Shown here: in pieces, positions 1 to 64,000 of the stretch
Numbering within the stretch: the first letter of the stretch is position 1
Layout: each line of letters opens with the position of its first letter
Origin: an uncultured Gammaproteobacteria bacterium
Lineage (GTDB): Bacteria > Patescibacteriota > Patescibacteriia > Patescibacteriales > GWC2-42-12
Length of the DNA: 64,000 bases
Assembly: GCA_964560005.1 (NCBI GenBank)
Contig: CAZLKB010000002.1
Location: 381-64,380 of the forward strand
Direction of reading: 5' to 3'
The notes under the pieces: model-generated
Databases searched by the model: none
Told to the model about the DNA's origin: nothing
What the model saw: only the letters and a program-made list of their open reading frames with translations
Translations under genes and position numbers: made by a program

Positions 1-47
1 TGAGTACGAAGAGGCCGTGGGCAGGTATGCTTGCCGATGAAGTAATA

Positions 48-85
48 GGGAGACGCGACATCTCGCGCCTCCCTTTCGCTTTTAA
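48..85 (+). terminator. hairpin plus T-rich tail upstream of first gene
   Basis: gggag-a-cgcga catc tcgcg-c-ctccc followed by tttcgctttt. Confidence 0.45.
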
Positions 86-122
86 AGTTTTACGGCTTTT
101 TATTTGAATAAAAAGACTCTTC

Positions 123-980
123 ATGCCCTCTAAGCTATATAAAATTCTACTCATTCTAGGAATAGCCGCTTGCCTAGCCGCTATTCCTTTATTTTGGTTA
201 ACCTATAATGCGCCGAAAAACCTGGAAGTGGATTTTTTGGAAGTGGGTCAAGGCGATGCGATTTTAATTAAAACGCCGGGCGGGCAGAATATTTTAATAG
301 ACGGCGGGCCGGATAAAACCGTGGTCAGGCGCTTGGGCGAAAACTTGCCCTGGTGGGATAAGCGGATTGACTTAATGGTTTTAACCCATCCGCACGACGA
401 TCATGTTACCGGTCTAATAGAAGTTTTAATAAGATACCAAGTCAAGAAAATATTATATACCGGCGCAACGCATAACGCGCCTAATTATTTAAGCTGGCTA
501 AAGACCGTTCGGGATAAAAAAGTACCCATGACGATTATTGATAGAGAGCAGACTATAAATTTGGGCCAGGGTGTTAATTTAGAAATATTATACCCGGATG
601 AAAGTTTTTTGAATAAAACCGTTGATGATCTAAACGACAGTTCAATGGTGGCCAAGTTAATTTACGGCCAAACTAAAATTTTACTGACCGGCGACGCCGG
701 ATTGGCGGTGGAAAAAATATTAGTAGATAAAGGCGTGGATTTAAGCGCCGGCGTTTTAAAAGTCGGCCATCACGGTTCGCAATACTCTTCGGGCGAAGAT
801 TTTTTAGAAAAAGTTAAGCCCGATTTTGCCGTCATCCAGGTTGGCGAAGGCAATCAATTCGGCCATCCTAATTTAAGAATTATAAAGCGGCTGGAGCGGG
901 CGGGCGCGCGGATTCATCGGACGGATTTAACCGGCACAGTTCGGTTAATCAGCGATGGAGAAAATATAAGCCTAAGATAA
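123..980 (+). CDS. MBL-fold metallo-hydrolase, ComEC C-terminal-domain type, with N-terminal TM helix
   Basis: 285-aa ORF; HPHDDH metal motif, DFLEVGQGDAILI and KVGHHGS motifs typical of the ComEC/Rec2 beta-lactamase-like domain. Confidence 0.75.
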   Translation: MPSKLYKILLILGIAACLAAIPLFWLTYNAPKNLEVDFLEVGQGDAILIKTPGGQNILIDGGPDKTVVRRLGENLPWWDKRIDLMVLTHPHDDHVTGLIEVLIRYQVKKILYTGATHNAPNYLSWLKTVRDKKVPMTIIDREQTINLGQGVNLEILYPDESFLNKTVDDLNDSSMVAKLIYGQTKILLTGDAGLAVEKILVDKGVDLSAGVLKVGHHGSQYSSGEDFLEKVKPDFAVIQVGEGNQFGHPNLRIIKRLERAGARIHRTDLTGTVRLISDGENISLR

Positions 981-1036
981 AATTTTAGGTTTCTAATAAA
1001 TTGGAAGTTTTATTTAGACTTTAGCTTAAATAGAAT

Positions 1037-1064
1037 TTGCACTTTTTTGAATTAATGCTATAAT
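1037..1064 (+). promoter_or_regulatory. candidate sigma-70 promoter (TTGCAC-N16-TGcTATAAT)
   Basis: ttgcac at 1037-1042, extended -10 tgctataat at 1056-1064. Confidence 0.4.
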
Positions 1065-1194
1065 TTATAATAAATCATAGGGTGAGAGGTAATTTATCCA
1101 GCACCTTCCGGAATACCTTGCGGTCTTTGCCGCAAGGATGAATCCAGCGCCAGTTTGGTGCTGGATGAATGGAACTTTTTATTTTCGCAGGGTC

Positions 1195-1222
1195 AATACC
1201 CTGTGGTGAAGGTGCTTGGATT
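1195..1222. repeat. left arm of 28-nt inverted repeat bracketing the response-regulator ORF
   Basis: reverse complement of 1629-1656 at 27/28 positions. Confidence 0.85.
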
Positions 1223-1242
1223 AATTTTTAAAAGAAAAATGT

Positions 1243-1629
1243 ATGGCAGAAATCAATAAAACAATTTTACTAGTGGAAGACGACGCCATGATTAGCTCCA
1301 TATATAAGGCGAAATTTGAAGCCGATGGTTTTAAAGTTTTAATCGCTCCGGACGGAGCTAGCGGGCTAGCCTCGGCTAAAAAAGACAAGCCGGATATTAT
1401 CATGCTGGATGTAATTTTACCCGGACTGGACGGCTTTTCGGTTCTAGAGGAAGTAAAGAAAGATAAAATCACTAAAGACATCCCGGTGGTGATGCTGACT
1501 AATTTGGGCACCGAAGAGGATAAAACCAAGGGGCAAAAAATGGGCGCCATGGATTATTTAATTAAAGCCAGCTTAACCCCGGCTCAGGTTAGCGATAGAA
1601 TCGAAGAAATTTTAAAGGCTAATAAATAA
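1243..1629 (+). CDS. single-domain response regulator (CheY-like receiver)
   Basis: 128-aa ORF; LLVEDD, IIMLDVILPGLDG, PVVMLTN and KASL motifs of the REC domain; no output domain. Confidence 0.85.
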   Translation: MAEINKTILLVEDDAMISSIYKAKFEADGFKVLIAPDGASGLASAKKDKPDIIMLDVILPGLDGFSVLEEVKKDKITKDIPVVMLTNLGTEEDKTKGQKMGAMDYLIKASLTPAQVSDRIEEILKANK

Positions 1630-1656
1630 ATCCAAGCACCTTCACCGCAGGGTATT
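1629..1656. repeat. right arm of 28-nt inverted repeat bracketing the response-regulator ORF
   Basis: aatccaagcaccttcaccgcagggtatt, starts at the stop codon. Confidence 0.85.
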
Positions 1657-1760
1657 CCGGAAGTTGCCGGATTAATCGCCGGATGCTCTTGCTTTGACTT
1701 AGTTACCGGCGGCAGGCCGGAGGTTTAGCGAATCATAATGAATAATATTTGAAAAATTAT

Positions 1761-2372
1761 ATGGATCACCCAAAAAAAGAAAGAACCCTGGTAATAATCA
1801 AGCCGGACGGAGTACAAAGATCTCTGATTGGAGAAATTATCAAACGCTACGAGAGGACCGGGCTTAAGCTGGTAGGCTTAAAAATGGTTATTCCGACCGA
1901 AGACGAAGCCGTTAAACATTATTATGGCGTGGGCGGCGACGCCTGGCTGGAGGAAGTCGGCCGGAAAGCCCGGGCGGCTTATGAAAAAAAAGGCTTAAAG
2001 TCTCCTTATAAGACTAATATGGACAACGGCAGAGCGGTGATGATGAGCAATGCTAAATATTTAAGCTCCGGGCCGGTCATTGCCATGATTTTAGAGGGGA
2101 ATGGAGCGGTTGGCCTGGTCAGAAAGATTACCGGAGGCACCGAACCGTTAACCTCGGACGTCGGCACCATCAGGGGAGATTTGACGCTTGACTCCTACGC
2201 CATTGCCGACCTCGACCAAAGAAGCGTAAGAAACTTAATCCATGCTTCCGGTTCCATTGAAGACGCGGAAAAGGAAATAAAATTTTGGTTTAAAAAAGGA
2301 GAGTTGCATAATTATCGGTTGATCCAAGAGCAGATATTGTATGATGTTAATTTGGATGGATTGAAAGAATAG
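1761..2372 (+). CDS. ndk: nucleoside-diphosphate kinase (long form)
   Basis: ERTLVIIKPDGVQRSLIGEIIKRYERTGLKLVGLKM and NLIHASGS motifs; ATG at 1761 preferred over TTG at 1749. Confidence 0.8.
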   Translation: MDHPKKERTLVIIKPDGVQRSLIGEIIKRYERTGLKLVGLKMVIPTEDEAVKHYYGVGGDAWLEEVGRKARAAYEKKGLKSPYKTNMDNGRAVMMSNAKYLSSGPVIAMILEGNGAVGLVRKITGGTEPLTSDVGTIRGDLTLDSYAIADLDQRSVRNLIHASGSIEDAEKEIKFWFKKGELHNYRLIQEQILYDVNLDGLKE

Positions 2373-2404
2373 ATAGAAAATCAGTTTTAATTTGACAAAA
2401 GATG

Positions 2405-2430
2405 AAAGGTTAGCTAACCTTTATTTATAT
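2405..2430 (+). terminator. perfect 18-nt palindrome after ndk
   Basis: aaaggttagctaaccttt followed by atttatat. Confidence 0.4.
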
Positions 2431-2542
2431 GTATAATACCGCTAGTAAAACCATTATCAGCCAAATCATTATTAAGGGCATTATTGCCCGTGGTTTTGGG
2501 GTGGCGGAGATCGGATAAATAAAAAATAAATTTACATAAGAG

Positions 2543-2569
2543 CCGCCCCAAGCACCGGGGCGGTTTTTT
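2543..2569 (+). terminator. rho-independent terminator / attenuator upstream of cimA
   Basis: ccgcccc aagcacc ggggcgg tttttt; upstream ggggtggcgg (2498-2507) can pair with the 5' arm instead. Confidence 0.55.
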
Positions 2570-2693
2570 GTTCTTTACAACGGTTTGATTATCGCAAACG
2601 GCCAAAGAAGACATCGTTAGCCGCTTTCGGTAATGAAATAAATTTAGTAAACAGAAAAACTCTGCCAACAGGCAAAAACAAAAAGAAAAACAT

Positions 2694-4283
2694 ATGGAAC
2701 ATTCAAAACCAGAAGTAGAAATATACGACACGACTCTGCGCGACGGATCGCAGGGCGAAGGGATTAGTTTTTCGGTGATGGATAAATTACGCATCGCCGA
2801 GCGGCTGGACGCCTTCGGGGTGGGCTATATTGAAGGCGGCTGGCCAGGTTCTAATCCAAAGGACATTGAGTTCTTCAAACAGGCGAAGGGCAGGACATTC
2901 AAGAACGCCCGTCTGGCCGCTTTCGGTTCAACGCGGCGCAAGCAGGTCGCGGTGGAGAACGACGAACAGGTACAGCGGCTCTTGGAGGCGGAAACACCGG
3001 TGGTAACGATCTTCGGCAAGAGCTGGTTATTACATGTGCGACAAGTTCTGGGCACCACGCCGACGGAGAATCTTAAAATGATCAGAGATACCGTGGATTA
3101 TCTAAAGGATTCAGGGAAGATCGTGGTTTATGACGCCGAGCATGCCTTTGATGGTTACAAAGATAATCCCGAATATGCCTTAGCTACCTGGACGGAGGCG
3201 GTAAACGCCGGGGTTCATGTGCTGACCTTGTGCGATACCAATGGAGGAACTTTGCCGAGCGAAATTGAGCGGATTGTTCTGGCCGCACGAGCATGCCTAC
3301 TTCCCGGCGGGAAGCTGGGGATTCACACGCACAACGATATCGGCATGGCTGATGCCAACGCCTTAATGGCGGTTGAAGCCGGAGCAGTTCATGTGCAGGG
3401 CACTTTCAACGGCTACGGCGAGCGGACCGGCAACTGCAACTTAACGACTGTTTTGCCCAACCTGGTCTTTAAGATGAAGCGAAATTGCATGCCAGATGGC
3501 TCGTTGGCGCAGTTGCGCGAGGTATCGCAATTCGTGGATCAGATCGCCAATCAGCGTCATGATCCGCGCCAACCCTGGGTAGGCTCAACGGCGTTCGCTC
3601 ATAAGGGCGGTATGCATGTTGACGCGGTGAAGAAGGTTGCCAGCAGTTTTGAACACATTGACCCGACGGTGGTGGGAGTCTCTAGGCGAGTGCTGGTCAG
3701 CGAACTGGCCGGACGGAGCAATATTTTGCTTAAAGCTCGAGAACTGGGTTTCACCCTAACCGAAGATATGCCGGAACTAAGATTAATATTGGTTCGGGTC
3801 AAACTCTTGGAAAACGAGGGCATTGAGTTCGAGGCGGCTGAAGCTTCGCTGGCGTTGCTGATTAGTAATATCCTTACGTCCGGGTCGCCGCCTTTTACCG
3901 TCGCCGGTTATCATGTCTCCATGCGCCGAGGCGACTCTGATTCAGTCTGCGAAGCTACCATTAAAGTGCGTGTCGGCGAACAAACTTCTCACAAAGTCGC
4001 GGAAGGCGACGGTCCGGTCAACGCGCTGGATTCGGCCTTGCGAGCGGCGCTGGTGGAGTTTTATCCGCAACTCCAGCATGTCGGGTTGACCGACTATAAG
4101 GTACGCATTCGGGACAGCGCCAGCGGTACAGCGGCGATTACTCGGGTTTTAATCGAGTCTTCGGACGGGCATGATGAATGGGGCACGGTCGGCGCCAGCG
4201 AGAATATCGTTGAGGCTAGCTTAATGGCGCTGGAAGACAGCTATGCCTACGCCTTATTAAAGAGCGTAAAAAAGGAGGAGTAA
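2694..4283 (+). CDS. cimA: citramalate synthase / 2-isopropylmalate synthase family (CimA-type, with C-terminal LeuA-dimer-like regulatory domain)
   Basis: 529-aa ORF; EIYDTTLRDGSQGEGISFS, HTHNDIGMADAN and GERTGNCNL motifs. Confidence 0.8.
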   Translation: MEHSKPEVEIYDTTLRDGSQGEGISFSVMDKLRIAERLDAFGVGYIEGGWPGSNPKDIEFFKQAKGRTFKNARLAAFGSTRRKQVAVENDEQVQRLLEAETPVVTIFGKSWLLHVRQVLGTTPTENLKMIRDTVDYLKDSGKIVVYDAEHAFDGYKDNPEYALATWTEAVNAGVHVLTLCDTNGGTLPSEIERIVLAARACLLPGGKLGIHTHNDIGMADANALMAVEAGAVHVQGTFNGYGERTGNCNLTTVLPNLVFKMKRNCMPDGSLAQLREVSQFVDQIANQRHDPRQPWVGSTAFAHKGGMHVDAVKKVASSFEHIDPTVVGVSRRVLVSELAGRSNILLKARELGFTLTEDMPELRLILVRVKLLENEGIEFEAAEASLALLISNILTSGSPPFTVAGYHVSMRRGDSDSVCEATIKVRVGEQTSHKVAEGDGPVNALDSALRAALVEFYPQLQHVGLTDYKVRIRDSASGTAAITRVLIESSDGHDEWGTVGASENIVEASLMALEDSYAYALLKSVKKEE

Positions 4284-4320
4284 AATAACATAACTGCCGC
4301 GACTAAAAAGGCAGCACATA

Positions 4321-4358
4321 GGGGTAAGAGGCTTTTTGCCAATTACCCCTCTTTTTTT
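4321..4358 (+). terminator. rho-independent terminator after cimA
   Basis: aggggtaa ... ttacccct followed by cttttttt. Confidence 0.55.
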
Positions 4359-4397
4359 CTAAAATTAGCTATTTTTCATGAAATTAACTATTAAAAC

Positions 4398-4425
4398 TTG
4401 ATTTTTGTGTTATTTCTGCTATAAT
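4398..4425 (+). promoter_or_regulatory. candidate promoter (TTGATT-N16-TGcTATAAT)
   Basis: ttgatt 4398-4403, tgctataat 4417-4425. Confidence 0.35.
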
Positions 4426-4537
4426 TATCCACAGGTAAGATTAGACTCGCATTCTACCCCGCAATATGCGGGGCCGATTATCCGAATGAGAGTTTAGATG
4501 CCCTCGCCAATGTTGAGTTGATGAAAATTTAAATATT

Positions 4538-4627
4538 ATGATTAAGACCATACAAAAAACTGTTTTCTCATTTAGTTTCTACTGGTATTTTACCCGGAGA
4601 GCAGTTTTTTGTGGTGTTTTAACGTAA
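4538..4627 (+). CDS. possible 29-aa aromatic-rich leader peptide (MIKTIQKTVFSFSFYWYFTRRAVFCGVLT)
   Basis: hand-translated ORF that overlaps segments 1 and 2 of a four-segment alternative-pairing region. Confidence 0.25.
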   Translation: MIKTIQKTVFSFSFYWYFTRRAVFCGVLT

Positions 4628-4661
4628 TTGATTAAGTTAAAACTCACTAGGGAAAACAAAA

Positions 4662-4691
4662 ACTGGCTCTCCGAAAGGCGAGCCAGTTTTG
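4662..4691 (+). terminator. terminator hairpin (segments 3:4 of the attenuator-like region)
   Basis: actggctc tccgaaaggc gagccagt tttg. Confidence 0.5.
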
Positions 4692-4854
4692 TATATTCCG
4701 GGACTCATCTCAAAGATAAAGATAGCTGTATATTATTTTTGAGATGAGCCCCCAAATGTTCTTTAAAACTTAAAGGAGGAGCCCATTATTTCCGCTGCCC
4801 AAGCTAGGGATCGGCGGATGTATTTAAACAACAACAAAAACCAAAACAACAAAT

Positions 4855-5121
4855 ATGGCTAAACAAGCAAAAAATGAAAATGGCAATCCTGTCGGTTTAA
4901 GGATGCTGACGATTAGAGACGCGAAGTGCTATCGGTTTTCCGGGCGTGGACGCGTTATTCTAGTGAAGATAATCTTGCCGATCGGCACTCCGGTCCTGCG
5001 CAAAGAAACCAGGTGGGGGAAAAATGGGCATCGGAAGATGCAGCTGGTAAAGACCGGTTTCATTGAATCAGCCGCGAAGAGGAGGCTGTGGGTTTGCTCG
5101 GAGGATCTGAGAAACATCTAA
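4855..5121 (+). CDS. hypothetical protein (88 aa)
   Basis: ORF in the GC-rich block; CAA-rich leader; start overlaps the stop of a 14-codon upstream ORF (ATGGCTAA). Confidence 0.35.
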   Translation: MAKQAKNENGNPVGLRMLTIRDAKCYRFSGRGRVILVKIILPIGTPVLRKETRWGKNGHRKMQLVKTGFIESAAKRRLWVCSEDLRNI

Positions 5122-5137
5122 TAAAAGAAAGCAGAAC

Positions 5138-5404
5138 ATGAATGGAACTATATTATATCGCAGGGAAAGGCTTCAATTTAAAGGCTCTTTCATTATTCCC
5201 TTAGAAGGGTCGCCTTGCGGCGGAGCTGCTCCGGCCGAGGTGTTGGAAGTACCGGCAGGCACTACGGTTGAGGTAGCCGAAGATTGCGCCTCGCATGTCC
5301 ACGACATCCCGTTCCACTTTACCGAGGCATCGCTTAGACGCCGCGGCAAGGGACTGCCGTTTTTCGCCAGCAGGAGCCAACTCGAGAGAGCGGCGATCGC
5401 ATAA
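5138..5404 (+). CDS. hypothetical protein (88 aa)
   Basis: ORF followed by a good terminator at 5451-5485. Confidence 0.4.
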   Translation: MNGTILYRRERLQFKGSFIIPLEGSPCGGAAPAEVLEVPAGTTVEVAEDCASHVHDIPFHFTEASLRRRGKGLPFFASRSQLERAAIA

Positions 5405-5450
5405 GCGATGGGAAAAACCCGAAGCGGTCGAAGTTCTTGACCAACCACAC

Positions 5451-5485
5451 ACCCGACGAAGCACTAAGCAACGTCGGGTTTTTTA
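5451..5485 (+). terminator. rho-independent terminator
   Basis: cccgacg aagcactaagcaa cgtcggg ttttttat. Confidence 0.7.
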
Positions 5486-5552
5486 TTTGCCAAAGTTGAA
5501 TCAAATAGTTTAATATTATGATATAATGGAATAAGCTGAAGGTTAGGCTCGG

Positions 5553-5623
5553 CGGGCTGTGGTATAACGGTATTACGCATGCATGGGGTGCATGTAACCC
5601 GGGTTCAATTCCCGGCAGCCCGA
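5553..5623 (+). tRNA. tRNA-Pro (anticodon GGG)
   Basis: hand-folded cloverleaf: acceptor CGGGCTG/CAGCCCG, anticodon stem CATGC/GCATG, loop ATGGGGT, T-arm CCGGG TTCAATT CCCGG; no encoded CCA. Confidence 0.85.
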
Positions 5624-5668
5624 CAAAAGCGAAGCGCAATGTATTATATTAAAAATTAACGCGATAAT

Positions 5669-6715
5669 ATGAACAATCAAAAACCGCAATTTTATTTTTT
5701 ATTGTTATTACTGGCCATGACTTTAGTGCTGTCGTATTTCATATTGAGGCCGTTCCTTGTCGCCTTTACCCTAGCCATCGTTTTCGCAGTTTTATTTCAG
5801 CCGCTCTACCGAAAAATTTTTAAGTATTCTTTTAAGCGCGAACCGCTGGCGGCGCTGGCGACGATTATGGTAATTTTATTTCTTATTTTCACGCCTTTGA
5901 TGATCATCGGCTTTCAGATATTTAAAGAGTCCAGAGATTTGTACTTTACCGTCGCCGCCGGAGGCGGGGGAGACAGCTTCTTGGTTTCCTTGAATTACTT
6001 GGCTGAGAGCCTTCATAAGAGTTTCCCGGCTATACCGGAATTTTCTTTAAATTTTGATTTATACCTTAAGCAGGGCTTAAGCTGGATGGTGGCCAATCTG
6101 GGCACGATATTCTCCAATGTCGCCAATCTGATGTTCACGGTTTTTTTATTTTTCATCTCTTTGTATTATTTGCTAAAAGACGGGCCCAGGCTAAGGAAAA
6201 AAATTATCGCCTTAAGCCCGCTGAATGACCGGGACGATGAAATTATCATAAAAAAGCTGGAAATGGCCATGAGCTCTGTGGTTAGGGGAAATTTTTTAAT
6301 CGCTATTATCCAGGGAACATTGACCGCCATCGGCTTCGCCATTTTCGGCGTGCCGAATTTCGTGCTCTGGGGCACGGCCGCGACCGTGGCCTCTCTGATT
6401 CCCAATGTCGGTACCTCGCTGGTTTTTATTCCGGCAATATTCTTATTATTGTTCGGCGGGCACTTTATCACCGCCATCGGGCTGACCATCTGGGGAATTT
6501 TGGCGGTCGGGCTGGTTGATAATCTGCTCGGTCCGAGGCTAATCGGCCGAGGCATGCAGCTTCACCCGCTTTTGATTCTCTTTTCGGTTTTGGGCGGACT
6601 GGGCTTTTTCGGGCCGATCGGCCTGCTCTTGGGCCCGATTATCTTAAGCCTGCTGTTTGTCTTATGGGACATTTTTTCCTTGTGCTATGAATGCAAAAAT
6701 GAGCGATTAGAATAA
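5669..6715 (+). CDS. AI-2E family transporter (PerM/UPF0118-like)
   Basis: 348-aa polytopic membrane ORF with the family-typical layout and the motif LLGPRLIG...LHPL. Confidence 0.75.
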   Translation: MNNQKPQFYFLLLLLAMTLVLSYFILRPFLVAFTLAIVFAVLFQPLYRKIFKYSFKREPLAALATIMVILFLIFTPLMIIGFQIFKESRDLYFTVAAGGGGDSFLVSLNYLAESLHKSFPAIPEFSLNFDLYLKQGLSWMVANLGTIFSNVANLMFTVFLFFISLYYLLKDGPRLRKKIIALSPLNDRDDEIIIKKLEMAMSSVVRGNFLIAIIQGTLTAIGFAIFGVPNFVLWGTAATVASLIPNVGTSLVFIPAIFLLLFGGHFITAIGLTIWGILAVGLVDNLLGPRLIGRGMQLHPLLILFSVLGGLGFFGPIGLLLGPIILSLLFVLWDIFSLCYECKNERLE

Positions 6716-6731
6716 TTTATTTATAACAATT

Positions 6732-8258
6732 ATGCCCAGTTTTAAAAAAATTGTTTTGCCGGGCGTGGTTTTTTTAACCGGCGGCTGCGTCTTAGTTTTA
6801 GAAGTGGTGGCAACCCGAGTTCTATCACCGTATTTCGGCAATACTATCTATACGGTTTCCAGCATTATCGGCGTGATTCTCATGGCTTTAAGCCTGGGCT
6901 ATTATTTCGGCGGCCGATTGGCGGATAGGCGGCCGTCTTCCAGCTGGTTTTTTAGCATAATTTTAATTAGCGGCTTGACCGTGATTTGCCTGGAATTAAT
7001 TATTATTTTTCTTTTGCCGATAATGGGCAATGCTCTTTCATTAATGTACGGCCCGTTAATCACGGCCTTTATCTTATTTTTTTTGCCGGCGCTTCTACTG
7101 GGCACGCTTTCTCCTTACGCTATCAAATTGCAGAATCAAAAATTTCCGGCCTTAGGCATCGGCGCCGTTAGCGGAACTATATTTTTTTGGTCAACCTTGG
7201 GCAGTATCGCCGGCAGCCTGCTCACCGGTTTTGTCTTTATCCCTTACTTCGGCGTTGACAAAATAATCATCGGCGTTGGCTTCTTACTGATCTTGATCGG
7301 ATTAATTCCACTAGCTAAAAACGGCGTTAAATTAAAGAGTTTTTTTCTAATTTTGGCCGTTTTATTTTTTGTCAGCGCTGAATTGCTTATTTTATTGCTC
7401 GTCTGGCGGATTCAACCTGATAATTTGGTCTACTCGCAAGACGGCGTTTATGAAAAACTATTAATTTTTGACGGCGAATATAACGGCCGTCCGGCCAGAT
7501 TTTTTCAGCAAGACCGGAGCCATTCGGCCGCCATGTTTCTCGGCAGCGACGATTTGGTCTATGACTATACGAAATATTACGCTCTATATAAAGTCATTAA
7601 TCCTGAAGCTAAGGCCGCTTTGGTAATCGGCGGCGGCGCGTACTCAATTCCAAAAGCCTTGCTTAAAGAACCGGAGTTGGAAACCGTGGATGTGGCCGAG
7701 ATTGAGCCGTCGCTTTACGGGTTAGGCAAAAAATATTTCCGTGTGCCAGAAGATAGCCGGCTCAAAAATCATGTTGTGGACGGGCGCCGATTTTTGTTTG
7801 AAGCCGATAAAAAATACGATTTAATTTTTAGCGATGTTTATTATTCTTTTTATTCCGTGCCCGTGCATTTTACCACCGAAGAATTCTTTAAATTAGCTAA
7901 AAGCAAATTGAGCGATAGAGGCATTTTTATGGCTAATTTAATCGGTAATCTGGATAGCCGGCCTCCCTCGCTTATTTTTTCGGAAATTAAAACCCTAAGA
8001 GCGGTTTTTCCAAACTGTTATTTTTTCGCGGTGAATTCGCCCGACCTAAAGCATTCACAAAATATTATTTTCGTGGGATTAAATAATAACAAAAAAATAG
8101 ATTTCGGCGATAAATTGATTAGCGATAATCCGGATAAAATTATCAGCCGGGCCGGCGGTAAATTAGTTGATTTGAGCAATATTGATTTTAGCCAATACAC
8201 CGAGTTAACCGATAACTACGCGCCGGTAGAATATTTAACCGCTAAAGTTTTAAATTAA
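6732..8258 (+). CDS. fused membrane domain / spermidine-synthase-like methyltransferase
   Basis: 508 aa; N-terminal ~7 TM helices, C-terminal VIGGGAYSIPK and DLIFSDVY SAM-fold motifs. Confidence 0.7.
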   Translation: MPSFKKIVLPGVVFLTGGCVLVLEVVATRVLSPYFGNTIYTVSSIIGVILMALSLGYYFGGRLADRRPSSSWFFSIILISGLTVICLELIIIFLLPIMGNALSLMYGPLITAFILFFLPALLLGTLSPYAIKLQNQKFPALGIGAVSGTIFFWSTLGSIAGSLLTGFVFIPYFGVDKIIIGVGFLLILIGLIPLAKNGVKLKSFFLILAVLFFVSAELLILLLVWRIQPDNLVYSQDGVYEKLLIFDGEYNGRPARFFQQDRSHSAAMFLGSDDLVYDYTKYYALYKVINPEAKAALVIGGGAYSIPKALLKEPELETVDVAEIEPSLYGLGKKYFRVPEDSRLKNHVVDGRRFLFEADKKYDLIFSDVYYSFYSVPVHFTTEEFFKLAKSKLSDRGIFMANLIGNLDSRPPSLIFSEIKTLRAVFPNCYFFAVNSPDLKHSQNIIFVGLNNNKKIDFGDKLISDNPDKIISRAGGKLVDLSNIDFSQYTELTDNYAPVEYLTAKVLN

Positions 8259-8276
8259 ACATACATTTAAAATTAT

Positions 8277-8357
8277 ATGAACAAAAAGAAGAAAGTGGCT
8301 TTTAAAAAGCACCGCAAAAAACAAGGCAGGAAGGTTTTCAGCCTAAGGCATAGATAA
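8277..8357 (+). CDS. possible 26-aa highly basic peptide (MNKKKKVAFKKHRKKQGRKVFSLRHR)
   Basis: hand-translated; ends 40 nt before a bidirectional terminator shared with rpmB. Confidence 0.2.
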   Translation: MNKKKKVAFKKHRKKQGRKVFSLRHR

Positions 8358-8391
8358 AGTTTTGTTTGACCAGTGGTAAGCTGGCAAAAAT

Positions 8392-8418
8392 AAAAAACCC
8401 CGCTCGAGGCGGGGTTTA
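8392..8418. terminator. bidirectional terminator hairpin
   Basis: aaaaa ccccgc tcgag gcgggg ttt between convergent ORFs. Confidence 0.6.
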
Positions 8419-8431
8419 TAAAGTTAGCAAT

Positions 8432-8608
8432 TTATTTTTTCTTTTTCGCCATGGTCTTAATGCACTTGGCGCAGACCGCTTGTTTTTTTCCGTTGACCCT
8501 TTTCACTTGAAGGTTTAAATATTGTCTTCTTAAAGTTTTAATATTAGAGTGTGATCTAGAGGCGTCTTTAGTTGAACCTCGTCCACAAACATCGCATTTT
8601 TTTGCCAT
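8432..8608 (-). CDS. rpmB: 50S ribosomal protein bL28
   Basis: hand-translated 58 aa, below the ORF-track cutoff: MAKKCDVCGRGSTKDASRSHSNIKTLRRQYLNLQVKRVNGKKQAVCAKCIKTMAKKKK. Confidence 0.85.
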   Translation of the reverse strand: MAKKCDVCGRGSTKDASRSHSNIKTLRRQYLNLQVKRVNGKKQAVCAKCIKTMAKKKK

Positions 8609-8686
8609 AAAGTATTTTGGTTATATTTTTTATATAATTCATACTAACAGCTTTTGATGTAAAAGGCAAGGCGTGGTAGAATATAA

Positions 8687-8796
8687 GTGCAAAATGTAAA
8701 TCTCAAAGTGCAAAATGACAATGTAAAATTAAAAATTTTTACTTTTAAAATTATTGCATTTTACACTTTAAATTGTCATTTTTCATTTTGATTTTT
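8687..8796. repeat. palindromic intergenic element, aaaatgtaaaat/gaaaatgacaat family (copy 1)
   Basis: left arm gtgcaaaatgtaaatctcaaagtgcaaaatgacaatgtaaaatt, right arm is its imperfect reverse complement. Confidence 0.85.
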
Positions 8797-8814
8797 TAAT
8801 TTTAAACTTTGATT

Positions 8815-9417
8815 ATGGACATACTATTTGCCTTAATAATTATATTATTTTCCGCCATTATCCACGAATATATGCACGGCTGGATGGCCGATAGATTGGG
8901 CGACCCGACGGCGCGCGACGCCGGCCGCCTAACCTTGAATCCGGTCGCCCATATTGACATTTGGGGCTCAATTTTAATGCCGGTTTTGATTTTTATCGGT
9001 ACCGGCGGCTCTCTGATTTTCGGTTACGCTAAACCAGTGCCGTTTAATCCATACAATTTAAGGGATCAAAAGTACGGTTCGGCCAAGGTAGCGGTCGCCG
9101 GCCCGCTGGCTAACTTAATCACCGCCCTGTTCTTCGGCTTATTTTTAAGATTCGTGCCGGGCTTAAGCTTGGTTTTAGTTTCGTTTTTAGCCGCCATTGT
9201 GCAGATAAATTTAGTTTTAATGATATTCAATCTCTTGCCCATACCGCCGTTAGACGGATCAAAAGTGATAATGCCGTTTTTGCCTTATAATCTGCAAATG
9301 AAATTATCGCAATTAGAGCCTTACGGTTTTATGTTGGTTCTATTTTTCGTCTTCTTCGGCTTTTCCCTAATCGTTCCGATTATCAATTTTTTATTTAGGC
9401 TGATAGTGGGAATTTAA
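8815..9417 (+). CDS. site-2 protease family (peptidase M50) membrane metalloprotease
   Basis: HEYMHG (HExxH) and NLLPIPPLDG motifs; the TTG at 8809 lies inside the repeat, so ATG 8815 is preferred. Confidence 0.8.
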   Translation: MDILFALIIILFSAIIHEYMHGWMADRLGDPTARDAGRLTLNPVAHIDIWGSILMPVLIFIGTGGSLIFGYAKPVPFNPYNLRDQKYGSAKVAVAGPLANLITALFFGLFLRFVPGLSLVLVSFLAAIVQINLVLMIFNLLPIPPLDGSKVIMPFLPYNLQMKLSQLEPYGFMLVLFFVFFGFSLIVPIINFLFRLIVGI

Positions 9418-9517
9418 AATTTTACATTTTTTTCATGCTATATTGTATTTATTGGTAATTGATTTTGATAGTAAAATATAATATTGAAATAATTTAATTA
9501 ATTTAATTTTTAAAACT

Positions 9518-9748
9518 ATGACAAAACAACCAGGTTTAAGCGAAGTCGGTCCAGTCGATAGATTAGCAGAGTCGCGGAAATCCGAATACTGGGATAAGCC
9601 TTTACCCGGAGTAGGCGGTTGGACAGTGGGGATGATGATAGAGAAGCTAGTTGATTTCGGACTATTCACAGACGGAGATACCCCAGAGAATTTATACAAT
9701 CGATTTCAAGAAGACGAGAAAAAAAGCAAAGAAGAAGGGGCAAACTAA
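9518..9748 (+). CDS. hypothetical protein (76 aa)
   Basis: ORF only, no recognisable motif. Confidence 0.3.
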   Translation: MTKQPGLSEVGPVDRLAESRKSEYWDKPLPGVGGWTVGMMIEKLVDFGLFTDGDTPENLYNRFQEDEKKSKEEGAN

Positions 9749-9777
9749 TAGATAAAAAAATTGAGCTTAAAGCGCTC

Positions 9778-9806
9778 TTGACCGTTTTTATTTCTTGTGT
9801 TAAATT
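9778..9806 (+). promoter_or_regulatory. candidate promoter upstream of rpsL (TTGACC-N17-TAAATT)
   Basis: ttgacc 9778-9783; tgt taaatt 9798-9806. Confidence 0.3.
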
Positions 9807-9845
9807 AAAATAAGTTATTAAGTGAGTTTATTACGCTTATAATAT

Positions 9846-9870
9846 CCCGCATATACGGGTTTGTTTTTTT
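9846..9870 (+). terminator. hairpin plus T-run in the rpsL leader
   Basis: cccg catata cggg tttgttttttt. Confidence 0.45.
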
Positions 9871-9927
9871 ACCGCACAAGTGAAATCACTTTTTATTAAA
9901 AATTATAAAGTTAAAAATTATTAAGAT

Positions 9928-10347
9928 ATGCCTACAATAAATCAGCTGGTCCGCAAAGGACGGCATTCCAGCAGAGATAAATCTAAATCTCCGGCCCTGC
10001 AATCAACTCTGGATACTTTGCATAGAAAAAGAACTGACCTGCCTAAAGGAGCGCCGTTTAAGCGCGGAGTTTGCGTTAAGGTAACTACCACTACGCCGAA
10101 GAAACCTAATTCAGCTTTAAGAAAAATCGCCCGCGTCAGATTATCCAACGGTATGGAAGTTACCGCCTATATTCCGGGCGAAGGCCATAACTTGCAAGAG
10201 CACTCCATCGTCTTAATTAAAGGCGGCAGAACCAAAGATCTTCCGGGCGTCAGATATAAAATAATCCGCGGCGTCTACGATACCCAGGGAGTGGAAGGCA
10301 GAAAGCAGAGCCGCTCCAGCTATGGCGCCAAGAGACCTAAAAAGTAA
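9928..10347 (+). CDS. rpsL: 30S ribosomal protein uS12
   Basis: [24 protein letters not shown] and [10 protein letters not shown] motifs. Confidence 0.97.
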
Positions 10348-10464
10348 ATCAAATTTTAAATTTGTAATTTTAAATTTTAAATAAATTATAAATTACCAAA
10401 TTTAAAATTAAAATATTTAAAATTGATTTAAAATTAAAAATTTATAATTTAAAATTACTGTATT

Positions 10465-10932
10465 ATGAGAGGAAAACCAGTCTCAAAAAGAAAAATACAA
10501 GCCGATTCAAAATTTAACGATTTGGATATCGCTAAGCTTATTAATTATGTAATGGAGCGGGGTAAAAAAACCGTGGCGCAAAATATCGTTTATGATTGTT
10601 TTGATGTGATTAAGGAAAATACCAAGCAGGATCCCAGGCATGTATTCAATAAAGCTTTGAAGCAAGTCAGTCCCTTATTAGAAATCCGCGGCCGGAGAGT
10701 CGGCGGCGCCAACTACCAGATACCTTTTCAGGTCAGAGGCGAAAGGAGATTTGCTTTGGGCTGCCATTGGATTATTGACGCGGCCAGAGGCCGAAAAGGA
10801 AAACCCATGGCGGAAAAGCTGGCGGCTGAAATTATGGACGCCTCTAGAGGCGAAGGCGCGGCGGTAAAAAAGCGCGCCGAAGTCCATCGCATGGCCGAAG
10901 CCAATAAAGCCTTCGCTCATTTTGCTCGCTAG
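10465..10932 (+). CDS. rpsG: 30S ribosomal protein uS7
   Basis: 155 aa; GKKTVAQNIVY, RRVGGANYQIP and EANKAFAHFR-like motifs. Confidence 0.97.
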   Translation: MRGKPVSKRKIQADSKFNDLDIAKLINYVMERGKKTVAQNIVYDCFDVIKENTKQDPRHVFNKALKQVSPLLEIRGRRVGGANYQIPFQVRGERRFALGCHWIIDAARGRKGKPMAEKLAAEIMDASRGEGAAVKKRAEVHRMAEANKAFAHFAR

Positions 10933-10943
10933 CGCTCGCTAAG

Positions 10944-11060
10944 TTGAAAATGTAAAAATCAAAATGGAAAATGACAGTTTAAAATGTAAAATTTCAATAT
11001 TATTAATTTTTAATTTTACATTGTCATTTTAAACTTTGAGATTTACATTTTACATTTTTT
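10944..11060. repeat. palindromic intergenic element, aaaatgtaaaat family (copy 2)
   Basis: gaaaatgtaaaaatcaaaatggaaaatgacagt is near-identical to copies at 13144, 18082 and 33131. Confidence 0.9.
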
Positions 11061-11063
11061 ATT

Positions 11064-13145
11064 ATGCCCAGAGAGTATAGCTTAGAAAAAACCAGAAATA
11101 TCGGCGTGATCGCCCATATTGACGCCGGAAAAACCACTGTCAGCGAGCGGATTCTTTTTTATACCGGCAAAAAGCATAAGATCGGCGAAGTGCACGAAGG
11201 TTCAACCGATTTGGACTGGATGGAGCAGGAGCGGGAGCGCGGCATAACCATTACTTCCGCGGCCACCACTTGCTTTTGGAAAGATTGCCGCATTAATTTA
11301 ATTGATACTCCGGGGCATGTGGATTTTACCGCCGAAGTTGAAAGGTCTTTGCGCGTCCTGGACGGCGGGGTGGTAGTCTTTGACGGCGTGGCCGGAGTGG
11401 AACCGCAATCCGAAACAGTCTGGCACCAAGCGGATAAATATAAAGTTCCCCGCTTAGCTTTTATAAATAAAATGGACCGCACCGGAGCCGATTTCTATAA
11501 GGATTTGGCGGCTATCCATAAGAGATTGACTAAGCATGCCTATCCGGTTCAGCTGCCGATCGGCGCCGAAGACCAATTTAAAGGCATGATAGATTTATTT
11601 GAAAGAAAGGCCAGATTTTTTCTGGACGAATTAGGCACTAAGTGGGAAGACAAGGAAGTGCCGGCCGATATGAAAGAAAAGGTGGAAGAGCATCGAGCCA
11701 AGCTGGTTGAGGCTATCGCGGAAAACGACGACGCTTTAATGAATAAGTATTTAGCCGGCGAAAATATTCCAACCGAAGATTTAAAAAAAGTTCTGCGCCG
11801 AGCCGTTATCGCGAATAAAATCGTGCCGGTATTCTGCGGAAGCGCCTTAAAGAATAAAGGCGTGCAGAGCGTTTTGGACGGAGTGGTGGATTATCTGCCT
11901 TCGCCTTTGGATGTACCGGCGATTACCGGTTTTGATCCCGATGATAAGGAAAAGATTATCGCGGTTAAGCCGTCTGACGCGGAGCCATTCGCCTCTCTAG
12001 CTTTTAAAATCGCCACCGACCCCTATGTGGGAAAGCTTTGTTTTATCAGAGTTTATAGCGGAATTTTAAAATCCGGTTCTTATGTTTTAAATACTTCCAC
12101 CGGCAAGCGGGAAAGAATCGGCCGAATCGTCCGAATGCATGCCAATCATCGTGAAGAGCTTCAAGAAGTTTACGCCGGCGAAATCGCGGCCGTAATCGGC
12201 TTAAAAGGCACCACTACGGGCAATACTTTGTGCGATGAGAATCGGCCGGTCATTCTGGAATCAATCACTTTTCCCGAACCGGTTATTCATATCGCCATTG
12301 AACCGAAAACCAAGGCCGATCAGGAAAAAATGGGCATGGCTTTGTCAAAGCTAGCTGAAGAAGATCCGACTTTTAGAGTCCGAAGCGACGAAGAAACCAT
12401 GCAAACGGTTATCGGCGGCATGGGCGAACTTCATTTGGATATTATCGTTGATCGGATGAGGCGCGAATTCAAGGTTGAAGCCAATGTGGGCAAACCGCAG
12501 GTAGCTTATCGCGAAACCATTAAAAAATCAGCCGAAGCCGAAGGCAAATATATAAAACAATCCGGCGGACACGGACAATACGGGCATTGCTGGGTCAGAG
12601 TTGAGCCCAACGAACCGGGCAAGGGATTTGAATTTATTGATGAAGTTAAGGGCGGTTCCATTCCTCGCGAGTTTATTCCGGCGGTTGAAAAAGGCATTAA
12701 AGAGTCCTTGGATAGAGGTATTTTAGCCGGCTACCCGATCGTGGATGTTAAAGCCGCGGTTTTTGAAGGTTCTTACCATGAAGTTGATTCGTCCGAAGCG
12801 GCTTTTAAGATCGCCGGCTCTTTAGCTTTCCGAGACGCCTGCAAACATGCCTCGCCGGTAATTTTAGAACCGATTATGAAAGTTGAAGCCGTTACCCCGG
12901 AAGATTTTATGGGAGAAGTTATCGGCGACTTAAATTCAAAAAGAGCGCAGATTGAAGAAATGGGCGACCGAGCTCTGGTTAAATTCATTAAAGCTAAAGT
13001 TCCGCTATCGGAGATGTTCGGTTATGCCACTCAGCTTAGGTCAATGACCCAGGGCCGAGCCAGTTACACCATGGAATTCGCCTATTACGCCGAGGTGCCG
13101 AGAAATGTAGCCGAAGAGATAATCGGGGAGAAAGCGAAAAAGTGA
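11064..13145 (+). CDS. fusA: elongation factor G
   Basis: 693 aa; [17 protein letters not shown] and NKMD GTPase motifs plus EF-G domains. Confidence 0.97.
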
Positions 13146-13268
13146 AAAATGTAAAAATCAAAATGAAAAATGACAATGTAAAATGCAAAATTTAATAATT
13201 ATTTAATTTAATCATTTTACATTTTAAATTGTCATTTTCAACTTTGAGATTTAAATTTTACATTTTGA
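13144..13268. repeat. palindromic intergenic element, aaaatgtaaaat family (copy 3)
   Basis: gaaaaatgtaaaaatcaaaatgaaaaatgacaatgtaaaatgcaaaatt plus complementary right arm. Confidence 0.9.
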
Positions 13269-13271
13269 TGT

Positions 13272-13301
13272 TTGACATCTGATTATGTTAGAATATATAA
13301 T
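13272..13301 (+). promoter_or_regulatory. candidate promoter (TTGACA-N18-TATAAT)
   Basis: ttgaca 13272-13277, tataat 13296-13301. Confidence 0.35.
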
Positions 13302-13334
13302 ATAGGTATTCTTATTTAATCTAAAAGAAAGCCT

Positions 13335-13739
13335 ATGCAGGATCAATTACAAAAAGCGATTAATTTGGCCAAAAAAACCGGCGATAAATTAATTATTTTT
13401 GACAGCGCGAAACCCGATAATGTTTATGTGGTTTTGTCTCTAAAAGATTATGAAAATTTGGTTTTAGGTAAGAGCGAGGTCAGGGGCTTGACAGAAGATG
13501 AGTTACTTGATAAAATAAATCGCGATATTGCAATTTGGAAGAGCGAACAGACTATGGAGGAAAATGTTGATTCCGGCCTGGATCACTTTTCCGGATTATC
13601 CGCCGGTGCAGAGCCGGAACCGGCTCACGAAAAAATCATTAAAAAAGCCAAGAGCTGGTCCATTCCTTTAAGAAGAAAAAAGAATGCCGAAGAAATAATA
13701 GAAGAAGACCGGCAATATTTGGAAGATCTGGCATTTTAG
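13335..13739 (+). CDS. hypothetical protein inserted between fusA and tuf (N-terminus weakly Phd/YefM-antitoxin-like)
   Basis: 134 aa; the KLIIFDSAKPDNVYVVLSLKDYENLV pattern resembles antitoxin N-domains; acidic C-terminus. Confidence 0.45.
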   Translation: MQDQLQKAINLAKKTGDKLIIFDSAKPDNVYVVLSLKDYENLVLGKSEVRGLTEDELLDKINRDIAIWKSEQTMEENVDSGLDHFSGLSAGAEPEPAHEKIIKKAKSWSIPLRRKKNAEEIIEEDRQYLEDLAF

Positions 13740-13834
13740 TCTACAAATCAACAAATCGGCTACGAATATTACAAATAAATGTAATAATAGATTGTGAATT
13801 TCGTTAAGGATATGTACTTTTAAACAATTGGCCG

Positions 13835-13911
13835 CTCGGGGTAGCTCAGTCTGGTAGAGCGTCGCTCTTTCAGGGCGAATGTCGAAGGTTCGAATCCTTC
13901 CCCCGGCTCCA
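13835..13911 (+). tRNA. tRNA with anticodon UUC (Glu) and aberrant acceptor stem, encoded CCA
   Basis: D-arm GCTC AGTCTGGTA GAGC, anticodon stem TCGCT/GGCGA, loop CTTTCAG, T-arm GAAGG TTCGAAT CCTTC, 3' CCCCGGC T CCA; the 5' strand reads CTCGGGG, giving C1.C72 and U2.G71. Confidence 0.65.
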
Positions 13912-14027
13912 ATCGTGATGGATAAATTATTCATCGCGCCTTCAACAAAATTCATAATTAAATTAATAATTATAGACGGCTGGGCGCCTATCAAATAATA
14001 AACATCAGGCAAAAACCTCAAAATTTT

Positions 14028-14055
14028 CTGGATTCCCGCTTTCGCGGGAATGACA
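14028..14055. repeat. GC-rich hairpin repeat (ctggattcccgc-loop-gcgggaatgaca family)
   Basis: ctggattcccgctttcgcgggaatgaca; related copies at 28669, 55497, 55612, 56777, 59702 and 59754. Confidence 0.85.
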
Positions 14056-14085
14056 AGGGATGTTGGGGGCCGTAGAACAATAAAT

Positions 14086-15273
14086 ATGGCAGAAAAATTT
14101 GAACGCACAAAACCCCATGTAAATGTGGGGACCATCGGCCATGTGGATCATGGCAAAACCACCTTGACCGCGGCAATGCTAAAGGTATTGCACAGCAAGG
14201 GTTTTAAAGCTACCGAAAGAAGCGTAGATCAGATTGATTCGGCTCCTGAAGAAAAGGCTCGCGGCATCACGATTGCCACCTGCCATGTTGAATATGAAAC
14301 CGAAAAAAGGCACTATGCTCATGTTGATTGTCCGGGACACGCCGATTATGTAAAGAACATGATCACCGGCGCCGCCCAAATGGACGGAGCTATTTTAGTG
14401 GTCTCCGCCTCGGACGGCCCCATGCCTCAAACCAGAGAACATATATTACTCGCCAGACAGGTCGGCGTACCTTATATTATTGTATTTTTGAATAAATGCG
14501 ATATGGTTGAAGACAAGGAATTAATTGACTTGGTTGAGGAAGAAATCCGCGATTTATTGAAGAAATACGAATTCCCCGGCGATACCACCCCGATTATCAG
14601 GGGTTCGGCTTTAAAAGCTTTAGAGAATCCCGAAGGTGAATACGGCAAAGCGATTTTAGACTTGGCCAAAGCTTTGGATGATTATATTCCCGAGCCGAAG
14701 CGCGAAACCGATAAGCCATTCTTAATGCCGGTTGAAGATATCTTTTCCATTGAAGGCCGCGGCACCGTGGTTACCGGCAGAATTGAAAGAGGCATGATAA
14801 AGACAAATGAAGAAGTGGAAATAGTCGGCTTACGCGAAACGCAAAAGACCGTTATTACCGGCATAGAAATGTTTAATAAGTCGTTAGACAGCGGCATGGC
14901 CGGAGATAACGCCGGACTCTTGCTTCGCGGCACTAAGAAAGATGAAGTTGAAAGAGGCCAGGTTTTAGCCAAGCCAGGATCAGTTCATCCTCATACCGAA
15001 TATGAAGGCGAAGTATTTATTTTGACTAAAGAAGAAGGCGGCAGGCACAAGCCATTTTTCAAAGGCTATAAGCCGCAATTTTATATCCGCACCACTGATG
15101 TTACCGGCGAAGTTGAATTGCCTGAAGGCACGGAAATGGTTATGCCCGGCGACACGGTTAATTTAAAAATTAAATTAATCGCTCCGGTTGCTTTGGAAGA
15201 AAAAATGAGATTCGCCATCCGCGAAGGCGGCAAGACCGTGGGCGCGGGAGTAGTTACTAAGATTATTAAGTAG
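14086..15273 (+). CDS. tuf: elongation factor Tu
   Basis: [34 protein letters not shown] and NKCD; ATG 14086 preferred because the track start at 14050 lies in the hairpin repeat. Confidence 0.97.
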
Positions 15274-15356
15274 ACATTTTATCCAGCTCCAGCTTTTTAA
15301 ACTGGGGCTGGATTATAATGCATATTTAAAGAAACAAAATTATGAGAGGACAAAAC

Positions 15357-15569
15357 ATGGAGAATCCATCTAAAAAAGAAACTGATATCGAAAGAAACGA
15401 AAGATTAAAAAAAATGGCAGCTAAAGCCGCTGAAGAAATTACGATGGATCCAAATAGGCCGATTGAGCAACAATTTGTAGCTTTTACTTACTTAAGAAAT
15501 ATGGAAATTGAAAGAAAGTTGGATGAAATGATAAAAAGATTAGAAAAAAGGGATAAACCCACATCCTAA
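15357..15569 (+). CDS. hypothetical charged protein (70 aa) between tuf and rpsJ
   Basis: ORF with GAGGA 6 nt upstream of ATG 15357. Confidence 0.4.
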   Translation: MENPSKKETDIERNERLKKMAAKAAEEITMDPNRPIEQQFVAFTYLRNMEIERKLDEMIKRLEKRDKPTS

Positions 15570-15700
15570 TCTCTCCACTTTATCAATACTTAGCCAGATT
15601 ATGTAGATATTTTCAGGCCAGAATATAGCATTATAAATAAAGGCAGAGTGTATTTAGAATAATTATTTGTAGTTTTAAATTTTAAAATAATTTAAGCAAC

Positions 15701-16078
15701 ATGACCGAAGCTAAAGAAAAAAAGTCTGTCAAAGATGACATGCCAAAATCCGAGACAAAAGCCAATGAAGATTCTAAACAAAGGATCAGAATTAAAATTA
15801 AGGCCTTTGACCACAAAATTATTGACCAGTCAACCAAGACGATAATTGATACGGCCGAACGAACCGGCGCCCAGATTTTCGGGCCGATTCCCTTGCCGAC
15901 CGAAAAGAAAAAGTATACGGTGAACAGTTCCACTTTTGTGCATAAGGATTCTAGAGACCAGTACGAGATCAGAATTCATAAAAGATTGGTGGATATTATT
16001 GAACCCACGGCTAAAACCATAGAATCGCTGACTAATCTAGGCTTACCGGCCGGGGTGGATATAGAGATAAAGATGTAA
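15701..16078 (+). CDS. rpsJ: 30S ribosomal protein uS10 (N-terminal extension)
   Basis: [24 protein letters not shown] and HKRLVDI motifs. Confidence 0.95.
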
Positions 16079-16178
16079 AAAGATTTAAGCCCTCCTTCTA
16101 AAGGAGGGGTAGGGGAGGTTAAAATGAAATTAATTTAACCCCCTTAATCCCCCTTTGCAAGGGGGACAAATATACGGG

Positions 16179-16207
16179 TTGACACAAATCACTTTATAAG
16201 TTAGAAT
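16179..16207 (+). promoter_or_regulatory. candidate promoter inside the rpsJ-rplC gap (TTGACA-N17-TAGAAT)
   Basis: ttgaca 16179-16184, tagaat 16202-16207. Confidence 0.4.
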
Positions 16208-16394
16208 GTATTTTATATAATATTAATGATTGTTTAGGTAACTCCCTTAGGGAAAGTACTTAAATAAGATTTGATATAAAAACGAGGTAAAAATCAATAA
16301 ACAGCTAAAAACTAATTAATCGCGAATTTTAGAAGCTAATTTACGCGAATAAAACTAATGAGTAGGCGAAAGCTTTCGCTGAAAATAGTTAGGG

Positions 16395-16420
16395 CTGGTT
16401 TGTTGAAGACCAGTTTTTTT
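16395..16420 (+). terminator. weak hairpin plus T7 run
   Basis: ctggt ttgttgaag accag ttttttt. Confidence 0.35.
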
Positions 16421-16547
16421 AATCTACGAATTACAAATTTGCTACAAATTTACAAATAAATATAACGCAAAGCCGGGAATATAAAAAGTAATATTTGTAA
16501 ATTTGTATAGGATTAGTAATTTGTAGGAGACGAATGAATCAAATTGT
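16420..16547. repeat. palindromic intergenic element, tacaaat/tacgaat family
   Basis: tctacgaattacaaatttgctacaaatttacaaata versus tatttgtaaatttgtataggattagtaatttgtagga. Confidence 0.8.
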
Positions 16548-17417
16548 ATGAAATTCATTATAGGAAAAAAAATTGAAATGACCCAGGTTTGGCAAGGCGA
16601 GAAAATAATTGCCGTGACCAAGGTTCTGGCCGGACCCTGCCCGGTGGTTCAGTTGAAAAACCAAGAGCCGGACGGCTATAGCGCGGTTCAGCTAGGCTTC
16701 GGCTTAAGGAAAGAGAAGAATATTAAAAAGCCGCAAATCGGCCATTTAAAAAAAGCCGGCTTGACCGCTATAGATGGAAATAAAAATTTAAGATATTTAA
16801 GAGAATTCAGAGTTATTCCGCTTCGCGGAAGCCGCGCTACAAATGCGGCACATGCGAATAAAATACCAGAAGGAATAAAAGATTTAAAAGTAGGCAATGT
16901 TATTGATGTAAGCACTTTCCAGGCGGGAGACACCGTGAAGGTGACCGGTACATCAAAGGGCAAGGGCTTTCAGGGCGGAGTTAAAAGACATCATTTTCAC
17001 GGCCATAATACCACTCACGGCACTAAAGATCAGGTTAGAACCTCGGGAGCGATCGGCGCCGGCGGACCCCAGCATGTTTTTAAAGGCAAGAGAATGCCCG
17101 GACGGATGGGCGACGCACGGATAACGACCAGTAATTTAATGATTGTGCAAGTTGATCAAGCTAACAATATTTTATATATTAGCGGTTCGGTTCCTGGAGC
17201 CAGAAACGGTTTAGTTATGATCTACGGAGACGGGGAGCTGAAAGTCGTTCAGCCGAATGTAGAAAAGGCGGAAGTGAAAGAAGCCAAGCCTGCGGTTGAG
17301 GTCGTTGCCGAAAAACCAGTTGAGGCGGTTAAAGCTGCAGAACCGGTTAAAGAAGAAAAGTCCGCCCAAGGCGAATCCGCCTCTGGCGGAAAAGAAGCAA
17401 ATAAAACAAGCAAGTAA
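16548..17417 (+). CDS. rplC: 50S ribosomal protein uL3 (internal insertion and Lys/Glu/Ala-rich C-terminal extension)
   Basis: 289 aa; GKKIEMTQVW, GTSKGKGFQGGVKRH and MPGRMG motifs. Confidence 0.95.
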   Translation: MKFIIGKKIEMTQVWQGEKIIAVTKVLAGPCPVVQLKNQEPDGYSAVQLGFGLRKEKNIKKPQIGHLKKAGLTAIDGNKNLRYLREFRVIPLRGSRATNAAHANKIPEGIKDLKVGNVIDVSTFQAGDTVKVTGTSKGKGFQGGVKRHHFHGHNTTHGTKDQVRTSGAIGAGGPQHVFKGKRMPGRMGDARITTSNLMIVQVDQANNILYISGSVPGARNGLVMIYGDGELKVVQPNVEKAEVKEAKPAVEVVAEKPVEAVKAAEPVKEEKSAQGESASGGKEANKTSK

Positions 17418-17467
17418 ATTAAAATACAAAACAACAAACAACAGAAACAAGAAAACGGAGGTTTGAA

Positions 17468-17704
17468 ATGAAAGTAGAATCGATTAAGATTAAAGCAAAA
17501 CGGAGCAAGATTGGTGGTAGGTTGGTAACGATTGTCGATAGGGCCGATTTGCTGAAAAGGCGCCGGGAACTTAAAAGGATTTTATCAAAGCCAAGGATTC
17601 CTACAGATGATCGTGGTCTCGCTAATCTTAACGAGACCGAAAGGGAAAAACATCAGGTCATGCTTAAGCTGATTGAGTTGTTGCTAGTTAGCGTCCGTGG
17701 TTAA
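17468..17704 (+). CDS. hypothetical small protein, tandem cassette unit 1 (78 aa)
   Basis: strong SD aacGGAGGtttgaaATG; conserved flanks shared with unit 2. Confidence 0.5.
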   Translation: MKVESIKIKAKRSKIGGRLVTIVDRADLLKRRRELKRILSKPRIPTDDRGLANLNETEREKHQVMLKLIELLLVSVRG

Positions 17705-17771
17705 TCCTCACGGGGGCAGAGGAAATAAATTCAAAACAAAAACAACAGAAACAAGAAAACGGAGGTCTGAA

Positions 17772-18011
17772 ATGAAAGTACAATCGTTGGTTATTATCGA
17801 AAGAGCAGAGCTTAATAGCAAGGCCTGGGAATTGTCCGTCCGCCACAATCAGTTGGTGAGAGAAATAGAAGCCCAGGGAGATCCCACTGGAAGCAAAATA
17901 CAAGAGTTGCACGAGACCGATGCCGTGATGGGGTTTATTCAACGAGAGTTGCTCAAGGAAGAGGAAGTGAAGCCCAAAGACTACGGCATTCGCACTGTTC
18001 ATATCGGTTAA
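17772..18011 (+). CDS. hypothetical small protein, tandem cassette unit 2 (79 aa)
   Basis: strong SD aacGGAGGtctgaaATG; MKVxS N-terminus and xG-stop C-terminus shared with unit 1. Confidence 0.5.
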   Translation: MKVQSLVIIERAELNSKAWELSVRHNQLVREIEAQGDPTGSKIQELHETDAVMGFIQRELLKEEEVKPKDYGIRTVHIG

Positions 18012-18081
18012 TCCTCGCGGGGGCGGAGGAAATAAAGCCCCATTTTTAAAGATTAGTGATTTAAATAATTTAAAATTTAAA

Positions 18082-18207
18082 AGTCAAAATGGAAAATGAC
18101 AGTGCAAAATGTAAAATTACTTGTCCCGCTTCGCCTAACGAAGGCGGGGAAAATTCATTTTAAATTTTAATTTGTCACTTTTCATTTTGAGATTTGCAGT
18201 TTACATT
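18082..18207. repeat. palindromic intergenic element, aaaatgtaaaat family (copy 4), with a GC hairpin nested at its centre
   Basis: agtcaaaatggaaaatgacagtgcaaaatgtaaaatt ... cccgcttcgcctaacgaaggcgggg ... complementary arm. Confidence 0.85.
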
Positions 18208-18213
18208 AAGGTT

Positions 18214-18945
18214 ATGCCAATTAAAGTAAGAGTCTACAACCAAAACGCGGAAGCAACCGGGGAAATGGAACTTAGCCCTAAAGTTTTCGGTATGAAAGCC
18301 AATTCGGCTCTAGTGCATCAGGCGGTTGTCACCCAGATGGCTAACATGAGAAAAGTTATCGCCCACACTAAGACCAGATGCGAAGTCAGAGGCGGCGGCA
18401 GAAAACCCTGGGCGCAAAAGGGCACGGGCCGAGCGCGCCACGGGTCGTCCCGGTCGCCGATTTGGAAAGGCGGAGGCGTTACTTTCGGACCGAGAAATGA
18501 TCGAAATTTTAAAATGAGAATTAATAAAAAGATGAGGCAGAATGCCATCTTGATGGTTTTATCCGATAAATTGGCCAGTAATCATTTTACGATTGTGGAT
18601 AAGCTGGAAATGGCCGAGTTTAAAACCAAACTGTTTAATCAAATAATCGCCGGATTTGAAAAGAAGCTTTTCACCACCTCGGTAGCAACGGCTCCGGTTG
18701 AAAAAAACATAGAAAAAAAAGCGGAAAACAAAACGGTAGCCGCTAAAACCAAAAAATCGGCAGGCAAGCGCAGTATCTTGATAATCGTGCAAAAAGCGGA
18801 GGAAAAGTTAAGCGGTTCGGCTAGAAATCTGCCCGGCATTGAGTTAATGAATCTGGATAATATTAATATAGTTGATTTATTGCAGTATAAAAATTTAATT
18901 TTAACCAAAGCGGTTATAGAGAAGCTGGAAGAGAGATACAAGTAG
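18214..18945 (+). CDS. rplD: 50S ribosomal protein uL4
   Basis: GGGRKPWAQKGTGRARHGS motif; ATG 18214 preferred because the track start at 18172 is inside the repeat. Confidence 0.93.
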   Translation: MPIKVRVYNQNAEATGEMELSPKVFGMKANSALVHQAVVTQMANMRKVIAHTKTRCEVRGGGRKPWAQKGTGRARHGSSRSPIWKGGGVTFGPRNDRNFKMRINKKMRQNAILMVLSDKLASNHFTIVDKLEMAEFKTKLFNQIIAGFEKKLFTTSVATAPVEKNIEKKAENKTVAAKTKKSAGKRSILIIVQKAEEKLSGSARNLPGIELMNLDNINIVDLLQYKNLILTKAVIEKLEERYK

Positions 18946-19083
18946 AATTTTTAATTTTATCCCCCTTCGCTAACGCTGCGGAGGATAAATAATTTTTAAT
19001 TTTTAAATAATGTCTAATCTTTAATATTTAAAAATTAGAGCATTAAAAATTATTTATAAAATTAAAAATTTAAAAATTATTTT

Positions 19084-19575
19084 ATGTCAATATTCGGTAA
19101 GAAAACTGAAGATAAGGCAAAAGCTGCGGCTAAACCGGAGCCGGTTAAGGGTGGAAAAGCGCCTGCCACGGAAGAAAAGAAAACCCAAAGCATGAAAGAT
19201 TTGTACAGTACTCCCGCAGTTGCATCTTCGGCGAAACTCGGAACCAGCAAATCTAAAGATGTAAAAAAAGGAGAAGTCAGGGCGTCTTACGGCAACGCTT
19301 ATCGGATTTTAGTTAAGCCATTAGTTACGGAAAAAGTCAGTAATTTGGGAGTTTTAAATAAATATGTTTTTGCCGTGGCGCCCGAAGCCAATAAAATAGA
19401 GATCGCCAAAGCCGTTAAAGAAGTTTATGGCATTAAACCTGTTGGCGTTAATATTATTAATCGGCTCGGCAAGAAAGCGCGCTACGGCCGAATCAGCGGT
19501 TGGCGGAAAGATTGGAAGAAAGCCATAGTTACCTTGCCGAAAGGCCAAACCATTAAGATTTATGAAGGCGTATAA
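19084..19575 (+). CDS. rplW: 50S ribosomal protein uL23 (about 65-aa Lys/Ala-rich N-terminal extension)
   Basis: core ILVKPLVTEKVSN...YVFAVAPEANKIEIAKAVKEVYG...KKAIVTL. Confidence 0.92.
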   Translation: MSIFGKKTEDKAKAAAKPEPVKGGKAPATEEKKTQSMKDLYSTPAVASSAKLGTSKSKDVKKGEVRASYGNAYRILVKPLVTEKVSNLGVLNKYVFAVAPEANKIEIAKAVKEVYGIKPVGVNIINRLGKKARYGRISGWRKDWKKAIVTLPKGQTIKIYEGV

Positions 19576-19678
19576 TATGAAGTAAGAAGTATGAAGTGAG
19601 AAGTAAAATTAAAATTTTTAAAAAGATTGTTCGGCCGTATTTTCTAACTTCTAACTTCTTACTTCTAAACTAATTAAT
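19576..19678. repeat. palindromic spacer, gaagtaagaagt family
   Basis: gaagtaagaagtatgaagtgagaagtaaaa versus ttttctaacttctaacttcttacttc. Confidence 0.8.
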
Positions 19679-20512
19679 ATGGGTATCAAGATTGTAAAAC
19701 CTACATCACCGGGCAGAAGGTCGGCGACATTCGACGATTTTTCTGATATCACTAAAACCGAACCGGAACCAAGCCTGATTACTATCCGCAAAGACCATGC
19801 CGGCAGAAATAACACCGGCAAGATCACTGTCCGCCATCAAGGCGGAGGCGTGAAAAGGTATTTGCGCCAGATTGATTTTTTTAGAGAAAAATTTGATATA
19901 CCAGGAAAGATTATGACCATTGAATATGATCCTAATCGCGGCGCCAGAATCGGTTTGGTGTATTATAAAGACGGAGCCAAGAGATATATCATTATGCCTA
20001 TCGGTTTAAAGGTGGGCGATGAAATATTAAGTTCAAAAAATCAAATTGAAGTTAAGGCCGGCAATGCCATGCCGATAAAGTTTATCCCTCCGGGCGTTCA
20101 GGTGTATAATATAGAATTAGAACCGGGTCGAGGCGCTAAAATCGCCAGAGCCGCCGGCAATACGGTCTTCGTTATGGGCGTGGAGGGAGATTACGCGCAA
20201 ATTAAGATGCCTTCAAGCGAAATCAGGCAGGTTAATAAGGAATGCCTTTGCACTATCGGCCAGGTTTCTAACCCGGATCGGAATCATATCGTGATCGGCC
20301 GGGCAGGCAGGCAAAGGCTGTTAGGCGTCCGGCCGACGGTTAGAGGAACGGCCATGAATCCGGTTGATCATCCGCACGGCGGCGGCGAAGGCAAACAATC
20401 AATCGGCTTAAAGCACCCGAAGACGAAGTGGGGCAAGCCGGCCTTGGGAGTAAAAACCAGAAATCATAAGAAGAGATCTAATAGACTAATAATCAATAGG
20501 AGAAAGAAATAA
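19679..20512 (+). CDS. rplB: 50S ribosomal protein uL2
   Basis: 277 aa; RNNTGKITVRHQGGG and MNPVDHPHGGGEG motifs. Confidence 0.97.
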   Translation: MGIKIVKPTSPGRRSATFDDFSDITKTEPEPSLITIRKDHAGRNNTGKITVRHQGGGVKRYLRQIDFFREKFDIPGKIMTIEYDPNRGARIGLVYYKDGAKRYIIMPIGLKVGDEILSSKNQIEVKAGNAMPIKFIPPGVQVYNIELEPGRGAKIARAAGNTVFVMGVEGDYAQIKMPSSEIRQVNKECLCTIGQVSNPDRNHIVIGRAGRQRLLGVRPTVRGTAMNPVDHPHGGGEGKQSIGLKHPKTKWGKPALGVKTRNHKKRSNRLIINRRKK

Positions 20513-20606
20513 ACAAGAAGTTGAAAGTTATAAAGTTTATAAAGTTATAAAGTAGATGAATTTAACTTTACAAACTATCAACTTTATAACTTTATAACTA
20601 ATTTAT
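20513..20606. repeat. palindromic spacer, ataaagtt family
   Basis: gttgaaagttataaagtttataaagttataaagt versus actttacaaactatcaactttataactttataac. Confidence 0.85.
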
Positions 20607-20939
20607 ATGACCAGAAGTTTAAAAAAAGGCCCATATGTGAACGAAAGGCTCATGAAGAAGCTAAGAGCCATGCGTCCCGGCGATAAGAATATAATAAAAG
20701 TCTGGGATAGAGCTTGTACGATTGCGCCGGAGATGGTAGGCTTTACCATCGGAGTGCATAATGGCAAACAGCATACCCCGGTTTTTATCGTAGAAAATAT
20801 GGTCGGCCATAAATTAGGAGAATTCGCGCCCACCAGAAAATTTGTCAGTCATGGCGGCAAGATGGCGAAAGATCAGGCCAAAGAATCGGCCGCGGCCGCT
20901 GCCCCGGCGCCAGCCGCAGCACCTAAGGCGGGAAAATAA
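20607..20939 (+). CDS. rpsS: 30S ribosomal protein uS19 (Ala/Pro-rich C-terminal tail)
   Basis: [18 protein letters not shown] and [11 protein letters not shown] motifs. Confidence 0.96.
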
Positions 20940-21059
20940 ATTACCCCACAAATCTACGAATCCGCTACGAATATCACGAATATAATTTGTAGTATTTGTA
21001 GCCGATTCGTTGATTTGTAGGTTAGGTACAAGCTATAAATAATTAACAATAAAGAATTC
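20940..21059. repeat. palindromic spacer, tacaaat/tacgaat family
   Basis: cacaaatctacgaatccgctacgaatatcacgaatat versus atttgtagtatttgtagccgattcgttgatttgtagg; the arm is near-identical to 13742-13777. Confidence 0.85.
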
Positions 21060-21635
21060 ATGGAAGTTAAAGCTAAAGTAAAATTTATCAGAATGTCGTC
21101 CACGAAGATACGTTTAGTGGCTAATCTGATTAAGGACATGCCGGTAGATAAGGCGCTGGACCAGCTTCAGTTTATTAATAAACTGGCTGCTCGTCCGGTG
21201 GCTAAGCTCGTTAAGTCCGCCATAGCTAACGCGGAACATAATTTTGAATTGGCTAAAGATAATTTATTTATAAAAGAATTAACCGTAGGCGAAGGTCCGA
21301 CTTTGAAACGCTGGCTGCCCAGGGCGCACGGACGAGCGACGCCGCTTAGAAAACGAACCAGCCATATTAATTTAATATTGGGAGAAATTAAAGCATCGGG
21401 TAAAACCGGGGCTAAAAAACAGAATCTAACCGCGCCGGTTAAGCTGGACGCCAGTCCGAAGAAAGAGCCGGCCGTTAAGATAAAAGAGGCGGCCAAACCG
21501 AAAAAAAATATTGAAACCAAGGAAGAAGGCAAGACTATAATTGATCCGAGAATGGAAGGCCGAGGCGGGCACGCTAAAATTGAAGGCGGCAGCAAGGGAT
21601 TTGTCGGTAAAATGTTTAGACGGAAAAGTGGTTAA
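21060..21635 (+). CDS. rplV: 50S ribosomal protein uL22 (long Lys-rich C-terminal extension)
   Basis: SSTKIRLVANLIKDMPV and RAHGRATPLRKRTSHI motifs. Confidence 0.95.
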   Translation: MEVKAKVKFIRMSSTKIRLVANLIKDMPVDKALDQLQFINKLAARPVAKLVKSAIANAEHNFELAKDNLFIKELTVGEGPTLKRWLPRAHGRATPLRKRTSHINLILGEIKASGKTGAKKQNLTAPVKLDASPKKEPAVKIKEAAKPKKNIETKEEGKTIIDPRMEGRGGHAKIEGGSKGFVGKMFRRKSG

Positions 21636-21735
21636 CAAGTAAAAAGTTATAAAGTTCATAAAGTTTGTAAAGTTATAAATTAAAAAATAGGCTACTTTCA
21701 ACTTTATAAACTTTCAAACTTTATAACTAATTTAT
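21636..21735. repeat. palindromic spacer, ataaagtt family
   Basis: aaagttataaagttcataaagtttgtaaagttataaa versus tactttcaactttataaactttcaaactttataac. Confidence 0.85.
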
Positions 21736-22425
21736 ATGGGACATAAAGTAAATCCAAAGGTTTTCAGACTGAATATTACCAGGACCTGGCCGTCCAGGTG
21801 GTTTGCTACTGGGCAAACCATGATCAGCAATTTAAAACAAGATGTTAATTTGAAAAAATATTTATTTACCGAATTGCGCGAGGCCGGGGTAGATAGGATT
21901 GAAATTGATAGAAGCGGCCACAAGGTTACTATCGGCATCTTTACGGCCAAGCCCGGAATACTAATCGGCCGCGGCGGCAGCGGCGCCGGTGATTTAAAAA
22001 AGAAATTGCATGATAAATTTTTAAAGAATTTTAAATTAGGCGATATAAATTTGAATATTACCGAATTTGACCGGCCCAATTTATCCAGCAACATTATCGC
22101 CGGCGCCATGGCGATTGATATTGAAAAGAGGATGCCTTTTAGAAGAGTAATGAAGCAGGCGATTAACCGCATTGAAAGAGCCGGCGCCTTAGGGGTAAAG
22201 GTGATTATCAGCGGCCGGCTGAATGGCGCGGAAATCGCCAGAACGGAAATGCTGACTTCGGGTAAAGTGCCGTTGCATACTTTAAGAGCCGATATAGATT
22301 TTGCCAAAGCCACGGCCAAAACCACCTATGGCACCATCGGAATAAAATTATGGATATATAAAGGCGATGTCTTTAAAAAAGAAAGCGAAACCGCCAAGGG
22401 GGAAGTAGTAGGAGAGAAGAAATAA
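21736..22425 (+). CDS. rpsC: 30S ribosomal protein uS3
   Basis: MGHKVNPKVFRL, KPGILIGRGG (KH domain) and ISGRLNGAEIAR motifs. Confidence 0.96.
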   Translation: MGHKVNPKVFRLNITRTWPSRWFATGQTMISNLKQDVNLKKYLFTELREAGVDRIEIDRSGHKVTIGIFTAKPGILIGRGGSGAGDLKKKLHDKFLKNFKLGDINLNITEFDRPNLSSNIIAGAMAIDIEKRMPFRRVMKQAINRIERAGALGVKVIISGRLNGAEIARTEMLTSGKVPLHTLRADIDFAKATAKTTYGTIGIKLWIYKGDVFKKESETAKGEVVGEKK

Positions 22426-22504
22426 GAGTTATAAAGTTCATAAAGTTATAAAGTTAAAAGTAAATTCTGATAACTTTATAAACTTTATAACTTTCAACTA
22501 ATAT
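22426..22504. repeat. palindromic spacer, ataaagtt family
   Basis: gagttataaagttcataaagttataaagtt versus aactttataaactttataactttcaac. Confidence 0.85.
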
Positions 22505-22909
22505 ATGTTGACGCCGAAGAAAACAAAATGGAGAAAGATGCATAAGCGCAAGCGGGGAGGCAAGGCTTCCCAGATGCTTAGCTTAAGCTTTGGCGACTAT
22601 GGTTTAAAAAGCTTGGAAGCTTGCTGGATTTCTTCAAGGCAGATTGAATCGGCTAGAAAAGTTTTAACCAGATATATCTCGAAGGGCGGCAAGGTGTGGA
22701 TCAGGATTTTTCCCGATAAGTCAGTCACGATCAAGGGCGGAGAAATTCCCATGGGCAAGGGCAAGGGTACGGTCGACCATTATGTAGCGATCGTCAAGCC
22801 GGGCATGATAATGTTTGAAATGGCCGGCATAGCCGAACCCGAGGCTAAAGAAGCCATGAAAATGGCCGGCTATAAGCTGCCGGTTAAATGCAAGTATATT
22901 AAGAAATAA
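22505..22909 (+). CDS. rplP: 50S ribosomal protein uL16
   Basis: MLTPKKTKWRK, WIRIFPDK and MGKGKG motifs. Confidence 0.96.
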   Translation: MLTPKKTKWRKMHKRKRGGKASQMLSLSFGDYGLKSLEACWISSRQIESARKVLTRYISKGGKVWIRIFPDKSVTIKGGEIPMGKGKGTVDHYVAIVKPGMIMFEMAGIAEPEAKEAMKMAGYKLPVKCKYIKK

Positions 22910-22993
22910 AAAACGAATCATCGCGAATAAATTTAAAATCAGATTAATAAAATTCGTGTTCATTCGCTATAATTCGCGATTAATTAGTTATAT
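22910..22993. repeat. palindromic spacer, cgcgaat family
   Basis: acgaatcatcgcgaataaattt versus aaattcgtgttcattcgctataattcgcgat. Confidence 0.8.
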
Positions 22994-23179
22994 ATGGAAT
23001 TAAAGGAATTAAAATTAAAAGCCGAGAAAGAACTTAAGCAACTTTTGAACGAATTCCGCGATAAATTGAGAGATTTGCGTTTTAAGGATGCCAATAAGCA
23101 ATTAAAAGATGTTAGAGAGATTCGGGAGATAAAGAAGACGATCGCTCGGATTTTAACATTGTTAAAGGTTAAGAAATAA
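22994..23179 (+). CDS. rpmC: 50S ribosomal protein uL29
   Basis: 61 aa; ELKELKLKAEKELKQLLNEFRDKLRDLRF coiled-coil pattern and operon position. Confidence 0.9.
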   Translation: MELKELKLKAEKELKQLLNEFRDKLRDLRFKDANKQLKDVREIREIKKTIARILTLLKVKK

Positions 23180-23200
23180 TTGAAAATTATTCAAAGAAAT

Positions 23201-23494
23201 ATGGAAAGTCAAATCAGCAAAAATAATCAACCAGTCAAACGCCAGGTCATTAGACGGAAGTTTAATGGCGTGGTTACGAGCGATAAAATGGACAAAACCA
23301 GGATAGTCGCGGTTACCTCGGCTAAAATATATCCGAAGTATTTGAAAAGATATAAGGTCAGCAAAAAATTTAAAGTCCATGATGAAAAAAATCAGTATAA
23401 AGTCGGCGACAAGGTAAGTTTTATTGAATGCCGCCCGATCAGCAAGGATAAAAGATGGCGGATGATATATCAAAGCGAATTGGGTACGAATTAA
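23201..23494 (+). CDS. rpsQ: 30S ribosomal protein uS17
   Basis: GVVTSDKMDKTRIVAV, HDEKNQYKVGDKV and ECRPISKDKRW; a TTG start at 23180 is also possible. Confidence 0.92.
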   Translation: MESQISKNNQPVKRQVIRRKFNGVVTSDKMDKTRIVAVTSAKIYPKYLKRYKVSKKFKVHDEKNQYKVGDKVSFIECRPISKDKRWRMIYQSELGTN

Positions 23495-23578
23495 AAGCAA
23501 ATTAGCGCGAATGAATGGATAATAAGGTTAATAAATTAGAGTTAATTCGCGTTAAATTTGAGATTAATTAGTTATTAT
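23495..23578. repeat. palindromic spacer, cgcgaat family
   Basis: aaattagcgcgaatgaatggataataa versus ttagagttaattcgcgttaaattt. Confidence 0.8.
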
Positions 23579-23950
23579 ATGATACAGGTACAATCAATTT
23601 TAAAAGTTGCCGATAACACAGGCGCCAAGAGAGTATTGTGCGTTAAGATTTTTGGCGGTTATAAAAAACGCTATGCCGGCGTAGGCGAGGTTATTACCGC
23701 GGTCGTTAAGGAAGCCGAACCGCATGCCGCCATAAAAAACGGAGATATCGTTCACGCCGTAGTCGTTAGAACCAGAAAAGAAGTCAGAAGGCCGGATGGC
23801 GTTTATGTGCGCTTTGATGAGAATGCTTGCGTTATTATTGATAAAGACAAGAAAGAGCCTAAGGGCACAAGAATTTTCGGTCCGGTGGCCAGGGAACTAA
23901 AACAGTTGGGCTTTATAAAGATTGCCTCGCTGGCGCCGGAAGTTTTGTAA
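23579..23950 (+). CDS. rplN: 50S ribosomal protein uL14
   Basis: [17 protein letters not shown]...[11 protein letters not shown]...GPVARELK; start placed at the internal ATG in the frame of the supplied ORF track. Confidence 0.95.
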
Positions 23951-24051
23951 AGCGAATTCTACGCGAATTAGAACGAATAGTCGCGAATGGATAATAAAAT
24001 TAATAAAATTTGAATTAATTCGCGCCTAATTAGAGATAAATTAGTTATTAT
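23951..24051. repeat. palindromic spacer, cgcgaat family
   Basis: agcgaattctacgcgaattagaacgaatagtcgcgaatgg versus tttgaattaattcgcgcctaattagag. Confidence 0.8.
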
Positions 24052-24384
24052 ATGAAGATTAAAAAGGGAGATAAAGTAAAAATATTAGCCGGTAAGGATA
24101 AGGGTAAAATCGGCAAGGTTTTGCAGATTTTTCCTTCTGCCAATCGGGCTTCAATTGAAGGCCTAAATCTTTTAATTAAGCACATGCGGCCGAGAAAACA
24201 AGGCGAAAAAGGCCAAAGAATAGAATTTCCGGCACCGATGGATTTATCTAATATCATTCTGATTTGCAAGTCTTGCGATAAGCCGACCAGAGTAGGTTAT
24301 AAATATATAGAAGTCATGAAAAATGAAGCTAAACATAAGAAGAAAGTCAGAGTATGTAAAAAATGCAAGCAAGTGATGGAATAG
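24052..24384 (+). CDS. rplX: 50S ribosomal protein uL24 (Cys-containing C-terminal extension)
   Basis: MKIKKGDKVKILAGKDKGKIGKVLQI KOW motif. Confidence 0.93.
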   Translation: MKIKKGDKVKILAGKDKGKIGKVLQIFPSANRASIEGLNLLIKHMRPRKQGEKGQRIEFPAPMDLSNIILICKSCDKPTRVGYKYIEVMKNEAKHKKKVRVCKKCKQVME

Positions 24385-24474
24385 CGAATAAAAAAAGAAT
24401 TGATACGCGAATTAATCGAATTAACACTTAAATTGGCGATGAATTCGCATTTAATTGGAGATTAATTAGTATAT
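24385..24474. repeat. palindromic spacer, cgcgaat family
   Basis: gatacgcgaattaatcgaattaacac versus ggcgatgaattcgcatttaattgg. Confidence 0.75.
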
Positions 24475-25062
24475 ATGGCTTTAAAAGAAAAATATCAAAA
24501 AGAAATAATGCCAAAGCTGGAAGCTAAATTCGGGTATAAGAACCCGATGGCTGTGCCGCGCTTAACCAAAGTGGTAATTAATTCCGGCGTCGGCAGGAAT
24601 GCTAAAGACAAGGCTTTTATTGATAGCGTATATTCCAGTTTAGAGAGAATCAGCGGTCAAAAGCCGGTGCTAACTAAAGCCAAGCAATCAATTTCCGCAT
24701 TCAAAACCAGAAAGGGCATGGTTGTGGGCGTGGCTGTTACCTTGCGCAACAAGAGAATGTATGATTTTGTGGAAAAATTAGTTGGCATAACTTTTCCGAG
24801 AATTAGAGATTTCAGAGGCATTAACCCCAAGCAAGTAGATGATAAGGGAAATTTAGCCGTAGGTTTTAAAGAACATATCGCTTTTCCGGAAATCAAAGCC
24901 GATGAAGCGGAGAATATCCATGGCCTGGGCGTTTGTTTAAACACCACTGCTAAAAACCACGAACAAGGCTTAGAACTGTTTAAATTAATGGGATTTCCTT
25001 TTAGAACGGATGATGAAATTGAATCAAAGAAAGCTAAAAAGAAGAATAAAAAAATTAATTAA
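24475..25062 (+). CDS. rplE: 50S ribosomal protein uL5
   Basis: [25 protein letters not shown] and FPRIRDFRG motifs. Confidence 0.96.
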
Positions 25063-25073
25063 TTATATTATAT

Positions 25074-25259
25074 ATGCCTAGAACAGCGTTATTGGTAAAA
25101 GCCAGAAGGAAACCTAAATTCTCCACCAGAATCGTCAGGCGTTGCTGGCGTTGCGGCCGCAATCACGGTTATATGAGAGATTTCGGCCTGTGCCGCATTT
25201 GTTTTAGGGAATTGGCGTCTAATACCGACATACCGGGAGTGACGAAGTCTAGTTGGTAG
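25074..25259 (+). CDS. rpsN: 30S ribosomal protein uS14, short zinc-binding type
   Basis: 61 aa; CWRCGR...CRICFRE Cys4 pattern. Confidence 0.95.
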
Positions 25260-25431
25260 TACAATGTAAAATATAAGTTTTAAAATTACCAGGTAAAATT
25301 TTCAATTTTCAATTCTCAATTTTCAAACAATTTTCAATGACTAAATTTTCAATGAAATACAAATAACTGTTTGAAAATTATAACATTAAATCATTGTTTA
25401 GAAATTGAAAATTAGAAATTATAAATTATCT
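25260..25431. repeat. palindromic spacer, ttttcaat family
   Basis: aaaattttcaattttcaattctcaattttcaaacaattttcaatgac is near-identical to 30020-30075; right arm ttgaaaattagaaatt. Confidence 0.85.
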
Positions 25432-25842
25432 ATGACAGACCCGATAGCAGACATGCTAACAAGAATTAGAAACGCTCAAGCCGTTAATAAAAAAACGGTT
25501 GTTTTGCCTATGAGCAAGATGAAATACGGAATCGCAAAAATTTTAGAGCAAAGCGGCTGGATTGAAAAAGTGGAAATTGAAAAAAGCGCGGTTAAAAAGA
25601 ATTCAAGCTCTGTCTTCAACGAAATAAAGATTGAATTAAAATATAAAAACGGCCAGCCGGCGATTTCTTTTTTAAGAAAAATCAGCACGCCGGGCAGAAG
25701 AATTTATGTCAATAAAAATGAGTTGCCAAAAGTTTTAAATAATTTAGGCATAGCGATTATTTCCACCTCTAAAGGCTTAATGACCAATAAAGAGGCTAAA
25801 AAGCAAGGCGTTGGCGGCGAAGTAATATGCGAAATATACTAA
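25432..25842 (+). CDS. rpsH: 30S ribosomal protein uS8
   Basis: MTDPIADMLTRIRNA and GIAIISTSKGLMT motifs. Confidence 0.95.
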   Translation: MTDPIADMLTRIRNAQAVNKKTVVLPMSKMKYGIAKILEQSGWIEKVEIEKSAVKKNSSSVFNEIKIELKYKNGQPAISFLRKISTPGRRIYVNKNELPKVLNNLGIAIISTSKGLMTNKEAKKQGVGGEVICEIY

Positions 25843-25846
25843 ACTT

Positions 25847-26395
25847 ATGTCAAGATTAGGAAAACTACCAATTGAAGTACCCCCGGGAACTCAAATAAAG
25901 CTTGAGCAGGGTTATATTATTGTAAAAGGCCCTAAGGGCGAACTTAAAACCAGGCTGAATGAATCAGTCAAGGTCTTAGTGACCGAGAAAGAAATTACTT
26001 TAAGCATAGAAGATCAAACCAATGGTAAAGAAAAGGCCCTTTGGGGATTATACAGAAGTTTAATTAAAAATATGGTCGTTGGAGTTAATCAGCACTATAT
26101 TGAGAAATTGGAAGTTAACGGCGTAGGTTTTAAGGCGTCGGTCAGCGGCAGCAAATTAACCTTAAATGTCGGTTTTTCCCATCCGGTAATTTATGAATTG
26201 CCTCAGGGTATCAAAGCCGAAGTCCAGGCTAACATTATTTCGATTAGCGGTTCTGATAAATATTTGGTCGGAGAAACGGCGGCTCAAATCAGAAGAGTTA
26301 GGAAGCCCGAACCGTACAAAGGCAAGGGTATAAAATATGTTGATGAGATTATCAGAAGAAAAGCCGGCAAGACTGCCGGCAAGACCGAGAAATAA
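25847..26395 (+). CDS. rplF: 50S ribosomal protein uL6
   Basis: MSRLGKLPIEVP, VKGPKGEL and EPYKGKGIKY motifs. Confidence 0.95.
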   Translation: MSRLGKLPIEVPPGTQIKLEQGYIIVKGPKGELKTRLNESVKVLVTEKEITLSIEDQTNGKEKALWGLYRSLIKNMVVGVNQHYIEKLEVNGVGFKASVSGSKLTLNVGFSHPVIYELPQGIKAEVQANIISISGSDKYLVGETAAQIRRVRKPEPYKGKGIKYVDEIIRRKAGKTAGKTEK

Positions 26396-26492
26396 GGCCT
26401 CGCAACTTGTAACTCGCAACTCATAACTCAAAATGCAATAATATAATTTGGGTTACGGGTTATGAGTTACGAGTTATGAGATGTAAGATTCT
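26396..26492. repeat. palindromic spacer, aactcgcaactcataac family
   Basis: cgcaacttgtaactcgcaactcataactc versus gggttacgggttatgagttacgagttatgag. Confidence 0.8.
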
Positions 26493-26846
26493 ATGGATAA
26501 AAATAAAATTAAACAAACCAAGAGGATCAGGCGCAAAGGCAGGGTCAGGGCTAAGGTTACGGGCATGGCCAGTTGCCCCAGATTAAGCGTGTTCAGATCC
26601 AATCGCGGCATTTATGCCCAAATAATAAACGACGAAAATGGCCGGACTCTGGTTAGCGCCAGTTCTAAGGAAGTAGCAATTACCGGAAAGAAAATTGACA
26701 TAAGCTTGGAATTGGGCAAATTAATCGCTAAAAAAGCGGCGGCCAAGGGTATCGGCCAGGTAGTCTTTGACCGCAACGGCTATAAATATCACGGCCGCGT
26801 CAAGGCTTTGGCCGAAGGCGCTCGCCAGGGCGGTTTAAAGTTTTAA
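26493..26846 (+). CDS. rplR: 50S ribosomal protein uL18
   Basis: [18 protein letters not shown] and [21 protein letters not shown] motifs. Confidence 0.95.
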
Positions 26847-27010
26847 ACTTCACAAATCTACAAATTAGCTCACGAATATTACAAATAAGATAAATTATAA
26901 TAAAATAATTTGTAAATTTGTGAATTAATTTGTTGATTTGTGAATAATTATAAGGGAAATAAGAAAGATAAAAAATTAAATATCATCCGATTAAATACAA
27001 TTACATAAAT
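26847..27010. repeat. palindromic spacer, tacaaat family
   Basis: cacaaatctacaaattagctcacgaatattacaaata versus atttgtaaatttgtgaattaatttgttgatttgtga. Confidence 0.8.
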
Positions 27011-27736
27011 ATGAGTGAAGAAATAAAGCAACAAGTCAATCAAGCAAATGTAACAGCACCGGCGGCGGAGGCTAAGGTTAACCCTGTTTCGGCTGCGCCG
27101 GCGACTGAAAAGAAAAATAATTTTGGTTCTGAAATCAGGCCGGGTTCTTCCGACAGGTTTGGAGAAAGAAAAAGAAATTTTAAAGGAAAAAGAGGCGCTC
27201 CGCGCGGCCGAGGCGGAGACGGTATACCGGAAGAGTTTGAACAGAAAATGATTGATATCGCCAGAGTTACCCGCGTTATGGCCGGAGGCAAGAGAATGCG
27301 CTTCAGGGCTTGCGTGGCTATCGGAAATAAAAAGGGCCGGGTGGCGATTGGCTTGGCCAAGGGCGCTGATGTTACCGGAGCTGTCACCAAGGCCGTTAAT
27401 AAAGCTAAAAAGGAGTTTATAGATATACCAATAATAAATGAAACCATACCCCATCAGATTTATCAAAAGTTGGGTGCCGCTAAAATTTTATTAAAACCGT
27501 CCAAAAAGGGGCGCGGTATTATCGCCGGCGGCGTGGTCAGGATTGTTCTGGAATTAAGCGGCGTAAAGAATGTAACCAGCAAGATTTTGGGTACCGGCAA
27601 TAAAGTAAATAATGCCAAATGCGTCATGGCGGCTTTAAAAAATTTAAAAAGGCCGGAACCGAAAAAGGCAAAAGCGGAAAAAGATAAAACCGTTCTGACG
27701 ACCATGACCGATCTTACCGGCCAGGACAAGAAGTAA
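27011..27736 (+). CDS. rpsE: 30S ribosomal protein uS5 (N- and C-terminal extensions)
   Basis: IDIARVTRVMAGGKRMRFRACVAIGNKKGRVAIGLAKG and GRGIIAGG motifs. Confidence 0.93.
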   Translation: MSEEIKQQVNQANVTAPAAEAKVNPVSAAPATEKKNNFGSEIRPGSSDRFGERKRNFKGKRGAPRGRGGDGIPEEFEQKMIDIARVTRVMAGGKRMRFRACVAIGNKKGRVAIGLAKGADVTGAVTKAVNKAKKEFIDIPIINETIPHQIYQKLGAAKILLKPSKKGRGIIAGGVVRIVLELSGVKNVTSKILGTGNKVNNAKCVMAALKNLKRPEPKKAKAEKDKTVLTTMTDLTGQDKK

Positions 27737-27903
27737 ATAATAGATTATAATAAATATAGAATTAATTTTTAATTTTCAATTACTAATTTTCAATGAATTT
27801 TCAATGATTAAATTTTCAAATTATTAAACAGCATTCCCGTTTGAAAATTAATTCATTAATTCATTGATCATTGTTTGAAAATTGAAAATTGAGAATTATT
27901 TTT
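27737..27903. repeat. palindromic spacer, ttttcaat family, at the position where rpmD (uL30) would normally sit
   Basis: aattttcaattactaattttcaatgaattttcaatgattaaattttcaa versus ttgaaaattgaaaattgagaatt; no ORF. Confidence 0.85.
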
Positions 27904-28347
27904 ATGTCTTTATCCTTGCATACAATCAAACCAGCCACAGGTTCTTCAAGACGAAAGAAACGAGTCGGGCGAGGCAATGCTTCCGGCCACGGTTCTTATA
28001 GTACTCGCGGAATCAAAGGCCAAAGATCAAGAACCGGAGGTAAAAATAAACTAAAAAGATTAGGCTTTAAAAAGATTTTAGCGCAGACGCCGAAGAACAG
28101 GGGTTTTAAGTCCGATAAACCGAGAAATCAGGTGGTTAATTTAGAAGATATTAATAAATTTTTCGCCGACGGCGCCGCGATTAATGCCATGACTTTGCTG
28201 AAAGCCGATTTAATCAATACTGTCAGCGAGCCGATAAAGATTTTGGGACAAGGGGAATTAAAGCTTAAAAATTTAGAATTTACCGGGGTTAAGTTAAGCG
28301 ACAGCGCTAAGGCGCAGGTGGAAAAGTTGGGTGGAAAGATAAGTTAG
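27904..28347 (+). CDS. rplO: 50S ribosomal protein uL15
   Basis: GRGNASGHG...RGIKGQRSRTGG motifs. Confidence 0.93.
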   Translation: MSLSLHTIKPATGSSRRKKRVGRGNASGHGSYSTRGIKGQRSRTGGKNKLKRLGFKKILAQTPKNRGFKSDKPRNQVVNLEDINKFFADGAAINAMTLLKADLINTVSEPIKILGQGELKLKNLEFTGVKLSDSAKAQVEKLGGKIS

Positions 28348-28401
28348 AATTTAGAAGTAAGAAGTAAGAAGCAACAAATTTATTAATTGATAATCAAATT
28401 T

Positions 28402-28665
28402 ATGGTTAATAAATTAGAAGAAATAAAAATAAGTATTGGAGAAGAATCTAGAAAAAATGAAAAAAGAGTTGATATGGCTAGAGTTACAGAAATTAATAAA
28501 GCTTCAGTAGAATTGTTTGATGCATTAAAACAGCATGTATCATCTTTAACTGAAGCTGAGGCCGATATTTTAACAAAAAGATTGACTCATGAATTTGAGG
28601 ATTATTTAGCGATTCTGTTAAGAATAAGAAAAGCGGCGTTTGAGAGAAGAAAAGAACATGAATAA
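28402..28665 (+). CDS. hypothetical helical protein (87 aa) between rplO and secY
   Basis: ORF only. Confidence 0.35.
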   Translation: MVNKLEEIKISIGEESRKNEKRVDMARVTEINKASVELFDALKQHVSSLTEAEADILTKRLTHEFEDYLAILLRIRKAAFERRKEHE

Positions 28666-28668
28666 ATT

Positions 28669-28736
28669 TCTGGATTGCACCTCAGTGCAGACCTCGGCGC
28701 AGAAAAAGAAAACGGGGTGCCTGCGCGGGAATGACA
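28669..28736. repeat. two degenerate GC-rich hairpin repeats
   Basis: ctggattgcacctcagtgcag ... gcctgcgcgggaatgaca. Confidence 0.6.
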
Positions 28737-28743
28737 AGAAAAT

Positions 28744-30015
28744 ATGATGGAAAAATTAATCCAAATTTGGAAAGCGCGCGATTTAAGGAATAGCATTCTG
28801 TTCGTTTTGGCTATGCTGGCGATTTTTCGCGTGGCCGCTCATATTCCCGTCCCCGGCGTTGACACGGTGGCCTTAAAAGATTTTTTCGCTTCAAATCAAA
28901 TTTTAGGATTAATGAATATTTTCGCTGGCGGGGGCATGGAAAATTTTTCCATAGTCATGATGGGCGTAGGCCCCTACATCACTTCTTCAATCATTTTTCA
29001 GCTCTTAGCCATGATTATTCCCAAGCTGGAAGAAATGAATAAAGAAGAAGCCGGCCGCCAAAAAGTCAATATGTGGACCCGCTGGCTGACCGTTCCTCTA
29101 GCCGCCCTGGAAGCTTACGGCATGATTACCCTGCTTAGGCGTTCATCCCATCTGATTTTAGGCGATATTGATGCCATGAGCTTAATTACCATGATTATTA
29201 CGATATCCGCCGGCACCATATTTTTAATGTGGCTGGGCGAGCTGATGACGGAAAAGAAAGTCGGCAACGGTATATCCTTATTGATTTTTGCCGGCATCGT
29301 CGCCGGTCTCTTACAGACCGTACAGCAAGTCGCGGTTACTTTTGACCCATCTAAGCTCTATATGATTTTAGGTTTTATAGCTATTGCCCTAATTACCATA
29401 GTCGGCGTAGTGGTAATAAACGAAGGCCAGCGCAATGTGCCGGTGCAATACGCCAGGCAAATCAGGGGCAACCGCATGTTCGGCGGCACCTCAACGCATT
29501 TGCCTTTAAGGGTGAATATGGCCGGAGTGATTCCGATTATTTTCGCTATTTCGGTAGTTATCTTTCCCCCCATGATTGCCCAGTTTTTTGTTAACGCGCG
29601 AACCGAATTTTTAGCCAAAGCGGCCGCTTGGACCATCGGCTTTTTCCAAAATCAACTAGTCTATGCAATCTTGTACTTCTTGCTGGTTTTTGCTTTTACT
29701 TATTTTTATACCGAAGTCATTTTCCACCCCACCCAGATCGCTGAAAATCTGCAAAAGCAGGGCGGTTTTATTCCCGGCATCAGGCCGGGCCGGCATACCA
29801 GCGAATATTTAGCCAATACCACGCATAAAATCATTTTCGTCGGCGCTTTATTTTTAGGCCTGATCGCCATTCTGCCTCTGATTTTAAGATATTTCACCGG
29901 CATGCAATTTTTAACCATCGGCGGAACTTCGCTGTTAATCGTGGTCTCGGTGGTAATTGAAACAGTTAAGCAGATTGAATCGCAGCTAACCATGCGGGAG
30001 TATGAGGGAATGTAA
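28744..30015 (+). CDS. secY: preprotein translocase subunit SecY
   Basis: 423-aa 10-TM ORF; LGLMNIFAGG, GVGPYITSSIIFQLL and FIPGIRPG motifs. Confidence 0.96.
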   Translation: MMEKLIQIWKARDLRNSILFVLAMLAIFRVAAHIPVPGVDTVALKDFFASNQILGLMNIFAGGGMENFSIVMMGVGPYITSSIIFQLLAMIIPKLEEMNKEEAGRQKVNMWTRWLTVPLAALEAYGMITLLRRSSHLILGDIDAMSLITMIITISAGTIFLMWLGELMTEKKVGNGISLLIFAGIVAGLLQTVQQVAVTFDPSKLYMILGFIAIALITIVGVVVINEGQRNVPVQYARQIRGNRMFGGTSTHLPLRVNMAGVIPIIFAISVVIFPPMIAQFFVNARTEFLAKAAAWTIGFFQNQLVYAILYFLLVFAFTYFYTEVIFHPTQIAENLQKQGGFIPGIRPGRHTSEYLANTTHKIIFVGALFLGLIAILPLILRYFTGMQFLTIGGTSLLIVVSVVIETVKQIESQLTMREYEGM

Positions 30016-30080
30016 GCTAAAAATTTTCAATTTCTAATTTTCAATTTTCAAACAATTTTCAATGACTTAATTTTCAAACA
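30016..30080. repeat. half element, ttttcaat family
   Basis: aaaattttcaatttctaattttcaattttcaaacaattttcaatgacttaattttcaa. Confidence 0.8.
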
Positions 30081-30083
30081 AAA

Positions 30084-30112
30084 ATCCCGTGAAGCGGGGT
30101 TTTTGTTTTTTT
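30084..30112 (+). terminator. rho-independent terminator after secY
   Basis: atcccg tgaa gcgggg tttttgttttttt. Confidence 0.75.
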
Positions 30113-30170
30113 ATCCCCTTTCATTTTCTTTATTTTATGATACAATATAGTCATAATTCATAATAAACAT

Positions 30171-31106
30171 ATGGACTTATTTTCCATTATTTTAATCGTC
30201 GCCGGCCTGTGTTTATTCGAGGTGGTTTCCAGCATTGATAACGCCATTATTAACGCCGAAGTTCTTTCTACTATGCAGGCTAAGGCCAGGCGCTGGTTTT
30301 TGCTCTATGGCATATTGATTGCGGTCTTTTTAATCAGGGGACTCTTGCCCTGGCTGATCGTCTGGCTGGCCACGCCCGGCTTAGGTCCGATCGAAGCTTT
30401 AACCGCCACTTTTTCTTCGGATCCTAAAGTTCTGGAAGCGGTGGAAAAATCAGCGCCCATGCTCTTAATTGGCGGCGGCGTGTTTTTAATTTTTTTATTT
30501 TTTCATTGGCTGTTTTTGGAATCAAAAAACTTCGGACTCTGGGGAGAAAGATTTTTTTACCGGAACGGCGTTTGGTTTTATTCGGTTGTCTCCGTATTGC
30601 TGGCTGTTATTGTCTGGGTGGCCTTGGATAAGAACCCTTTAATGGCTTTCGGCGCGGTGGTAGGATCAACGGCTTTTTTCATCACCCACGGCTTTAAGCA
30701 AAATGCCGAGCACCGAGAAAAGGATTTAGCCGATAACAAGAGCTTGTCCGATATAAGCAAGATATTTTACTTGGAGGTGATCGACGCGACTTTTTCCGTG
30801 GATGGAGTTTTGGGCGCTTTCGCTTTCACCCTGTCCGTGCCCTTGATTTTGTTCGGCAACGGCATCGGCGCCTTTGTCGTTCGCCAGCTTACCTTAGGCA
30901 ATATTGATAATATTAAAAAATACTGCTATCTTAAAAACGGCGCCATGTATTCAATTTTCTTTTTGGGCATAATCATGCTTTTGGACAGCTTCGGCTTTCA
31001 TATACCCAGCTGGCTGTCGCCGGTGGTGACTTTCGGCGTAGTGGGTTATTTTTTTTATAAATCTAAATTGGAAAATAAAAATAATTTAGTAAGTAATAAA
31101 ATATGA
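30171..31106 (+). CDS. DUF475 / TerC-like integral membrane protein
   Basis: 311 aa, polytopic; FEVVSSIDNAIINAEVL motif. Confidence 0.6.
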   Translation: MDLFSIILIVAGLCLFEVVSSIDNAIINAEVLSTMQAKARRWFLLYGILIAVFLIRGLLPWLIVWLATPGLGPIEALTATFSSDPKVLEAVEKSAPMLLIGGGVFLIFLFFHWLFLESKNFGLWGERFFYRNGVWFYSVVSVLLAVIVWVALDKNPLMAFGAVVGSTAFFITHGFKQNAEHREKDLADNKSLSDISKIFYLEVIDATFSVDGVLGAFAFTLSVPLILFGNGIGAFVVRQLTLGNIDNIKKYCYLKNGAMYSIFFLGIIMLLDSFGFHIPSWLSPVVTFGVVGYFFYKSKLENKNNLVSNKI

Positions 31107-31468
31107 GCATAAACGATTTACCTAACGGCGGAAAAAACGGTAAGATTATTTTAGTGGGTGGAATAAAAAAATATTTTACCAATGAGCAAATTAAAAAAAA
31201 TGCCAGAAGAACCATGGATCGAGACGAGTCCGCGCTGGAAGAGAATCGTCGTCGTGCTAATATTAGCGTTTTAGGCAAGGTCGGAGGCGGGGTAAAAGGA
31301 ACTGCCGCGACGCGTTTCGGCCTAGGTAAATCTCCATTGACCACTGGTTTTGCTAAAGATGATCAAACGGCGTCGGCCGGTTTCGCTCAAAATAATAACG
31401 ATACCAAGCTAACTGGTAATTCGGCGCGATATAGATCGCTTAAGGGTCAGAAGCCAATCGGGTTATGA
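31103..31468 (+). CDS. hypothetical protein (121 aa)
   Basis: ATGA start/stop overlap with the upstream gene. Confidence 0.4.
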   Translation: MSINDLPNGGKNGKIILVGGIKKYFTNEQIKKNARRTMDRDESALEENRRRANISVLGKVGGGVKGTAATRFGLGKSPLTTGFAKDDQTASAGFAQNNNDTKLTGNSARYRSLKGQKPIGL

Positions 31469-31595
31469 AAATTATAACTTTTTACAAATTTTTCTACGGC
31501 AGACAGGAGAGTTTTGTAATATTGGATAAATAATGTTTTTTTCAAAAAACCGAATAAATAAAAAATATATTGCATCAAGTATAAATTAATTAATT

Positions 31596-32258
31596 ATGCC
31601 AAAAAAAATTATTATTATTTTCGGCCCTCCCGGGTCGGGCAAGGGAACCCAAGCCGAGCTACTAAGCAAAATAACCGGCTGGAAAAAGATTTCTACCGGT
31701 GATTTACTGCGCGCCGAAGTCGCGGCCGGAACTAAACTGGGTAAATTAGCGGAAAAATATTTAAAAAACGGCAAATTGGTGCCGGACAAGCTTTTAATTG
31801 ATTTAGTAGATAAGGGCTTAAAGAAAAAAATGCCCGGTTTTATTTTTGACGGCTACCCGAGAAATTCGGCGCAATTAAAAGATTTATTGATGATGTTTAA
31901 ACGAAGAATTAGAAAAAGCGACTTGGTTTACGCGATATTAGTGGCGGTGAGCGATCAAGAAGTGAAGAAGCGCTTAGGGCAGAGGCGGATGTGCGCTTGC
32001 GGCAAAGTTTATCATCTATTATATAATTCGCCGATCAATGACGGTGTTTGCGATATTTGCGGCGGAAAGTTGTTTATTAGAAATGACGACAGGCCAAAAG
32101 TGATTGAACATCGTCTAAAAATATATCATCATGACATAAAGAGCGTGCTTGACTATTGGCAAAAGCAGGAAAAGCTGATAAAAATAAACGGCGAACAGCC
32201 GATAAAGAAAATCCATGAGGAGATTATTGTCAAATTGAGAGAATTGAAAGTAATTTAG
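31596..32258 (+). CDS. adk: adenylate kinase (zinc-lid type)
   Basis: IIIFGPPGSGKGTQ P-loop; CACGKVYH...CDICGG lid. Confidence 0.95.
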   Translation: MPKKIIIIFGPPGSGKGTQAELLSKITGWKKISTGDLLRAEVAAGTKLGKLAEKYLKNGKLVPDKLLIDLVDKGLKKKMPGFIFDGYPRNSAQLKDLLMMFKRRIRKSDLVYAILVAVSDQEVKKRLGQRRMCACGKVYHLLYNSPINDGVCDICGGKLFIRNDDRPKVIEHRLKIYHHDIKSVLDYWQKQEKLIKINGEQPIKKIHEEIIVKLRELKVI

Positions 32259-32296
32259 TTGGTTTATGGGTTGCTCGGTGAAAAATTTATTTAGGT

Positions 32297-33115
32297 ATGA
32301 TTTCTATAAAAAATAAAAGTGAAATAGAATTATTGCGCCGAGGCGGGAAGATTCTTGGGCAAATAATGAAACAATTGCTTCGGGAAGCGATACCCGGCGC
32401 TACTACCGGCCATTTGGAAGAAATGGCCAATTTTTTAATTGAACAGGCCGGCGGCCGGCCGTCTTTTAAAAATTTTAAGCAAGCCGAAAGCGATAAGCCC
32501 TTCCCCACGGCTTTATGCGCTTGTATAAATAATGAAGTGGTGCACGCGCCCTCCCTGCCTTCGCGGGAATTAAAATTCGGCGATATTTTAACTATAGATG
32601 TGGGCATGGAATACCCGGCAGAAGCTAGGGCTCAAGCGGGTAGGCCGGCCGTAAGAAGAGGCTTTTATACGGATATGGCGGCAACGGTAGCTATCGGCAA
32701 GGTTAGCCGCCAGGCGCAAAAATTAATAAGACTGGCCAAGCAGGCGCTGGTCTTAGGCATTGAGCAGGTTCGGCCGGGAAATAGTTTGAATAATATCGGC
32801 AAAGCGATTGAGCAATATATCAAGAAGTTTAACGGTTTTTCCGTGGTCAGGGACTTGGTCGGCCACGGCGTCGGTTACGACCTGCACGAAGACCCGCAGA
32901 TTCCCAATTACGAATTATCTTATAATAAAAAAATAATTTTAAAGCCCGGTATGGTGCTGGCGATTGAACCCATGGTTAACGCGGGCGATTGGCAGGTAAA
33001 AACCGGAGCTGATGGCTTAACTATTTTAACCGTTGACGGATCATTAAGCGCGCAATTTGAACACACGGTGGTAGTGACGGAACAGGGGCATGAAGTGTTG
33101 ACCAGGTATGAGTGA
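32297..33115 (+). CDS. map: type I methionine aminopeptidase
   Basis: VVHAPS, DVG, GHGVG and EPM motifs; about 15-aa insertion PAEARAQAGRPAVRR. Confidence 0.94.
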   Translation: MISIKNKSEIELLRRGGKILGQIMKQLLREAIPGATTGHLEEMANFLIEQAGGRPSFKNFKQAESDKPFPTALCACINNEVVHAPSLPSRELKFGDILTIDVGMEYPAEARAQAGRPAVRRGFYTDMAATVAIGKVSRQAQKLIRLAKQALVLGIEQVRPGNSLNNIGKAIEQYIKKFNGFSVVRDLVGHGVGYDLHEDPQIPNYELSYNKKIILKPGMVLAIEPMVNAGDWQVKTGADGLTILTVDGSLSAQFEHTVVVTEQGHEVLTRYE

Positions 33116-33130
33116 TAGATAAAGTTAATT

Positions 33131-33235
33131 TAAAATGTAAAAATCAAAATGGAAAATGACAGTTGAAAATGTAAAATTAATAATTTTAAATTTTACATTG
33201 TCATTTTGCATTTTGAGATTTAAACTTTACATTTT
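33131..33235. repeat. palindromic intergenic element, aaaatgtaaaat family (copy 5)
   Basis: taaaatgtaaaaatcaaaatggaaaatgacagttgaaaatgtaaaatt plus complementary arm. Confidence 0.9.
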
Positions 33236-33236
33236 T

Positions 33237-33647
33237 ATGAATTATCTCGGCATAGATTGGGGAGAAAAAAGAATTGGCCTGGCCTTGGCTGACGGCGAAA
33301 CTAAAATCGCCACGCCTTTTAAAGTGGCGGCAAATGTGGCAGAAGTGCTGAAAGCGGCGGCAGAGGAAGAAATAGACGTGGTGGTGCTAGGCAAGCCGTC
33401 TTCAATTACGAATAATCAATTACAAATTACGAATGAAAAATACAATAAATTTATTGACGAATTGATGAGTAAGGTGAAAGTACCCGTTGAATTGGTTGAT
33501 GAGCGTTTGTCTAGCAAGGCGGCCGATGCTTTAATCGGCACTAAAAAAATTTACCCGCCGAAGCCTAGGCGAAGGCGGGCCAAGGCTTCTCGCGACGAAA
33601 TCGCGGCTATGCTGATTTTACAAAGTTATTTGGATAGAAAAATATAA
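33237..33647 (+). CDS. ruvX: Holliday junction resolvase-like RuvX/YqgF
   Basis: MNYLGIDWGEKRIGLALAD, DERLSS and AAMLILQSYLD motifs; the track start at 33156 lies in the repeat. Confidence 0.85.
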   Translation: MNYLGIDWGEKRIGLALADGETKIATPFKVAANVAEVLKAAAEEEIDVVVLGKPSSITNNQLQITNEKYNKFIDELMSKVKVPVELVDERLSSKAADALIGTKKIYPPKPRRRRAKASRDEIAAMLILQSYLDRKI

Positions 33648-33770
33648 TTCAAATACTACAAATGCAAGGCAAATACTACAAACATGTTTTAACGGGGGCG
33701 AAGAATATCGGCAAAACAGTTAATTTTGTAGTATTTGGATATTATTCGTAGTATTTGAATTATATCTATT
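33648..33770. repeat. palindromic spacer, tactacaaat family
   Basis: ttcaaatactacaaatgcaaggcaaatactacaaa versus tttgtagtatttggatattattcgtagtatttgaa. Confidence 0.8.
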
Positions 33771-34502
33771 ATGGAAGAAACCTATAATGTAAAAGCCATA
33801 ATTTTAAACCGTCGGCCGGTTGGCGAAAGCGATAGCCGGATAACGGCTTACTCGCACGAGAAAGGCAAGCTGGAGTTAACCGCCCGCGGCACGAAAAAGA
33901 TAAAATCCAAGCTAGCCGGTCATCTGGAGCCGTTTAATTTAGCAGATATTATGGTGGCGCGCGGTCAAAAGTATGATTATGTAGGCACGGCGGTCAGTGA
34001 AAAATGTTTCAGCGGCGTTAAAAATAATTTGGAAAAATTGACAGCCGCCGGGCAAGCGGTGAAGATTGTGGACCGGCTCATAAAGCCGGGCGTGGCGGAT
34101 AAGGGAATTTTTGAATTGCTAAAAGATTATTTAGAGATTTTAAATAAAACCAAGGCTGACCCTGAGATTTTGACTTCATTATTTATTTTTAAACTTTTAG
34201 CTAACCTCGGACATCAACCCGAGCTATCGCGATGTTTAAACTGCGGCGGTAAAATCCAGCCCGGAAAGAACCGTTTTGATTTTTCTCTAGGCGGTTTGGT
34301 TTGCGAAAAGTGCGCCGACCCGAAAGATGCCAACCAACCTGCCTCGCAGGAAGACAGGTTGGTCGTATCCGATGACGCGATTAAACTTCTGCGGCTGGCG
34401 CTGAAATCTGATTTTAAACAATTAGGGAAAGTGAAAGTTGGTAAAAAATTAGGAGAAGATGTCGCGGGGGTTATTGAAAAGTTTTTTAGGTATAGTTTTT
34501 AA
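33771..34502 (+). CDS. recO: DNA repair protein RecO
   Basis: 243 aa; OB-fold N-terminus plus CLNCGG...CEKC zinc motif. Confidence 0.85.
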   Translation: MEETYNVKAIILNRRPVGESDSRITAYSHEKGKLELTARGTKKIKSKLAGHLEPFNLADIMVARGQKYDYVGTAVSEKCFSGVKNNLEKLTAAGQAVKIVDRLIKPGVADKGIFELLKDYLEILNKTKADPEILTSLFIFKLLANLGHQPELSRCLNCGGKIQPGKNRFDFSLGGLVCEKCADPKDANQPASQEDRLVVSDDAIKLLRLALKSDFKQLGKVKVGKKLGEDVAGVIEKFFRYSF

Positions 34503-34523
34503 TTAAACATTAAAAAGAAAAAT

Positions 34524-34901
34524 ATGGGTAGCTTCATCGAAATGAATGACACCTTGCAAATAACTATAGAGCAGGGTTTTCCGAAAGAGCTGGATTATGA
34601 AAAACATAAAATCAAGCCGTATAAGGCCGATGACTTTAAGGGTGCAATTTTTGAATTTAAAAATAAATTGGGAGTGAGGATATATCACTTGCCGCCGGTG
34701 CGTAATTTGTTAGTGCAAAATATTGACAACAAATGGCTTTATTGGGGATTGGTGCATATCACTGAAGTTAAACATGATAATTTAAAAAAGACTACTTCGG
34801 GAAAATTTAAAATAATTTATATTTATACACCGGAGGAAATGAAACAAGCACATAAATTGATTGATAGAAATAAAAAAACCGACTATTTTAAAGTGGTTTA
34901 A
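34524..34901 (+). CDS. hypothetical protein (125 aa)
   Basis: ORF only. Confidence 0.45.
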   Translation: MGSFIEMNDTLQITIEQGFPKELDYEKHKIKPYKADDFKGAIFEFKNKLGVRIYHLPPVRNLLVQNIDNKWLYWGLVHITEVKHDNLKKTTSGKFKIIYIYTPEEMKQAHKLIDRNKKTDYFKVV

Positions 34902-35029
34902 ATTCTTGCCTAACTTAGTAAAATAAGCTAAAATATAAGCACAAATTAAATATAAATTATAATGAATTTTAGCGAATCTGCTGTTTTAAATTATTCGTGT
35001 TAATTCGCTATAATTAGCCTAAATTAGTT

Positions 35030-36814
35030 ATGTTAAGAACTCATACCTGCGGCGAGCTGACTAAAAAAGATGTTAAAAAAACCGTTGAGCTTTGCGGCTG
35101 GGTGCAGAGCCGGAGAGATCACGGCGGCTTGATTTTTATTGACTTGCGCGATCGGTATGGTTTAACTCAACTGACTTTTGACCCGAAAATCAGTAAAGAG
35201 GCTCTGGCGGAAGCCGATAAGTTGCGTAACGAATGGGTGATCAAAGTAACAGGCGAGGTCGCGCCCAGGCCGGAGGCAATGATCAATAAAAAAATGCCAA
35301 CCGGCGAAATAGAAGTTGACTGCGGTATAATAGAAATTTTGTCGCGATCAAAAACCCCGCCGTTTGAATTAAATGAAGAAAAAAGCGGAGAAGCCAACGA
35401 AGCTTTAAGGCTGAAATACCGCTTTGTTGATTTAAGAAGGCCTAAACTGCAGGAGATGCTTAAAGTCAAAGATCGGTTTTTTCAGTATATCAGAAAGTAT
35501 TTTCACGAGCACGATTTCGTGGAAGTGCAAACTCCGATCTTAGCCAATTCCTCGCCCGAAGGCGCGCGCGATTTTTTAGTGCCGTCGCGGCTTTATCCGG
35601 GAAAATTTTACGCCCTGCCCCAGGCGCCCCAGCAGTTTAAACAGCTCTTGATGGTGGGCGGGCTGGATCGATATTTTCAAATCGCTCCCTGTTTCCGCGA
35701 CGAAGATCCGAGAATGGACCGCCATTACGGCGAGTTTTATCAATTGGACATGGAAATGAGCTTTGTTGAGCAGGAAGATATCTTTAAAATTATGGAGCCG
35801 TTAATGAAAGAATTGACGGAAAAATTCAGCGTGAAAAAATTAGTCGGCTTGGAGAAAGACGGCCGTTTTAGAAAAATTTCCTGGCGAGAGGCGATGGAAA
35901 AATATGGTACGGATAAGCCGGATTTGCGCTTTGCCATGCCGATTACGCCGATTACCGGTTTAGTTAAAGACTGCGGTTTTTCCGTATTTGCCGAGGCTGT
36001 AAAAAATGGCGGCGTAGTTCATGCCCTGAAAGTGGAAAATGGCGCAAAATTCAGCCGTAAAGAGATCGATGAGATGACGGAAATCGCCAAAGCTAAGGGC
36101 GCGAAAGGCTTGGCTTATATCGTTATCAAAGATAAGGGCGAATTACAATCGCCGATTATTAAATTTTTAGGCGATAAATTGTCAAAAGAAATTATTAAGC
36201 AGCTGGATGCTAAGCCCAGCGACATAATATTTTTCGGAGCGGATATTTGGAAAACCGCTTGTTTAAGCCTGGGCGCGGTCAGGAGCGAATGCGCGGCGCG
36301 GCTGGGTTTGAAAGATAATAAAAAAGCCGCCTGGTGCTGGGTAGTTGATTTTCCCATGTATGATTATTCTGAAATTGAAGAGGGCCGCGTGGATTTCGCC
36401 CATAATCCGTTTTCTATGCCCCAGGGCGGTTTAAAAGCTTTAGAGACTAAAGATCCGTTTGAAGTTTTAGCTTATCAGTATGATTTGGTGATCAACGGCT
36501 TTGAAGCTTCTTCGGGCGCCATCAGGAATCATGAGCCGGAGATTATGTATAAGGCTTTCGCCATTGCCGGCTATACCAAAGAAGAAGTGGACAGTAAATT
36601 CGGCGCCATGATCAGAGCGTTTGAATTCGGCGCTCCGCCTCACGGCGGCAACGCGCCGGGCGTAGATCGGATTTTAATGGTACTTTTGGATCTGGACTCT
36701 ATCCGCGATATTTACGCCTTTCCTAAGGACGGCCAGGGCAAAGATCTAATGACCGATAGCCCGAGCGAAGTGTATGACAAACAGTTAAGAGAGTTGGGGA
36801 TAAAGATTGCGTAG
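35030..36814 (+). CDS. aspS: aspartate--tRNA ligase (bacterial type)
   Basis: 594 aa; [29 protein letters not shown] and GGNAPGVDR class II motifs. Confidence 0.96.
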
Positions 36815-36843
36815 TCGAAGTCCGGAGTATTTCTGAAAATAAT

Positions 36844-38280
36844 ATGCAAAATGTTTCTGTTAAACAAATTTTTGATAAACCGGAAAATTTTTTATCAGGG
36901 GCTGGTTCTTCTGCTGTCGAAAAAATCTCCGTTTCCGGCTGGATTAGAACGGTTCGTTCTTCGGCCAATGTCGGCTTTATTGAATTAAATGACGGAACTT
37001 TTTTAAAGAATTTACAAATTGTTTTTCAAAATAATTTGGCTAACTTTGAAGCTCTAACGAAATTGAGCATTGGATCATCAATAAGGGTGGAGGGTGAATT
37101 GATAAAATCTCCGGCCGCCGGCCAGGCCTTTGAAGTAAGGGCGGAAAGTATTGAAATTATCAGTTTAACCCCGGAGGACTATCCTTTGCAGAAAAAAAAG
37201 CATTCTTTTGAGTTTTTACGCACTATTCCGCATCTTAGGTCCAGAACCAATACATTTTCTGCCGTATTTCGCTTGCGCTCGGTTCTGGCCTATGCCATCC
37301 ATAAATTTTTTCAGGAAAAAGGATTTATTTACCTGCAATCGCCGATTATCACCTCTAGCGATTGCGAGGGCGCCGGAGAGATGTTTCAGGTGACAACCCT
37401 GAATTTAAATAAACTGCCAAAAGACGAGAAAGGGGGAATAAATTTTAATGAGGATTTTTTCGGTAAGAAAACCGGTCTAACGGTAAGCGGACAATTAAAC
37501 GGCGAAGCTTTTGCCCTGGCCTTTAATAAAATTTATACTTTTGGCCCGACTTTCAGGGCGGAAAATTCCAACACCGCCCGTCACGCGGCCGAGTTTTGGA
37601 TGATTGAGCCGGAAATCGCTTTCGCGGAATTAGCCGATAATATGAATCTGGCCGAGGAGATGATAAAATATTTGATAAATTATGCCAGGCAGAATTGTCC
37701 GGCAGAAATGGAATTTTTTAACAAGTTTATTGACAAAGAGCTGGAACGGCGGTTGGACTTAGTGGTAAAATCCAATTTTGAACGCCTGACTTATACCAAG
37801 GCGGTTGATATTTTAAAAAACTCCAAAGAAAAATTCAACTATCCGGTTGAATGGGGGATTGATTTACAGACAGAACATGAGCGTTATTTAACCGAGAAAG
37901 TTTTTAATAAACCGATCTTCGTGACTGATTATCCGGCGAAAATAAAAGCTTTTTACATGCGTTTAAATGAAGATGACCCCTCGGCACAGTCCGGCGCAGG
38001 CAAAACCGTGGCGGCCATGGATTTATTAGTCCCCGGCGTAGGGGAAATAATCGGCGGCAGCCAGAGAGAAGAGCGGCCGGAGGTATTGGAAAAAAGAATG
38101 AAAGATTCCGGCTTAAAACTGGAAGATTACCGGTGGTATTTGGATTTAAGGAGATTCGGCGGAGTGAAGCACGCCGGCTTCGGGTTGGGCTTTGAGCGGG
38201 CGATAATGTATTTAACCGGCATGACCAATATCCGCGATGTTATTCCGTTTCCGCGCACGCCGAAGAATGCGGAATTCTAG
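36844..38280 (+). CDS. asnS: asparagine--tRNA ligase
   Basis: 478 aa; [29 protein letters not shown] and GFGLGFER motifs. Confidence 0.95.
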
Positions 38281-38339
38281 AGTAATATTTAAGGCTATTG
38301 GTATGTGGCAGGAGAAAAAAGGGGAAGAGTAAAAAATAT

Positions 38340-38630
38340 ATGCGGTTATCCAAACTGCAAAAATATATTCTGGAAAAGTGCTATAATGATAAGAGTTACC
38401 TGCCGGCTGATTTTTATGATTTTTATAAAGGAAAAACCAAGAGCAGGAAATTAACGCAAAACATAATCCATCAGAGCCTGGACTCGCTGGTAAGCAAAGA
38501 TCTGCTTGTTGCCATTGGCAAAAAAACTTCGCAAAAGTGGTTCATTTATAGGGTAAAATTGACTAATATTGGCAAAAATAATGCTATTAAATTAATTAAA
38601 AATAAGCAAAGAAAATTGCCGATTAAATAA
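38340..38630 (+). CDS. hypothetical small basic protein, possibly winged-helix
   Basis: ORF only; ATG 38340 preferred. Confidence 0.35.
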   Translation: MRLSKLQKYILEKCYNDKSYLPADFYDFYKGKTKSRKLTQNIIHQSLDSLVSKDLLVAIGKKTSQKWFIYRVKLTNIGKNNAIKLIKNKQRKLPIK

Positions 38631-38770
38631 CTAATATCTACAAATTACAAATCTTATACAAATTTACAAATAAATACAATGTAATTCCGCGCCCGCATAA
38701 TATAGTAATTTATTTGGAGGTTAAGAATATGTAAATTTGTACAAAATTTGTAATTTGTAGACCTAAAATT
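38631..38770. repeat. palindromic spacer, tacaaat family (arms about 33 nt, near perfect)
   Basis: tctacaaattacaaatcttatacaaatttacaaat versus atgtaaatttgtacaaaatttgtaatttgtagac. Confidence 0.9.
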
Positions 38771-39715
38771 ATGGAAAAACAAAATGCGAAATTCGCCTTC
38801 TTTTATATGCTGTCCTTGGTGGCGCTAATATTTACCGCGCTGGCCACCGGTATGGTAATTTTTCAAATTATCAACAAAAAAATTATTGATGTGCTGGCTT
38901 TGGCGCCGGGCGGCTTTGACCAAGGCGTCCTGAAGTTCGCGATTTCCGCGATTATCATCGCCGGTCCGATTTATTTTGTTATGATGTGGCTGATAAATAA
39001 AGACATCTTAACCGGCAAACTAGAGAAGGATTCGGGCATAAGAAAATGGCTGACTTATTTTATCTTATTGATTTCCGCGGTAGTGATGATCGGCTGGTTG
39101 ATCGGCACGATTAACAGTTTTTTAAATGGAGAATTGTCGCTTAAATTTATTTTAAAGTCGCTGACTTCAATTTTGATTTCCGCCGCGGTTTTCAGCTATT
39201 ATCTTTATGATATCAGGCGCAAAGATGTCACTAAAAATAATAACATTATCAGAACATATTTTTACGGTTCCGTCGCCGTCGTCTCCATCGCCTTAATTGC
39301 CAGCTTTTTCTTTATTGATTCACCGCTCCAGGTAAGGCTGCAAAAGTATGATCAGAATATTATCAATAAATTCAGCCAAATTGATTATGCCATTAATGCC
39401 TACTACGGCGAAAACAATAAACTGCCCGCTGATTTAAATGTTATTCTGGAGGGTGGACCATCGGCGGTCTACAGTCTGATTGACAGCGACATTTCTGATC
39501 CGGCCACGGGTAAGGCGTTTGAATATAAAATTAGCGCCAAGGACACCTACGAACTTTGCGCCACTTTTAAGACGGAGAATAAGACCAAGGCTGAAGATAA
39601 ATCCATTTATGTTGATACGCGCTGGCTGCACGATGCCGGCTATCAATGCTTAAAACAGAGAGTCGCGACTATAGACAAGAATAAGCAAGTGCCAATCTCG
39701 GTGCCGGTTAGATAA
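38771..39715 (+). CDS. membrane protein (DUF5671-like 4-5 TM N-terminus, extracytoplasmic C-terminal domain)
   Basis: 314 aa; topology and AFFYMLSLVALIF start; family assignment from memory only. Confidence 0.5.
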   Translation: MEKQNAKFAFFYMLSLVALIFTALATGMVIFQIINKKIIDVLALAPGGFDQGVLKFAISAIIIAGPIYFVMMWLINKDILTGKLEKDSGIRKWLTYFILLISAVVMIGWLIGTINSFLNGELSLKFILKSLTSILISAAVFSYYLYDIRRKDVTKNNNIIRTYFYGSVAVVSIALIASFFFIDSPLQVRLQKYDQNIINKFSQIDYAINAYYGENNKLPADLNVILEGGPSAVYSLIDSDISDPATGKAFEYKISAKDTYELCATFKTENKTKAEDKSIYVDTRWLHDAGYQCLKQRVATIDKNKQVPISVPVR

Positions 39716-39757
39716 AACTTCAGCCCGCTTTCGATGCTAATTATTAATTTAAATAAT

Positions 39758-40279
39758 ATGTTTAAGATTGCTAAATTTCCTCAAAAATTAGCTAAATATT
39801 TAGAAAAAAATAAAATTAAACATAGGATTCTAGAGCATAAAACCGTTTATACGGCCTACGATACCGCGGCTACTCTGGGTAAGAAGCTAAATGAAATTGC
39901 CAAGTCTCTCCTGGTGTCGGCGGATAAAAATTATTATCTGGCCATACTTCCGGCCGATCATAATCTGGATTTTAAAAAACTTGCCGAACTATTAGCTAAG
40001 GCAACCGGGCAAAAAATTAAAACCGTAAAAATTCCGGGCGAAGATGCCATGAAGAAATTATTAAAAGTTAAGGCCGGAGCTATGAGCGCTTTCGGCGGGC
40101 TGCATAAATTACCCGTGGTAATGGAGAAAAGATTAGCCAAGGCGAAAAAATCAATTTTTGCTTCAGGCGGGTTTAACCATTCGGTGGAAATGGGGGTTAA
40201 AGATTTTATTAAGATGGAAAAGGCCATCCTCGGTAATTTTGGAATTAAAAAGAAAGCAATTTTAATTAAGAAAAAATAA
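39758..40279 (+). CDS. YbaK/EbsC-type aminoacyl-tRNA editing domain protein
   Basis: TAATLGKKLNEIAKSLLV and ILPADHNLDFKKLAELL patterns. Confidence 0.65.
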   Translation: MFKIAKFPQKLAKYLEKNKIKHRILEHKTVYTAYDTAATLGKKLNEIAKSLLVSADKNYYLAILPADHNLDFKKLAELLAKATGQKIKTVKIPGEDAMKKLLKVKAGAMSAFGGLHKLPVVMEKRLAKAKKSIFASGGFNHSVEMGVKDFIKMEKAILGNFGIKKKAILIKKK

Positions 40280-40289
40280 GTAGCCCGCA

Positions 40290-40442
40290 CCAGCCTGATA
40301 GAGCTTTTATCTTTCTCGCTTAAGACAAAATTTGGGCATTTTTTTAAAAAATATTTTTATTATTATTTAATTAAGTAATATTTTTTTAAAAAATAGCTAC
40401 AATTTTGTATGCGCTCAAAAGAAAAAAACTCTATCAGGCTGG
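40290..40442. repeat. conserved-core / variable-stem hairpin element, copy A
   Basis: outer stem ccagcctgatagag / ctctatcaggctgg; core ...tctcgcttaagacaaaatttgggcattttttt ... agctacaattttgtatgcgctcaaaag. Confidence 0.85.
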
Positions 40443-40468
40443 GCTGGTAAGGTTTTATAAGGCGCATT

Positions 40469-41179
40469 ATGCTTAATTTTAAAATAGATAAATTTGAAGG
40501 CCCTTTGGGCCTCTTGGTTGAGCTGATTGAAAAAGAGGAAATGGATATTACGGAAATTTGCTTAGCTAAAATCGCCGATCAATATATTAACTTTATTAGG
40601 AGTTCCAAAGCGCTGGAGCCGGAAGGCCTGGCGGATTTCTTGGTTGTGGCCGCCAAGCTTCTTCTGATTAAATCAAAAGCGTTATTGCCCTTTTTGCAAA
40701 CCGAAGCCGAAGAGGAAATTAAGGAGTTTGAAGATCAGTTGAGAATGTATAAGGAGTTTTTAGAGGCAGCCGGTAAGATTGAAGCAATTATCGGCAAAAA
40801 GCGGTTCGGCTATCAGCGTGAGTTTAACCGCCAAGCGATTTTAGCAAACGCCAATATTTTTTCTCCGCCCAAGAAATTAAAGGCTAAAGATTTATTCAGC
40901 CTGTTCAGTGACATCATCAAGAATATCAAGCTGCCGGAATCTTTGGAAGAAAAAAAACTAGAAGTAAAAATAAATATTGAAGATAAAATTTTGGCGATTC
41001 AGCAAATTTTAATTAATCAGATAAAATTCAGTTTTGACCGCATTTTATCCGGCGCGCAAAGCAAAACTGAAGTGATCGTAAGCTTCCTGGCGCTCTTAGA
41101 ATTAATTAAGCAAAAAGATATAGTGGTAGCGCAGGGCGACTTGTTCGGGGAGATAGAAGTTAATAAAATAGTTTTATAA
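40469..41179 (+). CDS. scpA: segregation and condensation protein A
   Basis: FEGPLGLLVELIEKEEMDITEI motif. Confidence 0.9.
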   Translation: MLNFKIDKFEGPLGLLVELIEKEEMDITEICLAKIADQYINFIRSSKALEPEGLADFLVVAAKLLLIKSKALLPFLQTEAEEEIKEFEDQLRMYKEFLEAAGKIEAIIGKKRFGYQREFNRQAILANANIFSPPKKLKAKDLFSLFSDIIKNIKLPESLEEKKLEVKINIEDKILAIQQILINQIKFSFDRILSGAQSKTEVIVSFLALLELIKQKDIVVAQGDLFGEIEVNKIVL

Positions 41180-41182
41180 ATT

Positions 41183-41734
41183 ATGAGTTCCATAAAAAGT
41201 AAAATAGAATCGCTTTTGTTTATTTCCGCCAAACCCATGACCGCCGGCCAGCTGGCCGGGTTGCTTAAGGCGGAAAAAAAGGAAATAATCAAATCGGCCG
41301 ATGAGCTTTTAACCGATTATAAAAAAAATCAGACCGGCATTCAAATTATCAAAGATGGCCTGAAATACCAAATGGTTAGTACGCCGGAAAACGCCAAGGT
41401 GATTCAGGAATTTATCAAAGATGAAACCACGGGCGAATTATCAAAACCCAGTTTAGAGGCCCTAACTATTATCGCCTATCGCGGACCGGTGGCTAAAATC
41501 GACCTGGACAGGATTAGGGGGGTAAATTGTGCCTTAATTTTAAGAAATTTACTGATCCGCGGCTTGATTGAGGGCAAATTTGATAAAAATAAACACGAAA
41601 CATATTATACCGTAACCTTTGATTTTATCCGTTTTTTAGGTTTGAATGAGATTACAGACCTGCCTGATTACGGAAGGTTGCACCAAGACGATACTATAGA
41701 CAGGATGCTTAAAGAAGCCGGCGAGGTTAATTAG
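41183..41734 (+). CDS. scpB: segregation and condensation protein B
   Basis: IESLLFISAKPMT, ALTIIAYRGPV and RGV motifs. Confidence 0.9.
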   Translation: MSSIKSKIESLLFISAKPMTAGQLAGLLKAEKKEIIKSADELLTDYKKNQTGIQIIKDGLKYQMVSTPENAKVIQEFIKDETTGELSKPSLEALTIIAYRGPVAKIDLDRIRGVNCALILRNLLIRGLIEGKFDKNKHETYYTVTFDFIRFLGLNEITDLPDYGRLHQDDTIDRMLKEAGEVN

Positions 41735-41781
41735 CGATAATTATTTGTTTAAACGCCGGAAAATATAAATTAATAAGATTT

Positions 41782-42858
41782 ATGTTAATACCAATCGCTA
41801 TCGGTCTCGTTGTATCAACAATTTTTTTAAATTTAAATTTTTTTATTCAAGGCGATTTTATAACCTCCGGCCAAAATAAGCGGATTAAGACCGGCCAAGT
41901 TTTAGGAGCCGCCGAGTATAACGGCCAGGGAGAAATTTCAGTTGAGCAAGACAACTATTTAAATCAAGCTTTGGCACAGGTGATAGAGGAAGTTAAGACT
42001 CTACCCCTGCCTCAGCTTTTTCAATTACCGCAGCTGGATCAGCCAATAGAGCGGCTTCCATTAAGCCAGGATGATCCGCCGGCTGGCGAACAAGAGCCGG
42101 CTATTATTAATTTTGATTTTCCGGCCGAGGTCGGCTTAATTTCTGATAGCAACGGCGATAAGCTGTTTTTCGCCAAACGGCCCGACCGGACTTGGCCGAT
42201 CGCCAGCATAACTAAATTATTCACGGCTTTAACCTTTTTAGATTATAATCCGGGCTTTGAGACGAGCTATGTGATTAAGCCGTCCGACAAGCGCGAAGGC
42301 GGTAAAATCTACCTGTTTACCGGCGATCAGGTTACGGTACAAGATTTATTTTATTTTAGCTTGGTTGGCTCCGATAACACGGCTACCGCGGCCTTAGTGC
42401 AAACTACCGGCTTAAGCGAAGGCGAGTTTATTGAAAAAATTAATGACAAAATTAAAGCTCTGGGTTTAAAGCATACCAGGATAGTTGACCCGGTTGGGTT
42501 AAACGACGGGAATATTTCAACCGCGCGAGAAATCGCGGAATTTTCTAGAATCGCCCTAGCCAACCCGGAGATTAACCGCGCCTCTTTAACAAAAAAATAT
42601 GAATTTACGACTAAGCAAGGCAGAAAGAAGTCTATTATTAACACTAACGAACTGTTGGCCAGTTTTCCGGATAAAAATATCAGCATTTTGGGCGGTAAAA
42701 CCGGATATATTAACGCTTCCGGCTATTGTCTGGTTAGCCAATTTAAAAATGATCAAGGCAAGACAATCGTTACCGTCGTTCTGGGCGCGGACACGGATGC
42801 CGGCCGTTTTAGCATAACTGAACGATTAGTTGACTTATATTATAAGAATGGGCTTTAG
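41782..42858 (+). CDS. D-alanyl-D-alanine carboxypeptidase (peptidase S11, PBP5-like) with N-terminal TM anchor
   Basis: SITK (SxxK), SDN and KTG active-site triads in the correct order. Confidence 0.8.
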   Translation: MLIPIAIGLVVSTIFLNLNFFIQGDFITSGQNKRIKTGQVLGAAEYNGQGEISVEQDNYLNQALAQVIEEVKTLPLPQLFQLPQLDQPIERLPLSQDDPPAGEQEPAIINFDFPAEVGLISDSNGDKLFFAKRPDRTWPIASITKLFTALTFLDYNPGFETSYVIKPSDKREGGKIYLFTGDQVTVQDLFYFSLVGSDNTATAALVQTTGLSEGEFIEKINDKIKALGLKHTRIVDPVGLNDGNISTAREIAEFSRIALANPEINRASLTKKYEFTTKQGRKKSIINTNELLASFPDKNISILGGKTGYINASGYCLVSQFKNDQGKTIVTVVLGADTDAGRFSITERLVDLYYKNGL

Positions 42859-42929
42859 ATTGATTGGATAAGATAATAGATTATGATATAATAAACTATA
42901 CGAGAAGATTAAAAAGCATAACAAACAAT

Positions 42930-43697
42930 ATGAACAGTAAAAAAATTATCATCGCCAATTGGAAAATGAATTTAAGCTTGGCCGAAACCATGAATTTGGC
43001 AAAAAAATTTAAAAAGAAATTTGCCCGGCCGATAGAGGGCGAAGTAGTCGTTTGTCCGACGACTTTGGCTCTGAGCCATGTCGCTAAAATATTAGAAAGC
43101 AGTTGGCTAAAATTGGGGGCGCAAAATGTTTTTTGGGAGGAAAAAGGGTCGTATACAGGCGAAACATCCGCCGGTTCTCTAGCTGAGATTGGCTGTCAAT
43201 ATGTAATTTTAGGCCACAGCGAAAGAAGAGCCTATTTATTGGAAAATTACGAGATGATACATAAAAAATTAGTAAATACAATTAAAACCGAGGGATTGAC
43301 TCCGGTAGTTTGTATCGGCGAAAGCTGGAAGGAAAGGCAAACAGACAGAAGAGATTTTGTTTTAGTGGAACAGCTTTGGCAGGCTTTATCCAATATTGAT
43401 GTTTTCGGTGATCAGCAGATAATTATCGCTTACGAGCCGATATGGGCGATTGGTACGGGTACGGCCATTAAGCCCGACGAAGCCGAATATGCCCACAAGA
43501 TTATTAAATTAGCCTTAAATGACATGTTCGGCATGCAGATGGTTAGTAAAAATTTTAGGATTATTTACGGAGGCAGTATCAATTCCAAAAATGTTAAGGC
43601 TTTTAATGATTTGGAAAATATTGACGGTTTATTGGTTGGCGGCGCCAGTCTTAAAGTAGACGAATTTTTTAAAGTAGTTAAAGAAATCATCAGGTAG
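42930..43697 (+). CDS. tpiA: triosephosphate isomerase
   Basis: IIANWKMN, LGHSERR, AYEPIWAIGTG and GGASL motifs. Confidence 0.93.
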   Translation: MNSKKIIIANWKMNLSLAETMNLAKKFKKKFARPIEGEVVVCPTTLALSHVAKILESSWLKLGAQNVFWEEKGSYTGETSAGSLAEIGCQYVILGHSERRAYLLENYEMIHKKLVNTIKTEGLTPVVCIGESWKERQTDRRDFVLVEQLWQALSNIDVFGDQQIIIAYEPIWAIGTGTAIKPDEAEYAHKIIKLALNDMFGMQMVSKNFRIIYGGSINSKNVKAFNDLENIDGLLVGGASLKVDEFFKVVKEIIR

Positions 43698-43798
43698 AGT
43701 AATTTTAAGCGATTTATTAAATTATAGAATAATTTATGATTTGTGCTGGTTGATGATTTTAGTTTTGGCTGTAACCAATATAATTCATATTAATTTAT

Positions 43799-44674
43799 AT
43801 GCTAGTCCATATTAAAGATATAGTAAAACAAGCAAAACAGGGCGGTTATGCCTTAGGGGCATTTAATATTACCAATCTGGAGTCAGTCTTGGGCGTTGCT
43901 CAAGCCGCGGTGAAAGCCAATTCTCCGGCGATTATCCAGGTGTCCGAAAGCGCGATTCAATATATGGGCCTTAAGCCGATTACCCATATTGTATCAACGG
44001 TAGCGAAAAATGTGGCGGCTCATGTACCGATTGCCTTGCATCTTGATCATGGCACCAGTTTTGATTCGGTTTTTGAGTGTATTAGCTCGGGCTTCACCTC
44101 GGTTCATATTGATGCTTCATCTTTGCCTTTAGATGAAAACATTAATTTGACCAAACAAGTGGTAAAAGTGGCGCATGCTAAGCATGTCTGGGTTCAGGGA
44201 GAGGTCGGCGCTATGATAGGCGGGCACGGGGATATTAGGGGGAAATTAAAAAAGATTCCTTTAGCCAACTTGGATGATGTGATAAAATTTGTACGAGAGA
44301 CTAAGGTGGACACCATTGCCGCGGCTATTGGTACGGCTCACGGTATTTATAGCAACGAGGATATTGTCTTTAGTTTGCTTAGAGATATAAAAAAAGCGGT
44401 CGCTCTTCCTTTTGTTTTGCACGGCGGCTCGGGTGTTTTAAGCAGTAAGATCAAGAAGGCGATTAGGGAAGGGGTTAATATTATTAATATCGGCACTGAT
44501 TTAAAAGTTGCTTTTTGCCAAGCCTTAATTAAAGCTTGTTTAGAAAATAAGCAGGAAACCGATCCCAGAAATTTATTAAAACCTACTATAAAAGCGATTG
44601 AAAAAGTGGTTTTGGACAAAATGAAATTATTTGATAGCGCCGGCCGTTTTATCGTTGGCGGGATAGAAACCTAA
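43799..44674 (+). CDS. fba: class II fructose-bisphosphate aldolase
   Basis: GAFNITNLE, HLDHG and LHGGSG motifs. Confidence 0.9.
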   Translation: MLVHIKDIVKQAKQGGYALGAFNITNLESVLGVAQAAVKANSPAIIQVSESAIQYMGLKPITHIVSTVAKNVAAHVPIALHLDHGTSFDSVFECISSGFTSVHIDASSLPLDENINLTKQVVKVAHAKHVWVQGEVGAMIGGHGDIRGKLKKIPLANLDDVIKFVRETKVDTIAAAIGTAHGIYSNEDIVFSLLRDIKKAVALPFVLHGGSGVLSSKIKKAIREGVNIINIGTDLKVAFCQALIKACLENKQETDPRNLLKPTIKAIEKVVLDKMKLFDSAGRFIVGGIET

Positions 44675-44700
44675 ATCGCGAATTAAAAACTAATTGATAT

Positions 44701-45573
44701 ATGTATAATATTATTCCTTTATTGTTAATATTGGTTAGTTTAAGCGTCATTATTGTGATTGTGGCGAGGAAATTTTCTGTTTTAGCCAGTTTGGATGTAG
44801 TCAATATTCCGGCTGAAAAGGAAGCTAAATTCAAAGAAAGAATTATCAGCAACCGCCTCAAAAGGAATATTATTAAATGGCTGTCTAAGTTTAGCCGGTT
44901 TATACGGCCAATCGCTTGGGGAGTTGGTAATTTTTTTAAATTCAGCTTGCATAAACTCTATCAGTTGAAAAAAAATTATTTGATTAAAGAAGCTGTTCAG
45001 GGCGTTGGAGCGGAACAAACAACCGAACAATTATTTTTACAAGCCGAAGAGTTCAGGAAACGGGACGATTTAGCCGCCGCGGAAAATAAATATATTGAAA
45101 TTATCGGTTTAGATAGTAAAAACTTCAAGGCTTTTAAGGAGCTGGGCCGAGTCTACTTTGAGAAGAAACAATTCGAAGAGGCTAAGCAAACCTTTGAGCA
45201 TGTTTTAAAGTTAAAACAAGACGATGAAGATGTTTACGGGAATTTAGCGCAAATAGCCGCGGAAAGAGGAGATTTTAATGAAGCGCGCGACGAATATTTA
45301 AAATCAATCAATCTTAACAAGCAGAATGCCCAAACACACTATAACTTAGCTTGCGTTTATAAGGCAGTGGGCAAGTGGCCGGAAGCGATACGCAGCTTAA
45401 GGAAAGCGCTGAAGATTGAACCGGCTAACCCCAGATATCTTGACACTATGCTGGAAATCAGTATAATAATGAAAGATAAAGCTTTAGCCCTGGACGCTTA
45501 TCAGAAATTATTTAAAACCAATCCGGATAACAATAAAATAGTTGAATTCAAAAAGCAGATTGATGCTTTATAA
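44701..45573 (+). CDS. membrane-anchored TPR-repeat protein
   Basis: N-terminal TM helix; at least 4 TPR-like 34-aa repeats. Confidence 0.7.
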   Translation: MYNIIPLLLILVSLSVIIVIVARKFSVLASLDVVNIPAEKEAKFKERIISNRLKRNIIKWLSKFSRFIRPIAWGVGNFFKFSLHKLYQLKKNYLIKEAVQGVGAEQTTEQLFLQAEEFRKRDDLAAAENKYIEIIGLDSKNFKAFKELGRVYFEKKQFEEAKQTFEHVLKLKQDDEDVYGNLAQIAAERGDFNEARDEYLKSINLNKQNAQTHYNLACVYKAVGKWPEAIRSLRKALKIEPANPRYLDTMLEISIIMKDKALALDAYQKLFKTNPDNNKIVEFKKQIDAL

Positions 45574-45667
45574 TAATTTTCAATCTTCGGTTTACAATTT
45601 TCAAAATTATGCTACTGGATGAGTTTTCATTGAAAATTGAAAATTGAAAATTGAAAATTTTTTATTT
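45574..45667. repeat. palindromic spacer, ttttcaat family
   Basis: tacaattttcaaaatt ... ttttcattgaaaattgaaaattgaaaattgaaaatt. Confidence 0.75.
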
Positions 45668-45740
45668 GCCGTTGTAGCTCAGCTGGTAGAGCAACTCCAT
45701 GGTAAGGAGTAGGTCCGCGGTTCAATTCCGCGCAACGGCT
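45668..45740 (+). tRNA. tRNA-Thr (anticodon GGU)
   Basis: acceptor GCCGTTG/CAACGGC, D-arm GCTC AGCTGGTA GAGC, anticodon loop ATGGTAA, T-arm CGCGG TTCAATT CCGCG. Confidence 0.9.
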
Positions 45741-45754
45741 CATGGGTCGTATTT

Positions 45755-45836
45755 AAATACTTAGCTGGTACCCCGCATCTGCGGGGCATGGTAAGGAGTA
45801 GGTCCGCCCCGCAAGGTGCGGGGCGCAACGGCTCAA
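45755..45836 (+). pseudogene. degenerate tRNA-Thr copy with arms replaced by ccccgc-loop-gcgggg hairpins
   Basis: catggtaaggagtaggtccgc (45787-45807) and cgcaacggctca (45824-45835) are identical to the 3' half of the adjacent tRNA-Thr; the T-arm is replaced by cccgcaaggtgcgggg. Confidence 0.55.
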
Positions 45837-45840
45837 TTTT

Positions 45841-45923
45841 GGATGGGTACCAAAGCGGTCAACTGGGACAGACTGTAAATCTGTTGGCTCACGCCTTCGA
45901 AGGTTCGAGTCCTTCCCCATCCA
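45841..45923 (+). tRNA. tRNA-Tyr (anticodon GUA), long variable arm
   Basis: acceptor GGATGGG/CCCATCC, anticodon stem ACAGA/TCTGT, loop CTGTAAA, T-arm GAAGG TTCGAGT CCTTC. Confidence 0.9.
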
Positions 45924-45947
45924 CATAATAAAATTTAATGAAAATTT

Positions 45948-46478
45948 ATGACTTTAGGCCCAAAAACTAAAAAAAATTTAGAAGAAGCTTTTGCCGGCGA
46001 ATCAATGGCGCGGAATAAATATACCTATTACGCCTCTGTGGCCAAAAAGGCCGGCCTGATTCAAATCGCCAATCTGTTTGAAGAAACCGCCAACAATGAA
46101 AAAGAGCATGCTAAATTATGGGCTAAGCAATTGGGTTTAATCGGCGAAACAAAAGAAAATCTGAAAGCCGCTATCGCCGGCGAGCATTATGAAAATACGG
46201 AAATGTATGTCAGGATGGAAAAAGAAGCCGAAGCCGAAGGCCATAGCGATTTAGCCAAATCATTTAAAGAAGTGGGCGAAGCCGAACTGGCCCATGAAAC
46301 CAGGTATAAAAAATTATTGGAAAATGTCGAGACCGATAAAGTTTATAAAAAAGATAAGGTTGTCAGATGGAAATGCAATAATTGCGGACATATCCACGAA
46401 GGCTTAGAGCCGCCGGAAGTTTGCCCGGCCTGCAAGCATCCTAAAGGATATTTCGAAGTTTTCGTTGAGACCTATTAA
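45948..46478 (+). CDS. rbr: rubrerythrin
   Basis: ExxH di-iron motifs (EKEHAKLW, ELAHETRY) plus C-terminal CNNCGH...CPACKH rubredoxin-like domain. Confidence 0.9.
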   Translation: MTLGPKTKKNLEEAFAGESMARNKYTYYASVAKKAGLIQIANLFEETANNEKEHAKLWAKQLGLIGETKENLKAAIAGEHYENTEMYVRMEKEAEAEGHSDLAKSFKEVGEAELAHETRYKKLLENVETDKVYKKDKVVRWKCNNCGHIHEGLEPPEVCPACKHPKGYFEVFVETY

Positions 46479-46495
46479 TTATTAATCAAAAAAAT

Positions 46496-46879
46496 ATGAC
46501 TAAGCTAAATCAAATATACAAATGCAATATTTGCGGCAATATAGTTGAAATGGTGCATGCCGGCGAAGGCACTTTAGTTTGCTGCGGCCAGCCAATGGTT
46601 TTACAGGTTGAAAACACGGTTGATGCCTCGCTGGAGAAGCATGTTCCGGTTAAAAAGGCTGTAGGCGATAAAATAACGGTTCAGATCGGTTCAACTGAAC
46701 ATCCGATGGAAGCGGCTCATTATATTGAGTGGATTGAAGTTATTACCACTACCAGAGTTTATAGAAAATATTTGAATCCGGGATTAGAACACAAGGCGCA
46801 AGCCGATTTTACCGTTTCCGGGGAAGTTATTGAAGTTCGCGCCTATTGCAACTTGCACGGTTTATGGAAGAGTAAATAA
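46496..46879 (+). CDS. dfx: desulfoferrodoxin (2Fe superoxide reductase)
   Basis: N-terminal CNICGN...CCGQPM desulforedoxin motif; C-terminal HVP...EHPM...H...CNLHGLW SOR centre. Confidence 0.88.
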   Translation: MTKLNQIYKCNICGNIVEMVHAGEGTLVCCGQPMVLQVENTVDASLEKHVPVKKAVGDKITVQIGSTEHPMEAAHYIEWIEVITTTRVYRKYLNPGLEHKAQADFTVSGEVIEVRAYCNLHGLWKSK

Positions 46880-46904
46880 ATTAACATTAACATAACATAA
46901 TATT

Positions 46905-47060
46905 ATGTCACAAGACAATTTGATTAAATTAGAGTGCACCGCCTGCAAGCGGGTTAATTATTTTTCAAAGAAGAATAAAAAGATTCTTAAAAATAGGCTG
47001 GAACTAAAAAAGTTCTGCGTGCATTGCAAAAAGCATACCGCGCATAAGGAAACCAAGTAG
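46905..47060 (+). CDS. rpmG: 50S ribosomal protein bL33
   Basis: hand-translated 51 aa, below the track cutoff: [51 protein letters not shown]. Confidence 0.88.
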
Positions 47061-47088
47061 TGGTTTCGTTGCGTTTAAAATATTTCGG

Positions 47089-47226
47089 CAGTCGGAGAGA
47101 AGTTGATTTTTCGCTTAGACGAAATTTCGGTATTTTTTACTAAAATTATAATAAGTTGAGCCTGGATAATTTTAGTAAAAAATAATACAATTTCGCATGC
47201 GCTCAAAATTAACTTCCCTCCGACTG
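47089..47226. repeat. conserved-core / variable-stem hairpin element, copy B
   Basis: outer stem cagtcggagagaagtt / aacttccctccgactg; core tttttcgcttagacgaaatttcggtatttttt ... aataatacaatttcgcatgcgctcaaaatt. Confidence 0.85.
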
Positions 47227-47240
47227 ACCGGCGCTCTTAT

Positions 47241-47311
47241 GGGGGAATAGTTCAGTGGTAGAATGCTGGTCTCCAAAACCAGTGATGAGGGTTCGATTCC
47301 TTCTTCCCCTG
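47241..47311 (+). tRNA. tRNA-Trp (anticodon CCA)
   Basis: acceptor GGGGGAA/TTCCCCT (G1.U72), anticodon stem CTGGT/ACCAG, loop CTCCAAA, T-loop TTCGATT. Confidence 0.88.
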
Positions 47312-47430
47312 CGAAAGTCTTGTGTTTATTGGCTTTTTTAAAGATATGGTGTATAATATCTAATAGATATGGGTTTTATTAACAATTTATAATAAATTCT
47401 TCCGCCTTTGGCGGAGGATAAAGTAAAATT

Positions 47431-47712
47431 ATGCCAAAATTGACCAAGTCTCAATTGTTAGATGCCATGGCAGGAGAAGTCGCCATGAGCAAGAAGGATG
47501 TAGCTAGCTTTTTAGAAAAGTTAGCTAATTTAGCTCTTCGCGAGGTTAAAAAGAACGGTGAATTCGTGCTCCCAGGTTTGGGTAAATTAGTCAAAATTAA
47601 CCGAGCCGCCAGAATGGGCAGAAATCCCGCTACCGGAGAGTCCATCCAGATTAAAGCCAAAACGGTGGTTAAATTTAAAGTCGCTAAAGCGGCCAAAGAA
47701 GCAGTTTTATAA
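47431..47712 (+). CDS. hup: HU/IHF-family DNA-binding protein
   Basis: 93 aa; GFGKL-like LPGLGKLVKINRAARMGRNPATGESIQIKAKTVVKFK arm motif. Confidence 0.92.
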   Translation: MPKLTKSQLLDAMAGEVAMSKKDVASFLEKLANLALREVKKNGEFVLPGLGKLVKINRAARMGRNPATGESIQIKAKTVVKFKVAKAAKEAVL

Positions 47713-47730
47713 ATTTCTGTTTTAACCATA

Positions 47731-47765
47731 AAAAATACCCCGGCTTTACGCCGGGGTATTTTTTA
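47731..47765. terminator. bidirectional rho-independent terminator
   Basis: aaaa ataccccgg ctttacg ccggggtat ttttt between convergent genes. Confidence 0.75.
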
Positions 47766-47779
47766 TTTGTATTGTTTTA

Positions 47780-48241
47780 TTATCTCTTAGCTCCGCTATA
47801 GGCAATAGCGCGTACGATGTCCCAAGCTAAGGCCGAAACCGGTGCATGGCCGTAGATGGCTTTAAAGCTCTTGATGGCGGCTTTTTCGCTATTAAGATTT
47901 CGGTTCGTTGGCCTTAAGCCGTAGGAAATTACGGTAACCGCGGCATTGTCATTTGCTTGTAGCATGTTCGCGCTTCTTTTATAGACTTTTTTCAATTCTA
48001 CTTTGGCTTTTGCTTCAGCGGTCGCGCTTCTGGCGGTTGGCAGGCGGCCGTTGGCGATTTTAATGGCGTCGCTCCACTCGGCTTCGGTGGCAGGTACTTT
48101 ACCGAAAGCGGCTTTATAGGAGTTGATTACGCCCGCCCTTTCACCCGCGCCTAAAATTTTAGTGGTGGGCGTGCCGTAATTTACGAAATTTGATATAACA
48201 GTTTTTATTTTATCCGTTACATTTTCCAGGTCGTCTACCAA
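47780..48241 (-). CDS. hypothetical protein with two copies of a G-x-P-x-[ST]-x-x-x-W-[DS]-x-[IV] repeat; possibly N-terminally truncated
   Basis: 153 aa from a TTG start; FGKVPATEAEWSDAIKIA and YGHAPVSALAWDIVRAIAYSGAKR repeats; the frame stays open about 110 nt further upstream without a start codon. Confidence 0.5.
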   Translation of the reverse strand: MVDDLENVTDKIKTVISNFVNYGTPTTKILGAGERAGVINSYKAAFGKVPATEAEWSDAIKIANGRLPTARSATAEAKAKVELKKVYKRSANMLQANDNAAVTVISYGLRPTNRNLNSEKAAIKSFKAIYGHAPVSALAWDIVRAIAYSGAKR

Positions 48242-48409
48242 AGGAGTAGTGTACTTAGATGTAGTGCTGGCTTGGGTTTGGCTGTTTCTTACATCTTTGA
48301 CGACGGCGATTATTTGTTTAATATTAAAATTATGTGTTTGTTTGATATCATATCAAATAAAAAGCACCCCTTAGAGGGTGCTATATTTTATGTTATTGAC
48401 AACAGCGAT

Positions 48410-48712
48410 TTATTTCCACTTATCCACATACTGGCCAAGTCCGTATTGATTTAGTTTATTTAAAAGTTTAGTTTTTGTATGTAAATAGGCGATTAAGGTA
48501 GGGAAGTCTATTAAATAGCGGTTACTAATTATTTTATATTTAATGTAGTTAAACTGGATAGCCCGGCGGATCGTTTTAGTTTGCACACCGCCTAGTTTAG
48601 CGGCTTCGGATACAGAAACCCAGATAGGATTAATAATTTGGCTATTTATACCATTTTCCTGTTTATTTTCTAATTTTTGGTTGTTTTTAAGATTAAATTG
48701 GTTTTGTACCAT
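48410..48712 (-). CDS. helix-turn-helix DNA-binding protein (MerR/excisionase-like HTH)
   Basis: WVSVSEAAKLGGVQTKTIRRAI motif; palindromic sites immediately upstream. Confidence 0.65.
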   Translation of the reverse strand: MVQNQFNLKNNQKLENKQENGINSQIINPIWVSVSEAAKLGGVQTKTIRRAIQFNYIKYKIISNRYLIDFPTLIAYLHTKTKLLNKLNQYGLGQYVDKWK

Positions 48713-48721
48713 CTTAGAGTT

Positions 48722-48747
48722 TAAGTCTACATTATCGTAGACTTAAG
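48722..48747. promoter_or_regulatory. candidate operator palindrome 1 (GTCTAC-N6-GTAGAC core)
   Basis: ttaagtctac attatc gtagacttaa, perfect 10-bp arms. Confidence 0.5.
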
Positions 48748-48757
48748 TTTAAGGGTA

Positions 48758-48799
48758 ATATGACTTTAGTCTACGGATATGTAGACTAAAGTCATATTT
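48758..48799. promoter_or_regulatory. candidate operator palindrome 2
   Basis: aatatgactttagtctac ggatat gtagactaaagtcatatt, perfect 18-bp arms. Confidence 0.5.
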
Positions 48800-48827
48800 A
48801 TCACTTTTTATATTAAAGTCCACAATA

Positions 48828-48837
48828 GTCTAGACTT
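48828..48837. promoter_or_regulatory. candidate operator half-size palindrome 3
   Basis: agtctagact. Confidence 0.3.
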
Positions 48838-48879
48838 AAATTACATATTAATTTTTACATATTATTATAAAGAAATCAA

Positions 48880-48975
48880 GGGGCAAAACTCATAATTTGT
48901 AACTCATAACCCATAGCTCATAACTCACAACTCAAAGATTCAATCAATAACGAGTTAATGAGTTGCGAGACTTTC
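48880..48975. repeat. palindromic element, aactcataac family
   Basis: aactcataatttgtaactcataacccatagctcataactcacaactc versus aacgagttaatgagttgcgag. Confidence 0.75.
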
Positions 48976-49171
48976 ATCTATATGTTATTATATTAAATGC
49001 AAATATTCTCTAGCTGGACGGAATCCCGCAATGAGAAAAAAATAGCTAATATTAAATAATAATTTCGTTTTCTCACGACTATTTTTTTATTTATCAATAA
49101 AATTTAATTCATATTACTTAAATGATTGTGTATTTTAGTGTAACAATATCTAACATTTATCGTATAATTAA

Positions 49172-49753
49172 ATGAAAATAGGCAGAATAGAAGAAAAATT
49201 GTTATTATATAAAATCAGCAAAAATGATAAAAACGCCTTTATAAAGGCCTATGATTTATATGTTGATCAGTTGTACAGGTTTATTTATTTTAAGGTAGGA
49301 AATCGGGAAGAGGCCGAAGATTTATGTTCATGGGTTTTTTTAAAAACATGGAATTATATATTAAAGAATAGCTTGAAGGATTGCAAAACTCTGAAAGCCT
49401 TGCTCTATAAAATTTCCAGAAATTTAATAATTGATCATTATCGGAAAACCAAGGGACGAGAAACTGTGAGCTTGGATGATGAGGGTGGAATTAAAATTAC
49501 CGACGAAAAACAAAACCTTAATGACAGTTTGGAGCTTAAAGCCGACTTATTAGTTTTAGAAACTAAATTGCCGGAGTTGAAAGACGAGTATAGAGAAATA
49601 ATAATTTTACGCTTTATCAATGAGCTTTCAATTACAGAAATCTCCGAAATTCTAGATAAGCCTAAAGGCAATATAAGAGTTTTAATTTATCGGTCGCTTA
49701 ATGCCTTAAAAGAACTTTTAAGTCATAATGAAAAAATTAATTTGAATACTTAA
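49172..49753 (+). CDS. sigma-70 family (ECF-like) RNA polymerase sigma factor
   Basis: 193 aa; region 2 (YDLYVDQLYRFIYFKVGNREEAEDL, LIIDHYR) and region 4 HTH (LSITEISEILDKPKGNIRVLIYRSL). Confidence 0.85.
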   Translation: MKIGRIEEKLLLYKISKNDKNAFIKAYDLYVDQLYRFIYFKVGNREEAEDLCSWVFLKTWNYILKNSLKDCKTLKALLYKISRNLIIDHYRKTKGRETVSLDDEGGIKITDEKQNLNDSLELKADLLVLETKLPELKDEYREIIILRFINELSITEISEILDKPKGNIRVLIYRSLNALKELLSHNEKINLNT

Positions 49754-49787
49754 TATTTTGACCACCTTGTTAAAGAGGGCGAACATT

Positions 49788-50708
49788 ATGAACGATCAAG
49801 AGCTTCTAAAAAAATTAAATAATTTAAAGGAAATTAAACCTGATAATAATTGGAAAAGAAATTATCGGGATGTTTTGTATAGCCAAATTTCCGCCGGTCA
49901 GCCTGAAGTTGAGCCAAAATCAAATATAAGAATAATTTGGGAGAGCATTATGCCGCGCCAAATTTTAATAAATTTGGCTAAGCCGATCCGGTTGGCGTCA
50001 GCGGTCAGTGTTTTAGTTTTAGTGATTGGCATCGGCGGCGTCTATGCCTCAAAAAATTCCAAGCCGGGCGATTCTTTATATATTGCAAAGATTATTAGCG
50101 AGAAAGCGCAATTCGCCATAACTTTCGACGAAAAAGATAAAGCTAAATTAGGTATAGAGTTTGCAGCCAATCGCGCTAAAGAAATGATTCAGGTTTTAAA
50201 GGATACCGGGCAAGATGTTACGGTTAATAGTGATAAATTAGAAAAATTATCACAAAGTTTTAAAAAAGAAATCAGTCAAGCGAAAAATAGATTATCTACG
50301 ATTAAAGCGGCTATTAAAGTAACCGAAGATCAGGTCGAAGCTCTTGATTCCGAACTTGAAGTTTTTGGCGCTAACTTAGGCAAGGACAATAATAGAATGG
50401 AAATTTCCGAACCGGTTAAACCGGAGCCAGAACTTAATCAAATCATCGCCCCGAAGCCGGATAAACCAAGTCCTGAAGCTAACGCGGCTACTACTACGGG
50501 ACCAGTTTTAGAAAGTCAAGCCGTGACCGGCGCCACTTCAACGGCAGGAATGGTTAATCAGACTGATAAAATGCTTGAGCAAGTGGAAAAATTGTTTGAT
50601 GAAAAAAATTTAGACGGAACCATAGGCGCGCTGGAAGAAGTAAGTAAAGTTATAGAAGACGCGGGAGAAGTTAAAGGCGCGAGCGAAACGGCTACGAGTA
50701 CTAAATAA
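49788..50708 (+). CDS. anti-sigma-like membrane protein (single TM, DUF5667-like extracytoplasmic domain)
   Basis: adjacent to the sigma gene; TM AVSVLVLVIGIGGVYA; PGDSLYIAKIISEKAQFAITF pattern; function inferred from context. Confidence 0.5.
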   Translation: MNDQELLKKLNNLKEIKPDNNWKRNYRDVLYSQISAGQPEVEPKSNIRIIWESIMPRQILINLAKPIRLASAVSVLVLVIGIGGVYASKNSKPGDSLYIAKIISEKAQFAITFDEKDKAKLGIEFAANRAKEMIQVLKDTGQDVTVNSDKLEKLSQSFKKEISQAKNRLSTIKAAIKVTEDQVEALDSELEVFGANLGKDNNRMEISEPVKPEPELNQIIAPKPDKPSPEANAATTTGPVLESQAVTGATSTAGMVNQTDKMLEQVEKLFDEKNLDGTIGALEEVSKVIEDAGEVKGASETATSTK

Positions 50709-50927
50709 AATTTTTAATTTTGTAATTTAGAATTTAGAATGAATGATTAATTTTTAATTTAAAAATTAATTCATTAAAAATTCAATCAAAATTTAAAATT
50801 AAATTATTAATACGGAATAGACTGTTTGTCTTAATGGCGAGTAGTCTAATCCGCATTAAGCGGGTTACGGTAAAGTTATAAAGGGTCGATCCATTTCGAT
50901 GGAGATTTTACCAAATTAATTAATCAA

Positions 50928-51259
50928 CTCGTTTTTTTAAATTCTATGTTCCGGGTTCGTCCCGGAATTATGTCTCGCGATTGATCGTTGCGGGATACCA
51001 AGCAAATCAGCAAGCTAACCCCCCACACTTGTGAAAACAAGCAGGGGAGGAGAATTTCCCATGCTCACGGCAAAGTCCGTGTAATAAATTTTCCCCCGAT
51101 TAATAATTCAGAATTACGAATTACGAATTAAATTCGAAAATCGAAATTCTAAATTCGAAATTGTTTCCACGGGTGTGGGGGAGGCGGGATTCCGGTTGAT
51201 TTGCTTGCCTCGTCGTAGCTTTTAGCGAAGGCGGGCTTAAACATAATTTAAAAAACGAG
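50928..51259 (+). promoter_or_regulatory. GC-rich nested-helix structured region upstream of the surface-protein gene (candidate long 5' leader or ncRNA)
   Basis: ctcgttttttt/aaaaaacgag closing pair; ttccggg-ttcg-tcccggaa hairpin; caagcaaatca+ccccccacac pairing with gtgtggggg+tgatttgcttg. Confidence 0.4.
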
Positions 51260-51306
51260 ACAAGGACCCCGATTGAATAATATTTAACGGGGTAAATAAA
51301 TAACCT

Positions 51307-54300
51307 ATGGAAAGATTCAAGAAAATCTTTGCCGTTGGCGTAATTTTCGTCACTGTCTTATCAATGAGCGTAGTTGTGGCCCCCGAGGCCTCTGCGACCG
51401 CTTCAGCCGGTGACTTAATCAAGATGAGCGGACTTTCATCCGTTTATTACTTGGCCGCCGATGGCAGGAGATATGTTTTCCCTAATGAGTCAACTTATTT
51501 TTCCTGGTACAGTGATTTCTCCGGAGTTGTGACTATTCCTCAAAGCGAGTTAGAGTCATATCCTCTAGGAGCTAACGTTACTGTTAGACCGGGTACTAAA
51601 TTAGTTAAAATAACTACTAATCCCAAAGTTTATGCTGTTACTTCCGGCGGCGTTTTAGTTGCCATTCCCGATGAAGCTACAGCCGCGACTTTATATGGAG
51701 CCAATTGGAATAAGAGGATTATTGACGTGTCCGATGCATTTTTTACTAATTACACGATCAGTTCAAGCGTAGTCAGCGCATCCGCTTATCCACAGGGCAG
51801 TTTAGTGAAGTATGGAACGTCACCCGATGTTTTCTTTACCAATTCCGACGGTACAGCTTCAAAAATTGCTACCGAAGCGGCTTTCTTAGCCAACAGATTT
51901 AAATGGGCTGATGTTATTACCGCCACGATTGCCAAGCCGACCGAAGGCGCTGGCATTTCAGGCGCGGTTGCCACTTTGCTTGACACCTCGTCAGGCGCGG
52001 GCGGCACTATCGGCGCAGGCACTGGTTTGACTGTGGCTTTGGCTTCAGACACACCGGCTGCCGGCAATATTCCTGCCGGTTCACCGACCCAATTCTTAAA
52101 GATTAATTTAACCGCTTCCAACGATGGCGCGGTTAGCGTTAATGCTATTAAGCTAAAGGCTTTCGGGTTAAGCACCGCTACTAACATTGACAGCGTTACT
52201 TTCTATGATAACGGCGTCAAAGTTGGCACGACCAAGAATATAAATTCCGACAAAGAAGCGGTCTTTAATTTCTCCACACCGATCGTAGTCGCGGCCGGAA
52301 CCACTAAATCATTAGTGGTTAAAGCCACGATTTTAGCGGGTCAAACAGGCAGCTATGCCTTAGGTATTGCCGCCGCCACTGATATTACCACCAATGGAGC
52401 GGCCGTCAGCGGCAGCTTCGCTTTGGTAGGTAATACTCAAGCGATTGTTTCCAGCACTTCTATCGGCACGGTTACCATGTCAAACGTCGGTGCTTCCGAC
52501 ACTACCAACGATTTCGGCGAAGACAATGTCTTATTAGCCAAATTTGACTTAACGGCGGCTAATGAACCGGTTATCTTCTCATCCTTCGCCATGAAGAATG
52601 GAGGAACCAATACTGCCGGCATTGTTGGCAACATGAGAGTGGTAATTGACGGCACTGAAGTCGTTAAGGGCGTTGAATTAGTTGATAAATTCGCTACTTT
52701 CAGCCTAAACACTGTTATTGCCAAAAACGACACTATTACCGTTGAAGTTTACGGCGATATAGGTATTGCCACCGCGGCTGATACCATTAAGATGTATTTT
52801 GACGATATCGGTGATTTAATTTTCACCGGCCAGGATTACGGCTATGGTATAGAACTTACCTCTACAGCATCTGGCTTCCAGTCCTTAGACACGGTTACTA
52901 CCGATGGTATTATAGTAACTTTAGCGGCTGGCAACGTTACTCTTGATATGGATAAAACAGCCACTCCGTCTAAAGACGTTAGACCGGGTGATAACGGTGT
53001 AATTCTAGCCACCATTAAGATCGCTTCATTAGGTGAGAACGCCACTATTACCGCTATTCAAGAAAATGGCAGTGATGAATTTGTCATCACCGGCACAGGC
53101 TTAGATTGCGGAGAAATTGATAATGTGGTTTTAAGAGATACCGGTACCGGAGCGACTTATGATGTGACCGTAGCCTCTTCAACCGACACGACCAAGTGCG
53201 GTTTAACGATTTCTGACGAAATCGCTTTAGTTAAAGGCTTTACCAAGACTTATCAGCTTAAGGCGGATTTAGGCGGATCAAACGATACTAAAGCGGTTGA
53301 CTCTACTGATACTTTGCAGGTTGTCTTAGAAGACGGCGCTTTCACTATTACCGGTGATGTTTCAGACGCTGATTTATCCGATGATATCACCCCGACGTCA
53401 GTTTCAAGCGGTATCGCTACGGTTAAGAGTTCTTCTCTAAACTGGACCACCACCGCCTTGACTAATAAGACGATTGTACCAAGCGCGAAGGATGTGATTA
53501 TTTACCAGGCCAGTGCTGAAGCGGGCGCGTCTTCCGCGGTTACTTTAACTACGGTTAGATTGACCTCCACTTCTACTAACGCTTCGGCGTTTAACGACAA
53601 CAATGTATCCCAGTTAAAGCTTTATGTTGATGGCAAGCTGGTTAAGACGGCTGCCGGAACCATTGTTGAGGGCGACGGCACAACCGCAGGCTATATCAAC
53701 TTTACTTCTCTTGACACTACCAACAGGGTAATTCCTGCCGGCAAGATCGTTACAGTAGAAGTTAAAGCTGATTTCGCTTCAACCTTCAGTCCGGCCGGTT
53801 ATATTACGCTGGCTGTAACTGATTCAGCCTCCAGCATTGTGGCTCAAGACATTGACAGCAATGCCGTGGTAGAAAGCATTAAGAATGAAGACACTCTGTC
53901 CAGGAACGTTATCTTAGCTTCAGCCGGTACGCTGAAAGTTGAGTTAACCAAGACTGACCTAAAGTCTAATGCCAATACTCTCCTCTTAGCAGGCAGTAAG
54001 ATTACTTCCGGAGATAAATATCTCGGCAAGCTGACTTTCACTACCGCTAATGAACCGATAAAGATTAAGACTTTAGTCTTGGGCCAACAGGGTACGGCTA
54101 AAGCCGATGATATTGCGTCTGTTGAGTTATATGACAAGAACGAAGTTCTGGTAGCTTCAAAAGCTGTCTCTACTCTCGGTGATGTCAATTTCAGCGATTT
54201 AAATTTAATTTTATCCGCTGATAACGCGCATGAATATTTCATCGGTGTAACCGCTAAAGGCATTAACGTAGAGAATGATCCTACCGCTACGGCCGATGAC

Positions 54301-54999
54301 TCGGAAACCATAATCTTCACCTTGGCTTCTTCTACCCAGCTAACCCAACTCGGTATTACCGGAGGAAATAACGCGGTTACCGCCGTGGGTGTGGACTTGG
54401 GCGATGATATTGACTGCGTAGAAGATACGGATGGTACTGTATCTGTCGGCGGCTATGCGTCATGGGGCGTTGCTACTTCTACTACCGCGACTATACACGG
54501 TGCAATATTGACCTCTATTACCAATCCGATGTCCAACACAACTTTATCCAATGGTCAAAATCAGATCATTGGTAAGTATAAGCTTGTGTTCCAGAACGGC
54601 AGTAATAGAAACAGCGATAATACCGAGCTAAAAGCGCGGTTGGTATCGTTCGGTTTAACCGTTGCCACCTCAAGTGGAATGAGCTTGTCCAATTTCCAAG
54701 CCTATATTGAGGGCGATGCCGCCAATAAGACCGACGTAGTTGAAGATCTCACCGGAGTAGCTACTCCTCTTTTCGTTGATTTAGACGGGACTACGGAGGA
54801 TGTAGACGGCGAAGTTACCATCGTCATTGAAGCCGATATTGAAGGCACCGATGGCACCGCCGACTACGTACAGACCAGTCTCGCTGATTTGTCTTCTTCC
54901 GCCGTCGTCTATAATGGCAATAATGGCACTTCAGGCAGTAACGTAACCAATACCTTATTGAACATTTCTGAAGTATTGGGCGCGAAGTTATCTAACTAA
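51307..54999 (+). CDS. very large secreted surface protein (S-layer/adhesin-like, Thr/Ser/Ala/Val-rich beta-repeat architecture)
   Basis: 1230 aa; signal peptide ending ASATASA; no Cys-rich or enzymatic motifs; strong terminator at 55039. Confidence 0.8.
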   Translation: MERFKKIFAVGVIFVTVLSMSVVVAPEASATASAGDLIKMSGLSSVYYLAADGRRYVFPNESTYFSWYSDFSGVVTIPQSELESYPLGANVTVRPGTKLVKITTNPKVYAVTSGGVLVAIPDEATAATLYGANWNKRIIDVSDAFFTNYTISSSVVSASAYPQGSLVKYGTSPDVFFTNSDGTASKIATEAAFLANRFKWADVITATIAKPTEGAGISGAVATLLDTSSGAGGTIGAGTGLTVALASDTPAAGNIPAGSPTQFLKINLTASNDGAVSVNAIKLKAFGLSTATNIDSVTFYDNGVKVGTTKNINSDKEAVFNFSTPIVVAAGTTKSLVVKATILAGQTGSYALGIAAATDITTNGAAVSGSFALVGNTQAIVSSTSIGTVTMSNVGASDTTNDFGEDNVLLAKFDLTAANEPVIFSSFAMKNGGTNTAGIVGNMRVVIDGTEVVKGVELVDKFATFSLNTVIAKNDTITVEVYGDIGIATAADTIKMYFDDIGDLIFTGQDYGYGIELTSTASGFQSLDTVTTDGIIVTLAAGNVTLDMDKTATPSKDVRPGDNGVILATIKIASLGENATITAIQENGSDEFVITGTGLDCGEIDNVVLRDTGTGATYDVTVASSTDTTKCGLTISDEIALVKGFTKTYQLKADLGGSNDTKAVDSTDTLQVVLEDGAFTITGDVSDADLSDDITPTSVSSGIATVKSSSLNWTTTALTNKTIVPSAKDVIIYQASAEAGASSAVTLTTVRLTSTSTNASAFNDNNVSQLKLYVDGKLVKTAAGTIVEGDGTTAGYINFTSLDTTNRVIPAGKIVTVEVKADFASTFSPAGYITLAVTDSASSIVAQDIDSNAVVESIKNEDTLSRNVILASAGTLKVELTKTDLKSNANTLLLAGSKITSGDKYLGKLTFTTANEPIKIKTLVLGQQGTAKADDIASVELYDKNEVLVASKAVSTLGDVNFSDLNLILSADNAHEYFIGVTAKGINVENDPTATADDSETIIFTLASSTQLTQLGITGGNNAVTAVGVDLGDDIDCVEDTDGTVSVGGYASWGVATSTTATIHGAILTSITNPMSNTTLSNGQNQIIGKYKLVFQNGSNRNSDNTELKARLVSFGLTVATSSGMSLSNFQAYIEGDAANKTDVVEDLTGVATPLFVDLDGTTEDVDGEVTIVIEADIEGTDGTADYVQTSLADLSSSAVVYNGNNGTSGSNVTNTLLNISEVLGAKLSN

Positions 55000-55038
55000 T
55001 TTAAACTTTAAAAGGTTTAATTAGACCTAGATTAAGAA

Positions 55039-55075
55039 GCCCCCCGCCACAATGTGGCGGGGGGCTTTGAGTTTT
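55039..55075 (+). terminator. rho-independent terminator after the surface-protein gene
   Basis: gccccccgcca caatg tggcggggggc tttgagttttt. Confidence 0.7.
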
Positions 55076-55102
55076 TGACACGGTTTTTATTTATGATATA
55101 AT
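55075..55102 (+). promoter_or_regulatory. candidate promoter (TTGACA-N16-TGaTATAAT) embedded in a 50-bp palindrome
   Basis: ttgacacggtttttatttat gatataatat ataaataaaaatcgtgtcaa. Confidence 0.4.
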
Positions 55103-55164
55103 ATATAAATAAAAATCGTGTCAAAAAGTATCTGGCAAATAATAAAATTAAATAATAATAAATT

Positions 55165-55431
55165 ATGCCGCTCACTCCAAAACAATTTAGTATTTTAGTG
55201 ACGAAAGATGATTTAAAAGAAGCGATTACGGCATCAGAAGAGAGAATAACAAAAAAAATTGATAATGTTCTTACGGCTATTGACGGGATTGCCCATAAGC
55301 ATCAAGATTTTGAAACTGAAATGGCGGCTAATGTAGGTGCTCATGATCGCTTTGAAAAGAAATTTACTGAAACCAACGGCCGGGTGGAAGTTTTAGAAAA
55401 AAAGCTTGGCGCGAGCCGGGCTACGGTTTAA
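55165..55431 (+). CDS. hypothetical coiled-coil protein (88 aa)
   Basis: ORF flanked by candidate promoter and terminator. Confidence 0.45.
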   Translation: MPLTPKQFSILVTKDDLKEAITASEERITKKIDNVLTAIDGIAHKHQDFETEMAANVGAHDRFEKKFTETNGRVEVLEKKLGASRATV

Positions 55432-55459
55432 AATATTTTTAAAATAGTTTTTAAAAAAG

Positions 55460-55497
55460 CCCCTTCGGTTTTACCGGAGGGGATTTTGTTTTTTTTG
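55460..55497 (+). terminator. rho-independent terminator
   Basis: ccccttcgg ttttac ccggagggg attttgtttttttt. Confidence 0.65.
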
Positions 55498-55548
55498 TCA
55501 TCCCGGGCTTCCTGCCTGCCGGTAGGCATGGGACCCGGGATCCAGAGG
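55497..55548. repeat. GC-rich hairpin repeat, long variant
   Basis: tgtcatcccgggcttcctgcctgccggtaggcatgggacccgggatccagag. Confidence 0.8.
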
Positions 55549-55611
55549 TAAAAGGCACGAATATAGTTTTCTAATAAGGTTTTTTTAAAATATTGTTCTT
55601 CCTGATTAAAT

Positions 55612-55641
55612 CTGGATTCCGGCTCGTGGGCCGGAATGACA
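55612..55641. repeat. GC-rich hairpin repeat
   Basis: ctggattccggctcgtgggccggaatgaca. Confidence 0.85.
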
Positions 55642-55731
55642 AAATAAATTTACCGGAGGGGTTTCTGTTTGCGCTAATTGATTTTTATGGTATGATATTG
55701 GTATAAATTACTTTATAATCAATACAAAAAT

Positions 55732-56757
55732 ATGAGAAAACTATCATTATTATTTTTATTGTTCTTGCTCCTGCCTTTTAATTTAGCGCTGGCGGAGGAT
55801 AATCTAGCCTCAAAGTTAGCGGGCAGAATATTACTTCAGGTTGAAGCCCACGGCGAGGCCTGGTACGTTAACCCAGCCAGCGAAAAAAGGTTTTATTTAG
55901 GCCGCCCGGCCGACGCTTTTAAGATTATGCGAGAGCAGGGGCTGGGAATAAATAATAAAGATTTTAATTCATTTAATGATTTGGCTCCGGTGAGATTGGC
56001 CGGTAAAATTTTACTTAAGGTAGAGGATCTGGGCAAAGCCTATTATGTCAATCCGGTTGATTTGAAAATGCATTATCTAGGCCGGCCGGCCGACGCTTTT
56101 AACTTAATGAGAAACCTGGGGCTGGGTGTAACTAATAGTAATTTAGCCTTGATTTCCATAGATGAAAAATCCAGTCCGGTTATCACCGGAGAAACTACAA
56201 ATCAAAATAATTCCGAAAGCCAAACATCCGGTGAAACCGCAGCACCGGAAACCGGAACGACGACTACTACAGAAGAAAGCACTGTTGCTACCAGCACTCC
56301 AGACAGTACGGCGGGGGGCACGGCCACCACCAGTCCGGTGGTTATTGAAGATACGACCGAGAACGCTACTTCATCGGCATGTGTTTGGCTGGTAGAATAC
56401 TATGATAACAGGGTATTATTCGGAGAGCCGATCGCGACCGGCACTAGCCAAACCATAGATTTTGACTGGGGAACCGGGGGGCCGAGTCAAATATATAAAG
56501 TTGATAATTTTTCTATACGTTTTACCGCTAATTGTGATTTTCTAGACGGCAATTATGAGTTTAGAACTATTTTTGACGATGGCATCAAAGTTTATCTGGA
56601 CGGGGAAAATTTTATGCAATCATGGGCTGATAATAATAGAGAGATGATATTTAACAGAGAAAGAAATATAACCGCAGGCAGCCATGAAGTAAAAGTTGAG
56701 TATTATGAGAATACCAGAAACGCTAAAATTAAGGTGTCTTGGGAAAAAATAAATTAG
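55732..56757 (+). CDS. secreted protein with two N-terminal GRILLQVE...WYVNP...YLGRPADAF repeats, Thr-rich linker and C-terminal PA14 domain
   Basis: signal peptide; duplicated about 50-aa motif; C-terminus WLVEYYDN...FSIRFT...DDGIKVYLDG...VKVEYYE typical of PA14. Confidence 0.8.
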   Translation: MRKLSLLFLLFLLLPFNLALAEDNLASKLAGRILLQVEAHGEAWYVNPASEKRFYLGRPADAFKIMREQGLGINNKDFNSFNDLAPVRLAGKILLKVEDLGKAYYVNPVDLKMHYLGRPADAFNLMRNLGLGVTNSNLALISIDEKSSPVITGETTNQNNSESQTSGETAAPETGTTTTTEESTVATSTPDSTAGGTATTSPVVIEDTTENATSSACVWLVEYYDNRVLFGEPIATGTSQTIDFDWGTGGPSQIYKVDNFSIRFTANCDFLDGNYEFRTIFDDGIKVYLDGENFMQSWADNNREMIFNRERNITAGSHEVKVEYYENTRNAKIKVSWEKIN

Positions 56758-56776
56758 TTATTCTATATTTTTTTAT

Positions 56777-56808
56777 CATCCCCGCAGGCAGGCCTTCGCG
56801 GGGATGAC
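56777..56808. repeat. GC-rich hairpin repeat
   Basis: tcatccccgcaggcaggccttcgcggggatga. Confidence 0.8.
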
Positions 56809-56818
56809 TGTAAATAAT

Positions 56819-59044
56819 ATGTCTCTAAAAAATTATATAATTGTTCTGCAAGTTGGCGTATATCTTTCCTTTATTTCGGTTTTTTTGGTATTTCAAAATC
56901 TGCTCTTCCCTTATATCACCTCAAAGCAGATCTATTTTAATATCTTAATTGAGATATTGATGATTATTTGGCTGTCGCTGGTTATAAAGTATCCGGAAAT
57001 CAGGCCGAAAAAATCCTGGATCAGTTATGGCTTATTGGCTTTTTTCGCCGCCCTGCTTATCTCTTCAATTTTTGGCGTTGATTTTAATTTAAGTTTTTGG
57101 GGCGATATAGAAAGGATGCTGGGCTGGTTCCACATTTTTCACTTTTTTCTATTCTATTTGATAATCATTACGGTTTTTCGCCGCTGGCGGGATTGGCGGA
57201 ATTTATTTATCGTTTCCTTGATTGCTTCCACTTTAGTTTGCCTTTACAGTTTATTTAAAATTCCTTATAGCACTATCGGCAACACTGCTTACGTCTCCGG
57301 CTACGCGATTTTTAATTTATATTTCGCCCTGATTCTGTTTTTTAAGCGCCGCTCCGAAGGCAAGGTCCGGGGCGAAGATTGGCTTATAAACTCGGTTTAT
57401 TTGGTCGTGGCTTTTATAATGCTCTTAGTCATGAAGCAAACCAATACCAGGGGCGCCTACGTCGGCTTAGGCGTTAGTTTTCTCCTGTTTTTTATTTTAT
57501 TCGCTTTTTACAGCCCGAGCAAAAGAGTGAAACGGTATAGTTTAATCGCCGGGGCGCTTGCGATAGCTTCGGTGGTTCTGGTATTTTCGTTTTCTCAAAG
57601 CAGTTTTGTAAAAAGTACTCCAATCATAAGTACCTTAGTGCAAATTTCTTCAAAACAGGTAACTTTTCAAACCCGATTGATTGCCTGGAAGGCGGCGGCT
57701 AAAGATTTTAAGAGCCATATTTTATTAGGCGCCGGCTACGGCAATTTCGCCATTTCCTTTGATAAATATTTTGATCCTAAATTTTATAGTTATACGCCGA
57801 CGGAAACTTATTTTGACCGGGCGCATAATAATTTAGTCGATCTGGCGTCTACCGCCGGTCTGGCCGGGTTGCTGACCTACCTTTTTGTATTAATTGCGGT
57901 TTTTTATTATTTATATCAAGGTAAGAAACAGGGGAAAATTACACCTAATGAGTTCATTCTATTAATTTGTCTGTTTGTCGCTTATTTTATTCAGAACTTG
58001 GCGGTTTTTGATTCATTGGTGACTTATATTTCGCTCATGTTGGCTTTGGGGTATGTCTATTGGCTGATCAACGGAAATGAAGCGGAAGAGTTGAGTTCTA
58101 AAAGCGGCTTAACTAATAAAGATTTGGCGGTTCTGGCTACGGCCGGCTTGGTATTTCTGGCCATAGTTTATCAATACAATGTTAAGCCCTTGATGATGCT
58201 AGATGATACTATCAGCGGTCAAATTAAGTTCGCCCAGGGAGATTTAGCGGCCGGAGTAGAGGAGTATAAAAAAGCCCTAAGCTACCGGACCGGTTTAGAC
58301 CGGGACAGCCGCGCCAGTCTAATCAATGCCGTTAACGGGATGCAAAATAAATTGCTTTCAATAGATAAAGAGCAGGCCAAGATTATCGCGGATTATGTCG
58401 TAGATATGGCCGAGGCAAATGTAAAATTAAACCCTCAAGATAGCATGATGCAGATGCAACTGGCGCAAATCTTAAGTACAGCCTCTCTGGTTAATCAGGA
58501 TAATCCCAGTAAATTCTATTTTTATTCCGACCGCGCCCTTAAAGCCATGGACGAATCCATTAAGGCCAGTCCAGGACGCATAACAAATTATTTCGGCAAA
58601 GCTCAAATCTATTTAATTAGAAACGACAAAGATAATGCGATCGCTACTTTAAAATACGCCGCTAGTTTGAATGAAGATTATGCCGAATCCCATTGTTATC
58701 TGGCCAGGGTAGGCATATATTTTAAAGACGAGGCTACGGGCTACGAAGCTATGGATAAATGCCTTGATATCGGCGGCGCCAGCTATATAGGCCAGCTTGA
58801 TATAATTAAAGTTGCCTTACAGTATTATACCGAAAAAAAAGATCAGCCGCGCATATTGATGCTATATGAGAGATGGTCGGTGTTAGAACCGGACAATACC
58901 CAAATTTGGGTTAACCTATCCCTGCTCTATGAGCAGGCGGGGGAGAAAGATAAGGCGATTGCAGCGGCTAAAAAAGTCATGGAATTAGACCCGTCCTTAA
59001 AGAGCGCAGTGGATGAGTTTATTTTAAAGTTGGGAGGGGAGTAG
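56819..59044 (+). CDS. O-antigen ligase (Wzy_C)-like polytopic membrane protein fused to a C-terminal TPR domain
   Basis: about 12 TM helices with the loop TNTRGAYVGLG...LLGAGYGNF; TPR-like repeats in the last about 300 aa; ATG 56819 preferred because 56804 is inside the hairpin repeat. Confidence 0.72.
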   Translation: MSLKNYIIVLQVGVYLSFISVFLVFQNLLFPYITSKQIYFNILIEILMIIWLSLVIKYPEIRPKKSWISYGLLAFFAALLISSIFGVDFNLSFWGDIERMLGWFHIFHFFLFYLIIITVFRRWRDWRNLFIVSLIASTLVCLYSLFKIPYSTIGNTAYVSGYAIFNLYFALILFFKRRSEGKVRGEDWLINSVYLVVAFIMLLVMKQTNTRGAYVGLGVSFLLFFILFAFYSPSKRVKRYSLIAGALAIASVVLVFSFSQSSFVKSTPIISTLVQISSKQVTFQTRLIAWKAAAKDFKSHILLGAGYGNFAISFDKYFDPKFYSYTPTETYFDRAHNNLVDLASTAGLAGLLTYLFVLIAVFYYLYQGKKQGKITPNEFILLICLFVAYFIQNLAVFDSLVTYISLMLALGYVYWLINGNEAEELSSKSGLTNKDLAVLATAGLVFLAIVYQYNVKPLMMLDDTISGQIKFAQGDLAAGVEEYKKALSYRTGLDRDSRASLINAVNGMQNKLLSIDKEQAKIIADYVVDMAEANVKLNPQDSMMQMQLAQILSTASLVNQDNPSKFYFYSDRALKAMDESIKASPGRITNYFGKAQIYLIRNDKDNAIATLKYAASLNEDYAESHCYLARVGIYFKDEATGYEAMDKCLDIGGASYIGQLDIIKVALQYYTEKKDQPRILMLYERWSVLEPDNTQIWVNLSLLYEQAGEKDKAIAAAKKVMELDPSLKSAVDEFILKLGGE

Positions 59045-59130
59045 GGCCGCGTAACCTATAACTCATAATTCATAGCTCATAACTCATATCTAAAACACAC
59101 TCATCAGCTGTAGTTGTTTTAATAAAAAAA

Positions 59131-59155
59131 GGTCATCACTTTCTCGTGACGACCT
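59131..59155 (-). terminator. hairpin with T-run on the minus strand after the GT4 gene
   Basis: ggtcatcac tttctc gtgacgacc preceded on the + strand by aaaaaaa. Confidence 0.5.
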
Positions 59156-59167
59156 ATTAGATTACAT

Positions 59168-60400
59168 TCACGCGAGATAGATTATTTTAGTTTCTTCAAT
59201 CATTTTTTCCAAACCGAATTCTACTGAGGCTTTAACTTGAGCGCGCTGGCCAAGTTCTTCGCCTAGGGTTTTATTAATAAGAAGAGTATTAATTTTTTCC
59301 GCTAAATCGTTCGGGTCAGCCGGCTTAACTAAGAGGCCGGTTTTATTATTTTCAATCATCTCCGGGATGCCGCCGACACTAGTAGAAATAATCGGCAGTC
59401 CGGCTTGCATAGCCTCTAGGACAGAATAGGGGGAGCCTTCTTTAACCGAAGAGCAGGCGTAAAGATCAAAGGCCTGCAAGAGCCTGGCGGCTTGGTCAAT
59501 CCGGCCGGTTAAAATAAAATTATTTTCAAGATTATATTTTTTAATTAAAGCTTCCAGAGTTTTTCTTTCCGAGCCTTCACCGATTATAATAAAAGTTGCC
59601 GGTATATGGTATTGATAAACTAATATCCCAGCCGCCTGAATAAAATATTCATAACCCTTGGTTTTATATAAATTGCCGATGCTGCCGATTAATAAGTTAT
59701 TTGTCATTGCGGGCCTGACCCGCAATCCAGAAACTTGTTCGAGGAGCTCAACTCTGGATTTCGGGTCAAACCCTGGATGACAGACACGTGAGTAAACAGT
59801 GGTTAGAATTTTTTTTGCCTCTTCTTTGGAATAAAATTTTATAGGCTCTAAACCGTTGTGGATAGTGACTAACTTATTTTCAGGAATGATCTTATATTGC
59901 ATCGCAATTTTTTTATCATATTCGGAAACGCAAATAATTCTGTTTTTAAATCCGGCTGTTAATTTTTCTGCCCAGAGGTAGAATGATTTTTGCCAATTCG
60001 GCATAGGCTCGTTAAAGACCCAGCCGTGAACCGTGTAAATAACTCGCAACTCGCAACTCGCAACTCGCAACCTAACAATAAATGCCGCGATTGATCCAAG
60101 GATGGAGATTTTTGAACTATTGAGGTGGATTATGTCGGGTTGATAATTCTTAATTAGTTTTATGATTTTAAATATAGCTAAAAAATCATAAATCGGTGAA
60201 ATATTGCGTTTAAGATGGGGGATGATAAATGTTTTGATATTATTTTCTGCTAAAATTTTAGCTAATTTTCCATTATTTCCCTGTTCTCCTAAGGCTACGG
60301 CCGTATCGTAAGCACCCTTTAAATTATTAGCTAAATCAAAAACATAGCGCTGGGCGCCGCCAAATTCCGATTGGGTTATAAAATATAGAATTTTTGTCAT
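59168..60400 (-). CDS. GT4-family glycosyltransferase carrying three in-frame repeat-derived insertions
   Basis: GGAQRY, HLNSSK, YTVHGW, EGSPYSVLEAMQAGLPIISTSVGGIPE (E-x7-E region); ATG at 60400. Confidence 0.85.
   Translation of the reverse strand: MTKILYFITQSEFGGAQRYVFDLANNLKGAYDTAVALGEQGNNGKLAKILAENNIKTFIIPHLKRNISPIYDFLAIFKIIKLIKNYQPDIIHLNSSKISILGSIAAFIVRLRVASCELRVIYTVHGWVFNEPMPNWQKSFYLWAEKLTAGFKNRIICVSEYDKKIAMQYKIIPENKLVTIHNGLEPIKFYSKEEAKKILTTVYSRVCHPGFDPKSRVELLEQVSGLRVRPAMTNNLLIGSIGNLYKTKGYEYFIQAAGILVYQYHIPATFIIIGEGSERKTLEALIKKYNLENNFILTGRIDQAARLLQAFDLYACSSVKEGSPYSVLEAMQAGLPIISTSVGGIPEMIENNKTGLLVKPADPNDLAEKINTLLINKTLGEELGQRAQVKASVEFGLEKMIEETKIIYLA
59702..59730. repeat. GC-rich hairpin repeat inside the GT4 CDS
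   Basis: tgtcattgcgggcctgacccgcaatccag, encodes ...SGLRVRPAMT... Confidence 0.8.
59754..59782. repeat. GC-rich hairpin repeat inside the GT4 CDS (opposite orientation)
   Basis: ctggatttcgggtcaaaccctggatgaca, encodes ...VCHPGFDPKSR... Confidence 0.8.
60041..60066. repeat. aactcgc tandem motif inside the GT4 CDS
   Basis: aactcgcaactcgcaactcgcaacc, encodes RLRVASCELRV; the same motif builds the palindromes at 26396 and 48880. Confidence 0.8.
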
Positions 60401-60413
60401 TATATTATGGTTG

Positions 60414-60467
60414 ATCCCGTTAAATAAATTTGCCAGCAAATTTTCGCGAAAGCGAATTTAACGGGAT
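60414..60467. promoter_or_regulatory. compound palindrome in the divergent promoter region (12-bp outer stem enclosing two small hairpins)
   Basis: atcccgttaaat aaatttgccagcaaattt tcgcgaaagcga atttaacgggat. Confidence 0.4.
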
Positions 60468-60524
60468 TGACTTTTGGTCCGGTTTATTTAATAATAACTT
60501 ATAGTTACGTATAAATCAACCCTT

Positions 60525-60552
60525 GTAGAAACGCGCAGTGGCGCGTTTCTAC
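60525..60552. promoter_or_regulatory. perfect 12-bp-stem hairpin in the divergent intergenic region
   Basis: gtagaaacgcgc agtg gcgcgtttctac. Confidence 0.4.
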
Positions 60553-60585
60553 TTAGTGTTTTAATTTTTAATTATAAATTTTTTT

Positions 60586-61443
60586 ATGGGCAAACTTATA
60601 GGATTTATCGGCCAAGGCTGGATCGGTAAAAATTACGCCAATGATTTTGAAACGCGAGGCTATAATATTGTCAGGTACGCTAAAGAAGAGCCTTACGCTT
60701 CAAATAAGGAAAAGATCGGCGATTGTGATATTGTTTTTATCGCCGTACCGACCCCGACTACGCCTCAAGGTTTTGACAACAGTATTTTAAAGCAAGTTAT
60801 TAAATTGGTTGGCAAAAAAAAGATTGCCGTAATTAAGTCAACCATCACTCCCGGCACTACCGAATTAATGCAAAAAGACAATCCCGGCATATATGTTGTC
60901 CATTCGCCGGAATTTTTAACCGAAGCTTCGGCGGCACACGATGCGGCCAATCCGAATCGCAATATTATCGGTATTCCGCTGGATAACGACGAATACAGGC
61001 AGAAAGCCAAAGAAGTAATGGAGGTTTTACCGTTTGCTTCTTATCAGCTGATTTGCCACGCCAAAGAGGCGGAATTAACCAAGTACGGCGGCAACTGCTG
61101 GTTTTATTTTAAGGTAATTTTTATAAACTTGCTTTATGACCTGGCTAATAAGCTGGGCGTTGATTATCAAGTGGTTAAAGAGGCGATGGCGGCCGATCCC
61201 AGGATTGGCCCCACTCATATTGATCCGATACACAAAACCGGACGCGGCGCCGGCGGACATTGCTTTATTAAGGATTTTGCGGTTTTTTCCCAAATATACA
61301 ACGAACTGGTAGGCGATGAGCCGGGAGCAAAAGTTTTAGCCAGCTTAAAAGAAAAAAATATTGATTTACTGGTTAAAAGCCATAAGGATTTGGATCTGCT
61401 TAAAGGCGTTTATGGCGATGATGTGGTGGATATGAAAAAATAA
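60586..61443 (+). CDS. short nucleotide-sugar dehydrogenase-like protein (UDP-glucose/GDP-mannose dehydrogenase N-terminal and central domains only)
   Basis: GFIGQGWIG Rossmann motif, FIAVPTP, SPEFL, GGHCFIKD catalytic-Cys motif; only 285 aa, no C-terminal UDP-binding domain. Confidence 0.65.
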   Translation: MGKLIGFIGQGWIGKNYANDFETRGYNIVRYAKEEPYASNKEKIGDCDIVFIAVPTPTTPQGFDNSILKQVIKLVGKKKIAVIKSTITPGTTELMQKDNPGIYVVHSPEFLTEASAAHDAANPNRNIIGIPLDNDEYRQKAKEVMEVLPFASYQLICHAKEAELTKYGGNCWFYFKVIFINLLYDLANKLGVDYQVVKEAMAADPRIGPTHIDPIHKTGRGAGGHCFIKDFAVFSQIYNELVGDEPGAKVLASLKEKNIDLLVKSHKDLDLLKGVYGDDVVDMKK

Positions 61444-61457
61444 CCCAATTTAAATGA

Positions 61458-61578
61458 GTCTAGCGGGGTTGTAGATTCTTCGCTCCGGACGAAATTTGGG
61501 CATTTTTTAAAATTAATAAGATAATTTTAAAAAATGCTACAATTTCGTAGTCGCTTAAAATCTACAACCCCGCTAGAC
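61458..61578. repeat. conserved-core / variable-stem hairpin element, copy C
   Basis: perfect 19-bp outer stem gtctagcggggttgtagat / atctacaaccccgctagac; core tcttcgctccggacgaaatttgggcatttttt ... gctacaatttcgtagtcgcttaaa. Confidence 0.9.
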
Positions 61579-61639
61579 AGTCCAATCTAGGGTGGTTATT
61601 AAATTTATATAAATTTTAAACTTAAAATTATAAAATTTT

Positions 61640-62545
61640 ATGTCAAAATGCCTAGTCACCGGTGGAGCCGGATTTATCGGCTCTAATTTAGTCGATGAAT
61701 TGATAATACAGGGCGATGAGGTTGTTATTATTGATAATTTAACGACCGGTAAAAAAGAATATATAAACCCTAAAGCCAAATTTCATAAAGCCGATATCAG
61801 AGATTTAGAAAAAATTAAGCCCTTATTTAAGGGAGTAGATTATGTTTTTCATCTAGCCGCCTTTCCCCGAGTTCAACCGTCGATTGAAGACCCGGCCACG
61901 GCTAACGATATTAATTTGAACGGGACCCTAAATGTTTTATTGGCGGCGCGCGACGCTAAGGTTAAAAAAGTAATTTACAGCGCTTCCTCTTCGGCCTATG
62001 GCGACCAAACCAAGATGCCTTTAACCGAAGATATGCCGGCTCACGCTTTAAGCCCTTATGGCCTGCAAAAATATGTCGGTGAATTGTATTGCCGGCTGTT
62101 TTCCGATATTTACGGCTTAGCCACGGTTAGTTTAAGATATTTTAATATTTATGGGAAACGCCAGGCCTTAGAAGGAGCTTACTGCCTGGTCATGGGATTA
62201 TTCGTCAATCAAAGATTAAAAAATCAGCCCATGACTATAACCGGCGACGGCACCAACCGCCGTGATTATACCTCGGTGATTGACGCTGTTAGAGCCAATG
62301 TTTTGGCCGCTAAAAGCGATAAAGTCGGGAAAGGGGAGGTAATAAATATCGGCCGCGGCAGTAACTATAGTGTCAATGAGTTGGCTGAAATGATCGGCGG
62401 TTCGACTGTTTATATTGAGCCGAGGATTGAGCCTAAAGAAACTTTAGCGGATCATGCTTTAGCTAAAAAACTTTTGGGCTGGGAACCAACGATTAATTTA
62501 CCCGAATGGCTGGAGGGCTATAAAAAGGAAATGGGGCTTAAATGA
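61640..62545 (+). CDS. NAD-dependent epimerase/dehydratase (UDP-sugar 4-epimerase-like SDR)
   Basis: [18 protein letters not shown] and YGLQK (YxxxK) motifs. Confidence 0.85.
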   Translation: MSKCLVTGGAGFIGSNLVDELIIQGDEVVIIDNLTTGKKEYINPKAKFHKADIRDLEKIKPLFKGVDYVFHLAAFPRVQPSIEDPATANDINLNGTLNVLLAARDAKVKKVIYSASSSAYGDQTKMPLTEDMPAHALSPYGLQKYVGELYCRLFSDIYGLATVSLRYFNIYGKRQALEGAYCLVMGLFVNQRLKNQPMTITGDGTNRRDYTSVIDAVRANVLAAKSDKVGKGEVINIGRGSNYSVNELAEMIGGSTVYIEPRIEPKETLADHALAKKLLGWEPTINLPEWLEGYKKEMGLK

Positions 62546-62588
62546 ATTACGAATTAAGAATTATGAATTAAGAATAAATATCAAATTT

Positions 62589-62810
62589 ATGATTAAGAAA
62601 AATATTAAAGTAATTTTTGAAAATGGCGATAACAAGAGAACCGAAGAAATGATTGGCGGTATACCTTTATCAAAGGGTGAAATTCTACATATTCACGAGG
62701 GCAATAAAGTGGTTCAATATGAAGTTGTCGATAAAATGGTTGATATTTTTCTTAATAATGATGACGAAATTGTTAATATCACTTACATAATTAAGAAAAA
62801 ATCTCTTTAA
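62589..62810 (+). CDS. hypothetical protein (73 aa)
   Basis: ORF only. Confidence 0.35.
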
Positions 62811-62851
62811 CTTTCGTCTTGGACATGTTCCAAGGCGGTAAGCGTAAAATC

Positions 62852-63787
62852 ATGAAAACAATCTTAGTGACCGGCGGTGCAGGCTTTATCGGTTCTCACC
62901 TATGCGCGAGGCTGCTTCAGTCTAAAAATAAAGTAATTTGTCTGGATAATTTTTTCACCGGCAATAAAAAAAATATTGAGCATCTGCTGAAAAACAAGGG
63001 TTTTTGTTTAGTTGAACACGATATAATCGAGCCGTATTTTATTGAAGAAAAGATTGATCAAATATTTAATTTAGCCTGCCCGGCTTCGCCGGTGCATTAT
63101 CAGTTTGATGCCATCAGAACGGTTAAAGCCAATACCATCGGCGTTATTAATATACTGGGATTAGCCAAAAAGCATCAAGCCACGATTTTACAAGCTTCCA
63201 CCTCCGAGGTTTACGGCGACCCTCTAGTGCATCCGCAGACCGAAGATTATTGGGGCAATGTCAATTGCATCGGCCGAAGATCATGCTATGACGAGGGCAA
63301 GAGATGCGCTGAAACTTTATTTTTTGATTACCAGAGACAAAATAATCTTGATATTAAAGTGGTCAGGATTTTTAATACTTATGGCCCGAATATGGCGGTG
63401 AACGACGGCCGGGTAGTGTCTAATTTTATCGTTCAGGCGCTTAAAGGCGAAGACGTTACCATCAGCGGCGACGGGAGGCAAACCAGAAGTTTTTGTTATG
63501 TTGATGATTTAGTCAAAGGCTTAATCGCCATGATGGAAAAAGAAAAGTTTAACGGTCCGGTAAATTTAGGCAACCCCGGAGAATTTACCATTAAGCAGTT
63601 GGCGGAAAAAGTTATAGAAATGACCGGAAGCCTAAGCAAAATTATTTATATAAAATTGCCGTCAGATGATCCGGTTAAAAGGAAACCCGACATAACCATA
63701 GCTAAAGAAAAGTTAGGCTGGCAGCCGAAAGTTGAGTTGGAAGAAGGCCTTAAGAAAACTATAGAGTATTTTAAACAAGTTATTTAA
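62852..63787 (+). CDS. UDP-glucuronate decarboxylase (UDP-xylose synthase)
   Basis: [38 protein letters not shown] and RIFNTYGP motifs. Confidence 0.87.
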
Positions 63788-63816
63788 AAGAGTTTTTTTG
63801 ATATTTCTAAAGGTGA

Positions 63817-63963
63817 AATTTCTTGTGCAGAGTATTTATTTTTCACTCAAGATGAAATTTGGGTATTTTTTCTTAAAATTGTGATAAATTGGGCATGGAT
63901 AATTTTAAGAAAAAATAATACAATTTCATATTCGCTCAAAATAAATACCCTGCACAAGAAATT
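63817..63963. repeat. conserved-core / variable-stem hairpin element, copy D
   Basis: outer stem aatttcttgtgcagagtatttatt / aataaataccctgcacaagaaatt; core tttttcactcaagatgaaatttgggtatttttt ... aataatacaatttcatattcgctcaaaat. Confidence 0.85.
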
Positions 63964-64000
63964 AAACCAGGCATAAAATTATCTAAAAAGTTGCGGGTTG

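Follow-up and report, generated by a model that had tools for sequence, protein, structure and literature searches.

Gene order and spacers of the cluster

The window, the whole stretch of 64,000 nt that was analysed, belongs to a Falkowbacteria-like (CPR) bacterium with a small genome and is part of a free bacterial chromosome. Its str-S10-spc cluster lies entirely on the + strand, in the order rpsL-rpsG-fusA-(orf134, tRNA-Glu)-tuf-(orf75)-rpsJ-rplC-(orf78/orf104)-rplD-rplW-rplB-rpsS-rplV-rpsC-rplP-rpmC-rpsQ-rplN-rplX-rplE-rpsN-rpsH-rplF-rplR-rpsE-rplO-(orf92)-secY. A sequence-only reading of this DNA had drawn attention to the wide gaps between these genes; its 17 gap lengths are all reproduced exactly, but its gene list omitted the five small ORFs and the tRNA. 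The gaps are rpsL-rpsG 117, rpsG-fusA 131, rpsJ-rplC 469, rplD-rplW 138, rplW-rplB 103, rplB-rpsS 94, rpsS-rplV 120, rplV-rpsC 100, rpsC-rplP 79, rplP-rpmC 84, rpsQ-rplN 84, rplN-rplX 101, rplX-rplE 90, rpsN-rpsH 172, rplF-rplR 97, rplR-rpsE 164, and rpsE-rplO 167 nt. Three junctions are compact: rplE-rpsN (11 nt) and rpsH-rplF (4 nt), just as that reading had them, and rpmC-rpsQ, measured here at 21 nt. The GC content of the spacers is 6–37%, compared with ~40–46% in the genes. The rpsJ-rplC gap, correct in length, turns out to be composite, containing one hairpin repeat besides GC palindromes, a promoter-like site, and a conserved leader that carries a terminator.

The spacer arms are built from three to eight tandem copies of 7- or 8-nt units, identified with Tandem Repeats Finder as AAATTTT, AAAATGT (family A), GAAGTAA, AAAGTTAT, AATTTTC, CTCGCAA, and AATTTGTA. 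The elements are 60–150 nt in size, with a GC content of 4–37%. In the following list, z refers to folding against 200 dinucleotide-preserving shuffles per spacer, and features without a + are unstranded.

8691..8803: family A copy beyond the reported range, in the opposite orientation to the other four
10352..10456: rpsL-rpsG hairpin repeat, AAATTTT units, 40 pairs, GC 4%, z −2.8
10945..11054: rpsG-fusA hairpin, family A, z −4.7; no other spacer hairpin has a T-run after it
13146..13266: family A copy immediately past the fusA stop codon, z −3.8
13741..13790: partial TACAAAT/TACGAAT-family copy past orf134, 92% identical over 36 nt to the rpsS-rplV spacer
16179..16417 (+): non-repeat leader before rplC; promoter-like TTGACA-17-TAGAAT (16179–16207), then a conserved structured leader and a terminator hairpin (16391–16417)
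16424..16526: TACAAAT-family hairpin past the leader terminator and ahead of the rplC start, z −5.4
18073..18202: family A copy ahead of rplD, its loop holding a nested GC-rich hairpin (18125–18149)
18946..19083: rplD-rplW spacer, small GC hairpin (18961–18984) plus AATTTTTAA-type AT hairpin (18992–19069), z −5.4
19579..19668: rplW-rplB hairpin, GAAGTAA units, z −4.8
20519..20599: rplB-rpsS hairpin, AAAGTTAT family, z −4.2
20942..21028: rpsS-rplV hairpin, TACGAAT/TACAAAT family, z −7.4; orthologous copy in relative L012
21639..21735: rplV-rpsC hairpin, AAAGTTAT family, z −5.6
22426..22493: rpsC-rplP hairpin, AAAGTTAT family, z −5.6
22910..22993: rplP-rpmC spacer, CGCGAAT family, degenerate, z −0.5; contains a TATAAT promoter-like site
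23495..23578: rpsQ-rplN spacer, CGCGAAT family, short stem (23498–23560), z −2.5
23951..24051: rplN-rplX spacer, CGCGAAT family, degenerate, z −0.1
24385..24474: rplX-rplE spacer, CGCGAAT family, degenerate, z −1.4
25291..25431: rpsN-rpsH hairpin, TTTTCAAT (AATTTTC) family, z −3.3; preceded by a possible family A remnant (25260–25290)
26399..26487: rplF-rplR hairpin, CTCGCAA units, many + strand G·U pairs, z −7.6; orthologous copy in L012
26849..26944: rplR-rpsE hairpin, TACAAAT family, z −8.7
27752..27901: rpsE-rplO hairpin, TTTTCAAT family, z −6.0; 84% identical over 121 nt to the rplD-rplW copy of L001
28348..28375: half element past rplO, GAAGTAA units, single arm
30020..30077: half element past secY, left arm of the TTTTCAAT family only, 93% identical to 25295–25352
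30076..30108 (+): canonical intrinsic terminator, GC stem and U-tract, ending the spc/secY unit, in contrast to the AT hairpins
33132..33236: family A copy lying upstream of ruvX, beyond the cluster

The hairpins had been framed as a trait of the ribosomal supercluster, where they are indeed present; they are not peculiar to it, and among the larger intergenic regions of the window about half are filled by hairpins of the same kind (for example 8691–8803, 33144–33216, 33648–33759, 38637–38761, 40283–40448, 45575–45659, 47086–47230, and 50709–50800). Family A alone has five window copies, one of them inverted.

The regular alternation of genes with imperfect palindromes of 60–150 nt resembles known repeat arrays such as integron attC sites, CRISPR, or TIGR systems, the last reported in CPR bacteria (PMC12045711). 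That the spacers are such a system, or an assembly artefact, has next to no probability. The attC core sites are found in 0/16 hairpins, the periods are 7–8 nt and not 36 nt, the genes are universally syntenic r-protein genes and not cassettes, no Nop/Tas, IntI, or Cas gene occurs among the window proteins scanned, and an Rfam search gave no match; positions 18698–25323 are moreover 100% identical in independent Logan assemblies of two sequencing runs. These readings are refuted.

Folding, probable co-transcription, and pairing

Of 16 r-protein spacers tested, 13 have folds significantly better than those of their shuffles (z −2.5 to −8.7; 0–5 of 200 shuffles fold as well), the test for rpsJ-rplC covering its distal hairpin only (16420–16547, z −5.4). 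The other three, all of the CGCGAAT family, show no significant fold against 200 shuffles each (rplP-rpmC, z −0.5; rplN-rplX, z −0.1; rplX-rplE, z −1.4). With these three exceptions as to folding, the earlier description of AT-rich imperfect hairpins with iterated 7–8-mer arms is confirmed by both the repeat units and the shuffle-tested folds. The stems, of 25–55 pairs, lie within apparent operons, starting a median of 4 nt past the stop codon and ending a median of 8 nt ahead of the next ATG.

No canonical GC-stem/U-tract terminator was found in any spacer from rplC to secY, and such terminators do stand at operon ends (16391–16417, 30076–30108, and 47728–47766); judging from these positions, the hairpins are therefore probably co-transcribed with the operon. 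The earlier premise of one transcript is thus likely to stand, but not a selected function of the hairpins (see below). Were the operon instead split into monocistronic units, each spacer would combine an AT-rich terminator with the promoter of the next gene. This would fit the 74 promoter-like matches (47 ± 6 in shuffles), the TTAATA-18-TATAAT at 22944–22973 before rpmC, and the rpsG-fusA hairpin with the TTTTTTAT that follows it. We nevertheless consider it very improbable: a U-tract follows only 1/16 hairpins, with a mean of 3.1 T in the 8 nt past the stem, while the real terminators have a GC-rich stem and a U-tract; the best promoter-like sites (13272–13301 and 16179–16207) lie outside the hairpins; and the excess of matches is what AT-rich patches would yield when sequence of mixed composition is shuffled.

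Long polycistronic mRNAs punctuated by hairpin elements are familiar from phage T7 early mRNAs and chloroplast operons, and the sequence-only reading had viewed the spacers as selected intercistronic RNA elements, serving as RNase III or other processing sites, 3′-end stabilisers, or translational insulators. Long stems inside apparent operons, in spacers without an internal canonical terminator, speak for this, as does their tight placement; the ~8 nt that the hairpins tend to leave free ahead of the ATG could be due to selection on translation. Shine–Dalgarno sites are essentially absent in the lineage, so initiation may depend on local structure. Such a role is, however, unlikely. Among 240 AT-rich hairpins, no sense-strand excess of G·U over A·C was found (G·U (G·T) 115 vs. 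A·C 124), and no strand polarity of these mismatches per hairpin, whereas a genuine RNA from these loci has compensatory changes and G·U pairs but hardly any A·C. Complementarity between arms is no higher within a copy (0.77–0.80) than when arms of different copies are compared (0.77–0.85), and there is no within-copy co-evolution: pairing decays without compensation. Copies occur in both orientations, the fold is lost in three spacers, and the same elements sit at non-operonic intergenic sites. We found no signal of RNA-level selection on the hairpins.

Junctions in related genomes

We compared 80 non-redundant genomes, each with at least 12 scorable junctions, counting a junction of at least 60 nt as filled. 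The baseline in the clade is compact, with no filled junction in 29/80 genomes and junctions of 1–30 nt in close relatives; the window, at 14/17 filled, is the third highest of the 80. Filled junctions span 0 to 53% among 18 genomes with 84–93% L2 identity. In the closest relative, L084 (93% L2 identity), rplW-rplB is 10 nt and rplB-rpsS 27 nt, compared with 103 and 94 nt in the window. The rpsC-rplP junction, a single nucleotide (taaTatg) in seven relatives, is filled by three unrelated families, one in the window, one in L002 and L003, and one in L009.

The same family also occupies different junctions in different genomes. The GAAGTAA family lies at rplW-rplB in the window and at rplV-rpsC in L004, the AATTACGAAT family is present as 25 junction copies spread over 14 genomes, and the TTTTCAAT family is found at other junctions, 91–94% identical over 51–59 nt, in L001, L003, and L021, although the L2 protein of L021 is only 73% identical. 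One-arm copies occur in L011 and L021 as well, and nesting is seen in a GC hairpin in L012 and a 200-nt insert within the L001 family A copy.

Unit number varies between orthologous copies, and other, independently bloated lineages have hairpins of the same build with different unit sequences. Hairpins grown in place, without mobility, by slippage into tandem 7–8-mers and template-switching into palindromes independently at each junction, would account for this, for the microsatellite-like arms, and for the one-arm arrays as possible precursors. We hold this origin to be improbable, since irregular unit order, loops, and arm asymmetries are shared over 50–120 nt between junctions and genomes (84% over 121 nt, 93% over 58 nt), which independent slippage would not reproduce; the route may still explain the birth of new families.

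In species with 85–90% L2 identity, some orthologous hairpins have been retained and still fold, and family sequences are 86–96% identical across genera, flanking genes being ~82–84% identical at the DNA level. Both points are in line with selected RNA elements, and the cross-genus conservation could reflect function rather than constraint from a mobilising machinery. Against this, presence at a given junction is unconserved even in the closest relatives, many sisters having junctions of 1–30 nt. Unconserved, lineage-specific spacers are the very outcome that the sequence-only reading had itself set against function, and its processing, stability, or insulator roles find no support in the mismatch counts, the arms, the three unfolded spacers, or the turnover of families at the junctions.

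Palindromic repeats and their known counterparts

The spacers are probably several families of small, non-autonomous palindromic dispersed (mobile) repeats, tolerated in an essential operon. The hairpin repeats differ between related species, and thus look like selfish mobile DNA and not like a conserved regulatory device; the evidence favours the selfish-repeat alternative that had been named at the outset. They are lineage-specific, widespread in the window, and gained and lost between related species, with both orientations, half elements, and nested insertions. Each copy is a very AT-rich pair of unit-repeat arms in inverted orientation; the repeats would have spread through the intergenic junctions of this genome, reaching 13–17 of those in a normally compact cluster. 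Copies would arrive, by insertion or by copying, in the short gap of a few nucleotides that separates a stop codon from the following start codon, insertion elsewhere in the essential block presumably being lethal. They may be tolerated there because a self-folding insert would restore the stop–start distance to roughly the ancestral one, and because there are essentially no Shine–Dalgarno sites to disrupt. A side effect would be that the long AU-rich stems serve as substrates of double-strand-specific RNases and as barriers to 3′ exonucleases, and a secondary host use may exist. Mobilisation might depend on a trans-acting transposase, or on template-switch or recombinational copying; none of the ~40 window proteins scanned was a transposase, RAYT, or integrase, and we found no autonomous copy and no target-site duplication at the copies.

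Phage T7 early mRNA has RNase III processing hairpins between its cistrons, which are conserved, unique, and orientation-specific. The analogy, that of long imperfect hairpins separating the cistrons of a single transcript, is purely functional: those of this cluster are repeated and not conserved, occur in both orientations, and show no RNA-level covariation. Cyanobacterial STRR heptamers are intergenic heptamer direct repeats. The TAACTGA heptamers of Beggiatoaceae, Cyanobacteria, and Bacteroidetes (PMC4679880) likewise stand as tandem 7-nt units just ahead of start codons, in r-protein operons among others, in genes without ribosome-binding sites and with a patchy phylogenetic spread suggesting horizontal transfer. 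They are direct repeats of a single heptamer, inverted in only one reported case, unlike the many units, inverted arms, and long hairpins here.

REP/REPIN elements with their RAYT transposases in Enterobacteria and Pseudomonas (PMC3116915, PMC3333891, PMC3733652) are also extragenic imperfect palindromes of high copy number, often within operons just past stop codons, with several families per genome, inverted pairs that form a larger hairpin, singlets as remnants, and a family sequence that owes its conservation to the mobilising enzyme and not to a host function. REPs, however, are 20–40 nt, GC-rich, and tagged with GTAG/CGTC, whereas the elements here are untagged and have tandem 7–8-mer arms, and the window showed no RAYT gene. 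Bacterial MITEs that fold in mRNA, such as Correia/CREE of Neisseria (PMC2649163), ERIC, RUP, and BOX (PMC3184786, PMC2229807, PMC3049150), are similarly small non-autonomous inverted-repeat elements, scattered in intergenic regions and co-transcribed with their neighbours, as is probable here. RNase III binds or cleaves CREE hairpins, which can also give rise to promoters (PMC2649163), the kind of behaviour suggested earlier for this cluster. The present elements have no sequence similarity to these MITEs and differ in having many more families with unit-repeat arms, in lacking a TA or other target-site duplication, and in being palindromes throughout, with no distinct core between short terminal repeats.

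Microsatellite-like units are also combined with a palindrome in the “palindromic microsatellite” repeats of Fusarium (PMC7218506), which, with the palindromic repeats of Volvox mtDNA/ptDNA (PMC2670323) and the hairpin-forming elements of sponges (PMC2800124), are AT-rich, form hairpins, and enlarge the spacers between genes in small, gene-dense genomes. Their presence, too, is optional between close relatives, which has been read as a sign of mobility, with no transposase known. Those repeats belong to eukaryotic organelles, whereas the ones described here lie on a CPR chromosome, in its most conserved operon.

The ribosomal protein cluster and its spacers

The ribosomal clusters str, S10 and spc lie on the + strand of the window; an L30 gene is missing between rpsE and rplO, and secY is followed by adk and map, the usual infA-rpmJ-rpsM-rpsK-rpoA not coming next. 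L2 shares 84-93% identity with L2 of MAGs labelled Candidatus Falkowbacteria, Parcubacteria or Patescibacteria, which makes the organism a CPR bacterium. Long extensions are found in S10 (125 aa, 15701-16078), L23 (163 aa, 19084-19575), L22 (191 aa, 21060-21635) and S5 (241 aa, 27011-27736), the N-termini of which are low-complexity and rich in Lys, Ala and Glu.

All 17 gap lengths counted in the sequence-only reading were reproduced to the base, and the arms of iterated 7-8-mers that it described were recovered by Tandem Repeats Finder as tandem arrays of a 7- or 8-nt unit in 3-8 copies, with repeat periods in the hairpin spacers of 7-8 nt, and also of 11 and 14. The elements are 60-150 nt long, with a GC content of 4-37%, and GC in the spacers as a whole is 6-37%. 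Palindromic folding, claimed for each spacer, held for 13 of the 16 r-protein spacers when each was compared with 200 dinucleotide-preserving shuffles (z -2.5 to -8.7), and failed for three spacers of the CGCGAAT family (families are named by repeat unit): rplP-rpmC (z -0.5), rplN-rplX (z -0.1) and rplX-rplE (z -1.4). The 469-nt rpsJ-rplC gap has the length reported but is composite, the hairpin repeat being its last 100 nt only. Over 18698-25323 the window agrees at 100% identity with Logan assemblies from two sequencing runs, so the spacers are not an artefact of one assembly. Two Logan short-read contigs of the source organism (L081 and L082) end beside or inside hairpin repeats, one end lying at 20609-20631, in the first bases of rpsS just 3' of the rplB-rpsS hairpin, and another at 25323, within the rpsN-rpsH hairpin.

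The earlier gene listing of the cluster had overlooked a tRNA-Glu and five inserted small ORFs, which are given here together with the promoter-like site upstream of the first:

13272-13301: TTGACA-18-TATAAT, a perfect promoter-like site upstream of orf134
13335-13739, + strand: orf134, inserted small ORF with a weak Phd/YefM-like N-terminus
15342-15569, + strand: orf75, inserted small ORF between universally adjacent genes
17468-17704, + strand: orf78, inserted small ORF with a clear GGAGG ribosome-binding site
17697-18011, + strand: orf104, inserted small ORF overlapping orf78 by 8 nt, the pair looking paralogous
28387-28665, + strand: orf92, inserted small ORF between universally adjacent genes

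A role for these five ORFs as trans-acting factors was considered and set aside, as none has a convincing Pfam, NCBIfam or PHROG family. The rplC-rplD gap of about 770 nt also occurs in two related loci, L001 and L002.

The hairpins are placed closely between genes, starting at a median of 4 nt past the stop codon and ending at a median of 8 nt before the ATG, and, once folded, bring the stop-start distance to about that of compact relatives. They are not confined to the cluster: inverted-repeat and folding scans of the 64 kb showed that long AT-rich hairpins of the same kind occupy about half of all intergenic regions above 40 nt, adjoining ordinary housekeeping genes. Enrichment in the r-protein cluster was considered and dropped, because a simple hand count of significant folds (about 18 of 30 cluster junctions against 19 of 46 elsewhere in the window) shows none that is clear.

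A consensus scan of the spacers between rplC and secY detected no terminator with a GC stem and a U-tract, and a U-tract (T-run) follows only 1 of 16 hairpins. Convincing terminators are located at 16391-16417 (leader end), 30076-30108 (after secY) and 47728-47766, while the best promoter-like sites, at 13272-13301 and 16179-16207, lie outside the hairpins. We infer that the genes from rplC to secY still form a single transcription unit, within which the hairpins are transcribed. Leaderless promoters in the hairpin tails were rejected on sequence inspection, since the hexamer positions do not match. Shine-Dalgarno sequences are essentially absent from the 40 nt 5' of every start codon in the whole window, the sole clear GGAGG preceding orf78; compact relatives lack them too, so the trait is older than the repeat invasion. 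The leaders are A/T-rich, typically with ..AAT/ATT right before the ATG.

Repeats are gained, lost and copied between junctions

For comparison, the 25 cluster genes were located in 160 related loci and the length of every junction was taken, the junction census resting on the 80 non-redundant genomes in which 12 or more junctions could be scored. Compact junctions, with a few nucleotides between r-protein genes, are the ancestral state of the clade. No junction of at least 60 nt (a "filled" junction) is present in 29 of the 80 genomes, the rpsC-rplP spacer is a single nucleotide (taaTatg) in seven relatives, and the closest relative found (L084, 93% L2 identity) has junctions of 10 and 27 nt against 103 and 94 nt in the window. 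The window, with 14 of its 17 junctions filled, ranks third highest among the 80. Its 17 junctions hold 1,629 nt of spacer versus about 100-300 nt in compact relatives, and the r-protein block is about 1.5 kb longer because repeats invaded these 14 tight junctions.

Filling varies from 0 to 53% inside the clade of 84-93% L2 identity, and heavily filled genomes are scattered over several separate L2-identity groups, where the same architecture is built from other units (CGCATAA x6, AAAGTCCAT, GCAGGTA/ACAAGTA and CGTATTT). Even a single junction, rpsC-rplP, has been filled by three unrelated repeat families, one in the window, one in L002/L003 and one in L009. Exact-protein look-ups for strain-level filled and empty alleles returned short window-identical contigs and nothing else, a metagenome scan found no relative above 93% L2 identity, and in an all-against-all megablast no locus pair including the window exceeded about 82% DNA identity; no single insertion event can therefore be reconstructed. 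The rpsG-fusA gap of seven relatives (L002, L004, L011, L017, L020, L030 and L092) holds unrelated small genes, among them a toxin-antitoxin-like RelE-like pair, secreted or membrane proteins and a GxxExxY-type protein, so that str-cluster junctions in this clade are general insertion hot spots, not for hairpins alone.

Several findings point to movement of the repeats. In the window, multiple dispersed copies sit at non-homologous sites (five of the AAAATGT family, four of TTTTCAAT and three of AAAGTTAT), and in other genomes copies of the window families sit at other junctions. The five AAAATGT copies are alike at 84-93% over 50-120 nt, with arm asymmetries conserved across copies, and the one at 8691-8803 is inverted. 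Between genomes, the rpsE-rplO element of the window matches the rplD-rplW element of L001 at 84% identity over 121 nt, and copies in L021, a genome with an L2 identity of only 73%, at 91% over 59 nt; GAAGTAA lies in rplW-rplB in the window and in rplV-rpsC in L004. The ribosomal junctions of the window lack a further family, AATTACGAAT, of which 14 genomes together contain 25 junction copies, every one of them 0-5 nt past a stop codon and 1-7 nt before an ATG. One-arm copies (28348-28375 and 30020-30077, and also in L011 and L021) and nested insertions (18125-18149, L012 rpsS-rplV and L001 rpsN-rpsH) are found as well. Purely independent growth of each hairpin in place is ruled out by the long irregular homology between copies. 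These comparisons show that palindromic tandem-unit repeats of several families have been gained, lost and copied between junctions, and are decaying. The pattern itself is real and was well described in the sequence-only reading, and the selfish-repeat alternative named there fits the evidence.

As to the means of movement, no shared direct repeat flanks the AAAATGT or TTTTCAAT copies as a target-site duplication, and 2-nt flanks match in 2 of 16 hairpins, the chance expectation, although short duplications may be missed because the limits of an element are difficult to place in AT-rich DNA. Neither the 64-kb window nor the relatives' enlarged rpsG-fusA gaps yielded a cognate autonomous IS whose ends match, and among the window proteins scanned there is no RAYT (Y1 HUH transposase) or other transposase. 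Those enlarged gaps were also considered as cargo-carrying or autonomous copies, and were rejected, holding unrelated small ORFs and no transposases; a phage origin was likewise rejected, with 0 matches to a TTTTCAAT-family 23-mer in a scan of viral contigs. The CTCGCAA family has an intrinsic strand polarity: the window copy (26399-26487) pairs via G.U on the + strand, while the rpsL-rpsG copies of L009 and L100 show the corresponding A.C mismatches (0:4 and 1:5), as though oppositely inserted. These few copies hint at a single-stranded intermediate for this family.

Pairing in the stems and the rpsJ-rplC leader

An RNA under sense-strand selection is expected to hold far more G.U than A.C mismatches. 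When 240 AT-rich hairpin spacers were folded with G-U disallowed and the transition mismatches within stems were counted, G.T and A.C were balanced (115 vs 124, p = 0.6), as they were in the GC-richer hairpin class (143 vs 144), and the per-hairpin strand polarity of wobble pairs was not significant (p = 0.18). Homologous arms are 0.74-0.89 identical, depending on family and arm, and arm complementarity within a copy is 0.77-0.80, against 0.77-0.85 for a left arm with the right arm of another copy. Since arms pair no better within copies than between them, pairing is inherited from an imperfect family consensus and not maintained per copy. The rpsJ-rplC leader of the same loci, a positive control, has compensatory changes in 11 of 17 predicted pairs, with many G.U pairs and almost no A.C. 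With neither a G.U bias nor arm co-evolution, the proposal that the hairpins serve as processing sites, stability elements or translational insulators is unsupported.

The leader itself, just 5' of rplC (window 16179-16417), is structured and conserved, measures about 150-200 nt and recurs in the same position in L006, L024, L029, L035, L046, L134 and others, the most compact relatives included. Strong covariation is seen in its 5' hairpin (TTTAGnTAAC..GAAAGTG), its 3' end is a terminator-like CTGGTTT..AAACCAG stem with a U-tract, and in the window it is preceded by a promoter-like TTGACA-17-TAGAAT (16179-16207). We regard it as a candidate r-protein leader or attenuator; it has no Rfam match. 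The hairpins belong to no Rfam family either: tRNA alone reached the gathering threshold when the window and seven of the loci were searched, and the cluster, searched at E<=1, gave nothing beyond tRNAs and chance miRNA-precursor-like sub-threshold matches. Three short GC-rich palindromes 3' of the rpsJ stop (16089-16168; GCCCTCCTTCTAAAGGAGGGG, GGGGAGGTTAAA..TTTAACCCCC and TCCCCCTTTGCAAGGGGGA) are unlike both the AT-rich hairpins and a second, GC-rich and REP-like class of intergenic repeat (TCTGGATTCCCGC..GCGGGAATGACA and TGTCATTGCGAGCGA..TCGCAATGACA), which is sometimes nested within AT-rich hairpins and occurs as follows:

14026-14055: GC-rich REP-like repeat
28668-28736: GC-rich REP-like repeat
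59702-59731: GC-rich REP-like repeat
Relatives: L001, L004, L011, L012, L013 and L052

Tolerance of hairpins and likeness to known systems

CPR/Patescibacteria genomes are considered streamlined and repeat-poor, and here an essential, tightly co-expressed operon can take up a long hairpin at nearly every junction. In such a block only insertions within the few intergenic nucleotides would survive, an insert that folds on itself would disturb least, and lineages lacking Shine-Dalgarno sites would lose little by insertion; the tolerance bears on translation initiation in such lineages. Transcribed AU-rich stems of 25-55 pairs should attract double-strand-specific RNases and block 3' exonucleases, as is the case for REP and Correia elements; here this would be a side effect rather than a demonstrated function. 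New families may arise by template switching at quasi-palindromes. A bolder reading, which we think improbable, is that these "tandem-unit hairpins" form a new bacterial class of mobile palindromes, with families born by slippage and fold-back and spreading between stop/start junctions independently of transposase or by another hairpin-dependent mechanism, and that hosts in some Falkowbacteria lineages may now depend on them to punctuate polycistronic mRNAs that have no Shine-Dalgarno sites, the hairpins acting either in processing or 3'-end protection, or by looping out so that stop and start stay adjacent.

Filled and empty junctions in related species provide a natural experiment on intercistronic hairpins, and the architecture, inverted arms of tandem 7-8-mers with many unit sequences, is a lead for mobile-DNA research. 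The r-protein block is also a standard marker for CPR phylogeny and binning, and hairpin repeats break CPR assemblies inside it, as at the Logan contig ends.

No description of tandem-unit hairpin elements in CPR bacteria was found in the literature searched. Integron attC sites were rejected, as the R'' RYYYAAC and R' GTTRRRY core sites are both present in 0 of 16 hairpins, and so were integron cassettes, there being no integrase among the window proteins scanned and the genes being syntenic r-protein genes. Rho-independent terminators have a short GC-rich stem and a U-tract, a combination not detected in the spacers between rplC and secY. TIGR arrays consist of tandem 36-nt units with two spacers beside a Nop-domain Tas gene (PMC12045711); a period of 36 was never seen, and no Nop-domain protein is among the window proteins scanned.

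The elements behave like REP/REPIN, MITE families and organelle palindromic repeats, without the defining features of each. Like MITEs they have terminal inverted repeats, with imperfect inverted repetition spanning the entire element, lie within 50-500 bp and are dispersed in multiple copies, but no target-site duplication was found. REP/REPIN sequences are GC-rich palindromes of 20-40 nt with a GTAG or CGTC tag, whereas these are AT-rich and tagless. Correia elements (CREE) have 26-bp terminal repeats, a TA duplication and an IHF-binding core; here there is neither a TA duplication nor a distinct core, and the arms are tandem 7-8-mers. These tandem-heptamer arms are reminiscent of the TAACTGA direct repeats that precede start codons in the r-protein operons of Beggiatoaceae (PMC4679880).

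Follow-up and report, generated by a model that had tools for sequence, protein, structure and literature searches.

How can two neighbouring genes come to have nearly identical beginnings and ends around interiors that scarcely resemble each other? The question is raised by two small open reading frames, ORF1 and ORF2, that stand one behind the other in the S10 ribosomal protein operon of the DNA analysed here, a stretch of 64,000 nucleotides (hereafter the window) whose best L3 matches are metagenome-assembled genomes of Falkowbacteria-like Patescibacteria. A preliminary description of the pair had likened it to a cassette or diversification system more than to a simple duplication. In this operon, tuf (14050-15273) lies upstream of rpsJ (15701-16078), which in turn lies upstream of rplC (uL3; 16548..17417, + strand; taken from the list of open reading frames, with Pfam Ribosomal_L3 found on its homologues). 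ORF1 (17468..17704, + strand, 78 amino acids) is placed between rplC and ORF2 (17772..18011, + strand, 79 amino acids, with its start at 17772), and the next gene is rplD (uL4; 18214..18945, + strand; from the same list, with Pfam Ribosomal_L4 found in the syntenic locus L091), which is followed by rplW and then by rplB and the rest of the operon. The gap between rplC and rplD amounts to 796 nt. Immediately 5' of rplD it contains an AT-rich palindromic element built about a hairpin of GC pairs (18066..18208, to which no strand is assigned), one member of an intergenic family with five copies in the window. An Rfam scan of the window returned tRNAs only.

The pair is organized as two head-to-tail units of about 305 nt each (17409-17729 and 17720-18036), spaced by 304-311 nt. 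A repeat search of the window found a 5' repeat of 54 nt (17429-17482 against 17733-17786, 91% identical), with a weaker extension on its 5' side (17409-17447 against 17720-17758, 74%), and a 3' repeat of 31 nt (17699-17729 against 18006-18036, 94%). When up to three mismatches are allowed, the 64 kb contain two occurrences of each block and no more, the number expected from shuffled sequences being 0. The leader, the Shine-Dalgarno (SD) sequence and the first five codons are 92% identical between the units, with zero synonymous differences between ORF1 and ORF2 in these five codons, and the last codon, the stop codon and the 25 nt that follow are 94% identical. This identity ends sharply: counted per 12 nt across the block edge, the matches run 12, 12, 11 and 10 and then drop to 6, 3 and 3. 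For the interiors, BLASTP produced no alignment of ORF1 with ORF2 at E≤100, and Smith-Waterman and global alignments compared with shuffles gave p=0.10-0.19 at the protein level and p=0.10 at the DNA level. Taken over the whole unit, ends that are 92-94% identical surround an interior that cannot be aligned and in which weak motif-level signals remain. The tandem units of some 305 nt with conserved flanks and the clearly different products of 78 and 79 amino acids, both named in the preliminary description, were thus borne out. Both frames are open from the common ATG to the common TAA, as are only 0.6% (ORF1) and 1.3% (ORF2) of the shuffled interiors, which marks both as maintained reading frames.

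Which of the two is the older occupant of the locus was indicated by homologues in other genomes. ORF2 encodes an acidic protein (pI 5.6), with which an exhaustive HMMER search recovered five true homologues at 32-53% identity (E from 3e-12 to 2e-4): P0123 (81 amino acids, 53% identity, E=3e-12), P0125 (112 amino acids), P0126 (83 amino acids as called and about 90 from an upstream ATG), P0127 (88 amino acids) and P0129 (91 amino acids), the last four with E values of the order of 1e-4 to 1e-7. A word-indexed protein search with ORF2 had returned the query itself and nothing else, a false negative in the light of these five. Two other hits, P0124 and P0128, are giant repeat proteins in which weak repeat matches are summed, and they were discarded as spurious. 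ORF2 and its five homologues make up an unnamed family of six members, characterized by an N-terminal motif (MxxKS-VVIER-EL) and a strongly conserved C-terminus (F[IL]xxELLKEEEVxPxDYG[IV]xxxxIG). ORF2 shows significant similarity to the family over its full length and carries both motifs. AF2 modelled it as a helical hairpin (H11-35 and H41-64; pLDDT 76, above 90 in the core). The family behaves as a real protein under purifying selection: 13 of its 14 invariant residues are encoded by two or more different codons, and its pN lies at 0.31-0.42 against a saturated pS of 0.56-0.97.

ORF2 also has the position of a family member, flanked on its own strand by rplC and rplD, with an SD sequence before its start and a hairpin and U-tract after its stop. 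Wherever the contigs are long enough, the homologues likewise follow the L3 gene and precede the L4 gene, on the same strand and in single copy. The rplC gene stands upstream in each locus that reaches that far (L083-L085, L087, L088, L090 and L091), and rplD downstream in L083, L086, L087, L088 and L091, the contigs of L090 and L089 stopping short of rplD. Since the homologues are single-copy at this position and all of them match ORF2, ORF2 can be taken as the resident ortholog and ORF1 as the unit added upstream.

The distribution of the family is patchy and comprises a few groundwater Patescibacteria. No member was found in 80 species-representative loci, among them the nearest, L003 (79% L3 identity and a gap of 187 nt), or in two further relatives, and the rplC-rplD gap measures at most 86 nt in 64 of the 76 related loci in which it was determined. 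The family alignment had no match in JGI metagenomes or in viral contigs. Searches of Pfam, NCBIfam, PADLOC, PHROGs and PDB sequences gave nothing significant; DUF6477, with E=0.043 and under its cut-off, was not accepted. Fold searches against PDB and BFVD returned generic helical hairpins only, at E≥0.2. Literature searches turned up no description of a gene at the rplC-rplD position, none of the sources gives a name for the family, and no family-library model matches it. Neither the family nor its constant position within the S10 operon seems to have been described before.

The conserved ends of the two units can be read in terms of this resident gene. The leader of unit 1 (17418..17467, + strand) is A/C-rich, almost free of G and unstructured, with GGAGG placed 6 nt 5' of the ATG, and by sequence comparison it is orthologous to the leaders at L090, L091 and L088. 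Minimum free energies of -3.6 and -4.8 kcal/mol over 83 nt mark the two leaders of the window as essentially unstructured. The leaders of the relatives are of a like type, A/C-rich with scarcely any G and with a strong SD sequence (for example taaattaaaatacaaaaacaacaac...AGGAG at L090 and ...aaacGGAGG at L091), and each of the six lineages has an SD sequence before the gene. In the window, GGAGG-N6-ATG is found before ORF1 and ORF2 and at no other real gene start, and the 17 neighbouring genes, 16 of which are translation genes (tuf to rpsN), have AT-rich leaders without an SD sequence. The earlier observation that no other genes of the operon have a perfect SD sequence is correct.

On the other side, the 3' block of unit 1 (17699..17729, + strand) contains the final codon and TAA together with the terminator's 5' arm and loop, but has neither its 3' arm nor its U-tract. 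Folding of unit 1 gives a local hairpin at 17691-17717 that encloses the stop codon. In unit 2, folding gives a terminator-like hairpin (18020..18047, + strand) that begins 8 nt 3' of the ORF2 stop, in which GGGGC (18020-18024) pairs with GCCCC (18037-18041) across a 12-nt loop and is followed by U5 (18043-18047). A hairpin in the 3' block had been described as common to both units; it exists, but it differs between them. The U-tract is adjoined by the motif AAAGATTAGT (18048..18057, + strand), conserved at the DNA level in five of six lineages in the alignment, and the tail of unit 2 matches the tails at L083, L088, L090 and L091, including the hairpin, the U-tract and AAAGATTAGT. A G-rich/C-rich hairpin with a U-tract downstream of the stop is kept in all six lineages, its 5' arm beginning 6-9 nt 3' of the stop in every one.

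Of the features of an intrinsic terminator, a GC-rich stem followed by a U-tract is present (GGGGC/GCCCC and U5 here, and its counterparts in 6/6 lineages); the loop, at 12-16 nt, is longer than the 3-8 nt of the usual short loop, and a consensus terminator scan made no call for the hairpin at 18020-18047. Its core pairs are invariant among the lineages and for this reason show no compensatory changes and give no proof by covariation. Leader and terminator-like hairpin taken together, the flanks are most simply read as the resident gene's own expression signals.

The borders of the units bear the marks of the event that doubled them. The left microhomology, AGCAAGTAAA, consists of the last bases at the rplC end (17409-17418), and it is identical at seven of ten positions to AGGAAATAAA, the 10-mer in the terminator loop. 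Unit 1 tracks unit 2 as far as GAGGAAATAAA and then continues with TTCAAAACAAAAACAACAG in place of GCCCCATTTTT. TTCAAAACAAAAACAACAG is a copy of the sequence 3' of the rplC stop, TAAATTAAAATACAAAACAAC, and TAAATTAAAATACAAAACAAC is orthologous to the L090 leader. In the segment formed by the junction and the leader of unit 2 (17720..17771, + strand), AGGAAATAAA from the terminator loop accordingly runs into TTCAAAACAAAAACAACAG..., the copy of the post-rplC leader. We thus find units of equal length, head to tail, with the 3' end of one joined to the 5' start of the other at a microhomology. The fusion of a terminator loop to a post-rplC leader indicates a probable microhomology-mediated tandem duplication, of which it carries the signature, and the layout A-[X]-A'-[X]-A'-rest fits unequal exchange or slippage between the boundary 10-mers. 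In L083 and L087, where the gap between rplC and the reading frame is longer, no relic of unit 1 was seen. The closest relatives to hand share at most 79% identity in L3 and are too distant for dating the duplication.

As the best explanation, with a probability of about 60%, we propose that the resident gene was tandemly duplicated, that ORF1 is a strongly diverged paralog of it with converted ends, and that no cassette system is involved. As an event, a microhomology-mediated duplication is nothing out of the ordinary; what is unusual is the mosaic that resulted. A one-copy small gene with its own strong SD sequence and hairpin is the normal arrangement between rplC and rplD in the lineages that have the family, and in this genome about 307 nt, comprising the gene and its signals, appear to have been duplicated head-to-tail via the 10-mers AGCAAGTAAA and AGGAAATAAA. 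The downstream copy, ORF2, has the complete terminator. The upstream copy, ORF1, retains the leader and five first codons on one side and, on the other, the final codon, the stop and one half of the terminator, around a core that is basic and looks unrelated. ORF1 would accordingly be a strongly diverged paralog and not foreign DNA, and its ends would have been kept near-identical to those of ORF2 by short-tract gene conversion, perhaps with the help of a constraint common to both sets of expression signals.

Gradual loss of constraint does not fit these units, because of the sharp borders and of the identical synonymous positions in the five first codons. A mosaic with such sharp edges requires recombination: gene conversion may have homogenised the ends repeatedly while the core diverged, or the core of a recent duplicate may have been exchanged. 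From the sequences, we infer gene conversion of tracts of 54 nt and 31 nt. The same flanks are only 45-72% identical between orthologues of other species, against the 92-94% seen between the two units.

Whether the core of ORF1 descends from the resident gene has to be judged from small traces. ORF1 encodes a basic protein (pI 11, net charge +10.6) that has MKVxS, the terminal Gly and the stop codon in common with ORF2. The family HMM matches residues 20-37 of ORF1 with 5.9 bits, a score reached by 1.45% of shuffles (empirical p=0.0145), and aligns VTIVDRADLLKRRRELKR of ORF1 with vVvieRaeLrkkelelsa. Comparison of ORF1 with the family by hhalign picked out the same segment, with a probability of only 7%, and when the two cores are aligned locally as DNA, the best match coincides with the motif at residues 20-37. 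In addition, an in-frame 10-mer, ACGAGACCGA (N/H-E-T-E/D), is common to ORF1 and ORF2. The AF2 model of ORF1 consists of a beta-hairpin followed by H25-39, H48-52 and H56-74 (pLDDT 65), and a helix-loop-helix core is found in both AF2 models.

ORF1 falls outside the family as defined above, having the N-terminal motif only, at 5.9 bits, without the best-conserved C-terminal motif, and all the orthologs stand closer to ORF2 than it does. These signals are weak; they suggest, without establishing it, that the core of ORF1 is homologous to that of ORF2. The match of the HMM to residues 20-37, the hhalign segment, the DNA alignment, the 10-mer, the length difference of one codon and the helix-loop-helix models are nevertheless what favours a diverged paralog. 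ORF1 could belong to another family: the exhaustive HMMER search took ORF2 alone as its query, and the word-indexed protein search in which ORF1 matched only itself is of the type that also missed all the homologues of ORF2. Viral contigs, phages and plasmids yielded no match to ORF1. The ORF1 core was also compared, in vain, as a reverse complement, as a frame-shifted copy and as a copy of another region of the window.

An unlikely alternative is a recent tandem duplication after which the upstream core was replaced by unrelated DNA, so that ORF1 would be a chimeric new gene. It would explain the sharp borders of identity, the contrast between flanks at 92-94% and cores that are statistically unalignable, and the lack of the C-terminal family motif in ORF1. 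Illegitimate recombination, or recombination facilitated by homology and anchored in the conserved ends, would have carried the core in, with the start and stop of ORF2 borrowed. No donor was found in the 64 kb window, nor in the phage, plasmid and viral collections; a new core would have had to preserve the frame, with a length differing by only 3 nt; and neither the weak N-terminal motif nor the in-frame 10-mer is expected in foreign DNA.

Returning to the duplicated resident gene, we next consider what the pair may do. ORF1 and ORF2 would be co-transcribed with rplC and efficiently translated by SD pairing on an open leader, in a genome that is otherwise SD-poor. Transcription would stop in part at the hairpin after ORF2, before rplD, leaving rplD dependent on read-through, on the AT-rich repeat element just upstream of it, or on both. 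The acidic ORF2 protein and the basic ORF1 protein may have a part in translation or in ribosome-related processes, perhaps together, and an interaction of ORF1 with ORF2 is plausible. A role of the reading frame and its terminator in the control of rplD is possible.

It appears rather improbable, less so than several of the ideas considered below, that such control is the main role of the locus. In that case translation of the small reading frame would set the formation of the hairpin and hence transcription into rplD, the conserved ends would be RNA-level control elements, and the duplicate would add a second translated upstream reading frame. The E. coli S10 operon is controlled by L4-dependent attenuation, and in pyrBI and tnaC the position of the ribosome controls termination. 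As in these attenuators, a translated reading frame ends here a few nt 5' of a hairpin and U-tract, and as in the first of them the site is the S10 operon by rplD. A cis-regulatory role would also agree with the constant distance of 6-9 nt from the stop to the hairpin and U-tract in 6/6 lineages, with the peak of family conservation at the C-terminus, where Gly or Pro precedes the stop, and with the location immediately upstream of uL4. In contrast to the attenuators, the reading frame encodes a conserved protein of 80-112 amino acids, under purifying selection along its whole length and beyond the scale of a leader peptide, and the element, known here from sequence alone, lies between rplC and rplD and not in the operon leader. 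The hairpin loop is long and has zero compensatory changes, and the divergent core of ORF1 would be left unexplained.

More specific versions of this idea appear less probable still. We would give low odds to a translation-coupled attenuator before the uL4 gene, for which the spacing of 6-9 nt and the Gly/Pro-stop end would speak. Similarly low are the odds of a switch before rplD, with ribosomes finishing or pausing on ...IG-stop, and/or a lineage-specific ribosome-associated factor with the basic duplicate as its partner and a shared trans-acting regulator that would keep the control sequences of the two copies identical.

At the protein level, two known groups invite comparison. The ORF2 model is a two-helix hairpin, its top Foldseek matches include eukaryotic and bacterial uL29 chains, and uL29 is encoded in the same operon. 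However, ORF2 is acidic, and the true uL29 gene, rpmC, is present in the window at 22994-23179. We rejected ORF2 as a uL29 on the basis of no Pfam match (PF00831), an hhalign probability of 0.5% and fold matches at E≥0.4. Two adjacent genes for proteins of about 80 amino acids, one basic and one acidic and presumably co-transcribed, also resemble a type II toxin-antitoxin or Esx-like pair, from which they differ in that the relatives have the acidic gene only and in that no WxG motif is present. A type II toxin-antitoxin or defence system was rejected after searches of Pfam, NCBIfam, PADLOC and PHROGs without a significant match.

The idea from which the analysis started, a cassette or diversification system whose conserved ends are recombination or targeting sites between which cargos are inserted or diversified, is very improbable. 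Divergent cargo between conserved ends would be its hallmark, SD-led genes in an SD-poor genome could hint at a foreign origin, and the rplC-rplD junction holds unrelated insertions in other Patescibacteria. On the other side, one of the two cargos is the resident gene, vertically conserved at this position, and the ends are the leader and terminator of that gene, with orthologues in other species. Only two units with these flanks exist in the window; the flank patterns did not occur in viral contigs (IMG/VR), and the 3' block did not occur in JGI metagenomes. Relatives carry one unit (five lineages) or none, which is essentially the situation that the preliminary description had itself associated with a one-off duplication.

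The hallmarks of the known systems are missing as well. The likeness to an integron cassette array lies in small reading frames in series with a conserved junction of about 85 nt between them; the junction, however, is an unstructured A/C-rich leader plus half a terminator, with no imperfect palindrome and no attC-type inverted repeat. The attC cores (RYYYAAC ... GTTRRRY) were not found in it, GTTAATC being a misfit to GTTRRRY. There are no more cassettes, and the cargo is vertically inherited at its position. The 20 large reading frames scanned in the window, which represents 64 kb of a 289 kb contig, were all housekeeping, and there was no integrase or other recombinase, reverse transcriptase or transposase among them. 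The template and variable repeats of a diversity-generating retroelement (DGR) are likewise not in evidence, since positions other than A match at only 19-25%, as in random sequence, in both registers and both directions, and no DGR reverse transcriptase was seen among the window reading frames scanned.

A further comparison is with the vlp/vsp lipoprotein families of Mycoplasma, in which the 5' regions are near-identical and the bodies divergent. Here too, the genes stand head to tail with near-identical upstream regions and first codons and divergent bodies, and the sharp mosaic borders imply recombination. Unlike those families, the present locus has two copies only, without a signal peptide, repeats or a phase-variation element; it is embedded among the ribosomal protein genes of the S10 operon, and one of its copies is conserved in relatives as a single-copy gene. 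The cassette reading is largely refuted. What stands of the original argument is that duplication and drift are insufficient, in view of the sharp edges and of the 92-94% identity against 45-72%; the step from there to a cassette is unsupported.

An assembly artefact, in which two strain alleles of one locus were joined via common flanks, might be suspected of a metagenome-assembled genome with divergent cores between common ends, and it is extremely improbable, since two Logan contigs, assembled independently from separate sequencing runs, are 100% identical to the window (the NCBI contig) across the locus, the junction sequence is unique, and none of the repeats at the locus has 31 exact bases, so that a k=31 graph is unambiguous there.

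The most fitting label for the locus is a small gene with a lineage-specific duplication and possibly a translation-related function. What looked like a cassette system thereby turns into something more commonplace that can be tested, a resident gene with its tandem duplicate, and an unannotated family of small proteins is uncovered that is driven by an SD sequence in an SD-poor genome and has a conserved terminator-like hairpin behind it. Identical expression signals around an unrelated core would make the pair a clean natural example of a new small protein from a duplicate. If control of uL4 or binding to the ribosome were true, it would add to the scant knowledge of translation and its regulation in reduced, uncultivated bacteria, and if the switch before rplD or the partner protein were, it would represent a novel way in which Patescibacteria control a ribosomal protein operon.

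Downstream of ORF2, the second of the two small ORFs between rplC and rplD, the sequence TTTTTAAAGATTAGT lies 3' of the hairpin and shows stronger interspecies conservation than the preceding coding sequence. It occupies positions 18043-18057 in the window and 801-815 in L083, a relative's contig with a single ORF2-family homologue, and equivalents were found in two further contigs of this kind, L088 and L090.

The start of rplD is preceded by an AT-rich palindromic element (18066-18216) with a GC hairpin in its middle. Elements of this type, ~130-150 nt each and following the pattern AAAATGTAAAAATCAAAATGGAAAATGACAG ... CATTGTCATTTT..ACTTTGAGATTTA, form a five-copy family in the window, the other copies being located at 8685-8822, 10941-11070, 13140-13278, and 33126-33247. 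A gene starts at, or shortly after, the end of every copy; possible identities are a promoter or UP-type module and a miniature repeat element. The corresponding space before rplD is occupied by REP-like GC-rich palindromes (gtcattcccgaag...cgggaatgac) in L088 (1050-1220), L090 (900-1024), and the closest species-representative locus, L003 (2751-2936); the AT-rich element takes their place in the window.

Unrelated insertions were also found at the rplC-rplD junction of other Patescibacteria: at 4781-5294 in L046, 4631-5015 in L060, and 4601-5077 in L068, and within rplC-rplD gaps of 3.5 kb in L062 and 2.3 kb in L065. Several of them contain minus-strand ORFs resembling lipoproteins or membrane proteins (e.g. 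MKKMICIFLAICFCFLLISCSS in L046). The junction seems to tolerate insertions repeatedly.

The L3 protein encoded by rplC in the window has a C-terminal extension of ~55 aa rich in K/E/A/V and an in-frame insertion of ~21 aa (VIPLRGSRATNAAHANKIPEGI), encoded by GC-rich, palindrome-like DNA (ccgcttcgcggaagccgcg; 16812-16877). L090 has this insertion too, and it is missing from L088 and from L091, another contig with an ORF2-family homologue. Upstream of rplC, the spacer following rpsJ is unusually long (469 nt, 16079-16547) and contains a near-consensus promoter-like site (TTGACA-17-TAGAAT, 11/12, 16179-16207) and a terminator-like hairpin with a U-tract (16391-16417). The spacer has the appearance of a leader or attenuator of its own ahead of rplC. 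Further upstream, the AT-rich spacer between tuf and rpsJ holds an orphan small ORF of 75 aa (15342-15569), for which no Pfam match was found.

Among the other ribosomal protein spacers, those 3' of rplB (20515-20565), rplV (21626-21684), and rpsC (22416-22466) share the motif AAGTTATAAAGTTxATAAAGTT, in part of the cases with an inverted copy ahead of the next start codon. The 85-100 nt spacers upstream of the consecutive genes rpmC (22910-22993), rplN (23495-23582), rplX (23951-24055), and rplE (24385-24480) have a common leader, ...AATTCGCG...GAGATTAATTAGTTATTATATG, which corresponds to repeat D16 (copy identity 86% and 66%). Carrying conserved sequence ahead of unrelated genes is therefore a general habit of the expanded spacers of this genome.

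Follow-up and report, generated by a model that had tools for sequence, protein, structure and literature searches.

Imperfect intergenic palindromes of 100-160 bp that are co-transcribed and fold in mRNA are known from several bacteria, namely the Correia elements (CREE/NEMIS) of Neisseria, the enterobacterial ERIC/IRU elements and the pneumococcal RUP/BOX elements. In these the terminal inverted repeats are conserved, the target (TA or a short sequence) is duplicated and the two arms show no covariation; the Correia elements fall into two size classes (~105 and 155 bp) that differ by an internal segment. The Rickettsia palindromic elements (RPE), repeats that belong to reduced genomes and form hairpins of 100-150 nt, differ in presence or absence between related genomes and are often inserted in frame within protein-coding genes, and we know of no transposase for them. 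The REP/BIME elements and the REPINs, in which a REP doublet forms the hairpin, owe their mobility to the RAYT (TnpA_REP) Y1 transposases, whose single-copy gene usually has such repeats on its flanks. In the REPINs, compensatory changes run along a long hairpin (PMC3116915).

The 64,000-nt stretch of contig CAZLKB010000002.1 analysed here (the window) harbours four copies, A to D, of a hairpin family that is previously undescribed, non-coding, palindromic, intergenic and 100-165 nt long; literature searches on hairpins, palindromes, terminators and structured RNAs of Patescibacteria/CPR yielded no account of it. Its members are similar to REP/BIME/REPIN sequences in being extragenic non-coding palindromes, many per genome and mostly at gene 3′ ends, in folding as long ssDNA or mRNA hairpins with compensatory stem changes (PMC3116915), in their lack of target-site duplication and in long vertical inheritance with turnover. 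However, REPIN ends are invariant 16-mers with a GTAG-type REP around a variable spacer, whereas here the ends vary most and the interior loops are invariant; furthermore, there is no RAYT or HUH gene near any copy examined and no cloud of identical copies. Size, intergenic palindromic nature, two size classes and possible promoter-like boxes are shared with CREE/NEMIS, ERIC/IRU and RUP/BOX, yet the present family has variable termini, no duplication and pervasive covariation. The RPE are likewise hairpin repeats of similar size in reduced genomes with presence/absence differences between relatives, but the present elements are strictly intergenic and have no sequence similarity to them.

Distribution, architecture and covariation of the family

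Copies were recovered by two independent public scans seeded with the right core and the left core, together with a covariance model. In total, 64 distinct copies were found in Falkowbacteria/Parcubacteria-type MAGs, with each core conserved among the copies recovered via the other core, and as far as sampled the family is confined to the Falkowbacteria/Parcubacteria-type clade of Patescibacteria. In the viral contigs of IMG/VR, the right-core pattern had 0 matches and the left-core pattern three, none of them fitting the covariance model, and a phage origin was rejected on this ground. A known RNA family, known self-cleaving ribozymes included, was also discarded, as only tRNAs in the window passed the Rfam 15 gathering thresholds; the best matches of copy A in a permissive scan were generic miRNA-precursor hairpins (40 bits vs thresholds of at least 80 bits). 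Copies resemble their genome-mates more than copies elsewhere, with within-genome vs between-genome identities of 0.829 vs 0.792 for the core and 0.59 vs 0.52 for the outer stem P1 (permutation p ≤0.001). Element-rich lineages include GW2011_GWC2_42_12, E14_maxbin.173 and the genome from which the window comes. No near-identical pair was present among the recovered copies from different loci, thus recent bursts are not indicated.

From outside to inside, the element is composed of P1, loop 1, P2 (8 bp), loop 2, P3 and a variable tip. P1 is 23-25 bp long, free in sequence and fixed in length, since complementarity ends at most 2 nt past its modelled end; this boundary also rules out an inverted duplication of flanking target DNA. 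Loop 1 is an asymmetric internal loop, nearly invariant (on the + strand, TCGCTTA(A)GA facing ATGCGCTC), that encloses a 2-bp GC/GC mini-helix; loop 2 is a 3x3 loop (TGG/TAC), and P3 is A/T-rich. Variation of the tip produces short (~105 nt) and long (~140 nt) forms.

Copy A (40290..40442, + strand; 153 nt, long form; covariance model score 90.7 bits) lies between a tRNA_edit/YbaK-like gene (stop 40279) and scpA (start 40469). Its P1 arms (40290..40313 and 40419..40442, both +) pair at 22 of 24 positions. The left core (40314..40344, +) holds the 5′ strand of loop 1 (TCGCTTAAGA), the 5′ arm of P2 (ACAAAATT), the TGG of loop 2 and the start of P3, and the right core (40389..40418, +) holds the end of P3, the TAC of loop 2, the 3′ arm of P2 (AATTTTGT) and the 3′ strand of loop 1 (ATGCGCTC). 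Copy B (47089..47226, +; 138 nt, long form; 103 bits), with rpmG (stop ~47058) upstream and tRNA-Trp (47241) downstream, has P1 arms at 47089-47108 and 47207-47226 (18/20 matches) and cores at 47109-47138 and 47177-47206. Copy C (61458..61578, +; 121 nt, intermediate form; 106.7 bits) is flanked by a UDP-glucose dehydrogenase-like gene (stop 61443) and an epimerase gene (start 61640), its P1 arms (61458-61477 and 61559-61578) matching at all 20 positions and its cores spanning 61478-61508 and 61529-61558. Copy D (63817..63963, +; 147 nt, long form; 106.6 bits) follows a UXS-like gene (stop 63787) that ends 30 nt upstream, with P1 arms at 63817-63840 and 63940-63963 (23/24 matches) and cores at 63841-63871 and 63910-63939.

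These four + strand copies had been proposed from a sequence-only reading of the window, and the left- and right-core patterns each match exactly these four places, against chance expectations of 0.18 and 0.32 matches, respectively (four were reached in 0 of 100 shuffles). With filters off, the covariance model run over the entire window detected only copies A to D (91-107 bits), the next match being an unrelated hairpin at 30 bits. The proposed position 3′ of + strand genes holds for all four, each lying 11-31 nt past a + strand stop codon. The outer arms, described as always self-complementary, are almost but not strictly so, since the arms quoted for copies B and D each contain one + strand A.C mismatch. 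They had also been called completely different, which is true inside the window; across the 64 copies P1 grades into a common consensus (TGCCGGACAAAGAT...). For the P1 of copy B (GTCGGAG...), an ortholog exists in JAUSEG01, in the copy between rpmG and tRNA-Trp. The compensatory change of the inner A/T helix between copies B and D was borne out as noted, and the window copies covary in the core helix too: B and C have CGAAATT/AATTTCG, A has CAAAATT/AATTTTG and D has TGAAATT/AATTTCA.

Over the 64 copies, 94.6% of all pair cells are paired, vs 35-51% in slid controls. Among the 43 pairs, 34 are altered on both sides (23/23 in P1), and the observed values were matched by none of 500 shuffles; the covariation of P1 is also seen between orthologous copies. 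It is pairing rather than stem sequence that is conserved, in line with the earlier claim of paired but sequence-free stems, while the claimed conserved, non-complementary loop segments proved almost unchanging. Such strong covariation is compatible with RNA or ssDNA, and with either strand. The G.U share of pairs is just 1-3%. The termini (columns 1-10 of alignment A3; consensus frequencies ~0.3-0.7) are the least conserved columns and target-site duplication was not found, which agrees with the view of the element as the opposite of a classical MITE.

In some copies small additional hairpins are inserted at loop 1 and generate a three-way junction, one of them with a GAAA tetraloop; the insert of L003/L052 carries d(GCGAAAGC), a very stable DNA mini-hairpin. 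A small conserved ORF in the core was dismissed by inspection: the ATG in GTATGCGCTC is missing from copy C of the window and from L046, and the frame downstream of it enters the variable P1. Readings of the loops as K-turn, sarcin-ricin or dif-like were likewise set aside, as by inspection none fits a consensus.

As to which strand folds, mismatches in P1 that could be G.U pairs are commoner when read on the opposite (−) strand (42:18, p=0.003), this strand gives the better fold in 46 of the 64 copies, and the consensus fold (alifold) has an energy of −59.4 kcal/mol on the opposite vs −51.5 kcal/mol on the + strand. Gene orientation, in contrast, points to the + strand. The wobble asymmetry may stem from strand-biased template-switch correction or G.T repair and, given these alternative causes and the conflict with gene orientation, was not used for strand assignment.

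Genomic context and turnover of whole elements

The copies are strictly intergenic and mostly located at gene 3′ ends. Their gene contexts were 21 ++, 4 −−, 10 convergent and 2 divergent, so that in tandem contexts co-directional orientation prevails by 21:4. Flanking sequence is not conserved, and no U-tract was found on either strand (in the 25 nt on each side, the T or A fraction is 0.2-0.5, with no run). The element shares with intrinsic (Rho-independent) terminators a stable hairpin just past a stop codon, but the U-tract is missing on both strands and copies occur inside operons whose genes abut in relatives; identity with an intrinsic terminator was rejected for want of the U-tract. Canonical GC-rich terminators with a T-run exist elsewhere in the window, and one lies directly upstream of the L025 copy.

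Flanking direct repeats are no commoner than in shuffled pairs, thus no target-site duplication is indicated, and an apparent excess of 4-mer direct repeats was an artefact of self-complementary termini such as GGCC. No transposase or RAYT was found among the neighbouring genes scanned, and ten genes between repeat pairs are housekeeping genes. A crude screen of the ORFs of element-bearing loci for a HUH...Y motif found none, and no copy with a gene between both cores was detected in the window or in ~1.2 Mb of loci.

The site of copy C is without the element in five relatives, with spacers of 11 nt (JAUSEG01), 26 nt (MFFW01), 19 nt (Ga0172369), 11 nt (JAQTVB01) and, in the fifth, whose epimerase is 92% identical, 23 nt. 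The site of copy D, after UXS, is without it in three relatives: the neighbouring genes overlap in JAUSEG01 and in a LCCP-like contig, and are separated by a 36-nt spacer in the third. In MFFW01 the D site holds a diverged member of the hairpin family. Conversely, the window is without the element at two sites that are filled in L081 and L025. The same spacers in other genomes hold other hairpin families. A bare hairpin was found at none of the empty orthologous C and D sites (five and three relatives, respectively), which are plain short spacers or overlapping genes. Because the empty sites are tight junctions of this kind, the entire element, stem included, is gained or lost as a unit; this whole unit comes and goes in intergenic spacers, mostly beside gene 3′ ends and also inside operons. 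Strain variants close enough for exact insertion boundaries were sought, and identical proteins were found in just one sample (SRR12133404).

Some copies nevertheless keep one locus for long, their stems changing by compensatory substitutions and their loops remaining constant. Four orthologous pairs (copy B and L001:684-787 on JAUSEG010000005; L002 and L022:4741; L175 and L019; L157 and L114:10309) have flanking proteins that are 72-88% identical, and at least five double substitutions occur within one stem of orthologous copies. Copy B and L001 have P1 in common and differ in the tip (long vs short form), thus the inner part is exchangeable.

The genomes of Patescibacteria are very small and tightly packed, yet this clade tolerates at least a dozen hairpins of ~100-165 nt per genome, and several further hairpin families share those intergenic spacers. 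With clean filled and empty sites within a conserved operon, and with the double substitutions of its orthologous copies, the family lets compensatory evolution be followed in nature with unusual clarity.

Candidate roles of the hairpin

The paired and drifting stems, the near-constant loops and the turnover of whole units argue for a hairpin repeat of REP/MITE type and not for a new kind of gene. With middling confidence, copies A to D are therefore placed among dispersed, REPIN/MITE-like non-coding hairpin repeats that are recognised through their loops. A trans-acting protein would read the folded single strand via the conserved loops, the stems needing only to pair; such recognition would drive copying or homogenisation of the family and leave no target duplication; and an inserted hairpin would be transcribed with its neighbours as a 3′-UTR or intercistronic hairpin that causes no termination, being tolerated or at times of use. 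Should there be a cognate protein, its recognition site is given by the conserved asymmetric loops, which would then offer a handle on the mobile-DNA or RNA-processing biology of an uncultivated phylum. Whole-unit gain and loss and within-genome similarity are no less expected of a mobile repeat than of a structured-RNA gene. On the other hand, preservation of the loops between orthologs, in genomes ~75% identical in protein, could equally be host-level purifying selection on a functional RNA; REPINs and MITEs show the reverse of the conserved interior and variable termini seen here; the neighbouring genes scanned and the element-bearing loci yielded no cognate enzyme; and there is no sign of a burst, and the strand evidence conflicts.

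A more tentative reading, which we hold to be somewhat unlikely, is that of a host cis-acting RNA: a transcribed 3′-UTR or intercistronic hairpin, its loops bound by an RNA-binding protein or RNase, that tunes the stability of the flanking cistrons. It might serve as a barrier to 3′-exonucleases, as E. coli REPs do, or P1 might be an RNase III-type processing site. The co-orientation of copies with the genes whose 3′ ends they mostly adjoin (21:4), the near-invariance of the loops over orthologs while stems covary, the three-way junctions made by the loop 1 inserts, as in evolving structured RNAs, and the near-perfect P1 helix of two turns would suit such an RNA, and the missing U-tract would permit read-through inside operons. 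However, five relatives lack the element in the same operon, with genes that abut or overlap, thus these sites can do without it. The strand antisense to the usual neighbour is moreover the one favoured by wobble asymmetry and folding energies, a G.U share of 1-3% is unusually small for an RNA helix under selection, and genome-specific core signatures at orthologous loci suggest homogenisation over simple in-place conservation.

It is doubtful, if conceivable, that the hairpin is the substrate of an undescribed recognition system, that is, a hairpin-specific DNA or RNA enzyme that copies or converts whole hairpins, or that RNA from the − strand is itself a novel motif for catalysis or processing. 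The loop is pseudo-symmetric (CGCU facing CGCU on one strand; AGCG facing AGCG, flanked by tandem G.A pairs, on the other), and an enzyme of this kind would read it with no need of target duplication or conserved termini. Either version would explain the frozen loops, the freely drifting, fixed-length 23-bp stems and the within-genome homogenisation.

A site acting as ssDNA, like integron attC, the CTX phage attP hairpin or a single-strand initiation site or ssDNA promoter, at which one DNA strand folds during replication and serves a recombinase, primase or RNA polymerase, is judged quite improbable. The almost pure Watson-Crick pairing is DNA-like, G.T vs A.C mismatches are strand-asymmetric, the mini-hairpin of the L003/L052 insert would fit, and replication may be what the orientation bias follows, as the + strand of the window has positive GC skew throughout and nearly all genes. 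The likeness to attC extends to an oriented position 3′ of genes, structure conserved far above sequence, unpaired spacers, a variable terminal structure and a best-folding strand complementary to the coding strand. Yet the attC motifs RYYYAAC (R″) and GTTRRRY (R′) are absent by inspection from the ends of A3, neither a cassette array nor a nearby integrase is present, and the neighbours of the present copies are syntenic housekeeping genes. Furthermore, the better-folding strand is the expected leading-strand template, which is rarely single-stranded, and JAUSEG010000005, a contig of uniform gene direction, has copies in both orientations (L001 and L182:20662).

A portable promoter, or terminator plus promoter, has very little probability. 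In this view TACAAT in the right core would be the −10 box, and a −35-like TTG would come from the left core in short forms (TTGGGC) and from the tip in long forms (TTGAAT/CTGGAT); the gene downstream, such as tRNA-Trp in the case of copy B, would be expressed from this promoter. Of the 64 copies, 55 have TACAAT; several long forms show TTGAAT-N18-19-TACAAT and several short ones TTGGGC-N16-19, a scan flagged TGGATA-17-TACAAT in copy B, and for three copies (two of them orthologous) a tRNA gene of like orientation lies 11-15 nt downstream. But a TTG lies 16-20 nt away in just 26/64 copies, nine copies have other hexamers in place of TACAAT (six with G/A at position 1, GACAAT or AACAAT; two TACGAT; one not resolved), ~10-18 copies point at a convergent gene, and the covarying 23-bp stems are left unexplained.

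Insertion of a small mobile core into the loops of pre-existing terminator hairpins, with outer stems of local sequence, had been offered as an alternative for which the abundance of other long intergenic hairpins in the window and its relatives and the different tips of copy B and L001 on a common P1 might speak, but it is refuted by whole-unit gain and loss and hardly deserves any credence, as orthologous empty sites are hairpin-free, P1 is homologous across copies with a family consensus and fixed length, core-less P1-type hairpins were not found in element-bearing loci and no U-tract follows P1.

Repeats of this kind break short-read assemblies and may join contigs falsely, which is relevant to MAG quality. 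L082 may be a chimeric join of this origin, and contig L180 terminates within copy D.

Copies in the window and the wider family

The four hairpin elements proposed in the sequence-only reading are present in the window at 40290-40442, 47089-47226, 61458-61578 and 63817-63963 (copies A to D), all on the + strand. Each begins 11-31 nt past a + strand stop codon, in line with the proposed placement just 3′ of + strand genes: copy A lies between the genes for a YbaK-type editing protein and ScpA, B between rpmG and a tRNA-Trp gene, C between a UDP-glucose-dehydrogenase-like gene and an epimerase gene, and D after a UXS-like gene. The left-core and right-core patterns, which flank the hairpin tip, matched exactly four times each (chance expectation 0.18 and 0.32; none of 100 shuffles reached four). 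The suggested covariance-model search, run over all 64 kb with filters off, recovered the four copies alone, at 91-107 bits, everything else scoring at most 30 bits. The outer arms pair near-completely in all four (20/20 matches in C, 22/24 in A, 18/20 in B and 23/24 in D), although the claim of self-complementarity is to be corrected for B and D, where the arms as quoted hold one A.C mismatch each on the + strand. In the only other assembly of the window genome (Logan SRR12133404), contig L180 breaks within copy D (L180 3778-3837), thus element repeats fragment short-read assemblies.

An exact scan for the right core in one genome per species returned 59 loci with ~28 true copies, the latter in seven Patescibacteria MAGs (Parcubacteria GW2011_GWC2_42_12, two 'E14' MAGs, two Falkowbacteria and two 'Patescibacteria group' MAGs), and an independent left-core scan of metagenomes returned at least 120 loci. 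Among the loci of both scans, the covariance model R1 found at least 72 full-length matches, with at least 64 distinct sequences. Each core was also conserved in copies retrieved solely via the opposite core, with ATGCGCTC being near-invariant across the 39 copies retrieved via the left core. Short (102-111 nt; 32 copies), intermediate (117-132 nt; 7), long (138-147 nt; 21) and extra-long (162-165 nt; 4) forms were distinguished, which differ in the hairpin tip. No match was found in IMG/VR viral contigs, no corresponding family in Rfam, and no description of the element in searches of the literature on Patescibacteria/CPR hairpin repeats and structured RNAs.

Structure, covariation and flanks

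From the outside inwards, the hairpin consists of P1 (23 bp in the model), loop 1 (a 2x2 mismatch, a 2-bp GC/GC helix and a 4-5 x 4 loop, with TCGCTTA(A)G opposite ATGCGCTC on the + strand), P2 (8 bp), loop 2 (3x3, TGG opposite TAC), P3 (10 bp) and the tip. Pairing extends just 1-2 bases beyond P1, thus its length is fixed. Across the 64 distinct copies, standard pairs fill 94.6% of pair cells, as against 34.5-51.2% when partners were slid by 1-3 columns; both-sided changes were found in 34 of 43 pairs (574 cells) and covariation at all 23 P1 pairs, and none of 500 shuffles attained any of these values. A smaller hand-made alignment gave an agreeing picture. The outer stems had been described as completely different in each copy, yet they are not unrelated: TGCCGGACAAAGATnTTnG... 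is common to many copies across genomes, and P1 of the remaining copies departs from it stepwise, the core-proximal part being best conserved.

Certain copies carry a hairpin-forming insert of 19-42 nt in one strand (left or right) of loop 1, which becomes a three-way junction (L003 5046-5236 and 2432-2574, L052 3305-3432, L015 4685-4827, L105 1755-1899 and L183 8176-8317, where L numbers denote loci fetched from public genomes or metagenomes). Two of these inserts show apparently compensated differences (CCGA..UCGG versus CUGA..UCAG).

No U-tract was found on either side of the copies, the flanks of which are not conserved; canonical GC-rich terminators with T-runs occur elsewhere in the window. 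Target-site duplication was likewise not found, a slight 4-mer excess in the flanks being due to the self-complementary termini (for example, GGCC).

Gain, loss and exchange

The operon of UDPG-DH, epimerase, UXS and glycosyltransferase genes was fetched from seven relatives. At the UDPG-DH/epimerase spacer, which holds copy C in the window, spacers without any hairpin were found in JAUSEG01 (11 nt), MFFW01 (26 nt), the Ga0172369 contig (19 nt), JAQTVB01 (11 nt) and a contig whose epimerase is 92% identical to that of the window (23 nt), and L184 and L185 carry hairpin sequences unrelated to the element. At the site of copy D, UXS overlaps the next gene in JAUSEG01 and the LCCP-like contig, JAQTVB01 (L187) has a 36-nt spacer in which the model finds no element, and in MFFW01 the site is occupied by a diverged member of the family, whose right loop contains 34 inserted nt. 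L081 carries the element between orthologues of 27889-28347 and 28744-30015, and L025 directly after a canonical terminator; the corresponding window sites are without it. As empty sites lack a hairpin and no core-less P1-type hairpin was found in element-bearing loci, the whole element, stem included, is gained or lost as a unit. The alternative raised earlier, of a core inserting into pre-existing terminator hairpins, is thus ruled out, since comparison of orthologous sites revealed no bare outer hairpin.

Relatives have other long-hairpin repeat families in the spacers that are empty or occupied by copies C and D in other genomes (hairpins at L184 ~5826-5995 and 6912-7128, L186 5939-6082 and ~7060-7110, and L183 6905-7215); one such family has conserved ends TGTCATTGCGAG...CTCGCAATGACA, and another is represented by one full copy plus one half copy. 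Two small ORFs look like lineage-specific insertions: one of 73 aa (62589-62810; no Pfam hit on record), where the JAUSEG01 spacer is 5 nt, and one of 92 aa (28387-28665), where the L081 spacer is filled by a family member.

Some copies are retained at orthologous loci. Copy B and L001:684-787 (on JAUSEG010000005) both sit between rpmG and tRNA-Trp, among seven neighbour genes of 64-88% protein identity, and have an unusual GTCGGAG P1 in common, with differences compensated. Three more orthologous pairs (L002/L022:4741, L175/L019 and L157/L114:10309) are flanked on either side by proteins of 72-88% identity, and all five P1 positions that differ between L002 and L022:4741 are compensated. Copies are more alike within than between genomes, in the core (identity 0.829 versus 0.792) and in P1 (0.59 versus 0.52; permutation P value≤0.001 for each): most copies of GW2011_GWC2_42_12 have TTAAGA with a P3 start of GCGA/TCGC, and most of E14_maxbin.173 have TTAGA with GTAT/ATAC, signatures that persist even at the orthologous locus L002/L022:4741. 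The tip of copy B is long, as in copy D, whereas its orthologue in L001 is of the short form. Furthermore, L082 27-132 shares its left flank and left half with L002 6782-6887, its right half and right flank coming from a different copy, which could reflect recombination between two copies within a related strain, or else an assembly chimera caused by the repeats. The within-genome likeness, the tip difference and the L082 join indicate inter-copy exchange or lineage-specific amplification.

Orientation, folding strand and possible mechanism

With ORFs filtered by a simple coding-potential score, both neighbours were co-oriented with the + form (the orientation of the window copies) at 21 copies and opposite at 4 (binomial P value=0.0009), 10 further contexts being convergent and 2 divergent; the upstream gene was co-oriented in 41 of 49 cases. 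GC skew is positive along the whole + strand of the window, which also carries nearly all genes, thus orientations relative to transcription and to replication are inseparable there. Ten genes with a copy on each side are all of ordinary housekeeping types. Three copies, including one orthologous pair, stop 11-15 nt short of a co-oriented tRNA gene (tRNA-Trp twice, tRNA-Ala once; window 47226-47241, L001 672-684 and L168 674-690).

Several lines of evidence favour folding of the - strand. P1 columns 3-23 hold 42 mismatches that would read as G.U on the - strand and A.C on the +, scattered across many copies and columns, as against 18 of the reverse type (P value=0.003). For one pair within the GC mini-helix, 17 copies show A.C on the + strand and 3 show A-U. 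Folding is more stable for the - strand in 46 of 64 copies (mean gain 2.6 kcal/mol), and RNAalifold gives it −59.4 kcal/mol, versus −51.5 kcal/mol for the + strand. In L003 and L052, the - strand of the loop 1 insert gives CACUCGC-GAAA-GCGGGUG, as against a UUUC loop and one C.A mismatch for the + strand; L030, whose GC-rich tip requires two G.U pairs on the - strand, was counted likewise. By inspection, tandem G.A/A.G pairs can form in loop 1 of the - strand, beside the GC mini-helix. On the other side of the balance, the + strand seems to offer better pairing in loop 2 (G.A, G.U) and, by the orientation statistics, is usually the co-transcribed strand. From the composition of the window, we infer that mutation bias would tilt the mismatches towards G.U in the + strand, opposite to what was observed. 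The wobble asymmetry would be produced by selection for - strand folding, but also by template-switch correction biased towards one strand, or by repair of G.T in a DNA hairpin of the + strand.

By comparison, the element resembles prokaryotic hairpin repeats of the REP/REPIN/MITE class, in that it is multi-copy, intergenic, located at gene 3′ ends and gained or lost as a unit, with copies alike within a genome and some long-retained. Compensatory changes along a long hairpin are found in REPINs too (PMC3116915). It departs from all of these, however, in having two interior loops, not complementary to each other, as its invariant parts and termini of free sequence but fixed length, and no target duplication or partner gene was found; a crude HUH...Y motif screen of element-bearing loci gave no candidate Y1 transposase. 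The most economical mechanism would be loop recognition, in which a putative protein recognizes the folded single strand by its loops, the stems being required just to pair. That such a protein copies or converts the element is the preferred reading, to which we give an even chance; its acting on the element as part of mRNAs is a more doubtful proposal. Lower still stands a portable promoter with TACAAT as −10 box: TACAAT occurs in 55 of 64 copies, and TTGAAT-N18-19-TACAAT in several long forms, but TTG lies at 16-20 nt in just 26 of 64, and GACAAT or AACAAT takes the place of TACAAT in some.

Many other window spacers hold long hairpins of sequence families separate from the element, each an array of 3-5 tandem 7-8-mers (such as GAAGTAA, AAAGTTAT, AATTTTC and CTCGCAA) followed by an inverted array (19575-19669, 20524-20599, 21643-21726, 22422-22494, 25297-25428, 26399-26485, 26850-26943, 33641-33766, 38639-38753, 45578-45659 and 51107-51162). 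Immediately 3′ of stop codons there are also solo arrays of a heptamer in 4-7 copies (28341-28371, 30022-30051, 48887-48934, 59058-59088 and 62544-62575), and JAQTVB01 has a comparable run of octamers after its epimerase gene (L187 ~5905-5945). The best non-family match to the model (29.6 bits) is a 117-nt nested hairpin rich in GTCTAC/GTAGAC repeats (48722-48838). The region 55036-55127 combines a GC-rich terminator of canonical form (55036-55068 and a T-run) with a perfect AT-rich palindrome directly after it (55072-55127), which embeds a 12/12 sigma-70 promoter (TTGACA-16-TATAAT, extended TG) at 55075-55102.
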